A stretch of 64,000 bases of DNA from Chiloscyllium plagiosum (taxonomy: Eukaryota), in contig NC_057718.1 in the NCBI RefSeq assembly GCF_004010195.1, positions 101,218,629 through 101,282,628 of the forward strand. Reading direction: 5' to 3'. The notes under the pieces were generated by a model. It did no database searches and had not been told where the DNA came from. It was given only the letters and a program-made list of their open reading frames with translations. Positions 1 to 64,000 of this stretch are shown one piece after another. The stretch's first letter is position 1; the number at the start of each line of letters is the position of its first letter. A program made the position numbers and the translations under genes.

Positions 1-728
1 GTTCAATCAACAGTGGGACAAGAGCAACGAGGAACACATTGTGGAGCTAGCAGCTTCATTTTTTCCTCATTCCATAACTTTTCGGATCACGTTCAGCTTT
101 TCTCTCTCTGCATCATGGATGCACGTGTGCAAAGGATGGAGGTGCGTTCGTTGTATGTGGTATCAGCCTGGGAAAACTCAGCTCCACCAGCAGCAGGAAG
201 GCAGCCGATCTAATGTGAATTCCCCAGTTTCTGTCTGCAAGCGTGCAGAAAGCTTGGAAAATAGATCCCCACTGCAACCTTTTGCTCTTTCACTGAATAT
301 GGATGATGCTTCAGCCTGAGGGGTGTGGAAACCTGAGAAAGCTGCTGTCCAAGCTGAACAGCAGAATCTGTTCAAATAACTACACCGTATTGTTCTGTGG
401 CAAAATCACAGGGGAGGGGAAGCGCAAGCATACCAAAATGTTTTTCATTTTTGTTCAGCTCTTTTTATAGTGACATAATTTTATTTAAAATGCTCTTTCT
501 TGTCTCGTGAAATAACTTGATTCCACAAGGGAAGGCAGTACAATTTGAGATGGCCGTAGCTTGCCAGAATATGGTTTGTGTGGGAAATGGGACTTGCCAG
601 AGACTTAAAGATTTGGCCGGAGCATGATGGTCTTATTCTTAAGGCTTGTTTCTACCTGGTCACGTCATGACAAACAGTCAGGTCACATGCTGCATTATTC
701 ATGCCCAGGTCAACAGTGATGTGGAGGC

Positions 729-878
729 TGAAAATGTGTTGCTGGAAAAGCGCAGCAGGTCAGGCAGCATCCAAGGAGCAGGATTCTCCTGTTCCTTGGA
801 TGCTGCCTGACCTGCTGCGCTTTTCCAGCAACACATTTTCAGCTCTGATCGCCAGCATCTGCCGTCCTCACTTTCTCC
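729..878 (+). mobile_element. PLE-derived fold-back mini-element, family A (centre deleted, no ribozyme core)
   Basis: Inverted arms ctgaaaatgtgttgctggaaaagcgcagcagg / cctgctgcgcttttccagcaacacattttcag plus an unpaired tail; 15-bp TSD cagtgatgtggaggc at 714-728 and 879-893. Confidence 0.85.
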
Positions 879-893
879 CAGTGATGTGGAGGC

Positions 894-1003
894 GTCCATG
901 TTGGACTCGGGTGGACACAGTCAGAGGTCACACAACACCGGGTTATAGTCCAATGGGATTATTTGAAATCACAATTTCAGAGCGCTGTCCCTTCATCAGG
1001 TGA
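894..1003 (-). mobile_element. PLE terminus, family B, single diverged arm
   Basis: Matches family B arm cacacaacaccgggttatagtccaa...cttcatcaggtg; its end is interrupted by the 729-878 insert. Confidence 0.7.
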
Positions 1004-1575
1004 ACCTGATAGGGGTGTACAAGATGATGAGAGACATAGATAGAGTGTACAAAGTTAAAAATCACGCAACACCAGATTATAGTCCAACAGGTTTATTTGG
1101 AAGCACAAGCTTTCAGAGCGCTGCTCCTTCATCAGATAACTCCACTTGATAAAGGGGCAGCGTTCCGAAAGCTAGTGTTTCCAAATAAACCTGTTGGACT
1201 ATAACCTGGTGTTGTGTGATTTTTAACTTTGTACACCCCAGTCCAACACTGGCACCTCCTCATCATAGATAGAGTGGATAGCCAGAGACTTTTTCATAAG
1301 GTGAAAATGGCTATCATGGAGGGGCATAAGTTTAAGGTGGATTGGAGGAAGGTTTGGGGGAAATGTCAGAGGTAGGTTCTTCACTCAGAGAGTGGTGGGT
1401 GCCTGGAATGCACTGCCTGCAGTGGTAGTAGAGTCAGAGACATTAGGGACATTTAAGTGATTCTTGGATAGGCACATGGAAGTTAGTACAATGGAAGGTA
1501 TGTAGGTTAGTCTGATCTTAGAATAGGATAAAAGTCGACGTAACATCAAAGACCGAACGGTCTTTACTGTTCTAA
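1004..1575 (+). mobile_element. CR1 LINE 3' fragment, interrupted by a family B hairpin
   Basis: gacctgatag..gtacaagat, ttcttcactcagagagtggtgggtgcctggaatgcactgcc (FFTQRVV..WN.LP motif). Confidence 0.85.
1048..1263 (+). mobile_element. PLE-derived fold-back mini-element, family B
   Basis: aaagttaaaaatcac...gtgatttttaacttt inverted arms plus tail gtacaccccagtccaacactggcacctcc; 13-bp TSD catagatagagtg at 1035-1047 and 1264-1276. Confidence 0.9.
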
Positions 1576-1750
1576 AACATTATGATATTGATTTAAAACA
1601 CTCTTAAAAACCCGCAGGTCTACAATGGTATTCCCTGGAAAGAAATGTTCAGAGCAAGGAGAGCACCGAAGAATGATAAATAATGCTTTATTTCACCGGA
1701 TAAATGGCAGAGAAATGGGCCATTCAGCCCAACCCATCTGTGCTAGCCTG

Positions 1751-2219
1751 TACAGGCCTTCCGGTGGTTGCGAACAGGTTTGTGTTTTGGAGTTCGTTTG
1801 CAAGTCGATTTGTATACACGTACAATTAAAATAGCTGTTTGTAGCTATGGGAAACATTCTAATGCCCGGGGCGGCACGGTGGCTCAGTGGTTAGCACTGC
1901 TGCCTCACACCGCCAGGGACCCGGGTTCAATTCCAGCTTTGGGCAACTGTCTGTGTGGAGTTTGCACATTCTCCCCGTGTCCGTGTGGGTTTCCTCCCAC
2001 AATCCAAAAGATGTGCAGGTTCGGGTGGATTGGCCATATCAAATTGCCCATAGTGTCAGGTGTAAATATAAGATAAGGGAATGGTCCTGGGTGTGTTGCT
2101 CTTCGCAGGGTCAGTGTGGACTTGTTGGGCTGAAGGGCCTGTTTACATACTGGAGGTAATCTAATCTTTAAATTTCACCCCTATTTCGGATTGTGTTTAT
2201 AAATCAGGAGCACCCTGTA
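1751..2219. mobile_element. Tigger/pogo-like MITE interrupted by an HE1 SINE
   Basis: TA-CAGG...CCTG-TA ends; internal similarity to 35243-35462 (ggttgcgaa, aaatagctgttt, ggattgtgttt). Confidence 0.55.
1868..2167 (+). mobile_element. HE1-type tRNA-derived V-SINE
   Basis: tRNA head with A box tggctcagtgg and B box ggttcaattcc; V-domain tgtggagtttgcacattctccccgtg; CR1-like tail ending aatctaatct. Confidence 0.9.
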
Positions 2220-2559
2220 CATTCCCACAAGAGTCTCTATCCCATCCCATTCCTTGCATTCTCACCTAAGATGTCACAACAAAGCCAACGATCGTTTATA
2301 GCTTATCTTTCATACAGCTGTTGGCTCCGATCATCAGTGATTGTTGAGAGTGAGCCTGACAGTGTTGGCAGCTGCTGCGCTGGAGGCAGAGGAGGGAGCA
2401 GCAGAGGATATTCCATTCCACTTGTCACCTCTCCGCCTTTCAGAGTATCGTTCCAGTTCCTTTCCTTTTCTGGAATTGCCTCCTTTCCTTTTTAAAGCAC
2501 AGAACCCATTTCTCGTGAGGAGTGAGTTCCACTTTCTAAAAGTCGCCATATTGCTGTCA

Positions 2560-2705
2560 TATTAGAGGGCTACTCTCTCATTAGAGAGACAGTGGTTTAA
2601 CCTGAGAATCGACAGGCCTCAGATGAGGGATGAAGGTTGGGAAGATGGAGCCTTCATGGTGACCTCAACTGGTGTGGGAACTGAACCCATGCTGTTGACT
2701 GTGCT
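2560..2705 (-). mobile_element. tRNA-derived SINE fragment (related copies at ~6840-6965 minus and ~61645-62060 plus)
   Basis: Shared ggtttaacctgag...cctcag motif among the three copies; tRNA-like head seen in the 61645 copy. Confidence 0.5.
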
Positions 2706-2739
2706 CTGTTCTTTTAGGGCATAGTCCTTGGGTAAAGAG

Positions 2740-3221
2740 TTCAAGACTGAGACGAGGAGGAATTTCTCTTGTCAGAGGGTCGATTAAAGACTAGAACTGG
2801 TCAAGCAGCATCAGAGGAGCAGGAGAGGCAACATTTCATGTCAGGACCCTTCATCAGGACTGGGGGAGGGTCCTGATCTAAAACATCTACTTTCCTGCTC
2901 CTCTGATGCTGCTTTACCTGCTGTGTTTTTACCAGCTCCACAATTTATTGACTCTGACTCTCCAGCATCTGCAATCTTCACTATCTCTTCTCAGAGGGTT
3001 GAGAGTCTTTTTAATTCCTTGCCACAGAGAGCTGTTGGGGGTTGGGGGGAGGCGCGTAGTCCTAGGCTGAGATAGATAGATTCTCGATCAGTCAGGGAAT
3101 CGAGGGTCATGGGGCAAGGAGGTGGACGTGAGGAATGTTGGATCGATTATGATCCTATTGAATGGCGGAGAAGGTTGGAGGGGCCGAATGGCCTAATCCT
3201 GTTCCTATTTCTTATGGTCTT
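2740..3221 (+). mobile_element. CR1 3' fragment containing a diverged PLE hairpin (2781-2983)
   Basis: gaggaatttctct..cagagggttg, gggccgaatggcctaatcctgttcctatttcttatg; near-TSD tctctt(g/c)tcagagggt at 2765-2780 and 2984-2999. Confidence 0.75.
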
Positions 3222-4299
3222 CTGTTGGTGTCACTTCCCATTGCAAACTAACCAGCCATCCATCCAACTGAGCTAACCAACTCCCTCCGTCCACACCCCC
3301 ATCACTTTCTAAACACTGTCTGAGAAATGAAATTTCTCCTTATTTTCCTCTTGGATCTGGTAATAACTATCTTGTGTTTAGTTTGAGATTCTCCCACAGG
3401 TTGAGGCATTTTCTCACCATCTGCTGTGTCCAACCTAATTGTCATTTTAGAATCTCCCATTAGGACTTTACTAAACCATCTCTCTTCAAACAGAAGGTGT
3501 CTAAACTTGTTGACCATTTGTTGGTAGCCACTTAGCTCCCACATCATACCTTTAAATCATCCTTTCCCAGCTGCAAAGTATGTAAACTGGGAAATGTGGA
3601 CACAACCTGACCAGGAACCCTTATTGTAACGTCACTTTGGAACAATTTCTTTTTGAAGACGCTGTGATCTCACTCTGTCAGGTCGTCACTGGGAAATATT
3701 GAAGAAAGCAATTGCAAGAGATGGTGCTTCCAGCAGGTTGTAAATTGTAGAAAGAATCCTAAACTGACGGCCTTTTATCAAGTGCTGCTGTATCAAGAAT
3801 TGTTTTAACAAAAGACGGCTGAGGCAGAGGCTGGCAGTAAGATGTATTTGCAATTTAACTGTCCCGTTGAGAGTGATGTGAAACTCCTCGTGGCTTGGGG
3901 CAAGATGCAGTCCATCTGCTGCCTTGTGCTTCCATTGTTTTGTCAGGGAGAACATGTGTGGAATGCTACGCAGCCATTCATTCTCGAGTGTTGGGTGTCA
4001 CAACACTTAGTTTGTCAAAATGGTTAACATGGTGCCTCAGGAAAGAACTTGCAGTTTGTATCACGCCATTCATGACCTCAGGATGTCCTGACTCATTTTG
4101 CAGCCAATGAAAGACTCTTAAGGTCTTGTCACTTGTGTTAATGTTGAGCACTGGAGTGAATTTTACCACATTTCTCTCTAATAGTTTAGCTCAATGTCTG
4201 TGATTTGCGATACAAGACAGTTATTAAATGTCTATTAGTTGAACTTAGTTACGGACAGTTTGCAGACATTAACCAGGGTTTTTCTTTTACCTCTATAAA

Positions 4300-4720
4300 C
4301 AGGAACAAAGTGGAAATGTGGCTAAAGCAGCAAATGCTGGAGATCACAGCATCCATGGAGAGAGAGCAAGCTAAAGTTTCGAGTCTAGATGACTCTTCGT
4401 CAGAGCTGAATTCATGTCACGTTAGCTTACTCTGTCTCCATGGAATCAGAAAGTGTGGCACTGGAAAAGCACAGCAGGAGAGCCGAGGAGTAGGAGAGTC
4501 AACATTTCAGGCATAAGCTCATGCCTGAAACATCGACTCTCCTGCTCCTCTGGTGCTGCCTGACCTGCTGTGCTTTCCCAGCGCCACATGTTCCAACTCT
4601 GACTCTCCAGCATCTGCGGTCCTCACATTCTCCTCTCTCTCCATGGATGCAGCCTGACCAGCTGCGATCTCTAGTATTTGTTGCTTTCAGTACAGATTTC
4701 AGCATCTGCAGTAATCTGCT
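4300..4720. mobile_element. Old PLE hairpin with a nested family A hairpin (4445-4632)
   Basis: Outer arms gcagcaaatgctggagatc / gatctctagtatttgttgc; inner near-TSD ctct(g/c)tctccatgga at 4430-4444 and 4633-4647. Confidence 0.7.
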
Positions 4721-4891
4721 CCTGGAAATGTGGTTGCTGGGTGCATGAATGTATTGTGTGGTTCTGTAAATAAATATTTATAAAAGTGTGTAAAGTTCTG
4801 TTCTTAAACAGCTGGCTTTCTGGAAGTCCATAATGGTGCTGTGTTCTCTGGGTGGACTCCTCTAGTCATAAAGTGGTACATTGCAGAAAGA

Positions 4892-5094
4892 GGAGAAAGT
4901 GAGGACTGCAGATGCTGGAGATCAGAGCTGAAAATGTGTTGCTGGAAAAGCGCAGCAGGTCAGGCAGCATCCAAGGAGCAGGAGAATCGACGTTTCAGGC
5001 ATAAGCTGAAGAAGGGCTTATGCCCGAAACGTCGATTCTCCTGTTCCTTGGATGCTGCCTGACCTGCTGCGCTTTTCCAGCAAAACATTTTCAG
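4892..5094 (-). mobile_element. PLE fold-back mini-element, family A
   Basis: Tail on the left, inverted arms, core ctgaagaagggcttatgcccgaaacgtc; 13-bp TSD cattgcagaaaga at 4879-4891 and 5095-5107. Confidence 0.9.
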
Positions 5095-5119
5095 CATTGC
5101 AGAAAGAAGCCATTCATCC

Positions 5120-5470
5120 CATGGTGATTATAAAATCACGAGGGACACCAACAGGGTGAATAGATAAAGTCTGTTCCCCAGGATAGGAGAGTCCAAAACT
5201 AGAGGGCATAAGTTTAAGGTGAAAAGGAAAAGATAAACGAGGGACGTAAGGTGCTACTTTTTCACACAGAGGGTGGTACGTGTATGGAATGAGCTTCCAC
5301 AGGAAGTGATGGAGGCTGGTACAATTGCAACATGAAAAAGGCACCTGGGTGGGTATGTGAATATGGAGGGTTTAGAGGGACATGGGTCAAATGCTGGCAA
5401 ATGGAAATAGATTAATTTAGCATGTCCGGTTGACATGGACAAGTTGGACCAAAGGGTCTGTTTCTGTGAC
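5120..5470 (+). mobile_element. CR1 3' fragment
   Basis: ggagagtccaaaactagagggcataagtttaaggtga...ttttcacacagagggtggtacgtgtatggaatgagct. Confidence 0.9.
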
Positions 5471-7005
5471 TGTGCCAGTATATCAGCTGTTAAGGCAAGA
5501 GGACTTTAGTGCAGGAACAATAAAGGTCTTGCTTCTATTATTATGTAGAACATTGGTGAGACTGCACCGAGTGTATCATATTCAATTCTGGTCCCTTGCC
5601 TAAGGAAAGAAGCACTTGTGATCTGAGAGATTGCAATGGATATGCATCAAACTGATTCCGGGGACTAGTATTTTTTGAAATTTGCTCCTCCTTTAGTTCC
5701 CAAGTAATAAGCCTGTATTGCCAGCCTTCATCGGAGCACGTTCTTATTTTACAACCTATGGAGGCGCGGTGACAAGAGAACTTGGTAAAGCAAGGTGCAT
5801 AAAGGCCATGTTCTTTCCCTCCTCTTTCCTGTTGTTTGGTTGGAACTTGCTGAATCGTTGGAGAAACAAAAGCTGTGAAAACATTCATTTGGTTTTCACC
5901 TTGTGACTCCGACCTATGTTCTGGAATCCATAAATTCACAGCCCAGCCCCACCCTTCCCGAATCTCAAGAGAGTTTAGCTTGCTGATCACTTTACCGAGT
6001 TGCGCTGTGTGTTACAGTGCTGTCACTGAATAACTGAGAATATTACTTTGAGTACTGGGATGGCCCCAGGGTATTAAAACTGATTGAGTTTTTCTTTTCA
6101 TAGCTTGACAAGATGAGTAGACTATGTGAGGGGAAAGCTAGTAATGTATTGCCACTACAGATGAGATTCGATTGGAGAGAGTTGCTTTCTTTTCATTTTG
6201 AAACACCTACACTTTATGAATTTGCTCTCCATTGAATGAAGCTGATTGAAAATGAGGTTTTTTTTTGCCAATGTGGGGAATATTCGCTTAGTGCTTTCAT
6301 GCTTTTGAGAGACGGAGCTCTATGATTCAGTGAAATAGCGGGATGTGTACTTTGTTCCACCGTGCTTTTTAAAAAGTAGCGAGGTAATCAATGGTGGATG
6401 AATGTCTTATGAACGAGTAGGATCAGCAATGAGCCAAATCCTCACGGTTCACCATGTTAACCTGTCAGACTTGTTCGAGCAAGTTTAGGTTTTCAAATTC
6501 TTCTGCCCCAGTAGTTGCTAAAGAGTCTGGAAGAATCTCTTTGAGATAACAAGATATTGCTAATTACACATAAGCAACAAGATACTGGTTCCATTGTTAT
6601 GGTGGACATCATTACAGAAACTTGGAGGAGGACCTGGATGTTGGGGCTCTGTCCTTGAAGGTCTAAGCTGTTCTGTCCATGAACCCAAATAACATCATCA
6701 TAGTGGGGGCATGCTTATGGCATTCTTCAGAGTTAACCCTTTCAGACTCTTATTGACCTTTGTACAACACTAACTTGCATGTGTGTTCCATCTTTACTGT
6801 CATAAAAATGTCCCTAAGTGCTTCAAAGGAGTAAAAGTGAGGTCACCAGAGTCCCGTAAGGCTACTCCCTCATTATTGACAGATGGTTGGTGATGGTTTA
6901 ACCTGAGGGTCACCATGCCTCAGGCAAGGGGAGAGGTTGAAACATTCATGGTGACTTTAGTGATGGGAAAGTAATTACCAAACAATATTTGATGTTTGAA
7001 GGCTT

Positions 7006-7006
7006 G

Positions 7007-7039
<33 letters not shown>

Positions 7040-7112
7040 AGTGTGTGTGCATGTGTGTGTGTGTGTGTGTGTGTATGTGAGTGTGTGTGCGCGTGCATGT
7101 GTGTGTGTGTGT
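7006..7112. repeat. (TG)n microsatellite, imperfect
   Basis: Visible directly. Confidence 0.95.
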
Positions 7113-7636
7113 TAGAGGTGGAAACAGAGTTCTTTGTATTTTTGTCTGGCTTAGATCCACAGTCAATAATACTTTAACCAAATGAGCTATTGTGAGATTT
7201 GATATTTTTATAATCCACATTGATGTGGGAGTATTACCTTGCACGGTGTTTGCCAAGTCTGATTCATATAAAAGTGTTTTCCTCATGTTGAGTGTTCTGG
7301 AATGTCAAAATGAAAATAGCTCCAGCAGAAATACTGTCCCTGGAGATGTGGACTAAGAACTAACAGTTGGTCAGAATGTTGTTCTTACAATACACTTGAA
7401 TATTTGTTTGCATCTCCACTTAAAGTTAAGGTGTATTTTACCGTGGATCACCTTAATGAGCCCATTACACAGTCAGCTATCACAAGATTGCACATGTGAC
7501 ATTTTCTGCTCACCTCGGCTAGTTGTCATCTTGTACTTAAAACTAATCTTGAATTCAACAAGAATTTGGAAGTTATTGGGCTAGAGTATGACAGAACTCT
7601 GAGCTGAAAGTATTTGGAGCTTTAACCTAACTTGCA

Positions 7637-9192
7637 GAGAGTCATAGAAATGTACATCACGGAAATAACTTGTCCATGCTGACCAGATATCCCAACCCAA
7701 TCTAGTCTCACCTGCCAGCACCCGGCCCATATCTCTCCAAACCCTTCCTATTCATATACCCATCCAAATGCCTTTTAAATGCTGTAATTGTACCAGCCTC
7801 CACCATTGTCTCTGGCAGCTCATTCCATACATGTACCACCCTCTGCATGAAAAAGTTGCCCCTTAGGTCTATTTTATATCTTTCCTCCCTCACCCTAAAC
7901 ATATGCCTTCGAATTCTGGACTCCCCCACCCCAGGAAAGAGACTCTCTGGGTCCCAACCCCACCCCACCTTATTAGTTTAAATCCTCCTGAGCAGCTCGA
8001 GCAAATCTCCCTGCCAGTATATTAGTCCCCTTCCAATTCAGGTGCAATCCATCCTTCTTGTACAGGTCACTTCTACCCCAGAAGAGATTCCAATGATCCA
8101 AAAATGCGAATCCTTCTCCCATACACCAGCTCCTCAGCCATGCATTCATCTGCTCTGTCCTCCTATTCCTGCCCTCACTCGCTCGTAGCACCAGGAGTAA
8201 TCCAGATATTACTACTCTCGAGGATCTCCTTTTTAAATTCCTGCCTAATTCTGTATATTCTCCCTTCAGAATCTCATCCTTTTCCCTTCCTATGTCATTG
8301 GTACCAATGTGTACAATGACCTCCTGCTGGGCCCTGTCCTCCTGGAGAACATTCTGCACCCTCTCTGAGACGTCCTTGATCCTGGCACCAGGGAGGCAAC
8401 ACACCATTCTGATTTTTTGCTGCTGGCCACAGAAACATCTGTCTGTACCTCAGACGAGAGAGTCCCCTAATCGATCTCTTGGAAACGAAGTACCCCTCAT
8501 TGCATTGGAGCCAGTTTCGATACCAGAAATTTGACTGTTCGTGCTACATTCCCCTGAGAATCCATTGCCCCCTACATTTTCCAAAACAGCAAACCTGTTT
8601 GAAATGGGGATAGCCACAAAAGACACCTGCAATACCTGCCTACCTCTCTTACCTTTTCTGGAGTTAACCCATCTATGTGACTGTATCTGAGACTTTCCTC
8701 CCTTCCTATAACTGCCATCCATCACATCCCCTTGCTCTTGTACATTCCTCAGTGCTTCTAACTGTTGCTCCAACTGATCTATTCGATCTGAAAGGATTCG
8801 CAACCAATGGCATTTATTGCAAATATAATCCTCAGTAACACAAACTCTCCCTAAACTCCCATTTCTAACAAGAACAGCATATCACTCTACTAAAGGCCAT
8901 TATTTCTTCTTCAGTAACTGTGCAGGTTCACTGCTGTGTCAGTTAGCAGTGTGAGTTTTTTTCTTTCTCTTTCTCTCTCCTGCACTGACTGACCATGTGC
9001 TGTTCCTCTCCCTTTTAAAAGTGCTGTTGTTTTGACTTTTTTTCCAAGTTTCCAAAACAATGCAACAGCATATAAAACAGTAATTTCTGCACCTGGAATT
9101 CAAGGAAATCACCTCCAATACCTAAAATACCTCAAAAAAGGGGCAACCTGTTCCAGCCAGAAATCTTTCCCGTCCTCCATCTTGGATTACCC
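7637..9192 (-). mobile_element. CR1 LINE with 5' region, ORF1 and 3' end but almost no ORF2
   Basis: Putative 5' end ccaagatggaggacggg near 9190; ORF1 pieces 8450-8803 and 7973-8407; ORF2 C-terminus and 3' tail at 7637-7950. Confidence 0.85.
7973..8803 (-). pseudogene. CR1 ORF1p remnant: coiled-coil region plus SGNH esterase domain, split over two ORFs
   Basis: RIDQLEQQLEALR; PISNRFAVL; CLPGARIKDV, VHIGTNDI, VVISGLL, DGLHLN esterase motifs typical of CR1 ORF1. Confidence 0.9.
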
Positions 9193-9543
9193 AGAATCTT
9201 TGACCTGTGTTTGTCCATTCACCTCCATTGCTCCTGTTTATGGCAACATCCCTGAAGTTAACACTTCGTTAAACATTTTGACCTTTTCTGAAATTTCTCT
9301 GTAGTTTTGCCCCTTCCTGTATCTGTACCTCCTCCTCTATCCCTTTACAACACCCAGAGATGCATATGCTCCTCCAATTCTCCTGCCTATTCCTCCAATT
9401 TGAATTGCTGCACCATCTAAGCTCTGGATGCCCCCCAACTCTCTCTGCTCCTTTTAAGATGTTGTTTGAACCAAACATTTGATCACAAGTCTTGGTATCT
9501 GTTCATGTGGCCCACTTTTGTTTGATAACACTGACTTGGACCC

Positions 9544-9640
9544 TTATGCACTTTGTATGGTATGACCTGCCTGTACTGCACTCAAAGCAAAACTTTTCAA
9601 TGTACCTAGGTACATGTGACAATAGAAAATCAAATCAAAA
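9544..9640 (+). mobile_element. Rex1/Babar-type LINE 3' tail
   Basis: tgtacctaggtacatgtgacaat..aaatcaaatcaaa, same tail as at 49040 and 59470. Confidence 0.6.
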
Positions 9641-9683
9641 ATTAAATGTATTACTATATTACTGAAACTATATAAATACAACT

Positions 9684-9917
9684 TAATAAAAACCGCAAGA
9701 GTTGCGGATGCTGTAAACCAGAGACAAAAATAGAAATTGCTGGAAAAGCTCAGCAGGTCTGGCAGCATTTGTGGAGAGGAATCAGAGTTATTGTTTCACA
9801 TTGAGTGACCCTTCTTCAGAACTCAGGAACTGAGGAAGGGTCACTCGACCCAAAATGTTAACTCTGATTTCTCTCCGCAGATGCTGCCCGACCTGCTGAG
9901 CTTCTGTTTCTGTCTTT
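9684..9917 (-). mobile_element. PLE fold-back element, family C
   Basis: ctcagcaggtctggcagca...tgacccttcttcagaac / ctgaggaagggtca...ctgctgag arms; near-TSD aat(a/g)caactt. Confidence 0.8.
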
Positions 9918-10729
9918 CAATGCAACTTGTTGCATAGCAATTGAATATACTTTCATGAGTCAATTTATTTGTAGGTTATTAGCAGAACCAATGTGTAAAG
10001 GTTACTTTCGAGAGGTTGGAACACGGAGGTTCAGAGCTTATTGCCATGTTTAGGCACTCTATTTGTTATAATGTCTAAACCAGGTTCTGTTGGCAATGGG
10101 GAAAGGCAGACCAAATAAAACACTGAGGCATCAATGACAATTATGAATCACCCCATTACACACAAAAAGAACTGTTTTGCAGATATTCCCCTGTAAACAC
10201 TTGAGGTAATTTTCTGAGCTTGCTTAGTTTGACAAAATAACAAGAATGGAGCTGTTTTTCACTGTCAGAGGGAAAAAGCACCAGGAGAGCAGGTTAGAGG
10301 CGCAGTCTGCGTTCACTGTTCATTGCACACGTCGGACTCCTTTCTTTGCTGACTGACAGAGTTGCAGGAACGAAGCAAGGTATTGGGAGGAGATAGGAAA
10401 TAAAGTCACAGAAGAAACAACACTGCTAGAATTACCTTAGACTTGATGAAGCTGGAAGCAGTAAGAAGAAACAATGGATATAAAATATGGTGAAAGATTA
10501 CTAAGGAGGTAACAGTAAAACCTGGTTAGACTGAAGAGCAATCAAAGCACTAAGAGGTTATTGGTGTCCGAACAAATTAAGAGAATGAGAGAAAAGCAAA
10601 GTATTGATGGTGGTAGAATGATTCTTTTGACTGTATGAGTAGGAAGTTGTGTTGTGGCGATCAGATAGGAAGACTTAACCCTGGGGTTACACCTTATCCT
10701 GTCTCTCCAATCCTTTCTGACTTGGAAAT

Positions 10730-10912
10730 ATATCTCAGTTCACTCACTGCCATTGTGTAAAAATTCAGGAATGGCCCCCCTAACAGCACTATGCCCCTGC
10801 ACCACAGGACTGCAACAGTTAAAGACAGCAGCTTGCCAACTTCTCCAGTGGGCAGTTAGGGATGAGCAATAAATTCTGACCCAATCAGCGATGCCCACTT
10901 CTCATGAATGAA
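10730..10912 (+). mobile_element. L2/CR1-group LINE 3' tail (also ~16225-16380 minus, ~42885-43140 minus, ~43835-43910 plus, ~54455-54520 minus, ~59390-59465 minus)
   Basis: gggcagttagggatgagcaataaattctg...gatgcccac...catgaatgaat shared among copies. Confidence 0.7.
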
Positions 10913-11689
10913 TGAGAAGGAATGATTACAGGATTCAAGTACAGTTAATTATTTCAAAATGTTCTGTTGAGCAGGTTACAGCAGTGACCACTTCGTCTCT
11001 CTTTGTAGAAACGTAAAAAATAAGAGTGGGGATGGCCATTGTATATGATCGTGGCAGACCACCCAACTCAATTTCCTGTTCCTGCTTTCTTCCCCACATG
11101 CTTTAATTCTTTTTAGCCCTCGGAATTAAATCTGTCTCCTTCTTGACAGTGTTCAATGTTTCGGCGTCAACAGTTTTCTGTGACAGAGAATTCTACAGGC
11201 TGACCTGTCTCTCTAGGTGAAGAAATCTCTCTTATCTCCGTCCCTGAGCAGTTCAGCATAGTGTCACAGAACTATAACAGAACTCTTTTAAAAGAAATGC
11301 AGTAAACATGAAGAAACTGTTGATCTGTTTCTTGTGGTTCCAGATGAGGGGGAGTGTTTGGTAGAGTCCTCCTGGAAATGATGAGAGTGGGTCTTTAATT
11401 ACACTTGCATTGACAGAGAGAAACTCACCTTCACCTCTGATGATGGCTCCTCTGACCCCAGAGCACTCCTTTGGTACTGCATGGAAACATCATGAATTTT
11501 CCACTCAGGTCCTGGAGGTGTTTGAATATACAACTACCAGACTCATCAGGCTATTAGAGTCATAGAGATGTACAGCATGGAAACAGACCCTTCGGTCTAA
11601 CTTGTCCATGCCGACCAGATATCTCAACCCAAACTAGTCCCACCTGTCAGTACCTGGCCCATATCTCTCCAAACCTTTCCTATTCATAT

Positions 11690-12051
11690 TCTGGATTAGT
11701 GGTGCTGGAAGAGCACAGCAGTTCAGGCAGCATCCGAGGAGCAGCAAAATCGACGTTTCGCAAAAGCCCTTCATCAGGAATAAAGCTCTTCCAGCACCAC
11801 TAATCCAAAATCTGGTTTCCAGCATCTGCAGTCGTTGTTTTTACCTTGTTGATTTTAACCCTACTGCGAATCCTCTTGCAAGGATGCCTGCCTTGAAGAA
11901 GTTTTCCTCCTCTCAAGCTTTATTCCTGATGAAGGGCTTTTGCCCGAAACGTCGAGTTTGCTGCTTCTCGGATGCTGCCTGAACTGCTGTGCTCTTCCAG
12001 CACCACTAATCCAAAATCTGGTTTCCAGCATCTGCAGTCATTGTTTTTACC
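11690..12051 (+). mobile_element. PLE composite insert, family A2: inverted arm plus two direct termini
   Basis: 13-bp TSD ttcctattcatat at 11677-11689 and 12052-12064. Confidence 0.9.
11922..11957 (+). ncRNA. Minimal type I hammerhead ribozyme motif (PLE-associated)
   Basis: attc-CTGATGA-a-GGGC tttt GCCC-GAAA-CG-TC-gagt: conserved core, 4-bp stem II, palindromic stem III, 4-bp stem I. Confidence 0.75.
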
Positions 12052-15000
12052 TTCCTATTCATATACCCATCCAGATGCCTTTTAAATGTTGCAATTGTAC
12101 TGTCCTGCACCACTTCCTCTGACAGCTCATTCCATACACGTACCATCCTCTGCGTGAAAAAGTTGACCCTTAGGTCTCTTTTATATCTTTCCAATCTAAC
12201 CCTAAACCTATGCCCTCTAGTTTTGGACTCCCCCACCCCAGGGAAAAGACTTTGTCTATTTATCCCTATCCATGCCCCTCATGATTTTGTAAACCTCTAT
12301 AAGGTCACCCCTCAGCCTCCAACGCTCCAGGGAAAACAGCCCCAGCCTGTTCAGCCTCTCCCTGTAGCTCAGATCCTCCAACCCTGGCAACATCCTTGTA
12401 AATCTTTTCTGAACCCTTTCAAGATTTGCAACATCTTTCCGATAAGAAGAAGACCAGAATTACACGCAGTATTCCAACAGTGGCCTAACCAATGTCCTGT
12501 ACAGCCGCAACATGACCTCCCAACCCCTGTACTCAATGCTCTGACCAACAAAGGAAACATACCAAACTCTTTCTTCACTATCCTATCTACCTGCGACTCC
12601 ACTTTCAAGGAGCTATGAACCTGCACTCCAAGGTCTCTTTGTTCAGCAACACTCCCTTGTGTATTGATACATGCTCGTGACTGACTAGATATGTTATTCA
12701 ATTAGTATATTGGACAGAGATATGACAGTGCGGACCAGAAAGCAATGGTTGTGTTAGCTTTACTCTTAGCCAAGTAATAACTAACTGAATTGTGAATCCA
12801 GTTTTGTAACATTGTATTGGTTTCCAACTCTGTTGGAAATTCAAGTTGAATATCATCTAAAGATGTAGTGTCACAAGAAAAAGTTTATAGTAATTGGTAC
12901 TTTGAGTACAACTAAATGGAGTTGGGCAGATGAGTGTAATTACCACAACATGATGGAATGCAACTGCTTGGCATTGAGTGCTAACCTGGCAGCGTGGTTG
13001 ATTGATCACATGAATTGACTGAGTTCAACTTTTCAATCATGGGTCAGAATTTCCACAGGTTCTTTCAATCCCATTTTACAATTTGTGAGTACAGTCCCTT
13101 GAGAAACTAGAGTTGTTCCATTGTTTTTGACTTTCACTTTTTCTCTGGCTATTTGTCATCATGGCTGAGGTTATCAGGTAGATTGATGGAACACCCCTCA
13201 GAAGTTCTTGAAGATCACTGTGTAAATTGTGATCCATTTAAGAATGGACAAGAACATGTTCATAAGGTAGAGGAGAGCAGCTGATGCTAACTGAACCAGA
13301 TATTCAAGAGCAGGTTTACCCAAGTAAAGCAAAAAGTAGCCTGGCATTTGTATTGAACTATGAAATTCTAAGAAATATAAGTGAAATTAAAGACCCAATC
13401 TCACCTATTACAGGAGGGCTCTTCAATACTCCCCCTAATCCAGAACCACAAGAATTAGATAAACAATTTCTTCAACTTACTGCATTTCTGTAAAAGAGCT
13501 CTGTTCCAGCACTGTGACACTATTCTGAATTGTTCAGGGAAAAAGATGAGGAGAGGTTTCTTCACCCAGAGAGACAAGTCAGCCCTCATGAATGAATGAG
13601 AAGGAATGATTACAGGATTCAAGTACAGTTAATTATTTCAAAATGTTCTGTTGAGCAGGTTACAGCAGTGACCACTTCGTCTCTCTTTGTAGAAACGTAA
13701 AAAATAGGAGTGGGGATGGCCATTGTATATGATCATGGCAGATCACCCAACTCATTTTCCTGTTCCTGCTTCCTCCCCTCCCCCATACCCTTTAATTCCT
13801 TTTAGCCCTCGGAATTAAATCTATCTCCTTCATGACAGTGTTCCATGTTTTGGCCTCAATAGTACAGGCTGACCTGTAGAATTCTCTGTCACAGAAAACT
13901 GTTGAGGGTAAAACACTGAGCACTTTCAAGAAGGAGAGATTCGTGCTGGACAGATTGACTCCTGCTTCAGTAAATGATGAGTAGTAGTTGATACTTTGAG
14001 ATTTATGAGATGGCAGTAAAACTTAAAAGAATGTTTTGTGTGGAAAACCACTCTCGAGTAATATGGGAAATCATCTTGTCATTATAGTGCAGCAAAGAAT
14101 CTTATCACAGGTAAAAGTTCTGAGTAATTATCACTCTCTAATGTTTGTCAGTAGGTATGCACATTAAGTTGCTAGCAATGGAATCTTCCCTGTTCCTGAA
14201 TAACTAGTCTGAGTGCTTGCAGTATGCCCCACTGATCCAGGAAGACATATTCAAGTCCCTATTTGTTTCCATTGCTTTTACTCACTGCATGCATTAATGA
14301 TGGTTGACCACATGGTGCCTTTAATATTCAATGGGGCTAATTTTATATCCTTGTACTCTATGCCAGATCATTTCAAGTGTAACACAAAAAGGATCCTGGT
14401 AAGTAGCTATTAATGTCATGCACAAAATATGTTCTCTGAAGCTCCGATTGCCAGCAGGTCCCAGGAAATAATAGCGTCCTCGGTTATTCTTCATAAGATC
14501 ATCTCTCACGTTGCATTGTTCAGTTGTTTAATCACTATAATGTGATTGGAATTAGAAAAGTAAGCATGTTTGAAATCAAAATGGTTAGCAGTGCTCTCTT
14601 CCCTTTGCATCCTGTTCAACCTGTTTCTTATTTTACATCATGTTGTCATGGTCAATTCAAAGTTAACATCGCTGCAACATGAAGCATAATTCTTTCAGCG
14701 TAAATCCAGCAATGTAAATCTCTGGGTGCTTTTTTTTGGATTGATGAGAAACATTGCTGCAAAAGGAGTAAAAGGGATGTGTACATTAGCAGTTCCTGGA
14801 TTTCTTCAATCTCTTGCTTCTAATGTAACCAGAGTCGTAGTGTGGTACAGAATGGAAATAGAGCCTTCTGTCGAACTCATCCATGCCAACCAGATATCCT
14901 AAATTAATCTAGACCCATTTGCCAGCACTTGGCCTACATTCCTCAAAACCCTTTCTATTCATTGACCCATCCAGATGCCTTTTAAATGTTGTAATTGTAC

Positions 15001-15172
15001 CAGCCTCCACTACTTCCTCTGGCAACTCATTCCATACACGCACTGTGCTCTGCGTGAAAATGTTGTCCTTTAGATCCCTTTCATATTTTTCCCCTCTCAC
15101 CTTAAACCAATGCCCTCTAGTTCTGGACTCCTCCACCCAGGGAAAAAAACCTTGGCTATTTACCCTAACCCT

Positions 15173-15488
15173 TTAGATTAGATTCTCTACAGTGTGGAAA
15201 CATGCCCTTCGGCCCAACCAGTCCACACGGACACTCCGAAGAGTAACCCACCCAGGCCCATTTCCCTCTAACTAATGCACCTAACACTATGGGCAATTTA
15301 GCATGGCCAATCCACCCTGACCTGCATCTTTGACCAGTGGGAGGAAACTGGAGCACCCGGAGGAAACCCACACAGACACGAGGAGAATGTGCGAACTCCA
15401 CATAGACAGTTGCCCGAGGCTGGAATCAAACCGGGAACCCTGGTGCTGTGAGGCATCAGTGCTAACCACTGAGCCACTGTGTGACCCC
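15173..15488 (-). mobile_element. HE1-type SINE
   Basis: Reverse complement of the 1868-2167 family, full length. Confidence 0.9.
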
Positions 15489-15794
15489 ATGATTTTATTT
15501 CCATGCCCCCTCATGATTTTATAAACCTCTGTAAAGTCACCCCTCAGCCTCCGACACTCCAGGGAAAACAGCACCAGCCTATTCAGCCTCTCCCTAATCG
15601 TCAAACCCTCCAACCTTGCCAACATCCTTGTGATAAGTCTTTTCTGGAGTTTCACACCATCCTTCCTATAGCACGGAGACTAGTATCGAATGCAGTACTC
15701 CAAAGGTGGCCTAACTAATGTACTGTACAACCGTAGTATAACCTCCCAACTCCTGTACTCAATACACTGACAAATAAAGGCAAGTATACCAAAT

Positions 15795-16013
15795 CTGAAA
15801 CTTTATTGCTGGAACAGCACAGCAGGTCAGGCAGCATCTAGGGAACAGAAGATTCGACGTTTCGGGCACATGCCCTTCTGCATTCGTGAAGAAGGGCATG
15901 TGCCCGAAACGTCGAATCTTCTGTTCCCTAGATGCTGCCTGACCTGCTGTGCTGTTCCAGCAATAAAGTTTCAGCTTTGATCTCCAGCGTCTGCAGACCT
16001 CACTTTCTCCTTG
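15795..16013 (+). mobile_element. PLE fold-back mini-element, family A3
   Basis: Near-perfect arms ctgaaactttattgctgg / ccagcaataaagtttcag; 13-bp TSD aagtataccaaat at 15782-15794 and 16014-16026. Confidence 0.9.
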
Positions 16014-16630
16014 AAGTATACCAAATGCCTTCTTCACTATCCTATCTACTTCTGACTCCACTTTCCTGGACTTTCGCGCAAACAGCTAAAAATGTGACAA
16101 TTGTCTTTTAAGTCTATATTCTGATAAGAAAATAACATGAGAAAGGTGTGCTTTCTTTCACTGGAGCTAACTATGTGAATGAACGTGAATACTATAGCAG
16201 TGAGCCTCTGCAGTTAAACATTTTTTTGTTATTCGTTCATGGGATGAGGGCATCGCTGGCTGGCCCAGCATTTATTACCCATCCCTAATTGCTCTTGAGA
16301 AGGTGATGGTGAGCTGTCGTCTTGAACTGCTGTAGTTCATTTACTGTCTGTAGATCTACGATGCTATTAGAAGGGGATATTCTTGTTTAGTAAGTAGGAG
16401 CTCACTCTTCGCTTTTGTTTCATTCGCCAAGAATGGCCAGCAGTATGTTCAAGGAAGAGATTGACAAACTTTTAAAGTTTAAAGGAGTGAAGGGGGTATG
16501 GGGAGAAAATAGGGATTTCATGGCATTTATTGGATGATCACATTGAAGGACCGAATGACCTAATCCTAGTTTCAGTATTTCTAAGTATATTATCTTCCAG
16601 GCTCTAAGGAAACAATAATTAAAATAAATA

Positions 16631-16941
16631 GGCACGGTGGTTCAGTGCTTAGCACTGATGCCTCACAGCAACAGGGACCCAGGTTCGATTCCAGCCTCGA
16701 GTGACTGTGTGTGTGCAGTTTGCAAGTACTCCCCGTGTCTGCTTGGGTTTCCTCCGGGTGCTCCGGTTTCCGCCCACAGTCCAAAGATGTGCAGGTTAGG
16801 GTGGATTGGCCATGGAAAATTGCCCATAGTGTTAGGTACATTAGTCAGAGGGAAATGAGTCTGGGTGAGTTACTCTTCGGAGGGTCGGTGTGGACATGTT
16901 GGGCCGAAGAGCGTGTTTCCACATTGTAGGGGAATCTAATC
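16631..16941 (+). mobile_element. HE1-type SINE
   Basis: ggcacggtggttcagtg...ggttcgattcc...gtaggggaatctaatc. Confidence 0.9.
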
Positions 16942-16965
16942 TTGAATCTAAACAGGGATGAAATA

Positions 16966-17443
16966 CAGCAAACCTTGTTTTAACCAGCACTCTCGATGAA
17001 GTGGCAAAAATTATATACCTCAAATGCTGGGAAGGTTTACTGCTTTATTCTGTCAACTTATCACAGATTTTTAAAATTTATTTACCTCAATGTAAGTGTA
17101 CTTATTCAATCGAACGGCCACGTGAAATATCAACAGTTGATTCAATTTTGAGTCAACCTTTCCCCAAATACCACAATCTACTGCAATTTCTGAGTAATCA
17201 GCTGAGGGTGTGAGTGAGAAAACTGTCTGCTGGTAAGTTTTATTTAAGGCAAAGTTGTGTTATTGTTTAAGTGACTTATGCTGTAAATAAACTCTAGCAG
17301 TGATGTGTATACCCCCTGCATTATGTTTCTATTACTTAGTATGTGATTTAACATTGATGATGTGAACCTCTTGATTATCTGGAACATTTGATCAATCAGC
17401 ACAGTCCTGGTCCCAGAAGGGCCAGTGAGTAAAAGGTTTGCTG
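16966..17443. mobile_element. Tc1/mariner (Tigger-like) MITE
   Basis: TA-cagcaaacctt ... aaggtttgctg-TA terminal inverted repeats with TA flanks. Confidence 0.6.
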
Positions 17444-17799
17444 TATTTCACGCATTGTAGATATAGCTAAGAAACTACCTAGGCACTAAGTTGTGATGGT
17501 GTTAGACTGACTGGATTCCTCTTCAAAGAATTGACACTGATTCAGTGACAAATAGCCTCATTGCACACAGTCCATTATGTATTTCTGTTGTAAATGCTTA
17601 GCCAGAGGTGGTAAAATATTCAGGGTTCGTCATGGGCCACTGCATCCCACAAGATGTAAATAAAAGCATCTTCAAACACTGTAATCAAATTCTGCTCATT
17701 CCTGCAAGTTAGTTCACACGGGAAAATATTAATGAATAATATACAGTTACTTTCTAATCAACCTGTTCAGAGATATAATTACACACCTCTGGAGTAGGT

Positions 17800-18034
17800 C
17801 AGAAGTCACACGACACCAGGTTATAGCCCAACAAGTTTATTTGAAATCACAAGCTTTCAGAGCGCTGCCCCTTTGTCCAGTGAAGTGAATTTATAGGTGG
17901 AGAGATCTTTGCAAGATAATTCTGAGTAATTAAGAGTGTCAAAAGATAAATACAAATGGTGTGACTGGAGTGTTGACAGGCTGAATAACCTGCTGGACTA
18001 TAACCTGGTGACGTGTGAGTTTGTCCACCCCAAT
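17800..18034 (+). mobile_element. PLE fold-back element, family B variant
   Basis: caccaggttatag / ctataacctggtg arms; near-TSD cctctgg(a/t)gtaggt at 17786-17799 and 18035-18048. Confidence 0.75.
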
Positions 18035-18559
18035 CCTCTGGTGTAGGTAGGATTTGAACCCAGGCTTCCTGACTCAGAGATATGGACACTACCACTATGC
18101 CACAAGAGCACCCCATGAATGATGCATATGGTGTGTGTAATATGCCAGAATTGCCAGTGGTAATCAGAGGAATAATCAAAATCCTGCAGTAACAGCTGAG
18201 GATTGTTGCTTCCACGTCACTATATTTTGACTGATATATAAAATGTAAATTTGAGTCTTTTATTTCTCAAACACGATGATGTGATCCTTCCACCACAATC
18301 CCTTAAATTAAACAATCAGGTCTTAATTGCTGTTTTGCAACTGAATGTAAAGGAAAACGGTTTATCCAGATGGTTTTTGAGCAAGGAAAGACTGAGGAAG
18401 TGTTTGGTTTCTGTGGTTGGAGATAATGGAAGTATTGAGGTTAGAGAAAACAAGTAGGATCCATCTTTCAATAGAATACTGTACTGCAGGATGGGATAGG
18501 CATCCTTGGAAGGCAGCAGTTTGCTAAGGATGAATAATTATTGGATTGTAATTAAAGGA

Positions 18560-18890
18560 AAAATATGTGTTATGTTGCACCTTTCATAACCTCGGGACAT
18601 CTTAAAGTGTTTTTACTGCCAATGAAGTGTAAAAACTGTTGTAATTGTTGTTAGGAAACATTGCAGCCAGTCTGCATGCACTAAGCTCCAACAAAGAGCA
18701 GTGTTTCAGTGATAAGAATTGGAGGTCAAACATTGGTCAGGGCACCAGAGTGTGGCTGCCTGTAGTTCTTCAGTATAATGGTGATGGAGTCATTTATGTC
18801 CATCTGAGAGGGCAGACAGATCTCAGTTTAACATCTAGCAAAGACACTGCAGCTCTCCCTCCTGGACCCTGCGTATTGCACTGAGTTATG
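18560..18890 (-). mobile_element. Deu-domain SINE, SacSINE1/AmnSINE1-like (also ~25690-25940, ~32810-33290, ~37810-38040, ~51580-51850 on plus)
   Basis: Degenerate match to the Deu domain (gagggagtgctgc...gttaaac...ctctcagatggac) and an L2-like tail. Confidence 0.55.
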
Positions 18891-19354
18891 GCCAGCAGAT
18901 CAATGCCATTGATCAATAGTTGATTGCAGTAAGAATGAGGGGAGCTTTAGAAGGTTGCTGCTACCTGCTGATAAAAATTGCAATAATACAACTGGGTTGT
19001 TGCGGGCAGAAAGCAAGCCATTTTCTGAAATATGCCATTCTCTCTTCAATTGGCATTGTTTGTTTGAGGCTTGGGAGCTGATGGGCTGCTGAATTAAAAT
19101 GCAACATACCGTGGGCAATGTGAAGCAAAGGTTTAGGAAGAGAGGGTGTGCATTTGGTGATCTGTGAGGAATCCTCCACAGAAGAAGGAACAATGCCCTT
19201 TTATCGAGGGGAAAGATTAGAGACCTATGGGGCAGCTTTTTCACACAGAGGGTGGCACGTGTATGGGTTGGACCGGAGGGTCTGTTTCCATGCTGTTCAT
19301 CTCTATGACTCTATCTGCTTACGCACTTTACACACTTCAGGATTTAACATTGAG

Positions 19355-19670
19355 TTGACCATACAATGTGGAAGCAGGCCATTCGGCCCATTGAGTGCAC
19401 ACTGATCCTCCGAAGAGCATCCCAGACCCACTCCTCTACCCCATCCCTGTAACCCTGCATTTCCCATGGCTAATCTACCTGGCCTGCACATCCCTGGACA
19501 CTGTAGGTAATTTAGCATGGTCAATCTACCCTAACCTGCACATCTTTGGACTGTGGGAAGAAACTGGAGCACCTGGAGAAAACCTAAGTAGTCACAGTGG
19601 AGAAGTGCAAACTCCACACAGACTGGAATTAACTCCACGTCCCTGGCACTGTGAGGTAGCAGTGCTAACC
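19355..19670 (-). mobile_element. HE1-type SINE variant
   Basis: V-domain gtgcaaactccacaca and tRNA head gcagtgctaacca. Confidence 0.8.
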
Positions 19671-19674
19671 AGGA

Positions 19675-19920
19675 AGTATAGAGGAGCTGAATATTATTAA
19701 AATAGAGAAAGACTGCAGAAAGGTACAATACAGAGGGATATTGCAGTTCTCATGGATAAATCACAAAAAGTGAGCATTGAAGCTCAGGAAAGGCAAATGG
19801 AATGTTAGCCGTTATTTCAGAATCAATGGAGTATAAAAGTCGGATGGGTTTTGTTAAAACTAGTCAAGGCACTAACCAGATCACAGCTGGAATGCTGTGA
19901 GCAATTTGGGTCCAGTATTG
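19675..19920 (+). mobile_element. Old CR1 ORF2 fragment
   Basis: Similar to 60155-60390 (gaggagctgaatattatt, aaggcaaatggaatgtt). Confidence 0.65.
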
Positions 19921-20013
19921 TTCAGCTGAAATTTGCCTCAGGTTCTTTAAGGTCTGATCAAAATGATTGTAGCTAATTTACTGGGCTAAAATACTTAATA
20001 CGTATATGAATTA

Positions 20014-20154
20014 AGTCAGAAGTCACATGACACCAGGTTTTAGTCCAACAGGTTTTTTTGAAATCACAAGCTTTTGGAGCACTATCCCTTCATCAGCTGA
20101 AGACGATAACCTGGTGTCATGTGACTTCTGACTTTGTCCACGCCAGTCCATAGG
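20014..20154 (+). mobile_element. PLE fold-back element, family B variant
   Basis: agtcagaagtcacatgacaccagg / cctggtgtcatgtgacttctgact; 9-bp TSD tatgaatta at 20005-20013 and 20155-20163. Confidence 0.8.
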
Positions 20155-20399
20155 TATGAATTATGCTTGCTAGTTTATATTACCAATACATATCTATTAT
20201 AAAGTTATATAGTTCGGTTAAACAATGAGATAAACAAGTGAATCTCATGCTGCCTTCTACCTACTGGGGACGTTATAGGTTACGGTAGTACTTGGACGGA
20301 GATCTGAGGTTCCGTGGCACAGGTCTCGTGAACTCCGATGGTGAAAGTCCGATGAGTGGGGTAAAGTTCCCGATATGAATACTGATCTTAATCTAAGGT

Positions 20400-21765
20400 T
20401 ATAGAGTCATAGAGACGTACAGCATGGAAACAGACTCTTCGGTCCAACCTGTCCAAGCCGACGAGATATCCCAGCCCAATCTAGTCCCACCTGCCAGCAC
20501 CCGGCTCATATCCCTCCAAACCCTTCCTATTCATATACCCATCCAAATGCCTCTTAAATGTTGCAATTGTACCAGACTCCACCACATCCTCTGGCAGCTC
20601 ATTCCATACACGTACCATCCTCTGCGTGAAAAGGTTGCCCGTAGNNNNNNNNNNNNNNNNNNNNNNNNNNNNNNNNNNNNNNNNNNNNNNNNNNNNNNNN
20701 NNNNNNNNNNNNNNNNNNNNNNNNNNNNNNNNNNNNNNNNNNNNNNNNNNNNNNNNNNNNNNNNNNNNNNNNNNNNNNNNNNNNNNNNNNNNNNNNNNNN
20801 NNNNNNNNNNNNNNNNNNNNNNNNNNNNNNNNNNNNNNNNNNNNNNNNNNNNNNNNNNNNNNNNNNNNNNNNNNNNNNNNNNNNNNNNNNNNNNNNNNNN
20901 NNNNNNNNNNNNNNNNNNNNNNNNNNNNNNNNNNNNNNNNNNNNNNNNNNNNNNNNNNNNNNNNNNNNNNNNNNNNNNNNNNNNNNNNNNNNNNNNNNNN
21001 NNNNNNNNNNNNNNNNNNNNNNNNNNNNNNNNNNNNNNNNNNNNNNNNNNNNNNNNNNNNNNNNNNNNNNNNNNNNNNNNNNNNNNNNNNNNNNNNNNNN
21101 NNNNNNNNNNNNNNNNNNNNNNNNNNNNNNNNNNNNNNNNNNNNNNNNNNNNNNNNNNNNNNNNNNNNNNNNNNNNNNNNNNNNNNNNNNNNNNNNNNNN
21201 NNNNNNNNNNNNNNNNNNNNNNNNNNNNNNNNNNNNNNNNNNNNNNNNNNNNNNNNNNNNNNNNNNNNNNNNNNNNNNNNNNNNNNNNNNNNNNNNNNNN
21301 NNNNNNNNNNNNNNNNNNNNNNNNNNNNNNNNNNNNNNNNNNNNNNNNNNNNNNNNNNNNNNNNNNNNNNNNNNNNNNGGGAACCTTGTTGAACGCCTTA
21401 CTGAAGTTCAATATAGATCACATCTACTGCTCTGCCCTCATCAATCTTCTTTTTACTTCTTCAAAAAACTCAATCAAGTTTGTGAGACATGATTTCCCAT
21501 GCACAAAGCCATGTTGACTATCCTGAATCAGTCCTTGTCTTTCCAAATACATGTACATCCTGTCCCTCAGGATTCCTTCCAACAACTTGCCCACCACTGA
21601 GGTCAGGCTCAGTGGTCTATAGTTCCCTGACTTATCTTTATCGCCCTTCTTAGACAGTGGCACCACGTTTGCCAACCTCCAGTCTTCCGGTACCTCACCT
21701 GTGACTATCGATGATACAAATATCTCAGCAAGAGGCCCAGCAATCACTTCTCTAGCTTCCCACAG
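20400..21765 (-). mobile_element. CR1 LINE (RT start to 3' end) spanning an assembly gap
   Basis: GEVPEDWRLANVVPL..GNYRPLSLTSVVGKLLE..SQHGF..KSCLTNLIEFFE, FSKAFNKVP; 3' tail at 20400. Confidence 0.95.
20645..21378. other. Assembly gap (N run)
   Basis: Visible directly. Confidence 1.
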
Positions 21766-22074
21766 AATCCCTATTTTGTCATAACTTCAGTGTTTTCCCA
21801 GCTCTCAAAAAATAGGTGGAAGACAATACGTGGTGGCTTCATTGACTGCACAATTGGATCGTTCCCACTGGCACTCAAGGTCAGACAGCTCCTCCCACCC
21901 TGTCAAACAGGCTGGTTTTGCATTCGGCCTATCTTTCATATACTTTTCCACTTTACTTCAATTGCTCATTGTCACGTTCAATTAACCCTTAACGATTCTC
22001 CCCTAATAGTCTCGTTTGAAAATATCATTTTTTAAGGCCAACACCACAGGCCTGTTATCTGTGGAAAGATACAC

Positions 22075-22740
22075 TGGAATTGGAGCCAGTCCAGAGAAGC
22101 TGATGTCACGTATAGAGGGATTGTCTTATGAGGAGAGATTGAGTAGTTTGGGCCTGTACTTATTGAGTTTAGCAGAAGCAACCTAATTGAAACACACAAA
22201 ATTCTTCGGGGGCTTGACAGTGTAGATGCTGAAAGGTTGTTTCCCCTTGAGCGAGAGTCCAGGAACACATGACATAATCCACTTATGACAGAGATGAGGA
22301 ATTTCTTCTCTCAGAGGGGAGTGATTCTGTGGAATTTTTAACCACAGAGGGCTGTCGAGGCTGGGTCAGTATTCAAGGCTGAGATGAAACAGATTTTTAA
22401 TCAGGAAGGGAATCAAGGGTTAGGGGGAAAAGGGCAGGAAGGTGGAATTGTGGATTGTCAGATCAGCTGTGATGTCATTGAATGGGAGAGCAGACTCGAT
22501 GGGCTGAATGTGCGAGGAACGTTTTGTTTTACACAGAGGCTGGGAGGTGCCTGGGAGATGCTGCCGGGGGAGGTGGTGGAAGCAGATAGGATGGCAATAT
22601 TTAAGCAGCATTTTGGCAGGCACATGACCAGGCAGGGAATAGAGGGATATGGACCACGTGTAGGGAGATGGGATTAGTTTAGAATATCACCATGGACAGC
22701 ACAGACATGATGGAATGGAGAGCCTTTTCTTGTGCTGCAG
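22075..22740 (+). mobile_element. Two adjacent CR1 3' fragments
   Basis: gaggaatttcttctctcagagg; FTQRLGGAWEMLPGEVVEA, FKQHFGRHM. Confidence 0.8.
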
Positions 22741-23624
22741 TGTTTCTGTTTCTGTCATTGAGCGTGATGAAGCACTTCCGGTCTGCTTCGTACAGCTGGA
22801 TCACCACTGGATCCCTGATCCTGGAGCTCTGTGTTCTTGTACATCCTTTGTTTACACTCATGTGGTGCAATGACAAAGGGCTGCAGGCCTCAGCTCTATA
22901 GTTGGTGTGGGCAGCACTGTGTGGTAATGAACATTCCTCTGGCTTGAGGTTAGCAGCAGTTCATTGCCATTAAAATGGTGATTAGGAGTCCTTGCATATC
23001 TATCATTCATGCACAGGGTTCTCCCTTGAAAAGACGAGGGCCTGTCTGAAGTGGGAAAAGCTGCCACATCCTTAAAACCGGGTTTTTTGTCATCACAGTG
23101 CCTTTCTAATGCAAGGTGCTTCTCATTCTGTAACTCCAGAGATTGTCATTCCTTTATACCTCAGCACTGGATCTGTCAGCCTTGGCCCACTATCACCATT
23201 GGGACCTGTGTCTTTGTGACCTCCTGACAGAGAGGAGAAGGTCAACCCAGTGGATGTGACAGGTCTGCTGGAATAAAGCCAGTGGCCTAAAAGGTAGGGG
23301 TGACCTTGGCAGCTGCAGACAGCACTTTCTGTGCCCTAGTTGGAAGTTTGAGTTATGGATCTTGACAAGCCACAAATCAGAGCATGAATGTTGTCCTGAA
23401 GTTTGATTTCAGCCCTGCTGCTATTTTTTGTTTCTATCCTGGTTGATTATGCTCTTAGCATTGCTGACCCATTTGTAACTATCATTAACACCTATTTTAC
23501 ATCTCAATCACTCCCTTACCACCATTAGTACTCCTTTTTTCTATTTGCTTTGTGAACCTTTGCCATCTGTTCCATTTGCTGCTCCTCCCTCTCTGTCAAC
23601 AACACAAAAGAATATCGTTTTCAG

Positions 23625-23770
23625 CCCTGTTTAGCCCAGAAGAAGAGGCCTAATGGAGTTGAAATGTTAACTCCGTTTCTCTCTCCACAGATGCTGCTAG
23701 ATCTGCTGCTGTTTCTCCAGCATTTACTGTTTTATTTCAGATTTCCAACATGCAGTGTGTTTTGGTTTGA
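23625..23770 (+). mobile_element. PLE family C arm, degraded (similar arms ~24185-24360, ~28150-28255, ~33093-33197, ~45580-45655, ~46660-46785, ~47650-47760)
   Basis: gaaatgttaactc..ttctctctccacagatgctgc motif. Confidence 0.65.
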
Positions 23771-23884
23771 TTATGACAAAGAGTTGTTGACCAGGGTGTC
23801 TCAAAGATTCAGGCTTGGATACTCCCTAAGGTCACTCTTTCATTAGCTCCTAAAAGACTCACTGTGGGTTCGTCCCTTGCTCCA

Positions 23885-24097
23885 TAGAATTATAGAGATG
23901 TACAGCACAGTAACAGACCTTTCGGTCCAACTTGTTCATGCCAACCAGACTCCTAACCTAATCTAGTCCCATTTACCAGCACTTGGCCCATATCCCTCTA
24001 AACCCTTTCTATTCATATACCCATCCAGATGCCTTTTAAATGTTGTAATTGTACCAGCCGCCTCCACTTCCTCTGGCAGCTCATTCCATACACGCAT
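23885..24097 (-). mobile_element. CR1 3' end
   Basis: VWNELPEEVEAAGTITTFKRHLDGYMNRKG. Confidence 0.9.
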
Positions 24098-24619
24098 TCC
24101 ACTGTCTCCATTCCAAGACTGCGTCATGTTCCCTTTTCCCTGGCTCAAAGTTACCCTTACCAGACTACCCCAGTACAACTCTTTAAATAAAACCAAGAAC
24201 TGCGGCTGCCAGAAATCTGAAACAAAACTGGAAAGTGCTGGCAGCACCTGTGGAGGCAGAGAAACATACTTAATATTTTGAGTCCAGTGACCCTTAATCA
24301 GACCTACCTTCAATGGACCTGAAATGTTGATTGTACTTTCTCTTCACAGTTGCTGCCAGAGAATTGTTTAAATGGCAGTAAAGACAAAGTTCCGTCCTGA
24401 AATAGCTACCTCTCAGATTTAACATACAAGCACACAGAATAGGAGTGGGAGTGTCAGCCTTGTGTCAGTTCTGCCATTTAATGAGATCATGCCTTCAAAC
24501 CCTGCCTACCCCTGATTTTCTTTTACTCCCTTGTTAGTAAAGAATTTATCAAACATGCGTGCCTTTAAAATATTCATGAACCCCACCTCCCCTACTCTTT
24601 GGGAGAATTCTGTCTTCGG

Positions 24620-24935
24620 GAGATAATGACCTGGTGATATTATTGCTAGACCATTGATCCAGCGCCCATCTGATGATCCAGGTTTGAATCCCCTCATGGC
24701 AGATGGTGGAATTTGAATTCAATAAAAACAAAACTGGAATTAAGATTCTAATAATGACCATGAATTATCGCTGATTGTCAGAGAAACCCATCTGGTTCAC
24801 TGATGTCCCGGAGGGCAGGAAATCTGCTGTTCTTATCTCATCTGGCCTACCTGAGACTCCAGATCCACAGCAATGTGGTTGTCTCTGAGCAATGAACCCT
24901 GACCAGACAGCGATGCCCATATCCTGTGAAAGAAT
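24620..24935 (+). mobile_element. tRNA-derived SINE with L2-like tail (also ~37575-37790 plus, ~39958-40300 minus, ~61080-61350 minus)
   Basis: B-box ggtttgaatcc, atggcagatggtggaatttgaattcaat, ccatctggttcactgatgtcc, gatgcccatatcc tail. Confidence 0.65.
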
Positions 24936-26324
24936 CACAAGTAAAGGGGGACACCTTTATTTTCACTGCAGAAATTTGAAGAAAAAGAAGACTTCCCCCA
25001 CACAAAATACCCCAAGGTTCACCAACAGCCTGGAATGTATCGACACCTTGGAAACAGTGGACACACCCTTAGTATGGTGTTGGTTATTTAGTTTATGTCT
25101 GAGTGGGCATGTGGTTACTCCAACTCTGAAGTGAGTCAGTATCTGGAAAGGACCTGAAGTTGAAACTTCTCGTCACCAATTTCCCTTGTAAATGCTATTA
25201 GCACAGTTGGAGTTGTGGAATCCAGCATAAAGTCTGGTGTGTTTCCATAGTGTAGTCGACACTTGAATGTCACTTTCCATTACCAGGTTCATCATTCCCC
25301 TCCTATTTGCACATGCTGCCATCAGCCACGACCTTTGGAAATTTGAGGTAAAATCTTGGTGCATTTGTTGTCGTTAATTGTGGCAGGACTGTTGGAATTG
25401 ATCGTTGAAAACTCTTTGTCAATGAAGCTAGTTCTCCCAGTGTATGAAGCGATCCTGATGAGGTTATTCTCTACTGATAATCACAGCTGTGTCAAGAACT
25501 TCATTTGTCTGAACAGGAATTTTGCACGAGCTGTTTTATCACGTGTGGTCCTCCTCTCCTTTAAGAACCTTTATTTGTCTTTGTTGTTACTTAAGTCTCT
25601 TCCTAAAAGTTAGCTACTTTCTGCATCAGGCCCTGATGATACAACCCAGGGCATTGTCTGTTTTGTACAATCGAGGGAAAGTTGTCAGCCTCAGGAGTAA
25701 CAGTGAGGGAGCTAAGTGGCAGACCAGTGGTCCCAGACAATCCATCGGCTGTGACTCGCTCCTGAACCGCAAGTCGGGCTGTTTCAGTCCTGCGAGAGCA
25801 CAAGACATGGACACATTCCAAAGGGGTACTGAGGGAGTGCTGCCCTTGGCAGCAAGTGCAGGCTTCTGGGTGAGATGTTAAACCCTGTTCTGCCATCTCA
25901 GGTGGGACACACAATATCCCATGGCAACAGAAGAATGGAGGGAATTCCAGAGCTCATGAATAGGAAGGGTTTGGAGGGATATAGGTCAAATGCTGGCATA
26001 TGGAACAAGATTAGTTTAAGATATCTGGTTGGCATGGACGGGTTTATTACGCGATTACTCTATAGCATCCCTACCCTCTGAGCCAGGTGACCCGGGTTCA
26101 AGACCCACCCTGCCCCAGAAGTATGTATTAACACCTCTGAACAGGGTTATTATAAAATTTGTATCCTCAATCTCTCCCACTGAGCAGAGCTTGTTCCACC
26201 TAAATCAGGCACTACATTATTGCAGTGGACACACTTCAAAACAAAAGGCATTTACTTTTTTTTATTTAATCCACAGGTGGGACATGGACATTTATTATTC
26301 ATTCCCAGTTACCCTTGGCCATAG

Positions 26325-26870
26325 ATCAAACAGGAGGAGGCCATTCAACCCTTTGAGCTTGCTCTGCCATTCGATAGGAGCGTGGCTGATCCAAAATTCC
26401 TCACATCCACTTTCCTGCCCTTCCCCCACAACCCTTGACTCCACGACTGATCAGGAATCTGTTTATCTCGGCCTTAATTATACACAAGGACTCTGCCCCC
26501 ACAGCTCTCTGGGGCTAGGAGTCCCAAAGACTCTGAACCCTCTGAGAGAAGAAATTCCTCCTTTAGTCTGTAATTGGTGTCCCTTTATTCTGAGACTGTA
26601 CCCTCTGGTCCTAGACTCTCCCATGAGGGGAAACATCCTCTCAACGTTGACCCTGTCAAGCCCCTTCAGAATCCAATACGTTTTGACGAAATCACCCCTC
26701 ATTCCTCTAAACGTCAGTGAGTAGAGTCCCAATCTTTGCTCATAAGACCATACCAGGGATCATCCCAGTGAACGTTCACTGAATTGCCTATAATGAAACG
26801 GTAGCTTTCCTTAAATAAGGGACGAAAGTGCTCACAGTATTCCAGACGTTATCTCACCAGCACCTTGCAG
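26325..26870 (-). mobile_element. CR1 3' fragment
   Basis: GLYSL..RGMRGD..LKGLDRVNVERMFPLMGESRTRG. Confidence 0.9.
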
Positions 26871-26898
26871 TTTCAATACTTGGTAGCGAGTTGTAAAG

Positions 26899-27122
26899 AC
26901 TAGATTAGTGCTGGAAAAGCACAGCAGTTCAGGCAGCATCCAAGGAGCAGGAAAATTGACATTTCGGGCAAAAGCCCTTCATCAGCCCTTCATCTATTCC
27001 TGATGAAGGGCTTTTGCCCGAAACGTCGATTTTCCTGCTCCTCGGATGCTGCCTGAACTGCTGTGCTTTTCCAGCACCAGTCTGGACTCTGGTTTCCAGC
27101 ATCTGCAGCCCTTGTTTTTACC
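26899..27122 (+). mobile_element. PLE fold-back mini-element, family A2, with intact hammerhead core at 27000-27027
   Basis: 15-bp TSD tagcgagttgtaaag at 26884-26898 and 27123-27137; CTGATGA-a-GGGC-tttt-GCCC-GAAACGTC. Confidence 0.9.
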
Positions 27123-28264
27123 TAGCGAGTTGTAAAGCCATTCCCATGTCCTGGATTTGCAAAGGGCGCTATGAAAATGCACATTGTAAAGCTACCTTGC
27201 ACCTTGATTGTGTCCCCATGCCCCCTTTAGTTACTGCTGACAGGAAGGTGGAGACATTCTGCCTGCAGCAGTTTGATGTTTAATTGGCCAGGAAGTGAGC
27301 TGAGGCGCTGTCTCAGATCACCCGGGCGGGAGCAGGCAGGCTAGTCTTTTTCCCTTGTCCCAGTCTGGAGCTCCATGCCTGAGTATGCATCGAGATTGTG
27401 AAGAAGGTGAAGGTAGGTGGTGTGGGAACGGGCTCCATTACCACACGTGTACCTGCTCCCTCGGCAGAACGTAAGCTGATCCTATAATTGTCCGTAGAGG
27501 CAAGGCAGAGACCAGGGTTTCACTGCTATCAACATCATCGCGAGGGCCTTTCAGCTAATTCGATTGAAACGAATCAATTTTAATCAGAAAGAAAGAACAG
27601 AGGTACCATCTTCCAGATTATTTTCTTTCTCTCAGTTTGTGCTGTGGCACTGTGAGAAGATATTCAATGGAACAGTTTGATGGCCAGCAATAAATAAATA
27701 GGGTTGCAGTCCTCACTCATCTAGAACGATCAATATGCTGTCTAGCAAAGCGAGCTGCACCACAAAATTAATTGAATCTGTATTAAGTGAGCTGTTAGGT
27801 TTGCTTTCAACCTTTGACCTGAAAGATGTGTGCAGTTATGAACAGCGTACTGTGAATTTGCTGCTGCTGAAACCTCAGATCCAAAATCTGCATTGGGAAA
27901 TCGAAAACACACACACACATACAATATCACCGCCTTAAACTGCGATTCACTGTTCCAACATTCAGCGCTGTAAATCACAAATATTCTGTGACTTTCCGGA
28001 GGTAAATGAAGACATAGCCTGAAACCGTGAAATAAATTGAAGACTCCTGCATACCACCCATAAGGTTCCTTCTGAAGTTAATAGCATATTTGCAAGGTAG
28101 TAATCAGTCCACGGGTGGCATACTGTGGACAGTTCTCTGCCCCTTATCTAAGGAGGTTCTGAGGAGGGATCACCAGACCTGAAACGTTAACTCTGATTTC
28201 TCTCCACAAAGGATGCTAGACCTTCTGAGCTTTTCCAGCAATTTCTATTTTTGTGAAAGATACA

Positions 28265-28862
28265 GTGTGAAAGGCAGTCCAGAGAAGGCTGATCTTGGGT
28301 ATGGGCTTTTGCCCAAAACGTCGATTTTCCTGTTCCTCAAATGCTGCCTGACCTGCTGTGCTTTTCCAGCACCATTCTAATCTAGACTCTGGTTTCCAGC
28401 ATCTGCAGTCATTGTTTTTACCTTGGGTATGGACTGCCTAATGAGAAGAGGTTGGGCCTCTACTCATTGGAATTTAGAAGAATGAGAGGTGACTTTATTG
28501 AAACATCCGAGATTCTTAGGGGACTTGACAGAATAGATGCTGAGAGGTTGTTTCCTCCTGTGGGAGAGTCCGGGATCAGAGGGTGTAATCTCAGAGCAAA
28601 GTAAGACAGAGATGTGGAGAATGTCTTCTCTCTAAGGTTATGAATCTGTGGAATTGTGTCCCACAGAGGGCTGAGAGTGGGTCATTCAGTGTGTTCAATG
28701 CTGACGTAGACAGATTTTTAATCAGGAAATGAATCAAGAGTTATTGGGAAAAGATAGGAAGGTGGAACTGAAGATTTTATTCTTCATTGAACAATGATCT
28801 CATTGAATGGCCGTACAGAGCTGATTGGCTGAATGTCTATGTGCTCCTGTGTCTTATGGTCT
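28265..28862 (+). mobile_element. CR1 3' fragment with a single-arm PLE terminus (28305-28421)
   Basis: CR1 motifs tttagaagaatgagaggtgac; 11-bp TSD cttgggtatgg at 28294-28304 and 28422-28432. Confidence 0.8.
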
Positions 28863-29025
28863 GATTATTTTATCATTAGAGAGCGATAGGTCAGCACAGA
28901 TTCACACTAGATTCTATTCCAGACCAAATTGTGACATCGCATTGCTCTGAGCGCCAGAAAAAGAAATGCACACCTTCTCAACTCTCAACCTTTTTCAATG
29001 GCTTCAAATAACAGAGCCAGGGAGT

Positions 29026-29420
29026 CAGAAATGCGACAGGTGGAAAGAGGTCAAGGTGAGGGTGATAGGCCGGAGTGGGGTGGAGGTGGAGAGGTCAGGA
29101 AGAAGATTGCAGGTTAGGAAGGCGGTGCTGAGTTCGATGGATTTGACTGAGACAAGGTGGGGGGAGGGGAAATGAGGAAACTGGTGAAATCCGAGTTCAT
29201 CCCTTGTGGTTGGAGGGTTCCTAGGCAGAAGATGAGGCGCTCTTCCTCCAACCATCGTGTTGTTGTGGTCTGGCGATGGAGGAATCCAAAGACCTGCATA
29301 TCCTTGGTGGAGTGGGAGGGGGAATTGAAATGTTGAGCCACAGGGTGGTTGGGTTGGTTGGTCCAGGTGTCCCAGAGGTGTTCTCTGAAAAGCTCCGCAA
29401 GTAGCCGGCCTGTCTCCCCA
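29026..29420 (-). mobile_element. Penelope-like element fragment: GIY-YIG endonuclease C-terminal part and start of 3' UTR
   Basis: GETGRLLAELFREH..PVAQHFNSPSHS..EERLIFCLGTLQPQGMN matches PLE GIY-YIG motifs (GxT.R...RxxEH, vaxHF, ExxxI..P.GxN). Confidence 0.9.
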
Positions 29421-30413
29421 AGATTTTCTGTTGCCTCTAGTGCCATGGACACAACTACTGTACCAAGTGTAATAGACTAAGGACACACCTGACAGCCCAA
29501 AACTCCGCACCCATGAGGCATTGTGGACCAACAATAGCATGAGACTAGTATGCTGTCAGGATCTGTCATTTCATCGTCTGAAATATCCCTAACTCCTCCA
29601 TAACCGTTAAATCAGGAGATCAGTCTGGTGAAATGTGAAAGTTTTGTGAATAAATGTTGTAGCTGCAGGCTTTCTATAGACTATTGACTCAAAACCAAAA
29701 CTAACAAATCAAAATCTTTATGATGGGGGAATTTGATGTACTCAAATCTATCAGAAATTCTATCACAGACTTATCCTAAGTCCTTCTTGCCCACTCCTTC
29801 GCCCTCCGCAACCGCCCAAGCCTCTCATCTATAATCTCTTGCGCCCTCACCAAAGGTAATCAGTCTTTAAGACTTATTATACTTTTGAGATGAATGCCTG
29901 GTCATCTGTTTTTGGTTGAGGGGCACATTCTTCAGATCTGTTTGAATAATGCCATGGGGTTTGCCTTTTATATATGAATTGTAAAATAAGTCTTCTGCTT
30001 TCAAGATTTTGTTCAATTTTTTAAAAAAATGTCTGGAATTAATTTAACTATTCTCTGTTGCACCAGTTCCCTTTCTCTTCCTATCTGCTACATCCAAAAT
30101 ATCATTCTGAGAGAGCTGGAGCACCCATGACATTGCTTTACTTGACACATTTTGTAGAAAACTGGGTCAGCTTGTAGATGAGTGGAAATGCGCAGCAGCT
30201 CGTATTCTGGGTGGGAAGTCTTAGACCACTTATTTGAATTTTTAATGTTTAATTGGTAGAATGCATCAGCACTACTAATTGTACCAGTGATGTCGGTGTG
30301 AGATTATCAGTTTAGCAATTTTGGTACAACATGCATCATCTGAAAACTAAACTCCAATTCCTTCTCTATATTGTAGTATACATTACATTGCTTGAATGAC
30401 ACAAATCTAATAT

Positions 30414-30792
30414 TAGCTGAAAATGTGTTGCTGGACACCAGTTTCCTCATTTCCCCTCCCCCCACCTTGTCTCAGTCAAATCCATCGAACTCAGCACCGC
30501 CTTCCTAACCTGCTATCTTCTTCCTGACCTCTCCGCCCCCACTCCAGTCTGACCTATCACCCTCACCTTGACCTCTTTCCACCTATCGCAATTCCGACGC
30601 CCCTCCCCCAAGTCCCTCCTCCCTACCTTTTATCTTAGCCTGCTGGACAAACTTTCCTCATTCCTGAAGAAGTGCTTATGCCCGAAACGTCGATTCTCCT
30701 GTTCCCTGGATGCTGCCTGACCTGCTGCGCTTTTCCAGCAACACATTTTCAGCTCTGATCTCCAGCATCTACAGACGTCACTTTCTCCTCAA
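30414..30792 (+). mobile_element. PLE 3' end (family A) with a 21-bp inverted arm and hammerhead motif
   Basis: agctgaaaatgtgttgctgga, then a direct copy overlapping the reverse complement of ~29030-29185, then ctgaagaagtgcttatgcccgaaacgtc and the family A tail. Confidence 0.9.
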
Positions 30793-31590
30793 AGAGCCAG
30801 GGAGTACAAGGGCAAGGGGGTGATGTTGAATTTGTATAAGTCACTTATTATACCTCGGCTCGAGTACTGTGTACAGATGTGGGCACCACTTTATAGAGGG
30901 GATGGGAATGCGTTGAAGAGAGAGAAACTGGTCTCCAGGAATGGTTCCAGGGATGAGGATAGAGTGGAGAAGTTGGCACTTTTCTCCTTGGACAGCAGAA
31001 AACAGAGAGGGAGATTTGAGTGAAGTTTTCAAAACCATGAGTGAATCGAATAGAGTAGATAAGAAGCTCTTTCTACTTGTAAAAGGAACAAGAATGAGAG
31101 GGGTGTAGATTTCAAGTAAAAACTGAGAGTACTGCGGATGCTGCAAATCAGAAACGAAACCAGAAATTGCTGGAAAAGCTCAGCAGGTCTGGCAGCATCT
31201 GTGGAGAGCAATCAGAATTAATGTTTCAGGCCAACAACTCTTCCTCAGACAGTTCTAAGGAAGGGTCACTGGACCCAAAACGTTAACTCTGATTTCTCTC
31301 CACAGATGCTGCCAGACCTGCTGAGTTTTTCCAGCAATTTCTGGTTTTGTTTCTGATGTAAAGTGATGTGCAAACGAAGCAATATTGATGTGAGAAAAAT
31401 CTTCTGGCTATGGAATGCATTGGTTGGAAATGTTTTGGTGGTTGATTTGATTGGGGCATTCAAGAGGGCATTTGATGATGATTTGGATAAAAATGGTGTG
31501 CAGTGACACGAGGGAAAGGGCAGGAGATTGCCACTAGGGGATAGAATGGGTGCAGTCACAATGGGCTGAATTGCCTTTTTCTGTGGGTCT
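30793..31590 (+). mobile_element. Old CR1 fragment with nested family C hairpin (~31115-31356)
   Basis: MLNLYKSLIIPRLEYCVQMWAP; hairpin arms aaattgctggaaaagctcagcagg / cctgctgagtttttccagcaattt. Confidence 0.8.
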
Positions 31591-32629
31591 GTGAATTCTC
31601 AGAACAATGCAACTTTCTTGCCCAACCACAACCTCGTTTTCTTCATCTCGAATGACTGTTGCCTCGTTTTGGTTTTGGCTGGATGCCCATTTTCTCCTTG
31701 AACCCCTGGATGGTTTAGCAATGGGAAATGGAGCTGTTCACAACAGGGTAGTGTGATGTGTATAACAGAGAGCAGTACACCGATGTCTGTCAGGCATTTG
31801 CTGACTGCCAGAGACAGATTCAAGATAATAACCTGTCAGACATTTGCCGTTTCTGGTTTAAGAAACTATAGATTGAATTCCCAGAATCACACTTGGGGTT
31901 GAGGGATTATGCTGAGTTTTTCTTCAACACGCTGGTCCTCACAGGCAATTCTGTTTTAAACTGCTTGTCATCTTGTGCATTGGTGGAATTCAATGAGGCA
32001 GTGATAATGCAGAGTCCAGCAGCCGCAGTACAAAGCTTCCTTTGAGGAGTAAACAAAGGGTGTCGTTTTACCCCTGGCTTAGTTAACAGATGGCTGCTTA
32101 ATGCAAGCAATTGAAATTGCATTGTCTCTGTCAGAAATATTTGTTTCCTCACAGCAGAATCACTATTGTAAGTGTGTGAATTGATGTCTATAAAATTTTG
32201 GGTGGCTTTTTCTATTTAAAAAAATACTAATTTGATTAAATGTGTGTGTTTGTACCGTAACATTGGACACCCATTAAGCATTGTCACTCTTGTATTTTAA
32301 AGTTACATGTCATGTTGTGTAATTGCGGTAACGTTCCTAGAGCTCTGTATTTCAGTGCGGACACAAGCTGTGTGTGGCTGCAAGTGATTATACAGAATTT
32401 GATGGTGTCTGTCTTAGTCCTTTTTGTTTTACAGTTATAAATCCTCTCCCGATTCCCTGGACTGGACTGTTAGCTGCAGGCTTGGCTCATTTATCTGTGT
32501 TTATCTAATGTAGCTCCTTTTTAACTAGCCCTACAACTAATTTACATTAATTCACGAACCCACTCAACTGGTCTTCCTGGATCTTGAGAGTTTAAGTCCT
32601 AACCCAGGGACGAGTATGCAAAGACCAGG

Positions 32630-32800
32630 TTGACGGGTACAATGGCAACATTTAAAAGGCACCTGTTTGGGTACATGAATAGGAAGGATTTAGAGGGATG
32701 TGGGCAAGTGCTGGCAAATGGGACTAGGTCAGATTGGGATGTCTGGTTGGCATGGACTAGTTGGGCCAAAAGGTCTGTTTCCGTGCTGTATAACTCCATG
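32630..32800 (+). mobile_element. CR1 3' end
   Basis: ggtacaatggcaacatttaaaaggcacctg...gtttccgtgctgta. Confidence 0.85.
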
Positions 32801-33704
32801 CATTACTGATGGTTCTGTCGTTCAAACATTAAACCAATGCGTCCCATCCCACCCCAGGTGGGGGTTAACAATACTGTGAAGAATGAGAGAGTTATCCCTG
32901 GTGTCCTCGTCAATATTTCTCCCTGAATGAACGTGCCAAAAAATTCCCATATTATAAGATTAACAACACGATACGTGGAAAGTAGTCGCAGACGCAGGCC
33001 ATTCAGCCCATTGAGATTCATCTACCATTCAACACAATCACCATCTCAACACCATATTTCTGCACTGTATCCCCCACACTCCCCCAAGAGACTTGAAACA
33101 AAGATAGAAATTGCGAGAGAACCTCAGCAGGTCTGGCCGCATCTGTGGAGAGAGAAACAGAGTTAACATTTAGAGTCCAGTGACCCTTCTTCAGAACAGA
33201 TCCTCTTCTAAGATCATTGGCTGTAAAGTGCTTTGGGATGTCCCAGAATTGTGAAAAATGCAACAGAAAAGCAAGTTCCTTCTTTCTTTTCCAAGTAACC
33301 CAAAATGACAGAACTATGGGAGAAGTTACAATGGGTTGCTGACGTACTGTATCTGTAGGTGCAAACTCTGTATCTTACTTTTGTCCATACACATGACCTG
33401 AACATGCCTAATGCTGTGACTTTAATGTGACAATCACAGCGACAGCAATTCCATCACTAACATAGATTAAGACAAAGAACTTGCTGACGTTAATAATAAT
33501 TATGATCGTTGAGACCAGGTAAGGATATGTTGTCTAATTTTCATGTTTTCCTCTTCCTCATTTGACCACAACAGATTTTGAATTTTGGAAAATTACTGAA
33601 TCATCTATTCAGTATGTAATTAACCATGTGCAGTTTGTAAAATTATAACCAGATGGGTGCTCTTGATTTGAATATGATAAGAGCCAACTTGATTATGCTA
33701 AACT

Positions 33705-34600
33705 CCACTCAGGTAAAAAAAAAGATAAAAGTGTACAAACACACCTTACTTTAAATATATGTATACTTTATGTGCATGTGATTCACACACTCACTCTCAG
33801 GCACAAACGAACTCACACACATACACTTGCACACACAGATTCACAGTTGCACACAGCCACACACTCACTCATGCACACTAACTCTCACAAACTCACTGAC
33901 TCTCTCATACACATATACACTCTCTCTCACTCACCCACATACATGCACTCATTCTCACTTGCACACAGTCACATACACACATATATTCTCACTCACACAC
34001 ATATGCACACACGCGCTCACTATCATTCAAAAACTCTCGTGCACGCAGACATGCTCACTCACTATTTTACACACACATATGTGCACACACGCTCCAGTCA
34101 GGTAAAAAAAGGATTCAAATAAACAAACACACCTTCATTTATGTGCATGTGAGCTACACGCTCACTCCCAGGCACACACTCTCTCTCATGCACGAACTCC
34201 CACATACACTAACTCATGCGTACAAACTTGCACTCACACTCACTCCCACTCTCAAATATACTCTCAACATATACACTCACACACATACACTTGCACACAC
34301 GCATTCACTCTTGCACACAGCCACATACTCACTTGTGCACACTAACTCTCACAAACTCACTAACTCTCTCTCATACACACACTCACTCTCACTCACACAT
34401 GTACACATACTTTTCTCACTCTCACAGTCACTCACACATATACACACACACACTCACTATCATTCAAATATTCTTGTCCACGTAGACACACTCACTCATT
34501 ATCTTACACACATACATGCACATGTATATGCACATACACATATATATATACACACATGCACACACACACATACATCTATACACAAACACACACACCCTCA
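33705..34600. repeat. CA-rich low-complexity region made of two diverged ~390-bp tandem units
   Basis: tcaggtaaaaaaa...acaaacacacctt...tatgtgcatgtga recurs at ~33709 and ~34098. Confidence 0.8.
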
Positions 34601-35242
34601 AATTCTAAGCTGCATCATTACATGATATCGAAGGCTCAACTTGGCGAAGTTAAAATAGCACATTTCAAAACAACATAGTGAGCCAAGATCCACTGATTAT
34701 GTCCACAGACGTAGATCTTTCCAGCTGAAATAATTGGTTTGAAGTTGTGGCTGATATATCTTTGTTCTCCTGGAAAACACTGTTGTAAAATTCCAGTGGT
34801 TGTTAGCAGAGCGTCCACCTGCTGTAAAACTATCGGTGCACTCCTCTTTCTCAGCAAGACAGGGTTCAAAGCTCAGATGGTGTGCTGAGACAGAGACAGC
34901 AAGAGAGCTCACTACAACTCACTACAGCTGCTCAAGTCTGAACTCAAACTTTCATGCAAATGACTATATCACATGGTCTGTGTAGGTTGGCTTTACTTTT
35001 GAGAAGACAATTGATAAAGTTGCGTCTATTCTAGCTTCCTTTTAGCCACTGCAATAGCCAAAGTGTTTAATTTTTAAATTCCCAGCAAAATAACTCCTGC
35101 ATGATCCTCCATCATGCTGAGATAACCAGGGTGCCATTGTTTGCTCTGGGATTTCCATAGACTTTTTGTCTCCTTGAGACAGAGTGCAGCTTCACAGATG
35201 GAAATTAGTAGAACAATGCGATTCAGTCATCATGTTTGGGTA

Positions 35243-35462
35243 AAGGTAGTCCCTGGGTTGCGAATGGTCCCATTCTCGAGTCCATTTGCAATTCGTCAAT
35301 TGTACACAAGTCGGAACACAATGCAGGACAGTATAAAATAGCTGTTTCTAAGTACAGGAAACGTGCGTATGTCAGATCTTTAAGATTACACCCTGTATGG
35401 GATTGTGTTTGTAAATATGACTGTTCAAAGGTAAGGTGTTCATGAATAGGGGACTGTCTGTA
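35243..35462. mobile_element. Tigger/pogo-like MITE
   Basis: aggtagtccct ... ggggactgtctg-TA inverted ends; related to 1751-2219. Confidence 0.6.
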
Positions 35463-35545
35463 TTCAGGTGCATCTGCCCCTTGTCTGAACTTGTTGTGCC
35501 CTTACATAACAGTGGATGTCAATTAACCTGCCAATACTTAGAGAT

Positions 35546-35705
35546 AGACAAGTTGGCATTTCAGGTGGAAGCCTTCTACTGAAGAAGGGTTACACCCGAA
35601 ACATCAGACTTCTCCACCTCTCGACGCTGCCTGGCTTGCTGTGTTCTTTCAGCCTCCTGCTTATCTACTTTGGATTCCAGCATCTGCAGTTTTTTTTTTG
35701 TCTCT
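35546..35705 (+). mobile_element. Diverged PLE terminus insert with hammerhead-like core
   Basis: ctgaagaagggttacacccgaaacatc; 13-bp TSD aatacttagagat at 35533-35545 and 35706-35718. Confidence 0.75.
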
Positions 35706-36419
35706 AATACTTAGAGATTTCTGCCCCAGTCTCTCTGTATTGGCGGCTTCTAAGCAACATAAGGGGGAGCAAGGGCTGGAAAAAAAAGCAACTGAGCTAC
35801 AGGCGCCAGTGCATGGCACAGAAGTGTGAGTGGGCGAAACATTGCAAGCAGGCAGAGGAAAGGCATTTGGAGTGAATTTGTTGAGCAGCTTTGTGGGAAA
35901 TCTCCTGTGGAGGCTGGAACACTTCACAGGCAGCTACACAACAAAACATGTCAGTGGATGTGTTCTTTATACAATTGTCACGATACAATACAGATGTTTC
36001 GACTTGACGATCCCAACAAACATACCAGGAATTGCTACTCGTTAGACCCCATTGTCTGGAAAAGGACTTAAAGCTGCTTTATAAATCTTCAGAAGTAGCT
36101 CGACAAACTTTCAGTTATGTTCCTTCCACAATCCAGTAAGTGCTTTCCTAGACATTGGAATTTTATTGTAGTAACCTCACTGTATAATAGAAATCTTTAT
36201 TATGTTCCAAGTTTGGGTCATTCTGATTGAGCGTAGGTGTTCTAATTCCATTCGGAAAATAATATGGATACAAATCAGCCACTGCCCCAGCCAGCCTCTT
36301 GGGTTTGAAGAGACCGATGAGTCCTGTTCAGTTTACTTGGCATGGGTGAGTTGGGCCGAAGGCATCTGTTTCCATGCTGTATGACTCCATGACTTGCTTC
36401 CATTAAGGATGGCTGGGTT

Positions 36420-37070
36420 TTGAGGTGCCTGATAAATGTAAAGTGCATAATTCTCTGAAATTTGTGTCACACATAGACAGGGTGGTTAAGAAGGTATTTG
36501 GCACACTTGCCTTCATTGCTTTGTCCTTTTGAGTATAGGAGTTGGGATGTCATGATGTCATTGTACAAGAAGTTGATGAGGCATCTTTTGGAGCACTGTG
36601 TCCAGTTCTGGTCGCCCTGTTACATTTTTTTAGATTAGACTCCCTACAGTATGGAAACAGGCCCTTTTGCCCAACAAGTCCACACCGACCCTCCAAAGAG
36701 TAACCCACCCAGACCCATTTCCCTCTGACTAAAGCACCTAACATTATGGGCAATTTACCTGACCTGCACATCTTTGAATTGTGGGAGGAAACCAGAGCAC
36801 TCGGAGGAAACCAATGCAGACACGGGGAGAATGTGCAAACTCCACACAGACAGTCTGGAATCGAACCCGGGTCCCTGGCACTGTGAGGCAGCAGTGCTAA
36901 CCACTGAGCCACTGTGCTTTCGGAAGGATATTATTAAACCTGAGAGGGTTCAGAAAAGATTTACCAGGATTTTGCCGGGATTGCAAGCGTTGAGATATAA
37001 AGTAAACTGGATAGATTGGGACTCCTTTCACTGGAGCGTAAAAGGTTGAGGGGTGACTTTACTGAGGTTT
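36420..37070 (+). mobile_element. CR1 ORF2 fragment with nested HE1 SINE (36630-36917, minus)
   Basis: gacagggtggttaagaagg, tccagttctggtcgccct, RKDIIKPERVQKRFTRILPG. Confidence 0.85.
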
Positions 37071-37354
37071 AACATGGGATCCACAGCTGAACTGTAACTG
37101 GAGGACATTGGAAACACCTTTGCGATGTTCTCAAAGCACCCATGGAGAGGTCAAACATTCCCAATGTGTGGAGGGAGGTGTTGGCATCTTACCCACAAAA
37201 ACAAAGAACGTTCATTTGGGAAGACAGTGGACAGATGAAGGCACTCCACCAGAAATGTGCAGATGGTGAGCCAGGCCGTCAGAGGGTTTGTGTGCAAACA
37301 ACCAACCATCCATTTACCCAAACACCAGGGGCACCATCTGCCCCGCATGTGGCA

Positions 37355-37570
37355 TAGAGTCATAGTCACAGAGTCACACAGCATGGAAACAGACCCTTCG
37401 GCCCAGCAAGTCCATGTCGACTATGATCCTAAACTAAACTAGTCTAACCTGCCTGCGCTTGGCCCATATCCCTTCAAACCTTTCCTACTCATGAACTTAT
37501 CCAAATGTCTTTTAAGTGTGAGAGTCCTCTTTCTCTGGCAGTTCATTCTACACACAAGCCCCTCTCTGTG
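37355..37570 (-). mobile_element. CR1 3' end
   Basis: atagagtcatag..cagcatggaaacagacccttcggccc. Confidence 0.8.
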
Positions 37571-38139
37571 ATGGTGGAATCATCAACAGAGTCTTAATCC
37601 AGACACCTGGGTAGTGATCTGGTTTGAATGCTGCCATGACAGAGGGTGGAATTTATGTACATAAATACCTGAAATTAAGATGGCCACAATATTGTTGTCA
37701 ATTCTCAGAAAAAAAGTCTCAGTCTGGTTCATTTATCTCCTTCAGGGAGAGAAATCTTATCCAGTCTGGTCGACATGACCTACAGTGTCATTTTGAACTT
37801 GAAGCATCATTTTGAAGAAGAGAAGAAAAATTCTTTCTCTACTGTTCAGACAATATTTACCCCTCAGTTATCAGTAATTAAAAAAAATTATTTGCTAGTG
37901 ACCATTTTGCTGTTTATGGGAGCTTCCTGTGCACAAATTGGCTCCCTGCATTGCAACGTTGAGAGTCTTTCATCAGTTGTCAAATACTTTCACACGTTGA
38001 GGTTCCAAACGGCTCTATATAAATATGTGTCCTATCTTTCCTTGTGGGTCAGCTCCCTCAGTAATGGAAAAATCATTGTGTTGAGAGTGGCATTTACTAT
38101 GTTCTGGTTTACGTTTGGAGTGAGAACACTTCGGATAAG

Positions 38140-38941
38140 ATGGAATACTGGTCTCCCTGCTATAGGATGCTGTGGAATTTGGAAGAGTTCAGAAAAAATT
38201 CACAAGAATGGGGTTGGGGTTTTGAGCTGTGGGGAGAGGCTAAATAGGCTGGGGCTATTTTCCCTGGAGTGGTGGAGGCTGAGGAGTGACCTTATATAAA
38301 ATTATAATGGGCATAGATAGGGTAAATAGCTTAGATACCAGTACAGTATGGAAACAGGCCCTTCGGCCCAACAAGTCCACACCGACCCTCCGAAGAGTAA
38401 CCCACCCAGACCCATTCCACTACCCTACATTTGCCCCTGACTAATGCACCTTACACTATGGGCAACTTAGCACCTGACCTGCACATCTTTGGATTGTGGG
38501 AGGAAACCGGAGCACCCGGAGGAAATCCATACAGACACGAGGAGAATGTGCAAAGTCCACACAGATAGTTGCCTGAGGCAGGAATCAAACCCAGGTCCCT
38601 GGCGCTGTGAGGCAGCAGTGCTGACCACTGAGCCACCGTGGACAAGGTCTTTTTCCCAGGGCGGGAGAGTCCAAACCCAGAGGGCATAAGTTTAAGGTGA
38701 GAGGAGAAAAATTTGAAAGGGACCTATGGGACAACTTTTTCCCACAGAGGTTGATGCATGTATGGAATGAGTTGCCAGAGGAAGTGGTGGAGGCTGGTAC
38801 AATTACATTTAAAAGGCATCTGGACGGGTATATGAAAAGGAAGGATTGAGAAGGATATGAGCAAGTGGGACTCGATTAATTTAGGATATCTGGTCGGCAT
38901 GGACGTGTTGAATGAAAAAGTCTGTGCTGTATGACTCTATG
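38140..38941 (+). mobile_element. CR1 3' fragment with nested HE1 SINE (38331-38640, minus)
   Basis: ERLNRLGLFSLEWWRLRSDL; tail atgactctatg. Confidence 0.85.
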
Positions 38942-39316
38942 TATAGACATTGTAGCTTTACTATTTTTTGAGGGAGGAAGAGAGAAAGGGCAAGACAGTA
39001 TTTAGAAATCCTGACGAAAGCCGACCATTTCTTGGGAAGGTGTGAAGATTCAATTATAAACCTACGTGGTTCCTGAATGGACTTTCAGTGTGACTATAAA
39101 ATGCTGCTGAGATATATGTACTTGGTAGATTGTGATTTAATGAGGCTATTTGACAAGTCAAAAACATACAAAAACCAGCCATTATTCCTGAGGTATGCTG
39201 TGCCTGTAAAGTAGGGAAAGGTAAATAAATAGAAAAGAACACGAGCTAATTTCTTCAGTATGAAATGGTTTGCATCTTATAAAAAAACCGTAAGTGCAAT
39301 ATTAACCAGCCCTTCC

Positions 39317-40239
39317 ATCAGGAGGTGACAGCAACGACTGCACTTTGCTGGTTAGAAAACACTGTCCTGTGATTAAAGGCACTACTCAAGCACAGAAACA
39401 GTAAAGTCCCATCATTCAGCACTTACCCCTCTCACATTCGCTTATTCGAGCTAAACATACTGTGATTTTATTTTTTGCCATCTGCGAATCCTATCCCCAG
39501 TTTTAGAGAAACAAAAATGATGGTGTCCCTCACAAGCACACTGTCTGAGTGGATTATTGAACAGTAACAAGCACCAAACAACCAGCCCAGTGATCTCCCT
39601 GTCCTTATCTGGGGCATGACCTTCATTGATGTCACAGTCTCAACTCAGCCCTGGTGTCCAGAAGCTGGGATTTTTCTGAACCACCTGCGTGATTTCTGCC
39701 ACCCCCATTTCTAGCCTCTGCAAAGTTGCCTCCCCACTGCACAGTTTGAATCCCCGGACTATTGTCATCCGGAGCCTTCAGCTCCCAGAGTCCAAACCTC
39801 TGAAGTTCCCGTCCTAAGTCTGCTTGGCTCTCCATCTCAACCCCCACTACCAACCCGCTTCCCCTTCAGATGATCGTTAAAACCATCAGCCCGAAAGTTA
39901 AGCTTCCTGGTCATCTGGCCTAATACCTCCAAAATGGCTAGCTATCAAATTGCTTTTTGATTGAATTCAAATTCCACCATCTGCCATTGTTACTGTTCAA
40001 TAATCCACTCAGACAGTGTGCTTGTGAGGGACACCATCATTTTTGTTTCTCTAAAACTGGGGATAGGATTCGCATATGGCAAAAAATAAAATCACAGTAT
40101 GTTTAGTTCAAATAAGCGAATGTGAGAGGGGTAAGTGCTGAACGATGGGACTTTACTGTTTCTGTGCTGAATAGTGCCTTTAATCACAGGACAGTGTTTT
40201 CTAACCAGCTAAGTGCAGTCGTTGCTGTCACCTCTTGAT
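39317..40239. repeat. Inverted duplication of 254 bp (39317-39570 vs 39987-40239)
   Basis: Arms align as reverse complements with about 8 differences by eye. Confidence 0.95.
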
Positions 40240-40744
40240 CGAACCCAGTCCCCAGAACATTAGCTGATTTTCTGGATTAGTAATCTAGCCTGGTCACCAC
40301 TGCTGTGGAACTCATTGTGGTGCATTACAACAATGAAGGCATGTTATTCTAAGACATGGGAGCAGATGTGGGCCGTTCAGCCCATCAAATCTGCTCCACC
40401 ATTCAACAAGACCATGGATGTTCTGATAACTTCACTTTCCAGCCCTTTCTCCATAACTCTTGATTTTTTTCCTGTCTTGTTGATATATATGATTCATACA
40501 TATTATTGACCTGGTGAGCTGATCCACAGCAAGGGCAAGAGAGATTTTCTGACTAATCTCTCAGCTTTGTCTTCCTCTTAATCCTTGTCGATGTTTACAC
40601 TGTGCACATTACAGTGCACTGCACAACTCATGATCGACTTGATAGATTTACCCATCGTGGAGGTAAGCAGACCACATTCAAAATTGTAGCATCCCTGCAG
40701 TGCAGAAAGATCCCATTTACACTGTCGAGTCACAAACCACACCT

Positions 40745-40981
40745 CTAAAGGGGATTCCACACAGACCCATGGCCCCTAATCTATCCCTGTAATTTAGCAT
40801 GGCCAATCCACCTAACCTGCACATCTTTGGACTGTGGGCAGAAACCAGAGCACCCAGAGGAAACCCATGCAGTCACAGGGAGAACGTGCAAACTCCACAT
40901 AGACCATCACCCAAGGCTGGAATCGAACCCAGGTCCTTGGTGCTGTGAGTCAGCAGTGCTAGCAATTGAGACACCATACCG
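40745..40981 (-). mobile_element. HE1-type SINE
   Basis: V-domain and tRNA head. Confidence 0.8.
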
Positions 40982-41039
40982 GTCATTTAACAGTGCTGCT
41001 ATATCATGAGTTCCACATCTTAATGTGCTCCTCATTCCT

Positions 41040-41250
41040 TGCACTCTCTCTCCCTGATTTACTTTTTCACTCAAAGCAGCATTTGAGTTCTGTCTCTCTG
41101 TTTCACTCTCTCTCTCACTCTTGTTGTTACTCTCTCTCTCACATTGTCTTTCACTCTCTCACCTTTTGTCTCTCTCACTCTTTGTGTCTCTCTCACATAC
41201 ACACACCCCTCTCTCTCACTCTCTCTCTTTCAGTCTCCCTCTCTCACTTT
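41040..41250. repeat. CT-rich low-complexity repeat
   Basis: Visible directly. Confidence 0.85.
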
Positions 41251-41800
41251 TATTAATCTACAAGTCAGTCTGGAAAAACTCTGCTAACAGGCTACCTAGA
41301 CTTTTATGTTTTTTCCTTGTTTTTACCTTTTATGTATTTTCGATGTTCTGTGTTGGTTCAAATTTTCATTTTGGGGAATGAAAGCTCAGCACCTTGCTTA
41401 TGCACCTACTTTTTAGGATCTATGTGGAATGAAACAGGAAATAGATGTAATGTCCAACTCATAGAATTGCAAGGGGAAGCTTCCCAGGGCTCTGTGACAA
41501 AGGTTTTAATAGAATGCTCTTTGAAAGAGTGAAGCCAGCACAGTGGATCGAATGGCCTTCTTAAGAGTGGTATCATCCTCAGATTCAATAATTTCGGTTG
41601 TGTTTCACGCGGGCATTTTTTTTATTGAAATGAGAACTGTTCAACAAATCGGGAGACTGAGAAAGCAGTGTTTCTGAAAGACTGCAACTTGGATTTCCAA
41701 ACTTTTTTTCCCCCCCTGCAAAAGGTGCGCTCAAGATGGGCAGCAAATGAACAAGGATTGATGAAACAAAGCCAGCATTGGAGCTCAATCTCTGCTAAAT

Positions 41801-42096
41801 GCCCGGCAGGGTGGCTCAGTGGTTAGCACTGCTTTCTCAGAGCAACAGTGACCTGGGTTCGATTCCAGCCTCAGGTGACTGTCTGCGTGGAGTTTGCACA
41901 TTCTCTCCATGTCTGCGTGGGTTTCCTCCCACAATCCAAAGATGTGCATGTTAGATGGATTGGCCATGGGAAATTGCCCATTGTGTCAAGAGGTAGGTGT
42001 TTTGGCCATGGGAAGTGTGAAGATACAGCGATAGGGTGGGGCTCCAGGTGGGATGCTCTTCAGTGGACCAAATGATAACTTTCCACACTGTAGGGT
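41801..42096 (+). mobile_element. HE1-type SINE
   Basis: gtggctcagtggttagcactgc...ggttcgattcc...gagtttgcacattctc. Confidence 0.85.
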
Positions 42097-42249
42097 TCCA
42101 AGATTTTGAATCTCACTTCCATGATGGGTAAATTATGGTCTCACTCTGATCTACAGCGTTACATTCCTGATTCTAAAGCAACCAGTTTATTTTTTAATTG
42201 TTTTCATGTTCCTACTTTAATCACTTTGCAAGTTTTATTTTACTTACAT

Positions 42250-42792
42250 TGCATACAGTTCTAGTCACCACCCGACTAGAAGGTTGTGGATGCTTTGGAG
42301 AGGGGACAAAAAAGGTTTACCAGGATGTTGCCTGGTATGGGGGGATTTTAGCTGTGAAGAAAGATTGGATAGACTGGGTTTGTTTTCACTGGAACGCAGG
42401 AGGTTGAGGGGCGACCTGATAGAAGTTTATAAGATTGTGAATGGCATGGACAGAGTGGAAAGCATGGGCTTTCTCCCAGGGTAGGGGGGGCAATTACTAG
42501 GGGACACAGGTTCAAGGTGTGAGGCTGGGGTAGGGGGATGTGTAGAAGAGATGTGTGAGGCAGGTTTTTCACACAAAGGGTGGTGCGTGCATGGAATGAG
42601 CTGCCAGAGGTGGTGGAAGCAGACACAACAGCAGCATTCAAGAAGTACCTGGATGAATATAGGAATAGGAAGGGAATAGAGGGATACAGATCCTGTAAGG
42701 GAAGACAGTTTCAGTATGGAAGGGCAAAACGTGTCGATGCAGGCTTAGAGGGCCGAAGGGCCTTTCCTGTGCTGTATTGTTCTTTGTTCTTA
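42250..42792 (+). mobile_element. CR1 3' fragment
   Basis: ERLDRLGLFSLERRRLRGDLIEVYKI; VRAWNELPEVVEA. Confidence 0.9.
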
Positions 42793-43184
42793 CATTGTGT
42801 ACAGATTCAACTTGTGGTACTTAAGGTGAAGTCATGGAACTTCAGTGTGTCCAACTTCCACATCATTTATAAAAATTATTTCACGGGGCATCGGCATATC
42901 TAGCTGGACCAGCATTTATTGCCCATCCCTAGTTGCCCCTTGAGAAGATGAGGGTGAGCTGCCGCCTTATATTGCTGCAGTCCATCAACAGTAGTATGTT
43001 GACCCACAATGCCATTAGGGAGTGAATTCCAAGATTTTGACCCAGAGACACTGAAGGAACGGCGATATATTCCCAATTCAGGGTGGAAACTCAGAGGGGA
43101 AGTTGCAGGTGGTGGTGTCCCCGTGTACCTGCTACCCTCGCCCCTCTCAGGAGTAGTGGTCATTGGGGCTGGAAAGGTGGTAGC

Positions 43185-43390
43185 TAACATAGAAATTGCT
43201 GGAAAGTCTCAGGTTTTCAGGTTGAGTGACCTTTCCTCTGAACCCCCCCAGTTCTGAGGAAGGGTCACTGGATCCGAAACATTAACTCTGATTTCTCTTC
43301 ACGGATGCTGCCAGGAGTGCTAAGTTTTTCCAGCAATTTCTGTTTTTGTTTCTGATTCCCAGGATCTGCAGCTCTCTCAGTTTTTATTTG
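43185..43390 (+). mobile_element. PLE fold-back element, family C
   Basis: gtt-CTGAGGA-a-GGGTC-actg-GATCC-GAAA-ca-tt-aac hammerhead-like core; arms agaaattgctgga / tccagcaatttct. Confidence 0.75.
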
Positions 43391-46300
43391 GTCTTGCCTC
43401 AATATCTGCTCTGACCTTGAGGGGAGATTGACTTTTAATCAGGAAGGGAAATCAAGGATTATGGGAAGAAGACAAGAATGTGGAGTTGAGGGTTATCAGA
43501 TTAGCCACGATCTCATTGAATGGATGAGCAGGCTTGATGGGCTGAATGGCCTTCTTCTGCTCTTGCGGCTTATGGTCTTATCTCCGACACTGGGAAGAAT
43601 GCTTTGGGATGTGCACTGGTTCTGAAAAGCGCTTTGCTCGTCAATTCATACAAAACAAAACCCTTAACATTTGGAAGATAATTCTTTTTCCTCGTCTTTC
43701 TTCTTTGAATGACTCTCTCTGTTCTGTCAGCATTATTGTATTTAATAACATTTCTATTTCAATTCCCACTTATCTATAAATTTCTCCTTCCTGTATTGTG
43801 AGAGAACAAAGGCTCATCGTTTACAATGCAGCTCCCCCCCTCCTTCTCAAGGGCGAATAGGAACGGGCAATAAATGCTGGCCCAGCCAGTGTCTCCCATA
43901 TCTCGTGAGTGATTTAAATAAAACACATTATGCTCTGAAGCTGCTTGTTTGCATTCACTGGTCCATGCTGGGGTTTATGCTTCATGTCACAATGAAGTGG
44001 GAAGGGGTTCAGTTGGTTTCCCCTCTTTATAAACCCTTCTCCATCACTCGGTACAAGATTTTTATTCTCAGCATGCGGTTGTCATAATTTCAATTAAACA
44101 TACTGGTCAAAATGAAGGAGGCTATAACAAGGTTTTCTTGAATAATAGGAGGAGGAATTTTGCCATCTACAAACCCCAAGAAAAAAACCCAGTAAAACGC
44201 AACATCCAACACACACACACAGATGCAGGTAGTAAACTCAAAAAGAAGAAACTGTACAGTACAGATAAGGAAGAATAAAGGCTATGCAGTTTATAATTGA
44301 CTAAAGGGATCACAAAGGGTATGGAATGAATGCAGGAGTGGGATACTGAGATTGCATGAGCAAGTATGATCATATTGAACCGTGGGGCAGGCTCGAAGGG
44401 CCGAATGGCCTATTCCTATACCTACTTTCTATGTTTCTATAATTCCTTAGAGTCCTTGAGATGTTCGATGTTTATCTTGAGACAACAGTTATTTAATGGT
44501 TGATTGACATCTTCAGTGCTAGCAGAATATGTAAGTATCTTTGAGTTCTCAATGAATTACCGTTTTCTCAATTTGCAATTTGACCAAGTGCTGCCATTCT
44601 AGGTGATATAGAGTGACCAGAGAGTGAGAGAGAGAGAGAAAGAGCCTTCCATGATGAATCTATCTTTCCTTCTCTCTAATTCGTTGGTCAAGAGCAGCAG
44701 CTGAAATTTACTTTGTTTGTATTTTCCCCAAGTCTGGCTCCAGTGTTCTTCCAAGCTGAACGATCTCTGGCAATCATTTCTGATATGTGCACATATTGGA
44801 CATCAAAGTGTGAACTAAAACAGGAGATGATAATTTCTTAACGGTGATTTGTTTCAATTTCTTTAGATAAAATGGTAATTCTAATGGGCGGGCAGATTAT
44901 TTTATTCCACCCTTTCTCCTGAATTTGCCACAATCTGTTGTCAGGTGATCACAGCAGCCATTTTAGGTCAATATTGCCCTTTTAGTTTATGAAAGGTCTT
45001 GGGTTTATCAATCAGACACTGCAAGTTAAAATTGAATAGCCCATTATTTACCACCATTTGTCATGACTCGTTAACCCTATCGCAGACTACCACCCTGCTG
45101 TTTCCACAGTCAAGACAAAAGTTACCATTTTTTTAAAAGGAATACACAAAATCCCGATTAAAATCCAGATTTTCAGACACATGGTTGATAGAAAATACAG
45201 GTAAGTAGGTAATTAAGTTCTAGCTGCAGGTAAGCAATTAAAATGAAGTAATCTCTTCAAATTAAAATGCTAAACCCCTCTCTCACATGCAGACAAACGT
45301 AAAGAAGGAAAAAGGCGCATGGGTGGATGGTAGCTCTGGTCCCAAGATCTGTTGGGTTGGATCTTGCTGATTCAAAGATTTCGCCTTGATCTTCCTTGAC
45401 CTTCCACTGGTTTACACGAGACATGGAGTAGCTGGCTCACTTATGAAAGTTCTCCGACTTATCCACTTTAAAGTTACAGCTTGCAGTGTCTGCTGTAGAA
45501 AAGGAAAATTGGTTTTCTTCAGGTTAAAAGTGGCTTACTGCAGAGAACTGAGAGAGTTTATTTTGGCTGCTGGCTTCTCTGGAGAAACTCAGGTCTGGCA
45601 GCATCTGTGGAGAGAAAGCAGAGCGAGCATTTTGAGTCCAGTGACCCTTCTTCAGGCTGTTCAGCTGCCCGACAACCTGTCGCATGGTTGTAGTTCATTG
45701 ATAATCGATACTGGTCTCCACCAATCAGCTTCACTCATAAGCAGCTCTGCGGATCCAGTTCATCTGCAAATCACTGGAACTCACAACCAGGGTTCACAAT
45801 AGATATCAAAATCCTAGTCTTCAAAACATACAGCCATCGTAATAAATCCCTGGGTTTAAACAATTCCTTCTCATTTACATCCAAAGTTTTAAAATTTAGC
45901 AAAATTGAAAGGACGCGGTTTTTTGCATATTGTTGCAACACATGATCCTCCCTGTCACCCTTCTCCATCCAACAATGTTAAATATCTGTTTGTTCCACCC
46001 TTGTGTTTTTATCTAAACTTCTTCCTTATCTCAACCACAGCGACCACATCCTGTCCTCTTGGGTTTTAGCTCTGAACCAATCTTCCCCAAAACCACAAGA
46101 CTCGACAGCTCCTGAGTCTCTCAATCCTCCTGGAATCTTGAAACTTTATTCATACAAACTTGGCGTCATTGATCCAACTCAAATCTTCTTGTCCTCTGTT
46201 CAGTCTCCCTAGCTGTTTACAGGTTTGGATCTTGGCGTTTCACTTACATTCCATAGCTAGAGAAAACATCAGTCCATTTTTACTCCCCTGACCAAAATGG

Positions 46301-47017
46301 AACGGAGAACAGGAGAGAGCTCAGATTGATGCTGTCACGGGCAACGGCTTTCGACATGCTAATTAATCCACAGCTGCAAATGTGTGTGCACCCCTGATTA
46401 ATACCTGGCTGTTACATGTTCAATCCATCACTTAGTTGTCCGCCGTCTCCAAATCTTTTCTGATGAACTGACAGTTTCAGATTACTAAAGCTCACCGATC
46501 TTCTGGCGATCAAGTAAATAACAGTATTTACGCTATAACCGTGTGACATTAAAATACTGCTTTCCTTCAAGGGCTCAACTATTCAAAACTTCAAAGGGGA
46601 AACCCTGCGCAAAAATAAAATTGCTTCTGTATTTTCCAATGAGTTCCAAAAGTGTTTTACTAAAAGCAGAAGACTGTAGATGCTGGAAGTCTGAAACAAG
46701 ATCTGAAAAATGCTGGAATGAAATCTCAGGCAACCTCGGTATCGAGGCAGAGATGGTATTGCAGCTTTGTGACCTTTCATCAGAACACAGGTTCTGCCTA
46801 AAATGGCTGAGCTTTCTCCATTTGTTTGTACTGGAAGGAACTCTGGAGCAGCCTGATGTCAGGAAAAGCGCAATAGAAATACAAGTTCATCCGTTCAGAA
46901 CTATTACCCATGTGAACTAAGGGAAAGGCTGTGAGTGCAAGGGAACTGTTAGGGAGAGAGTAGATGAGTCACAACTCTGTCTCAAGGTCGCTGCTGCATC
47001 AAAACTTGTGGATCACA

Positions 47018-47336
47018 CAATCCCTACAGTGTGGAAGCAAACCATTCAGTCCACGCTGCCCCTCTGAAGAGTATTCCACCCAGAACCATCTCCCCCACCC
47101 CCATCCCTGCATTTCCTATGGCTAACCCACATCCCTGGATACTACGGCCAATTTAGCAAGACCAATCCACCCTGACCTGCGCATCTTTGGACTGTGGGAG
47201 GAAACCGGAGCACCCGGAGAAAACCCACGCAGACACGGGGAGAATGTGCAAACTCCACACAGGCAGTCACCCGAGGCTGGAATCGAGCCCAGGACCCTGG
47301 TGTTGTGAGGCAGTAGTGTTAACTACTGAGCCACCA
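47018..47336 (-). mobile_element. HE1-type SINE
   Basis: V-domain and tRNA head. Confidence 0.85.
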
Positions 47337-49039
47337 GGCCTCTTCATGGAGTCCCAGCCCCCACTTTGGGAGACTGGTGTCCCTAATACCCATAGTGCTG
47401 AGATGGCCTAGAGAGACTGTAGCTGGAATGGAATTGTTACAGTTCTATCTGCAAGTTTGATCGTGCCATTACACCTGACATTCTCCACCCCAGAGGGATA
47501 TGGAAATTCAGTCATTCACTATGTATAAGACTGGGGTCAATAGATCCTAATTACAAATGGAAAGCATCAATGGACAAAGAGGTAGTGCATTAATGTGGTG
47601 TTGAGGTGTAGGATTAGCCATTGAACAGCCACGCAGCCTTAAAGACATGAAGGAGAGTCACTGGACCTGAAACGTTAACTGTTTCTCTCTCCACAGCTGT
47701 GTGACTTTTTCCAGCTTTTTCTTGTTCTTTTCAGATCTTCAGCCCCCACAGTTCTTCGTTCTGTTAGAGGGCCGTGTGACCTTCTGCTGCTCCTACTTCT
47801 GATATTTTTATGTGAACACAAAATAACATCAAATTTCTGCCTTGAAATCAGGGTCATATCTTTGTTTGACTTTAGCTTAAGTGTGCATTTGATAGACTCC
47901 AGGATACTCAAACCCCCTGAATCTATTGCTGATTGTGATTAGAGTGTCACCATTGAAACATATATTGATGATTTCCATTCCATTGACATAAAATAATTTC
48001 TTTTAAAAATGATAAAACTTCCTTTTTGCTTTCAAATATTGACTCCCAATGATTCCAGTTTTTATCTCTCAATTTTAATTATTTATGCAGGAATCACCTC
48101 CTCGGTTGAAAATTGTAAAGAGATTCATCAGGAATGAACCTATTCTTCTTGTGCACATAGAATTCCTTTCAGTAAAGCTTTAGTGTCTTCTATTTATTTT
48201 TCTCATGTATAGTCACTTAAAGGAATGCTTCTTCAGACTGTCCAGTCCTAGGGATTACTGTAACACTCATTTAACTTAGTAAATCTTTAGTTCGGAGATC
48301 AGCTCAAGGCGATAAGCAATCCTGTTAGTTTGGGATGGGAGGGGTGAAAGGTTAGCTCAACTCACTGGCCTGACGGTGAATGGAGGCAGACAGATGGGAA
48401 TGAGGGGAAATATTTGGGTCTTTGCTAAACTTACATTTTTGAAATACTGTCATACAGAACAAACAAAAGTCCCTGCTTTGTCAGGGAAAGACTGTTTGTT
48501 AGCTCATTCCTTTCCTGGCACCACCTAACGATCCTCACAGTGCCAGCTGAGACGTTGTGAGCTTGCCCGCAAGCCTCATTTTGAACTTTGAACCCTGAGA
48601 AAGATTGTGCGAACGGAGAACCAGGCGGTCAGGTCGGGACGAGACCACACACAAGCATCAAATCGTTTGCAGCAGGGCAGCCGCTGGCGGACTGAAGTTG
48701 TTTTAGTTTCTCATAACATTTTCTGGATGGTTCTTGTTGTCCCTTGCTGCTTTTAAAGATGCCTCAGTGTAGTTTGTGATTAAGTGATCACGCCTACCTA
48801 GATGTTCACATAATAATTCAAGCCACTGCATTTTGGGTGCAAGCTCAGAGAACAGGAGCTTTCCCACAATATTGAAATGGGAAGGTGATTCATCATTAAA
48901 ATGTAGAACGAGAATTTGTGTTTATTGTCACTTGTATTCAGTTATAGAAGTACAGTGGAAAATGTACAAAGTCACCATTCCTGGTATCTTAGCTACAAAG
49001 ACACCTTAGAACAAAGTCTTAGGTACAAAATCGAAAAAT

Positions 49040-49550
49040 ATTGATTGATTGTCACGTGTACCGAAGTACAGTGAGAAGCTTTGTTTATGAGCAGTACAGG
49101 CAGATCCTAGTATGCAAGGATGTACAGATCAGAGAGACTTAGACAGAGGCATACAGGTTACATTGTACAGGGTGTGCACTAGGGGAGATCAGCGTTAGAA
49201 ATTAGAGAGTCCATTCATCAGTCTAATAACAGCCAGGAAGAAGCTGTTCCTGCACCTGTTAGTGTGTGTGTGTGTTCAGCATTCTGCATCTTCTGCCTGA
49301 TGGAAGAGGTTGTAAGATAGCATTAGCGGGGTGCAATGGGTCTTTGATGATGTTGGCAGCCTTTCCACGGCAGCGAGCCGTGTAAATGGAGTCCATGGAT
49401 GGGAGGTTGGCTTTACACACCATCTTCTGTAGTCTCTTATGGTCGAGGGCAGAGCAGTTGCTATACCAGGCCGTTATACACCCGGACAGTATGCTCTCAA
49501 TGGTGCATCTGAAGAAGTTGGTGAGGGTCCTTATGGACATGCCAGAAATA
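49040..49550 (-). mobile_element. Rex1/Babar LINE 3' end
   Basis: GMSIRTLTNFFRCTIESILSGCITAWYSNCSA..LPSMDSIYTARC..AANIIKDPLHP..LPSGRR; tail gtacacgtgacaatcaatcaa. Confidence 0.85.
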
Positions 49551-49597
49551 AGTTCAACATTACCGTTCTTCTGTAGCCATGGGCCTACAGTCACTGC

Positions 49598-49828
49598 ACA
49601 CTGGGCTTTCCCCACAAGGGCTTGTTGTCTCCCCCACGCTCTACCCCGCACTGGGCAAGTTCTCCCCCACACTGGGCACACTCTTCCCCCACACTGGGTA
49701 CGCTCTCCTGCCCACATTGGGCACACCCTACCCCACACTGGGTACGCTCACCCTCAACACGGGGCACACTCTCCCTCTGCACAGGGCATGCTCTACCCCC
49801 ACATTGGGTATGCTCTCCCCCACATGGG
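49598..49828. repeat. C-rich minisatellite, ~20-22 bp unit (ccccacactgggcacactct)
   Basis: Roughly ten diverged tandem units. Confidence 0.85.
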
Positions 49829-50632
49829 GCTGAGTCCCTCAGCGTCTACCACCCTCCGGACTCAGCAGCCGCTTCTCTGCCAACTGTCAAAGTCCCACTG
49901 GCTCCAGCCGCTGCCACACCCCAGACTCCTACACCATCGCCGCTGCTGCTACCTTCACAACTGAGCTCTCTCCAGAAGGCAAGGAAAAGAAACGATGAAA
50001 CTAAACAAAAAGACAAGAATAGATGAGAAAAACAAAGGAAAAGTGGGCGGAATGCTGCCTATTTTGCCACTATCTCAATTTAATTAAAGGTTAGGACCAG
50101 CAGTAGGCCATTCAGCCCCTCAGGCCTGCTTCACCATTCTATAATACCATGGCCAATCTGCACCAGGCCTCAACACCTCTTCTGTGCCAGCACATCAAGG
50201 CCCTCAAGGTGAGCGGTTTTTGAAAATCCACCAGAAAGAAGAATCTTTCCTGAGGTGAAATTGTAAAGGAGAATGTTGCTTCGGGCTGTGGGGATAGAGT
50301 CTCTCAGCAATTCTCCTCCCTAGGTATTTTCAATAAAACCTGTTCAGATATTCAAACATTATGATATACCTCTGGAGCAGGTGGGATCTGAACCCGACTC
50401 TTCTGGTGCAGAGGTAGTGTATCCAGTTTTAGTCTGTTAATAGGAAGGATATTGTTAAGATGGAGAGGGTTCAGAAGAGATTTACCAGGATGTTGTTGGG
50501 TATGGAAGGTTTGAATTATAAAGAAAAGCCAGATAGGCTGAGACTTAGAGTCATAGAGATGTACAACATGGAAATGACCCTTCGGTCCAACTTGTCCATG
50601 TCAACCAGATATCCCAACCCAATCTAGTCCCA

Positions 50633-50851
50633 AGTTACAAATCACACAACACCAGGTTATAGTCCAACAGGTTTAATTGGAAGCACTAGCTTTCGGAGCG
50701 ACGCTCCTTCATCAGGTGGTTCATCACAACCACCTGATGAAGGAGCGGTGCTCTGAAACCTAGTGCTTCCAAATAAACCTGTTGGACTATAACCTGGTGT
50801 TGTGTGATTTTTAACTTTGTCCACCCCAGTCCAACACTGGCACCTCCAAAT
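50633..50851 (+). mobile_element. PLE fold-back mini-element, family B
   Basis: Near-TSD caatctag(t/a)ccca at 50620-50632 and 50852-50864; near-perfect arms. Confidence 0.9.
50684..50718 (-). ncRNA. Minimal type I hammerhead ribozyme motif, family B
   Basis: Minus strand reads cac-CTGATGA-a-GGAGC-gtc-GCTCC-GAAA-GC-TA-gtg: stem I cac/gtg, 5-bp stem II, palindromic AGCT stem III. Confidence 0.8.
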
Positions 50852-51859
50852 CAATCTAGACCCACCTGCCAGCAGTTAGCCCATATCCCTCCAAACCCAC
50901 TCCTGTTCATTTACCCATCCAGATGCCTTTTAAATGTTGCAATTGTACTTGCTTTCCTTTTGCTGGAGTGTAGGAGATTGAGAGGTGATCTTATAGAAGT
51001 TTATGAAATCCTGAGGGGTATAGATAGAGTTATTGGTAGTCGTCCTTTCCCCAGGATGGGTGAGTTCAAGTTGAGGGGCCACACTTTTAAATTGAGAGGA
51101 GAAAGATTTTAAAAAGACATGAGGGGAAATTCTTTACACAGAGAGTCGTTCATGTTTGGAATGACCTTCCTGAGGAAGTGGTGTATGTGGGTACAATTAT
51201 AAAGTCAATGAGACACTTAGTACACGAATAGGAAAGGTTTGTAGAGGTATGGGCCAGGAGCTGGGAGATGGGACAAGTTTAATTTAGGATTATGTTCGGC
51301 ATGGACTAGTTGGATCAAAGGGTTTGTTTCGTGCTGTATTACTCTGACTCTAATAAAACATAAAAATCATGTGCCAAATTTCTGTGAACAGGTAGCACAC
51401 CAGCTTTGTACCATTGTCTCAATTAAACAATCTGACCTCCAGTGGTCCTTGAGTGGATACCTTGCAGAATGATGATAAAACAGAGTCTTAAAATAAACGA
51501 TCAGTTCAGAATGAGGGAGATAAATCTTAACTGTAAATACATTTTAAAAGATCTGAAAATCTGAAAAGCCCAAAAAAGCAATCAAAGCTAACACTCCACT
51601 CTCCACTGTGAGGATGCTGCGGAGTCAGAGGTGCTGCTTTCTCTTATGACATTTTAAACTGAGACTCAGTCTGTCCTTTCGGGTGAACATAAATGATTCC
51701 AGTTTGCAAAGAAGAGTTCTCCCAGCTCCCCCTGGCAAATATTTAACCCCTGATCAATATCATAAAAAAAAATTATTTGGACATTATCATGCATCTGCCT
51801 GTGAGAATGTAAATTAGCTGTTGCAATTCCTGCTCTGGAGTGGTTGCAAAGTACCAAGA

Positions 51860-52415
51860 GTTATAGAGTCATCGAGATGTACAGCATAGAAACAGACCCT
51901 TCGGTCCAACCTGTCCATGCTGACCATTTATCCTAAACTAATCTAGTCCCATTTGCCAGCATTTGGCCTATATCCCTCCAAACCCCTTCTATTCCTTTAC
52001 GCAGAGAGTTGTGAATGCATGGAATGTGTTGCCAGCTGTGATGGTGGAAGCAGAGGCATGGGGGACATTTAAGTGACTGCTAGACATGCACATGGATAGC
52101 AGTGAGTTGAGGGGTGCGTAGGTTAAGTTACTATATTTTACATTAGGATTAAACCATGGCACAACATCGTGGGCCAAGGGGCCTGTTCTGTGCTGTACTT
52201 TTCTGTGTTCTATTGACATACCCATCCAGATGCCTTTTAAATGTTGTAATTGTACCAGCCTCCTCCACTTTCTCTGGCAGCTTATTCCATACACTCACCA
52301 CCCTCTGCGTGAAAACGTTACCCCTTAGGTCCCTTTTAAATCTTTCACCTCTGACCTTAAACCTATTCTCTCTAGTTATGGACTCCTCAATCCTGGGGAA
52401 AAGACTTTGTGACTA
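51860..52415 (-). mobile_element. CR1 3' end with an opposite-strand CR1 tail (~51993-52214) inserted; host resumes at 53293
   Basis: Repeated ttctatt flanks the inner piece; ggaaaagactttgt(g)cta|ttcaccctatccatg is split by the L1/Tx1 block. Confidence 0.85.
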
Positions 52416-52945
52416 TTTTTTTTTATTTCAAAAATATACTTTATTCATAAAATAATTCGATGGTCTGTACAGTTGGTCATGCCATACATACGTAAACATT
52501 TGCATACAGAGATCAGAATTTATCATTTGTATATACAGGTCTGTATGTTTATCAGTCATATGTCCACATATTTAGTCGAGGCACCAGCGGAGCCCAAATG
52601 ACTGCGCGGGCCCCCNNNNNNNNNNNNNNNNNNNNNNNNNNNNNNNNNNNNNNNNNNNNNNNNNNNNNNNNNNNNNNNNNNNNNNNNNNNNNNNNNNNNN
52701 NNNNNNNNNNNNNNNNNNNNNNNNNNNNNNNNNNTGCATAGGCACATTCCAGAAGGAGGTGTGTGACAGTCTCCTCCCTCCCGCAGCCGCTTCGAGGGCA
52801 GCTTGCGGTGAAGCTGAGAGTCCGGGCGTGCATAAAGAATCTCAAAGGCAGAGCCCTTCTCACCACCAGCCAAGCCATGTCTTGGTGCTTGTTGGAAAGT
52901 TCTGGCAATGAGGCATTCTGCCAAATGACTTTGACAGTCTGCTCT
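52416..52945 (-). mobile_element. L1/Tx1-clade LINE 3' end: ORF2 C-terminal Cys/His domain, 3' UTR and A-tail, with gap
   Basis: IWQN..KHQDMAWLVVRRALP..CPRSGCGREETVTHLLLEC; aataaa followed by an A-rich tail on the minus strand. Confidence 0.85.
52616..52734. other. Assembly gap (N run)
   Basis: Visible directly. Confidence 1.
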
Positions 52946-54084
52946 TGTATAAGTGTCATCCTGTTTCCTTATCCTCGTATTAGTCGAAGCAAACACTCAA
53001 AGACACAGTATGGGTTTACCTTCTTCATCTTATTCCACATCCTGGAGGGAGAGAGAACGATCGCCCATGTGCACAGAGACATGAGCACTCGGTCTTCTCT
53101 CGAACAGCAGATTCTTAAGGAATTATTCTGCCAAATGACGATTCTTTTTTTTAAATTTCAAAAATATACTTTATTCATAAAATAATTTGATGGTCTGTAC
53201 AGTTGGTCATGCCATACATACGTAAACATTTACATACAGAGATCAGAATTTATCATTTTTTTATTTCAAAAATACACTTTATTCATAACTCCTTCACCCT
53301 ATCCATGATACTATATTGACTGTGAAACCCTTCAGAATATCTGATGGCTGTGTGAGGTACCATTAAAGTTCCACTTTTGAGTTGTTAAGACTATCATTAA
53401 TTTTATTTTATTTTTCTCATTTTTGGTTTGAAACTATGAGTTGTAGTTGAGAATTGAACTTTGAACAGCAGCTAGTTAAAGAAAAGAAGGAACAAAAGTT
53501 TGATGTGTGCTGTTGGTATCTGCCCTGGAAAGATAACACAGGTTATGTACTTCTCTATGAACACTGTCGACCAACCAGCACTGAGATGTTGTTATGCTCA
53601 GCTGGTTGGGTGTTGAATTGACCAATCAAGCGAGGATTTGTGCTAGTCAGCCAACCACAGAGAATGTTAAAAAAGAAACAATAAAGGAACTGGCTCTGAC
53701 TGGCTTTTTGGACAGGAGGTAGAGTTGCTTTGGAAGCTGCAGGGTTGAGATGTTTGGTTTAGTTCTCTCCAGTTATTCTTTAGTCCGTGTTGACCCTGTG
53801 AAGAACATCCAGTCCCTGTAACCCCGCATTTCCCATGGCTAGCCTGCACATCTCTGGCAAATGGGACTAGATTAGTTTAGGATATCTGGTCAGCATGGAC
53901 AAGATGGACCAAAAGATCTATTTCCGTGCTGTACATCTCTGTGACTCTTGTTATAAGTTTGAGTTTTATTGTTGCTAACATGTTATTCATCATCTCTAAA
54001 CTACTTCTGAATATCTCTATCCTTCCTCTAACTTCTCTGTCATATCTATCATCTTAGGTTATTCTCTGTCCTAAACAGACAAGC

Positions 54085-54205
54085 TAGGAGAAGGCTCACA
54101 AGCCTCATTCCTTCCTGATGAAGGGCTTATTCCCGAGAGGTCGATTCTCCTGCTCCTCGGATGCTGCCTGACCTGCTATGCTTTACCAGCATCACACTCT
54201 CAACT
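54085..54205 (+). mobile_element. PLE terminus insert, family A
   Basis: cctgatgaagggcttattcccgag; near-TSD ctaaa(c/t)agacaagc at 54071-54084 and 54206-54219. Confidence 0.75.
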
Positions 54206-54592
54206 CTAAATAGACAAGCGTACTGTTTAGTTCCAGTAAAACACCATCCGCTTCAATTAACATTCTAGTTTCTTCTCATGCATGACCTTCTGTGTATGTC
54301 CTTTTGGTGTTCATATTTATCGTGTAAGGTCATTTGTTTCACCTAAATAGTTGACGTCACACAGTTTATTGGATGAAGACTGGGAGTTCTACACTAGCCA
54401 TCCTTGGGAGTGGATATATATTACATAGCGTCCGGTAACTATGCCTGGTCATCCATTTTTCTTCTACCCCTTCATGGGTTGTGGGCGTCATTGGTTGGGC
54501 CAGCATTTAATCCCCATCCCTCGACAATGCAGGGATGAGGTAGGGAATCTGTGGAATACATGGGCTGTCAAGGTTGGGTCGTTAAATATATC

Positions 54593-54786
54593 GGGTCAGG
54601 CAGCATCCAGGGAACAGGAGATTCGACGTTTCGGGCACAGGCCCTTCTTTGGGCACAGGCCCTGAAGGAGGGCCTGTGCTCGAAACGTCGAATCTCCTGT
54701 TCCCTGGATGCTGCCTGACCTGCTGTGCTGTTCCAGCAATAAAGTTTCAACTTTGATCTCCAGCATCTGCAGACCTCACTTTCTCC
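54593..54786 (+). mobile_element. PLE fold-back mini-element, family A3, inside a CR1 tail
   Basis: 14-bp TSD tcgttaaatatatc at 54579-54592 and 54787-54800. Confidence 0.9.
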
Positions 54787-56479
54787 TCGTTAAATATATC
54801 CAAGGCTGAGCCAGACCAGACTTTTAATCAGCAAGGGAATCAAGGCAGGAAAGTGGATTTGAGGATTATCAGATTGACCATGATTTACTCGACTGGTGGC
54901 ACAGTCCCGATGGGCTGAATGGCCTACCTCTCCTCTGTGTCTTATAATTGCCCTTGAACTGAGTCGTTCCTTCTGCCATTCAGAGTAGAGCCTAGTGTTG
55001 TTGGTTTGGAGTCACATATAGATCAGATTAAGTATAGAATGCTGATTGAAAGAACACTAATGAGCTTCAGTTATTGTTCCCATGCAATAAAGTATTTTGT
55101 TAACTAAGACAAGTTTAAATTTGCTGCTCTTTATCTTAAAACTGTGATCTCTCATTCTGGATTACATGAGGAAACATCTCTCCAGGTCTGCTTTGTCACC
55201 GGTGGTCTATCTTGCTTCTGGTACATCACCAAAGTCTCGCGTCTTGCAGAGTTTCTCATAATCATTGGCCAAAAGGTGCGATCAGATCTCCCTTTCTCGG
55301 GCCACGGGACCAGTTGTCGGTTTTGCCCTTGGAAATGACTCCGGCAAAACCAACAAATATAAATGCAAAGGAAAAGGAGGGAACTCTGTGGGATGTGGGC
55401 ATGGCAAGGATGTGGATCAACAAAACCACATTCATGGATTTCCACAGCCTCCCTCTTTGTACTGACAAGTCATGTTATGTGATCCAACATAATGTATAAG
55501 TTGAGTTCAGGGTATTGTATCACCTGAGTGTCTTTAAATTGGCAGTGAATGTTATTTCTTACACCACTGCAGCCCGATAGCATATCTGCGGTGACATCGT
55601 GTCTAGTGTAAAGTCAATTCAAAACAAAGAGGCACTGTAACTTCCCCAAACCTGTGTTCACCTGAGGATTAATCATTGTCTCAAACCAGTTAGTCAACTG
55701 GTTTTCATGTTCATTCCTATTTTCTCACGTAAACTTTCTCTAAACTTTCAGGTTTTTTTCTGGACTTTTGGAAAGCTTTCATTCCCCATCCCGAATCCTA
55801 AGAAAAATAAGGCCATTCGGCCCAACAATGCTTCGTTGGTGTTGGGGTTTCAGATGGATCTCCTTCCACTATTTTTCCACCAAATTCCTCCTGTTCATTT
55901 CCTCCTCATACGATTTGTCCCACGATCCCTCGTGGCACCTAACTTGACCTTGTCACCTCTCTCTGGGTAAAAAGATTTCTCCTGCATTCCCTGTTGGATT
56001 TATGAGTGACTTTCCCATACTTATGGCCGCTATTTCTGCTCTCACCTGCAAATGAAAATGTCTCTCTGTCGACCTGAAAGACCTCTTTTGTAACTTTGCA
56101 GAGCTCAATGAGAGGATCTCTCCATCTTCACTTTTCGAGGTAATGATAAATAGTGTTTGCATTTACATTTAAAACACCTTGCTGGAATGTTTTGCATTCT
56201 GTTGTGTATTTTGTCGTATCTATGCCTGCTTCCATACTGCTTTGCCATTAATGGCACTGCACTGTTTCGACTTCTGTCAGTGATGATGCTGTGCAAGTGT
56301 CTGAGTACAGTGTTTTTGTCCAAACGACAAAAGCAAATTGGAAATATTCATTTCCGTTTGTGAACTTCTTGGCTGGATAAAAGTCTGGCAGACCTTCTTG
56401 GTCAGGCTAGACTGTTTCTGCCCTCATCCTATCAAACGTGTTATAACCAAAAAGACATGGGTACTGGTACTCCCATGCT

Positions 56480-57007
56480 TTTGCAATCATGCGTTGCAAG
56501 CATTAGTTGAAACTGCATATGGAGTACTGTACTGGTACCTTGTTGATGGAGGACGCAATTGGAGGAGGCAGTTCAGGGAAGGTTCATGAGATGATTCCCA
56601 CAGATGAAAGGCTTGTTTTGAAGAGAGATTAGGCATTTGATCACTTGAGTTTGGAAGGATGAGAGGAAATCTAATTGAGATATATAAGATGCTTGTGGGG
56701 ATTGACATGGAGAAGATATTTCCCCATGTAGGGCAATCTAAAATGAGAGGTCCTGGTTTTAGGATAAGAGACAGCAGGTTTAAAACAAAGCTGAGGACAA
56801 AATACTTTTCTCAAAGGGTCGTGAATCCATGAAATTCGCTAACACAGATTGTGGTGGATGTCAGAACACGCAATAAATTTAAACACATTTTTAAAAATCT
56901 GTGATGGGTTAATGGGTAATAGTGACTGGGCAGGAAAGTGGAGTTGAGGCTGAAAGGGAACCAGACGCCGAATGGCCTACCCCGCTCCTACTTTTTATGT
57001 TCTTATG
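56480..57007 (+). mobile_element. Old CR1 3' fragment
   Basis: gagtttggaaggatgagaggaaatctaattga; gccgaatggcctaccccgctcctac. Confidence 0.7.
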
Positions 57008-57239
57008 TAAGTAAGTAGTGGTTAATGTCGAGCTCCACAAATGGTGGTCCTATATGCATGTGCACACTCCTCTAGAGTAACTTTGCCAAGCATGAACACA
57101 GAGGATCTTGAACTGCAAACATAATATAAACATTCGGATGTCCCTACCCTGTGTGTATGGTTAGGCTATGCTCTTAGGCAATACTGTTGACTTCCTAATA
57201 CCAAAATTGACCAAGAAATTCATCCCAAAATACAATAAT

Positions 57240-57682
57240 AAGAATAAAGAACAATACAGCACAGGAACAGGCCCTTCAGCCCTCCAGGCCTGCACTGACA
57301 CATTTTGCCTTTCCATACTAAATCTGTCTTCTCTTACAGAATCCGTATCCCTCTATTCCCTTCTTATTCATGTATTCATCCAGGTGCTACTTGAATGCTG
57401 CTATTGTGTCTGCTTCCACCCCCTCCTCTGGCAGTGTGTCCCAGGCAGTCCCCACCCTTTGTGTGAAAAACCTGCCTCACATATCTGTTTTAAACTCCCC
57501 CCACTCCCACACCTTGAACCTGTGTCCCCTAGTAATTGACCCTCCCACCCATATGAAGAAGCCTCATATTTTCCACTCTGTCCATGTCATTCACAATCTT
57601 ATAAACATCTATCAGGTTGCCCCTCAACCTCCTGCGTTCCGGTGAAAACAAACCCAGTCTATCCAACCTTCCTTCGTAGCTA
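57240..57682 (-). mobile_element. CR1 3' fragment
   Basis: Reverse complement of the 42250-42792 subfamily. Confidence 0.85.
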
Positions 57683-57779
57683 ATCACGAGAGCTTTGCAA
57701 AATGCAGAGAAAACAATCAGAGAACATTTGCTTGTTTGATGTTCAATATTTGTACTTGGGACAATGTTAAAGGTACTAT

Positions 57780-58694
57780 ACCTGTACGACTATGGATGAA
57801 TGGACACCGCACAACAGTCATCAGGCAGGAGTGTTCCCTCCCAGTTGGAGAACACGTCAGTGGTCCTGAACATTTGACCCTGGACCTTCGGATGGCCATG
57901 CTCCAAGGCGGACTGCGGGACAAGCAACAACGCAGAGTGGCCGAGCAGAGGCTGATAGCCAAGTTCAGTACCCATGGGGATGGCCTCAACCTGGACCTTG
58001 GGTTCATGTCACACTACCGGTGACCCCACTGCACAATACATTCTCTCTCTATCTCACACTCTCTCTCTCACACACATGCACACACAAACACTCTGACAAA
58101 TTCACACACCCCCACAGACCCTCCCTCAGACACAAGCTCTCTCTTATATACATGCACATACACCATCCGCACTCACACCAACACATGCACCCTCTCACAC
58201 ATACCCCATTACACTCATACACACACTTAATCAAGCTTGCGCGCGCATGCACACACACACACACACACTCTTATCAGGTGCATTCACATCCACACAAACA
58301 CTCACATGCACACTCAATATGCCGCCCCTACATCCACACACATATAAGCTTATAGGGTGAATTTGATTTTGCAGAATTACATTTTATTTTGCTCAAAAAC
58401 TGCATGAATCCATGTAAAACTCTGTAAAACTATACAGAGTTTGTCAGTCTGACATAACATTGGGACACAGACAGTCTTCACACCTACTGTTTAAAAAGCT
58501 GAGCTATCTTGAGAATCATATCTAAGATTGTTTACTGTATCACATCTCCCTGACACTGGACTCCTTTGGCTATAAATTCTGTGAGCGTGATCTTAACCTC
58601 CACAACCACCTAATGAAGGAGCAGCGCTCCGAAAGCTAGTGCTTTCAATTAAACCTGTTGGACTGTAATCTGGTGTTGTATGATTTTTAACTTT
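57780..58694 (+). mobile_element. 5'-truncated PLE (family B): GIY-YIG C-terminus, CA-rich 3' UTR and terminus with hammerhead motif
   Basis: RLWMNGHR..LPVGEHVSGPEH..RRVAEQRLIAKFSTHGDGLNLDLGFMSHY; cac-ctaatga-a-ggagcagcgctcc-gaaa-gc-ta-gtg at ~58607-58641. Confidence 0.9.
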
Positions 58695-59467
58695 ATATAA
58701 ATACAAGTTGCTGCATTAAATACCAGAGCATTTACAGCACAGAAACAACTACTTGGCTCCACTGGTCTCTCCTGGACTTCATGCTATAAAATTAATTGTT
58801 GAATATGTGCGTGACATATGTTGTTTGAAATAACACTTAGGGATGAAAAAAAAACTTGTTCCTCAGAAATTGATCTTCAGAAATGTGCTTCTGTATAGTT
58901 GCAAATGGAATTTTCTGGATGTTCACTAAGGTTTTTTAGGAATCTGAGGATGTAAAGCTGTTGCTTTCAAAAGCTGGTTGTTTTTCAGTTGATCCATTGA
59001 TGTTCCCAACAGAATTACCACAGTGTTGCTTGCCAGTTCGGGTGAGGAGATAATGACTATTTTCTTTTCCAAGTGCCTGTCTCTCATAACTTTTTATTAA
59101 TACTTTATTTGATTTCCTTTCAGCTTTGCCTTGTTCATTGTAATTAGTCTGTTTATTTTTGGCCACCTTAAAGCAGTTTTAGTTTAGTACTGCACGAGAA
59201 GTGTTCCTCCCATTTACCAGTGTATCTATAAATAAACTCAAATTTTGAAGGATGTGGTATAAACTGTTCTTTTATCTCTTCGCTATTATTTGAACAGCCA
59301 GCATCCTGATGGATGTAGATGATGCAGCCTGTGTCTTCTAATTAAAGCATTTGCATTTTGTTAGCTTTTCAGTATTGTCTTCTCTTGTTTTTAATGCTTG
59401 GGATGTAAACATCGCTGGAGAGACCAGCATTTATCACCTATTCCCCAATCACTCTTGAGAAGGGTTT

Positions 59468-59940
59468 TGGTTTTGATTTGATTTATTATTGTAACATGTA
59501 CCTAAGTATAGTGCAAGGTTTTTTTTGCATGTAGTGCAGGCATATCATACCAAAAAAGTGCATTTGGGTAATAGAACAGAGCGAGGAATACAACAGTATG
59601 GTTGTGAAGAAGGTGCACAAAGAGCTTGGTCAATATTTAAATTTAAAATCCAATCGGAAGCCTGATAACAGTGGGGAAGAAGCTGTTCTTGAATCTGTTG
59701 GTTGGTGTGTTTAAGTTTTTGTATCTTCTGCATGACAGAAGAGATTATAACTGGGATGGGCGGGGTCTTTGATGATGTTGGCTGCCTTCCCCCGAGGCAG
59801 TGAGAAGTGTAGATGGGGTCAATGGATGGCAGGTTGGATTGTGTGGTGGTCACAACTCTCTGTAGTTTCTTATGGTCCTGGGCAGAGCAGTTGCCGTACC
59901 AAGCCATGATTCATCAGGATTGAGTGCTCTCTATGGTCAG
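59468..59940 (-). mobile_element. Rex1/Babar LINE 3' end
   Basis: AWYGNCSAQDHKKLQRVV..LPSIDPIYTSHCL; tail caataataaatcaaatcaaa. Confidence 0.85.
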
Positions 59941-60029
59941 CGACTGCCGTGCACTGCTGCAGTTACCACAGTGCTTTTATTTCATTTTTTTGGTGACGTT
60001 TGAAACAGCTAAATTTTTTTAAAAATGGG

Positions 60030-60905
60030 TGGGATGGCAGGTGGTCATAGTGATGCAACGAGTGTGTAGCGGGCTACAGACAGGTTAAGTAAGTGGGCAA
60101 AAATTTGGCAGGTGGAATACAACATGGAGAAATCTGAGGTAAAAATCCTAACAGGAAGAATAGAGGAGCTGAATATTATTTAATTGGAGAAAGACTGCGG
60201 AACACAAAGATGTGGGGGTGTCCTCATACATAAATCACAAAAGGCTAGCGTTCCAGTTTAGTTGGCATTAGGGAATGCAAATGCAATGTGGCCTTTATTT
60301 CAGAGGGAATGGGGATAAAAATAGGAAGGTTTTGCTAAATCTATACAAATCAGATCACTGCTGAAATACTGTGAACAGTTTTGGGCCCCCTTATGTAACA
60401 ATCGATAAACTAACATTGGGGAGGCAGTCCAGAGAAAGTTCACGAGGCCACTACCAGTGTGGAGGGGCTGTCTTATGGGGAAGAGGTTGAAGAGATTGGG
60501 CCTATACTTGTGGAATATAGAAGAATAAGAGACAACCTTATTGAAACATAAACGATTGTCAGGGTCTTGACAGGTTAGATGCAGAAAGGCTGTTTTGCCT
60601 TGTAGGAGAGTCTAGGACCAGAGGGCACCATCTCAGAGTAAGTGGTCACCTATTTAAGGGGAGGAGTAATTTCTTCTCTTAAAGGGTAGTTAATCTGTGG
60701 AATTCTTTACCGCAGAGGGTCATTGAGGCTGGTGTCGTTAAGTATATTCAAGGTTGAGACAGACAGGTTTTTAGTCAGGAAGGGAATCAAGGATTATGGA
60801 GAAGGATTTGAAGGTTATCAGATTAGACATGATCTCATTGAATGGCAAAGCAGATTCGATGGGCTGATTGGTCTACTGCTGCTGCCATGTCAGTTGGTCT
60901 TATGA
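60030..60905 (+). mobile_element. Degenerate CR1 ORF2 3' part
   Basis: gacaggttaagtaagtgggcaaaaatttggcag; ggagagtctaggaccagaggg. Confidence 0.8.
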
Positions 60906-61699
60906 GTGCCTTGCTAGGTCATATTCTGTCCACTTTTCTCTCCTACAGTGTGGACTTCTGAGGTCCCTGCATGGCTGTGAGTCCCAGAACAGAGGGTGAT
61001 ACAGGGAAGCTGTTGAGCACACAGATCGGTGTGCATGGAACCTCAGAGAGGCTGCATGACCACGTATCTTAGAGAGAACTTAGAAATTTGAGGGTTAACC
61101 ATCTTGCTGTAGATCTGGAGTTGCATGTTGTGCAGCCTGTGTGCAATACAGCTGATTTCCAACCCCTGAAGGGCATTAATGTACCAAATGCAGTTTCTAA
61201 AGGGGGGTAATCTGATAGGTTTATGGTTATTATGAATTATACTAGATTTAATAGTTTTAAATTCTCTGAGCTGCCATGGTGGAATTTGAATTCATGACTC
61301 TGAAATATTGTGTTTGGGTCTTTGGGTTTCTGAATATCATTACCACTCAGCTGCCTTCCCCCAATGTTCCCTTTGATTATCATCACCATCTCTGTTTGGC
61401 TTTCTCCCTGCTTAGCTGATTTTGACTTCCACACATCACTGCACTCCCTGTGTCCAACTCTATGATGAGTGGATTCAATACCCTGGAAGAACAGAAATTT
61501 CCTCCAACTAAATATAGTCAACAATCTTGGCCTCAAACTCCATTTTCTAGCCACTAATTCTGCTCCCATCCCCCGGCAACATTTGGAGGCTGAATAAGTG
61601 ACAACTTTACTTGAGACAACCTTCTGACCAAATTTCTGTTGTTTTGGTTAGTTCAGTGGGCTGGACAGCTGGTTTGCAGTGCAGATTGATGCCAACAGC

Positions 61700-61915
61700 T
61701 GAAAATGTGTTGCTGGAAAAGCGCAGCAGGTCAGGCAGCATCCAAGGAGCAGGAGAATCGACGTTTCGGGCATGAGCCCTTCTTCAGGAAGGGCTCATGC
61801 CCAAAACGTTGATTCTCCTGTTCCTTGGATGCTGCCTGACCTGCTGCGCTTTTCCAGCAACACATTTTCAGCTCTGATCTCCAGCATCTGCAGTCCTCAT
61901 TTTCACCTCGAAGAC
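61700..61915 (+). mobile_element. PLE fold-back mini-element, family A, inserted in a SINE head
   Basis: 13-bp TSD tgatgccaacagc at 61687-61699 and 61916-61928; intact hammerhead core on minus strand ~61756-61790. Confidence 0.9.
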
Positions 61916-63177
61916 TGATGCCAACAGCATGGGTTCCAATTCCCATGATGGTCCCACCTTCTCAATCCTGCCCCTTGCCTGAGATATGGTGACCCTCAGA
62001 TTATTCTCAGCACCAGTTCTCTCTCTGTAAGAATAGAGTGGGGTTATGGCACCTTTACCATCAATAAGGCTACCTATTTCTAACTCCAGAGCATCTCTCC
62101 ATTCTGCTCCTTTTGCAGTTTTAACTGTTGCAATGAACCTCCATCTTTATTTTCCTCTAAATCATTAGGCTTTCATAACCTTGAGATCACCAATTTTTTG
62201 TTCACTGCGTCCCAAGTTGCATTTAATGCAGTTCACTTATTAACCTCAGATGTGCTCCCTTACACTGACTCCTCATTATACACTATGCTGATTTGAAAAT
62301 CCTCTTCCCTCTCTTGAAATCCCTCTGTATCCTCACCCACTCCCTATCTCTGTCATCTCCTCCAGCCTTACAAACCTCAGAGATCTCTGCATGCAAACAC
62401 CCAGGTCTTAATGCAGCTCCTCCACCAAGAACAATTCTAATGGCTTATATTCCCAAATACTGTACTTTCTCAGTAAGAGAGTTAAGTTGCTATTGGATCC
62501 CTAGTGATCTGAGTAGTGGTTGCTTCACTACAGTAACCATTTTAGATTTTCACCACTATCTTTCCAGTTCGGAAAATGGGTTGTCATGTTTGTTTTGGAA
62601 TTATTCAACATCCTGTCTGTTTGATGAACTCATTTTAAAATCGGATTTGACCCAGAACTGTCTTCACTATGTTTAATTTTCCACTTTTTTTTTGACTCAA
62701 CGTTTACGTCGTAATGAGGAAAAATGTCACAAAACTTGATCTTGGGGCGTGAGCTCAGGATCAATAGCTGGAAGCGCCTGTTGACTTATGGCATATCGCG
62801 TACTCTCTGATTATTTTCCTGCTCAGGCACAATTTATCACGATCAATTTTATTAGGAATCAAGGACTGCAAGTCATTGCATGTTCACTTTCATTCACACC
62901 CCTTTCTTTTACAAAGCCTCTGTTAATAGTTGTGGTGTATCTGTTGGAGGTTAATGAAAGATTCTGTTTACCTGCCCCACTGCTCATTGTAACAATTACT
63001 GCAACCAATTACAAACACAGCCAATTAATATCAGTCATCATCAATTTACACAGATATAATCAAGCTGCCTAACAAAAGATGTCATAGGCCTTGATAGATT
63101 TAAGGTTCACAAGTTTTTAATGACAATCTGGTAATTTCATGATCATTCAATGTGGGTCAAAGTACACTTTTGGCATC

Positions 63178-63369
63178 ATGATTTGGAGATGCTGATGTTG
63201 GACTGGGCTGTACAAAGTTAAAAATCACACGACACCAGGTTATAGTCCTGCAGAATGAATTGGAAGCACTAGCTCCTTCACAACCACCTTATGAAGGAGC
63301 AGCGCTCCAAAAGCTGGTGCTTTCAATTAAAGGTGTTGGACTATAACGTGGTGTTGTGTGATTTTTTTA
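63178..63369 (-). mobile_element. PLE fold-back mini-element, family B
   Basis: 12-bp TSD acttttggcatc at 63166-63177 and 63370-63381. Confidence 0.85.
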
Positions 63370-63845
63370 ACTTTTGGCATCCTCAGTGTTACTCAGTTTG
63401 TGTGAAAGTGTGCTATCATTTTCAAAGTGGGAACACAGCTCTCTGTATCTGTCCCTATCTAGAGCAGGTTTAGTTGACCTGCCACTAAATTGTAAATTTT
63501 CTTTGTTCTGCTTTTCTGGACAGTTGCATGATTAGGTGGGGAGCAGAGAGATACAGATCCTTAGAAATTGGGCTATAGGTTTAGACAGTGGATTTGGATC
63601 GGCACAGGCTTGGAGGGCCGAAGAGCCTGTGCCTGGGATGTAAAATTTCTTTGTTCTTTCTTTGTTCTTTATTTAAATACCCTCAAGCAATGTTACATCA
63701 CTAGTCCCCTGTGGGATCTTTTGGCTGTAGCTTTTGGTATTAATTTAAGATTTTGCCATCAATGCTAATTGACATTAATGTGAATGAGTTACTAAATCCA
63801 AGTCTTGAGAATCACAGATACAGGGCCACTTGACCCATTGGGTCA

Positions 63846-64000
63846 GATTCTGGATCAGTGGTGCTGGAAGAGCACAGCAATTCAGGCAGCATCCGACGAG
63901 CAGCAAAATCGACGTTTCGGGCAAAAGCCCTTCATCAGGAATAAAGGCAGAGAGCCTGAAGCGTGGAGAGATAAGCGAGAGGAGGGTGGGGGTGGTGAGA
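63846..64000 (-). mobile_element. PLE family A2 terminus with intact hammerhead core (63907-63942), continuing beyond the window
   Basis: Minus strand ttattc-CTGATGA-a-GGGC-tttt-GCCC-GAAACGTC; 3' UTR-like sequence runs to the window edge. Confidence 0.85.

What the first reader, a model, noticed from the sequence alone, without database searches (positions are those of the whole stretch)
714..63945. Abundant fold-back, hammerhead-bearing PLE mini-elements with 9-16 bp TSDs
Seen: more than 20 inserts of about 120-360 bp, mostly hairpins of two inverted PLE termini. About 16 have exact or 1-mismatch TSDs, most often 13 bp (e.g. 1035/1264, 4879/5095, 11677/12052, 15782/16014, 26884/27123, 54579/54787, 61687/61916, 63166/63370). 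Families A and B are physically linked to GIY-YIG coding fragments (29026-29420 via 30435-30792; 57780-58694). Established: PLEs carry minimal hammerheads and often form inverted terminal structures. Inference: these look like MITEs but are retro-insertions. When transcribed in either direction they would give long dsRNA stems, and some have a ribozyme core on both strands. At this density they could shape pre-mRNA editing, cleavage or small-RNA output.
Basis: partly seen in the sequence, partly recalled or inferred. Interest (0 to 1): 0.72.

Follow-up and report, generated by a model that had tools for sequence, protein, structure and literature searches.

The report
Paired-end Penelope insertion scars in shark
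This shark-type DNA carries about 30 short leftovers of Penelope-like jumping genes, most laid down as back-to-back pairs of the element's end in a pattern already described for this class; they were likely made when the enzyme copied inward from both cut DNA strands at once, and no sign of a host function was found.

Summary
Observation confirmed. 31 loci carry Penelope-like element (PLE) ends, about 11% of the window; 19 are two-armed and 18 have 9-16 bp duplications, 8 of them 13 bp. A related species shows the empty site of one insertion with a single duplication copy. The ends belong to RT/GIY-YIG elements. Inverted end, one-sided 30-40 bp tail and captured DNA are published PLE anatomy, and this scan has reported them before elsewhere in this genome. 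No two hairpins share a centre, so this is not one propagating MITE-like family. What may be new: outer ends sit on two fixed sites, inner ends cluster just 5' of the hammerhead (21 of 37), and arms of four young insertions differ at family-polymorphic sites. That favours priming from both nicked strands, at least sometimes on two RNAs, over fold-back copying. The functional claim is unsupported: the hairpin buries the ribozyme core, only 2 of 19 hairpins have a core on both strands, and one shallow RNA run gave no editing excess or cleavage pile-up.

The parts
714..893 (+). Family A1 hairpin, 15-bp duplication (714/879), tail on right; right arm starts at the hammerhead cut position; inserted at the tail end of an older family B copy
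884..1004 (-). Older family B end, single arm, no duplication found
1035..1276 (+). Family B hairpin, 13-bp duplication, 6 nt inserted at the centre
2765..2999 (+). Old A-like hairpin, 16-bp duplication with 1 mismatch
4345..4720 (+). Old C-like hairpin interrupted by an A1-like hairpin (4430-4647, 15-bp duplication with 1 mismatch, no spacer at the centre)
4879..5107 (-). Family A1 hairpin, 13-bp duplication, tail on left
9685..9910 (-). Family C hairpin, tail on left, short duplicated stretch at the centre, no clear flanking duplication
11677..12064 (+). Family A3 three-part insertion, 13-bp duplication; the middle piece runs about 70 nt past the tail end
15782..16026 (+). Family A2 hairpin, 13-bp duplication, arms identical over 84 columns
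17786..18048 (+). Family B lopsided pair with a 113-nt unrelated spacer, 14-bp duplication with 1 mismatch
20005..20163 (+). Family B lopsided hairpin, 9-bp exact duplication
24185..24362 (-). Decayed family C hairpin
26884..27137 (+). Family A3 hairpin, 15-bp duplication, core on both strands; its tail end is also present in organism B
   Evidence: (X10 record 9)
28294..28432 (+). Family A3 single arm with tail, 11-bp duplication
29013..30805 (+). Composite family A insertion, 13-bp duplication: inverted coding/UTR arm (29026-29425), about 1 kb captured from another locus ending in a 21-nt A1 stub (to 30435), direct arm with hammerhead and tail (30436-30792); absent in organism B
   Evidence: (X10 records 12, 14)
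31113..31357 (-). Family C hairpin, blunt centre; its left part is also present in organism B
35533..35718 (+). Diverged single arm with tail, 13-bp duplication
43185..43390 (+). Decayed family C pair
50620..50864 (+). Family B hairpin, 13-bp duplication with 1 mismatch, core on both strands
54071..54219 (+). A1-like single arm ending at the tail-less site, 14-bp duplication with 1 mismatch
54579..54800 (+). Family A2 hairpin, 14-bp duplication, 11-nt repeated stretch at the centre
57757..58694 (+). Family B: endonuclease C-terminal coding fragment, about 580-nt spacer, hammerhead-bearing end; no duplication found
61687..61928 (+). Family A1 hairpin, 13-bp duplication; the inverted arm reaches further in than the tail arm
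63166..63381 (-). Family B hairpin, 12-bp duplication, tail on left, blunt centre
63850..64000 (-). Family A3 end running off the window edge
23660..47736 (.). Five older single-arm family C fragments without duplications (23660, 28156, 33095, 45579, 47648)

Best explanation
These are dead, 5'-truncated end fragments of several shark Penelope-like retroelement families, each likely written at insertion by reverse transcription primed from both nicked strands of the target and then joined head to head. Shown: PLE identity, variable duplications, an empty site, two fixed outer end sites 30-39 nt apart, unique centres. Inferred mechanism: the RT/GIY-YIG protein nicks both strands about 13 nt apart. 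One 3' end primes at the tail site (about +100 from the hammerhead cut position in family A, +80 to +89 in B, +105 in C) and the other at the tail-less site (+62, +55, +73). Both cDNAs grow toward the RNA 5' end and mostly stop just 5' of the hammerhead core, either at a transcript start or at a strong stop. They are joined through 0-3 nt of homology, slippage copies or a borrowed template, and gap filling makes the duplication. At least sometimes the two cDNAs would come from different RNA molecules. The hammerhead is a passenger of the parent element.
For: Identity: coding fragments match shark RT/endonuclease proteins. Empty site with one duplication copy in organism B (X10 record 12). Extra length on one arm is 30-39 nt in 8 of 12 well-aligned pairs (others 10, 21, 45, 65; 2 of 14 dropped for poor alignment). 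The Anolis PLE protein cuts and extends both strands, starts at two internal sites that define the tail, and is predicted to be a dimer (PMC11167929). The template runs on past the tail at 11690. None of 18 mapped centres is shared; they show 1-3 nt overlap, blunt joins or 3-11 nt inserts, and 2 blunt joins plus 1 spacer-less palindrome do not fit a self-primed loop. At 61687 the tail-less arm reaches further in than the tail arm. All 3 young A1 hairpins have arms differing at the same non-CpG, family-polymorphic site, with the tail on the T arm twice and the C arm once. In the composite, the overlapping arms differ at 0 of the first 78 and 11 of the last 89 columns (P about 0.0007 for that clustering), although the insertion is absent from a species only 3-4% diverged. 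Tail-less ends share 16 nt of target homology over 12 loci against 4.0 expected (P 0.0005). 21 of 37 inner ends lie at -24 to -42 (22 by script, one over-extended).
Against: The 15795 arms are identical over 84 columns and share two variants seen in no other window copy, which fits copying from one template or later conversion. The 61687 centre is also an exact self-priming loop. No plain two-armed hairpin has two full tails, so the two primings cannot be independent draws. The discordance evidence rests on four loci and was found after looking; the A1 site was not checked against reads. The composite's inverted arm and 54593's left arm do not start at a fixed site. Microhomology is equally expected from end joining. 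The Anolis study found no target homology at priming and is from another PLE clade. No RNA starts were seen at the clustered inner end. An earlier unchecked note (e1-9860681) argues that arms are not independent.
Confidence: 0.58

Rival explanations
1. Same PLE origin, but one cDNA folds back at the small palindrome around the hammerhead core and copies itself (self-priming, as proposed in PMC3846280), with the tail set by endonuclease resolution.
For: Both arms usually end at nearly the same place. The 15795 arms are identical and share private variants. The 727 and 61687 centres can be drawn as 2-3 bp primed loops. No plain hairpin has two full tails.
Against: Same-site arm discordance in 3 of 3 A1 hairpins and 11 clustered differences in the composite. 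Blunt and spacer-less centres (31113, 63178, 4449). At 61687 the loop belongs to the tail-less arm, whose copy could not supply the tail.
Confidence: 0.27
2. The hairpins are one or a few propagating non-autonomous elements that are transcribed and re-inserted whole, with later deletions at the centre.
For: The three A1 left arms are identical over 54 columns and share the same mismatch with their partners. The composite carries a stub of another A1 end with its flank, so existing loci can be copied.
Against: No shared centre among 18. The tail sits on the T arm twice and the C arm once, which one master cannot give. At least three unrelated families show the same layout.
Confidence: 0.08
3. 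The hairpins have been retained because they act in the host through dsRNA editing, ribozyme cleavage or small RNAs.
For: Arms fold into stems of up to about -186 kcal/mol for plain hairpins. Family-level reads occur on both strands in polyA RNA. The 26899 hairpin is shared by two species.
Against: Arms decay with age, from 0% to 30% mismatch. The core is buried in the stem in both printed folds; only 8 of 19 hairpins keep any strict core. RNA A>G/T>C places 100 versus C>T/G>A 129, like the DNA runs (70/86, 71/97, 87/136); no start or end pile-up; 12 of 30 bins had no RNA reads.
Confidence: 0.05
4. They are MITEs of a DNA transposon.
For: Short, non-coding, inverted and very abundant.
Against: Duplications vary from 9 to 16 bp, the inverted repeat is not terminal, the ends join RT/endonuclease coding DNA in the sense direction, and single arms also carry duplications.
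Confidence: 0.01

Closest known systems
Canonical endonuclease-bearing PLE insertion unit: inverted pLTR plus one-sided tail (Arkhipova et al. 2013, PMC3846280, passages read; Craig et al. 2021, PMC8557442, passages read)
   Same: Inverted 5'-truncated copy, 30-40 bp tail on one side, variable duplication, head-to-head layout, host DNA captured between ends within a duplication.
   Different: Here most units are only the two ends (120-360 bp), at about one locus per 2 kb; the modal duplication is 13 bp (8-10 bp in the rotifer passages). Those papers invoke self-priming or endonuclease resolution, whereas the arm differences here point to two primed cDNAs.
Anolis Poseidon element PAc (Frangieh et al. 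2024, PMC11167929; parts 1-2 of 4, the main text, read; supplements not read)
   Same: Two internal reverse-transcription start sites defining the tail, both strands cut and extended, hammerhead upstream of the start sites and not needed for insertion.
   Different: A word search of that text finds no head-to-head or duplication discussion. It reports no target homology at priming, while 0-3 nt is seen here. Shark relatives of these fragments carry the extra CX2-5CxxC motif of Neptune/Nematis, which Poseidon lacks.
Minimal hammerheads of metazoan PLEs (Cervera and De la Pena 2014, PMC4209133; parts 1-2 of 4 read)
   Same: Type I core, extra nucleotide before helix II, G-C closing pair, palindromic helix III positions; dual motifs on opposite strands 100-700 bp apart were noted there.
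   Different: Sharks are not named in the parts read; here the two motifs are complementary arms that bury each other.
Non-LTR retrozymes (bioRxiv 10.64898/2026.07.22.740005; part 1 of 5 and passages read; supplements closed)
   Same: Short non-coding PLE-derived sequences with type I hammerheads, reported also in one chondrichthyan.
   Different: Retrozymes are head-to-tail tandems with a motif in each unit; these are head-to-head pairs or single arms.
L1 twin priming (recalled; seen only in search listings)
   Same: Both target strands prime cDNA synthesis and the products are joined by microhomology.
   Different: In L1 the inverted part is a non-overlapping upstream piece of the same RNA; here the two parts overlap and start at two fixed sites.

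Membership tests
Endonuclease-bearing Penelope-like element | Single ORF with RT and C-terminal GIY-YIG endonuclease | tested here: met
   For the parent families only: window fragments match the C-termini of RT-bearing proteins. No full ORF lies in the window, Pfam does not hit the fragments themselves, and families C, A2 and A3 have no coding link here.
Endonuclease-bearing Penelope-like element | Inverted terminal copy with a one-sided 30-40 bp tail | tested here: met
   8 of 12 well-aligned pairs have 30-39 nt.
Endonuclease-bearing Penelope-like element | Variable-length target-site duplication | tested here: met
   9-16 bp at 18 of 31 loci; one empty site.
Endonuclease-bearing Penelope-like element | Minimal hammerhead motif in the terminal repeat, in the sense of the ORF | tested here: met
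   12 strict cores versus 0 in 30 shuffles; sense orientation at 30436-30792 and 57757-58694. Cleavage activity not testable.
Neptune/Nematis clades | CX2-5CxxC motif upstream of GIY-YIG and RT phylogeny | tested here: inconclusive
   The motif is visible in shark homologues P0002, P0003, P0005, P0007, P0008 (definition); that region is not in the window and no tree was built.
MITE / DNA transposon | Inverted repeats at both termini and a fixed duplication length | tested here: not met
   The tail lies outside the repeat; lengths 9-16 bp.
Propagating non-autonomous hairpin family | Shared internal junction among copies | tested here: not met
   0 shared centres among 18; genome-wide count not possible, no genome held.
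Non-LTR retrozyme | Head-to-tail tandem units each with a hammerhead | tested here: not met
   No such array among 22 tandem-repeat rows; one X5 contig joint from 30751 back to 30692 hints at tandems elsewhere.

The most novel reading that the evidence does not exclude
Penelope-like elements integrate by paired priming: a dimer nicks both strands 13 nt apart and copies two separate RNAs inward from two dedicated start sites, and priming in the 5' terminal repeat of the transcript yields short run-off cDNAs that become these mini-hairpins. Shark genomes would then hold a very large fossil record of single reactions, enough to settle how PLE inverted ends form from sequence alone.
Probability: 0.33. 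Interest if true: 0.65.

Novelty: new member of a known kind. Interest (0 to 1): 0.34.

Why it matters
The insertion anatomy is known, so the finding as stated is mostly ordinary. Its value is practical and mechanistic. About a tenth of this window is short PLE ends that look like MITEs or microRNA hairpins (weak sub-threshold miRNA matches) and can be misannotated. How PLE inverted ends form is described as unresolved in PMC8557442. The two fixed outer ends, the clustered inner ends and the arm differences give a cheap genome-scale test between two-template priming and fold-back copying. My searches found no paper describing these shark hairpins or paired priming for PLEs, but the library lacks most subscription papers and Repbase/Dfam could not be searched.

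Tried and rejected
No genome is held, so no genome-wide count. A 23-nt family A motif gave 4 chance bacterial-looking matches in metagenomes and 0 in viral contigs. Rfam gave only sub-threshold miRNA-type hits and no hammerhead. Pfam missed both coding fragments. Pfam on 300 of 301 ORFs of 62 aa or more (low-complexity ORFs and ORFs containing N filtered out) hit only a lipase/esterase-like ORF at 7976-8449 and an RT piece at 21427-21786, both read as LINE remnants; short exons could be missed. No RNA holder was listed for 600-5400. Junction set by ribozyme cleavage: one of 37 inner ends (727 right arm) starts at the cut position and one X5 joint returns to it, which is within chance for a 50-nt range, so rejected as a general rule. 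A-to-I editing as the source of the A1 mismatch was rejected because the tail is on opposite alleles at different loci. A single master hairpin was rejected for the same reason. Joint tables were truncated (3,986 rows hidden), so they could not serve as a junction census. Read depth was not used as a copy number. No structure or complex prediction was run.
Full report
Check of the observation. Self-comparison of the window found 31 loci made of PLE-type ends, about 6.8 kb or 11% of called bases. Nineteen have two opposed arms. Exact flanking repeats of 11 bp or more occur at 12 of 31 loci versus 3 of 930 scrambled flank pairings; with one mismatch, 13 bp or more occur at 17 of 31 versus 4 of 930. 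My list of 18 duplications runs from 9 to 16 bp with 8 at 13 bp. Twelve strict minimal-hammerhead cores are present, none in 30 shuffles. They have the features listed by Cervera and De la Pena (PMC4209133), though 4 of the 12 have lost the palindrome and 2 close helix II with G-U.

What the ends belong to. The fragment at 29201-29422(-) matches shark proteins at up to 84% and aligns with the C-terminus of an 806-aa protein that carries the RT family PF00078 and PF01541 (the latter recalled as GIY-YIG). The fragment at 57757-58020(+) matches a second shark family at up to 76%. In both cases the hammerhead-bearing end follows in the sense direction. Homologues show the extra cysteine motif that PMC8557442 assigns to Neptune and Nematis; I built no tree. 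The best named protein hits are from sharks.

Anatomy. Counting from the hammerhead cut position, outer ends fall on two sites per family: about +62 and +97 to +102 in A, +55 and +79 to +89 in B, +73 and +105 to +107 in C. In a plain hairpin one arm has the longer end; the difference is 30-39 nt in 8 of 12 well-aligned pairs. This is the published tail (PMC3846280, PMC8557442), which PMC11167929 traced to two internal start sites of reverse transcription. RNA reads from other loci leave the reference at the same two places (212 reads at 30789, 141 at 30749). At 11690 a middle piece runs about 70 nt past the tail, so the template extended further. Inner ends cluster: 21 of 37 lie at -24 to -42, just 5' of the core, in all three families. 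No two of the 18 mapped centres are the same; they show 1-3 nt overlaps, blunt joins, 3-11 nt inserts (three of them repeats of the left arm's last bases) or larger foreign pieces.

The composite insertion. A 13-bp repeat at 29013 and 30793 brackets 1,767 bp. In a run labelled as another organism, one 531-nt contig joins 29012 directly to 30793, an empty site with one copy of the repeat (X10 record 12). A different 3,768-nt contig of that run matches the filler 29438-30435, including the 21-nt A1 stub, at single-copy-like depth and continues into other sequence (record 14). The filler is therefore a copy of another locus lying next to another A1 end. Capture between PLE ends is published (PMC3846280) and has been noted repeatedly by this scan. 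The same run holds the tail end of hairpin 26899 and part of 31113, so those predate the split; unique flanks differ by 3-4% (records 9, 12, 14).

Mechanism. The Anolis protein cuts and extends both strands and is predicted to be a dimer. I infer that each nick primes a cDNA, one at each start site, and that the two are joined head to head. Four observations favour this over fold-back. First, all three young A1 hairpins have arms that differ at the same non-CpG site that is polymorphic in the family (12 versus 8 among other copies), with the tail on either allele. Second, the composite's overlapping arms differ at 0 of 78 then 11 of 89 columns, which neutral decay after insertion would not give. 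Third, blunt and spacer-less centres exist, and at 61687 the tail-less arm reaches further in. Fourth, tail-less ends sit at a fixed site and share more target homology than chance (16 nt versus 4.0 over 12 loci). Against: the 15795 arms are identical and share two private variants; no plain hairpin has two full tails, so the primings are coordinated, possibly on one RNA; the sample is small and the pattern was found after looking; two arms start off-site; and an earlier unchecked note reports non-independent arms. Why the inner ends cluster is not shown: a transcript start in the 5' repeat or a strong stop would both do, and the RNA lay shows no starts there.

Function. Hairpin stems are very stable and, in the two folds printed, pair the hammerhead core inside the stem. 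Only 8 of 19 hairpins keep any strict core and 2 have one on both strands. Minimal hammerheads showed no monomer activity and low dimer activity in vitro, and the Anolis motif was dispensable for insertion. In one polyA single-cell run (about 2 in 100 of the run read, on 26400-31600 only), 3,573 reads were laid, 95% running on into other loci; 12 of 30 bins had no reads; there was no start/end pile-up; and A>G plus T>C places (100) did not exceed C>T plus G>A (129), as in the three DNA runs. This is a coarse, family-level test without matched DNA and says nothing on small RNA. No host-gene domain was found in 300 of 301 ORFs. About 234,000-240,000 contigs per DNA run were laid on that 5.2-kb stretch, which also holds other repeats; this shows very high abundance but is not a copy number.

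Verdict. Real, PLE-derived, and of a described kind; this scan has reported the same pattern in other windows of this genome. The part worth a specialist's time is the evidence that the two arms are separately primed, which a genome-wide census could test. Papers seen: PMC11167929 (main text, parts 1-2 of 4, plus word search), PMC4209133 (parts 1-2 of 4), PMC3846280, PMC8557442 and PMC8455134 (passages), bioRxiv 10.64898/2026.07.22.740005 (part 1 of 5 and passages). Supplements were not read; Fig. S1-S2 of PMC11167929 and the retrozyme preprint's tables may bear on the claims about novelty.

Noticed in passing
window 39320-39570 and 39987-40240: A separate long inverted repeat (182-nt core at 98%, extending further with an indel) around a 416-nt spacer; not PLE-like, no flanking duplication found near the core ends.
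   Followed up: partly
window 4345-4720 and 714-1004: Two PLE hairpins inserted into or at the tail end of older PLE ends, suggesting some preference for PLE termini as targets.
   Followed up: partly
window 11850-11910: About 70 nt of sequence continuing past the family A3 tail, containing an ATG; possibly the element's 5' leader or ORF start.
   Followed up: no
window 17874-17986: 113-nt spacer between family B arms with no other copy in the window; possibly another captured piece.
   Followed up: partly
window 30743-30753 and 30780-30795: Both family A outer end sites follow pyrimidine tracts ending in or near AG, resembling splice acceptors; PLEs are known to keep introns.
   Followed up: no
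X5 joint 30751 to 30692: A contig joint returning from +60 to the first base after the hammerhead cut, depth 282: a possible tandem array elsewhere in the genome whose unit starts at the cut site.
   Followed up: no
window 7976-8881 and 21427-21786: LINE-type remnants: a lipase/esterase-like ORF and an RT fragment.
   Followed up: no
window 49635-49828: 22-bp minisatellite, 9 copies.
   Followed up: no
window about 20640-21380 and 52620-52740: Two runs of N, 853 bases in all.
   Followed up: no
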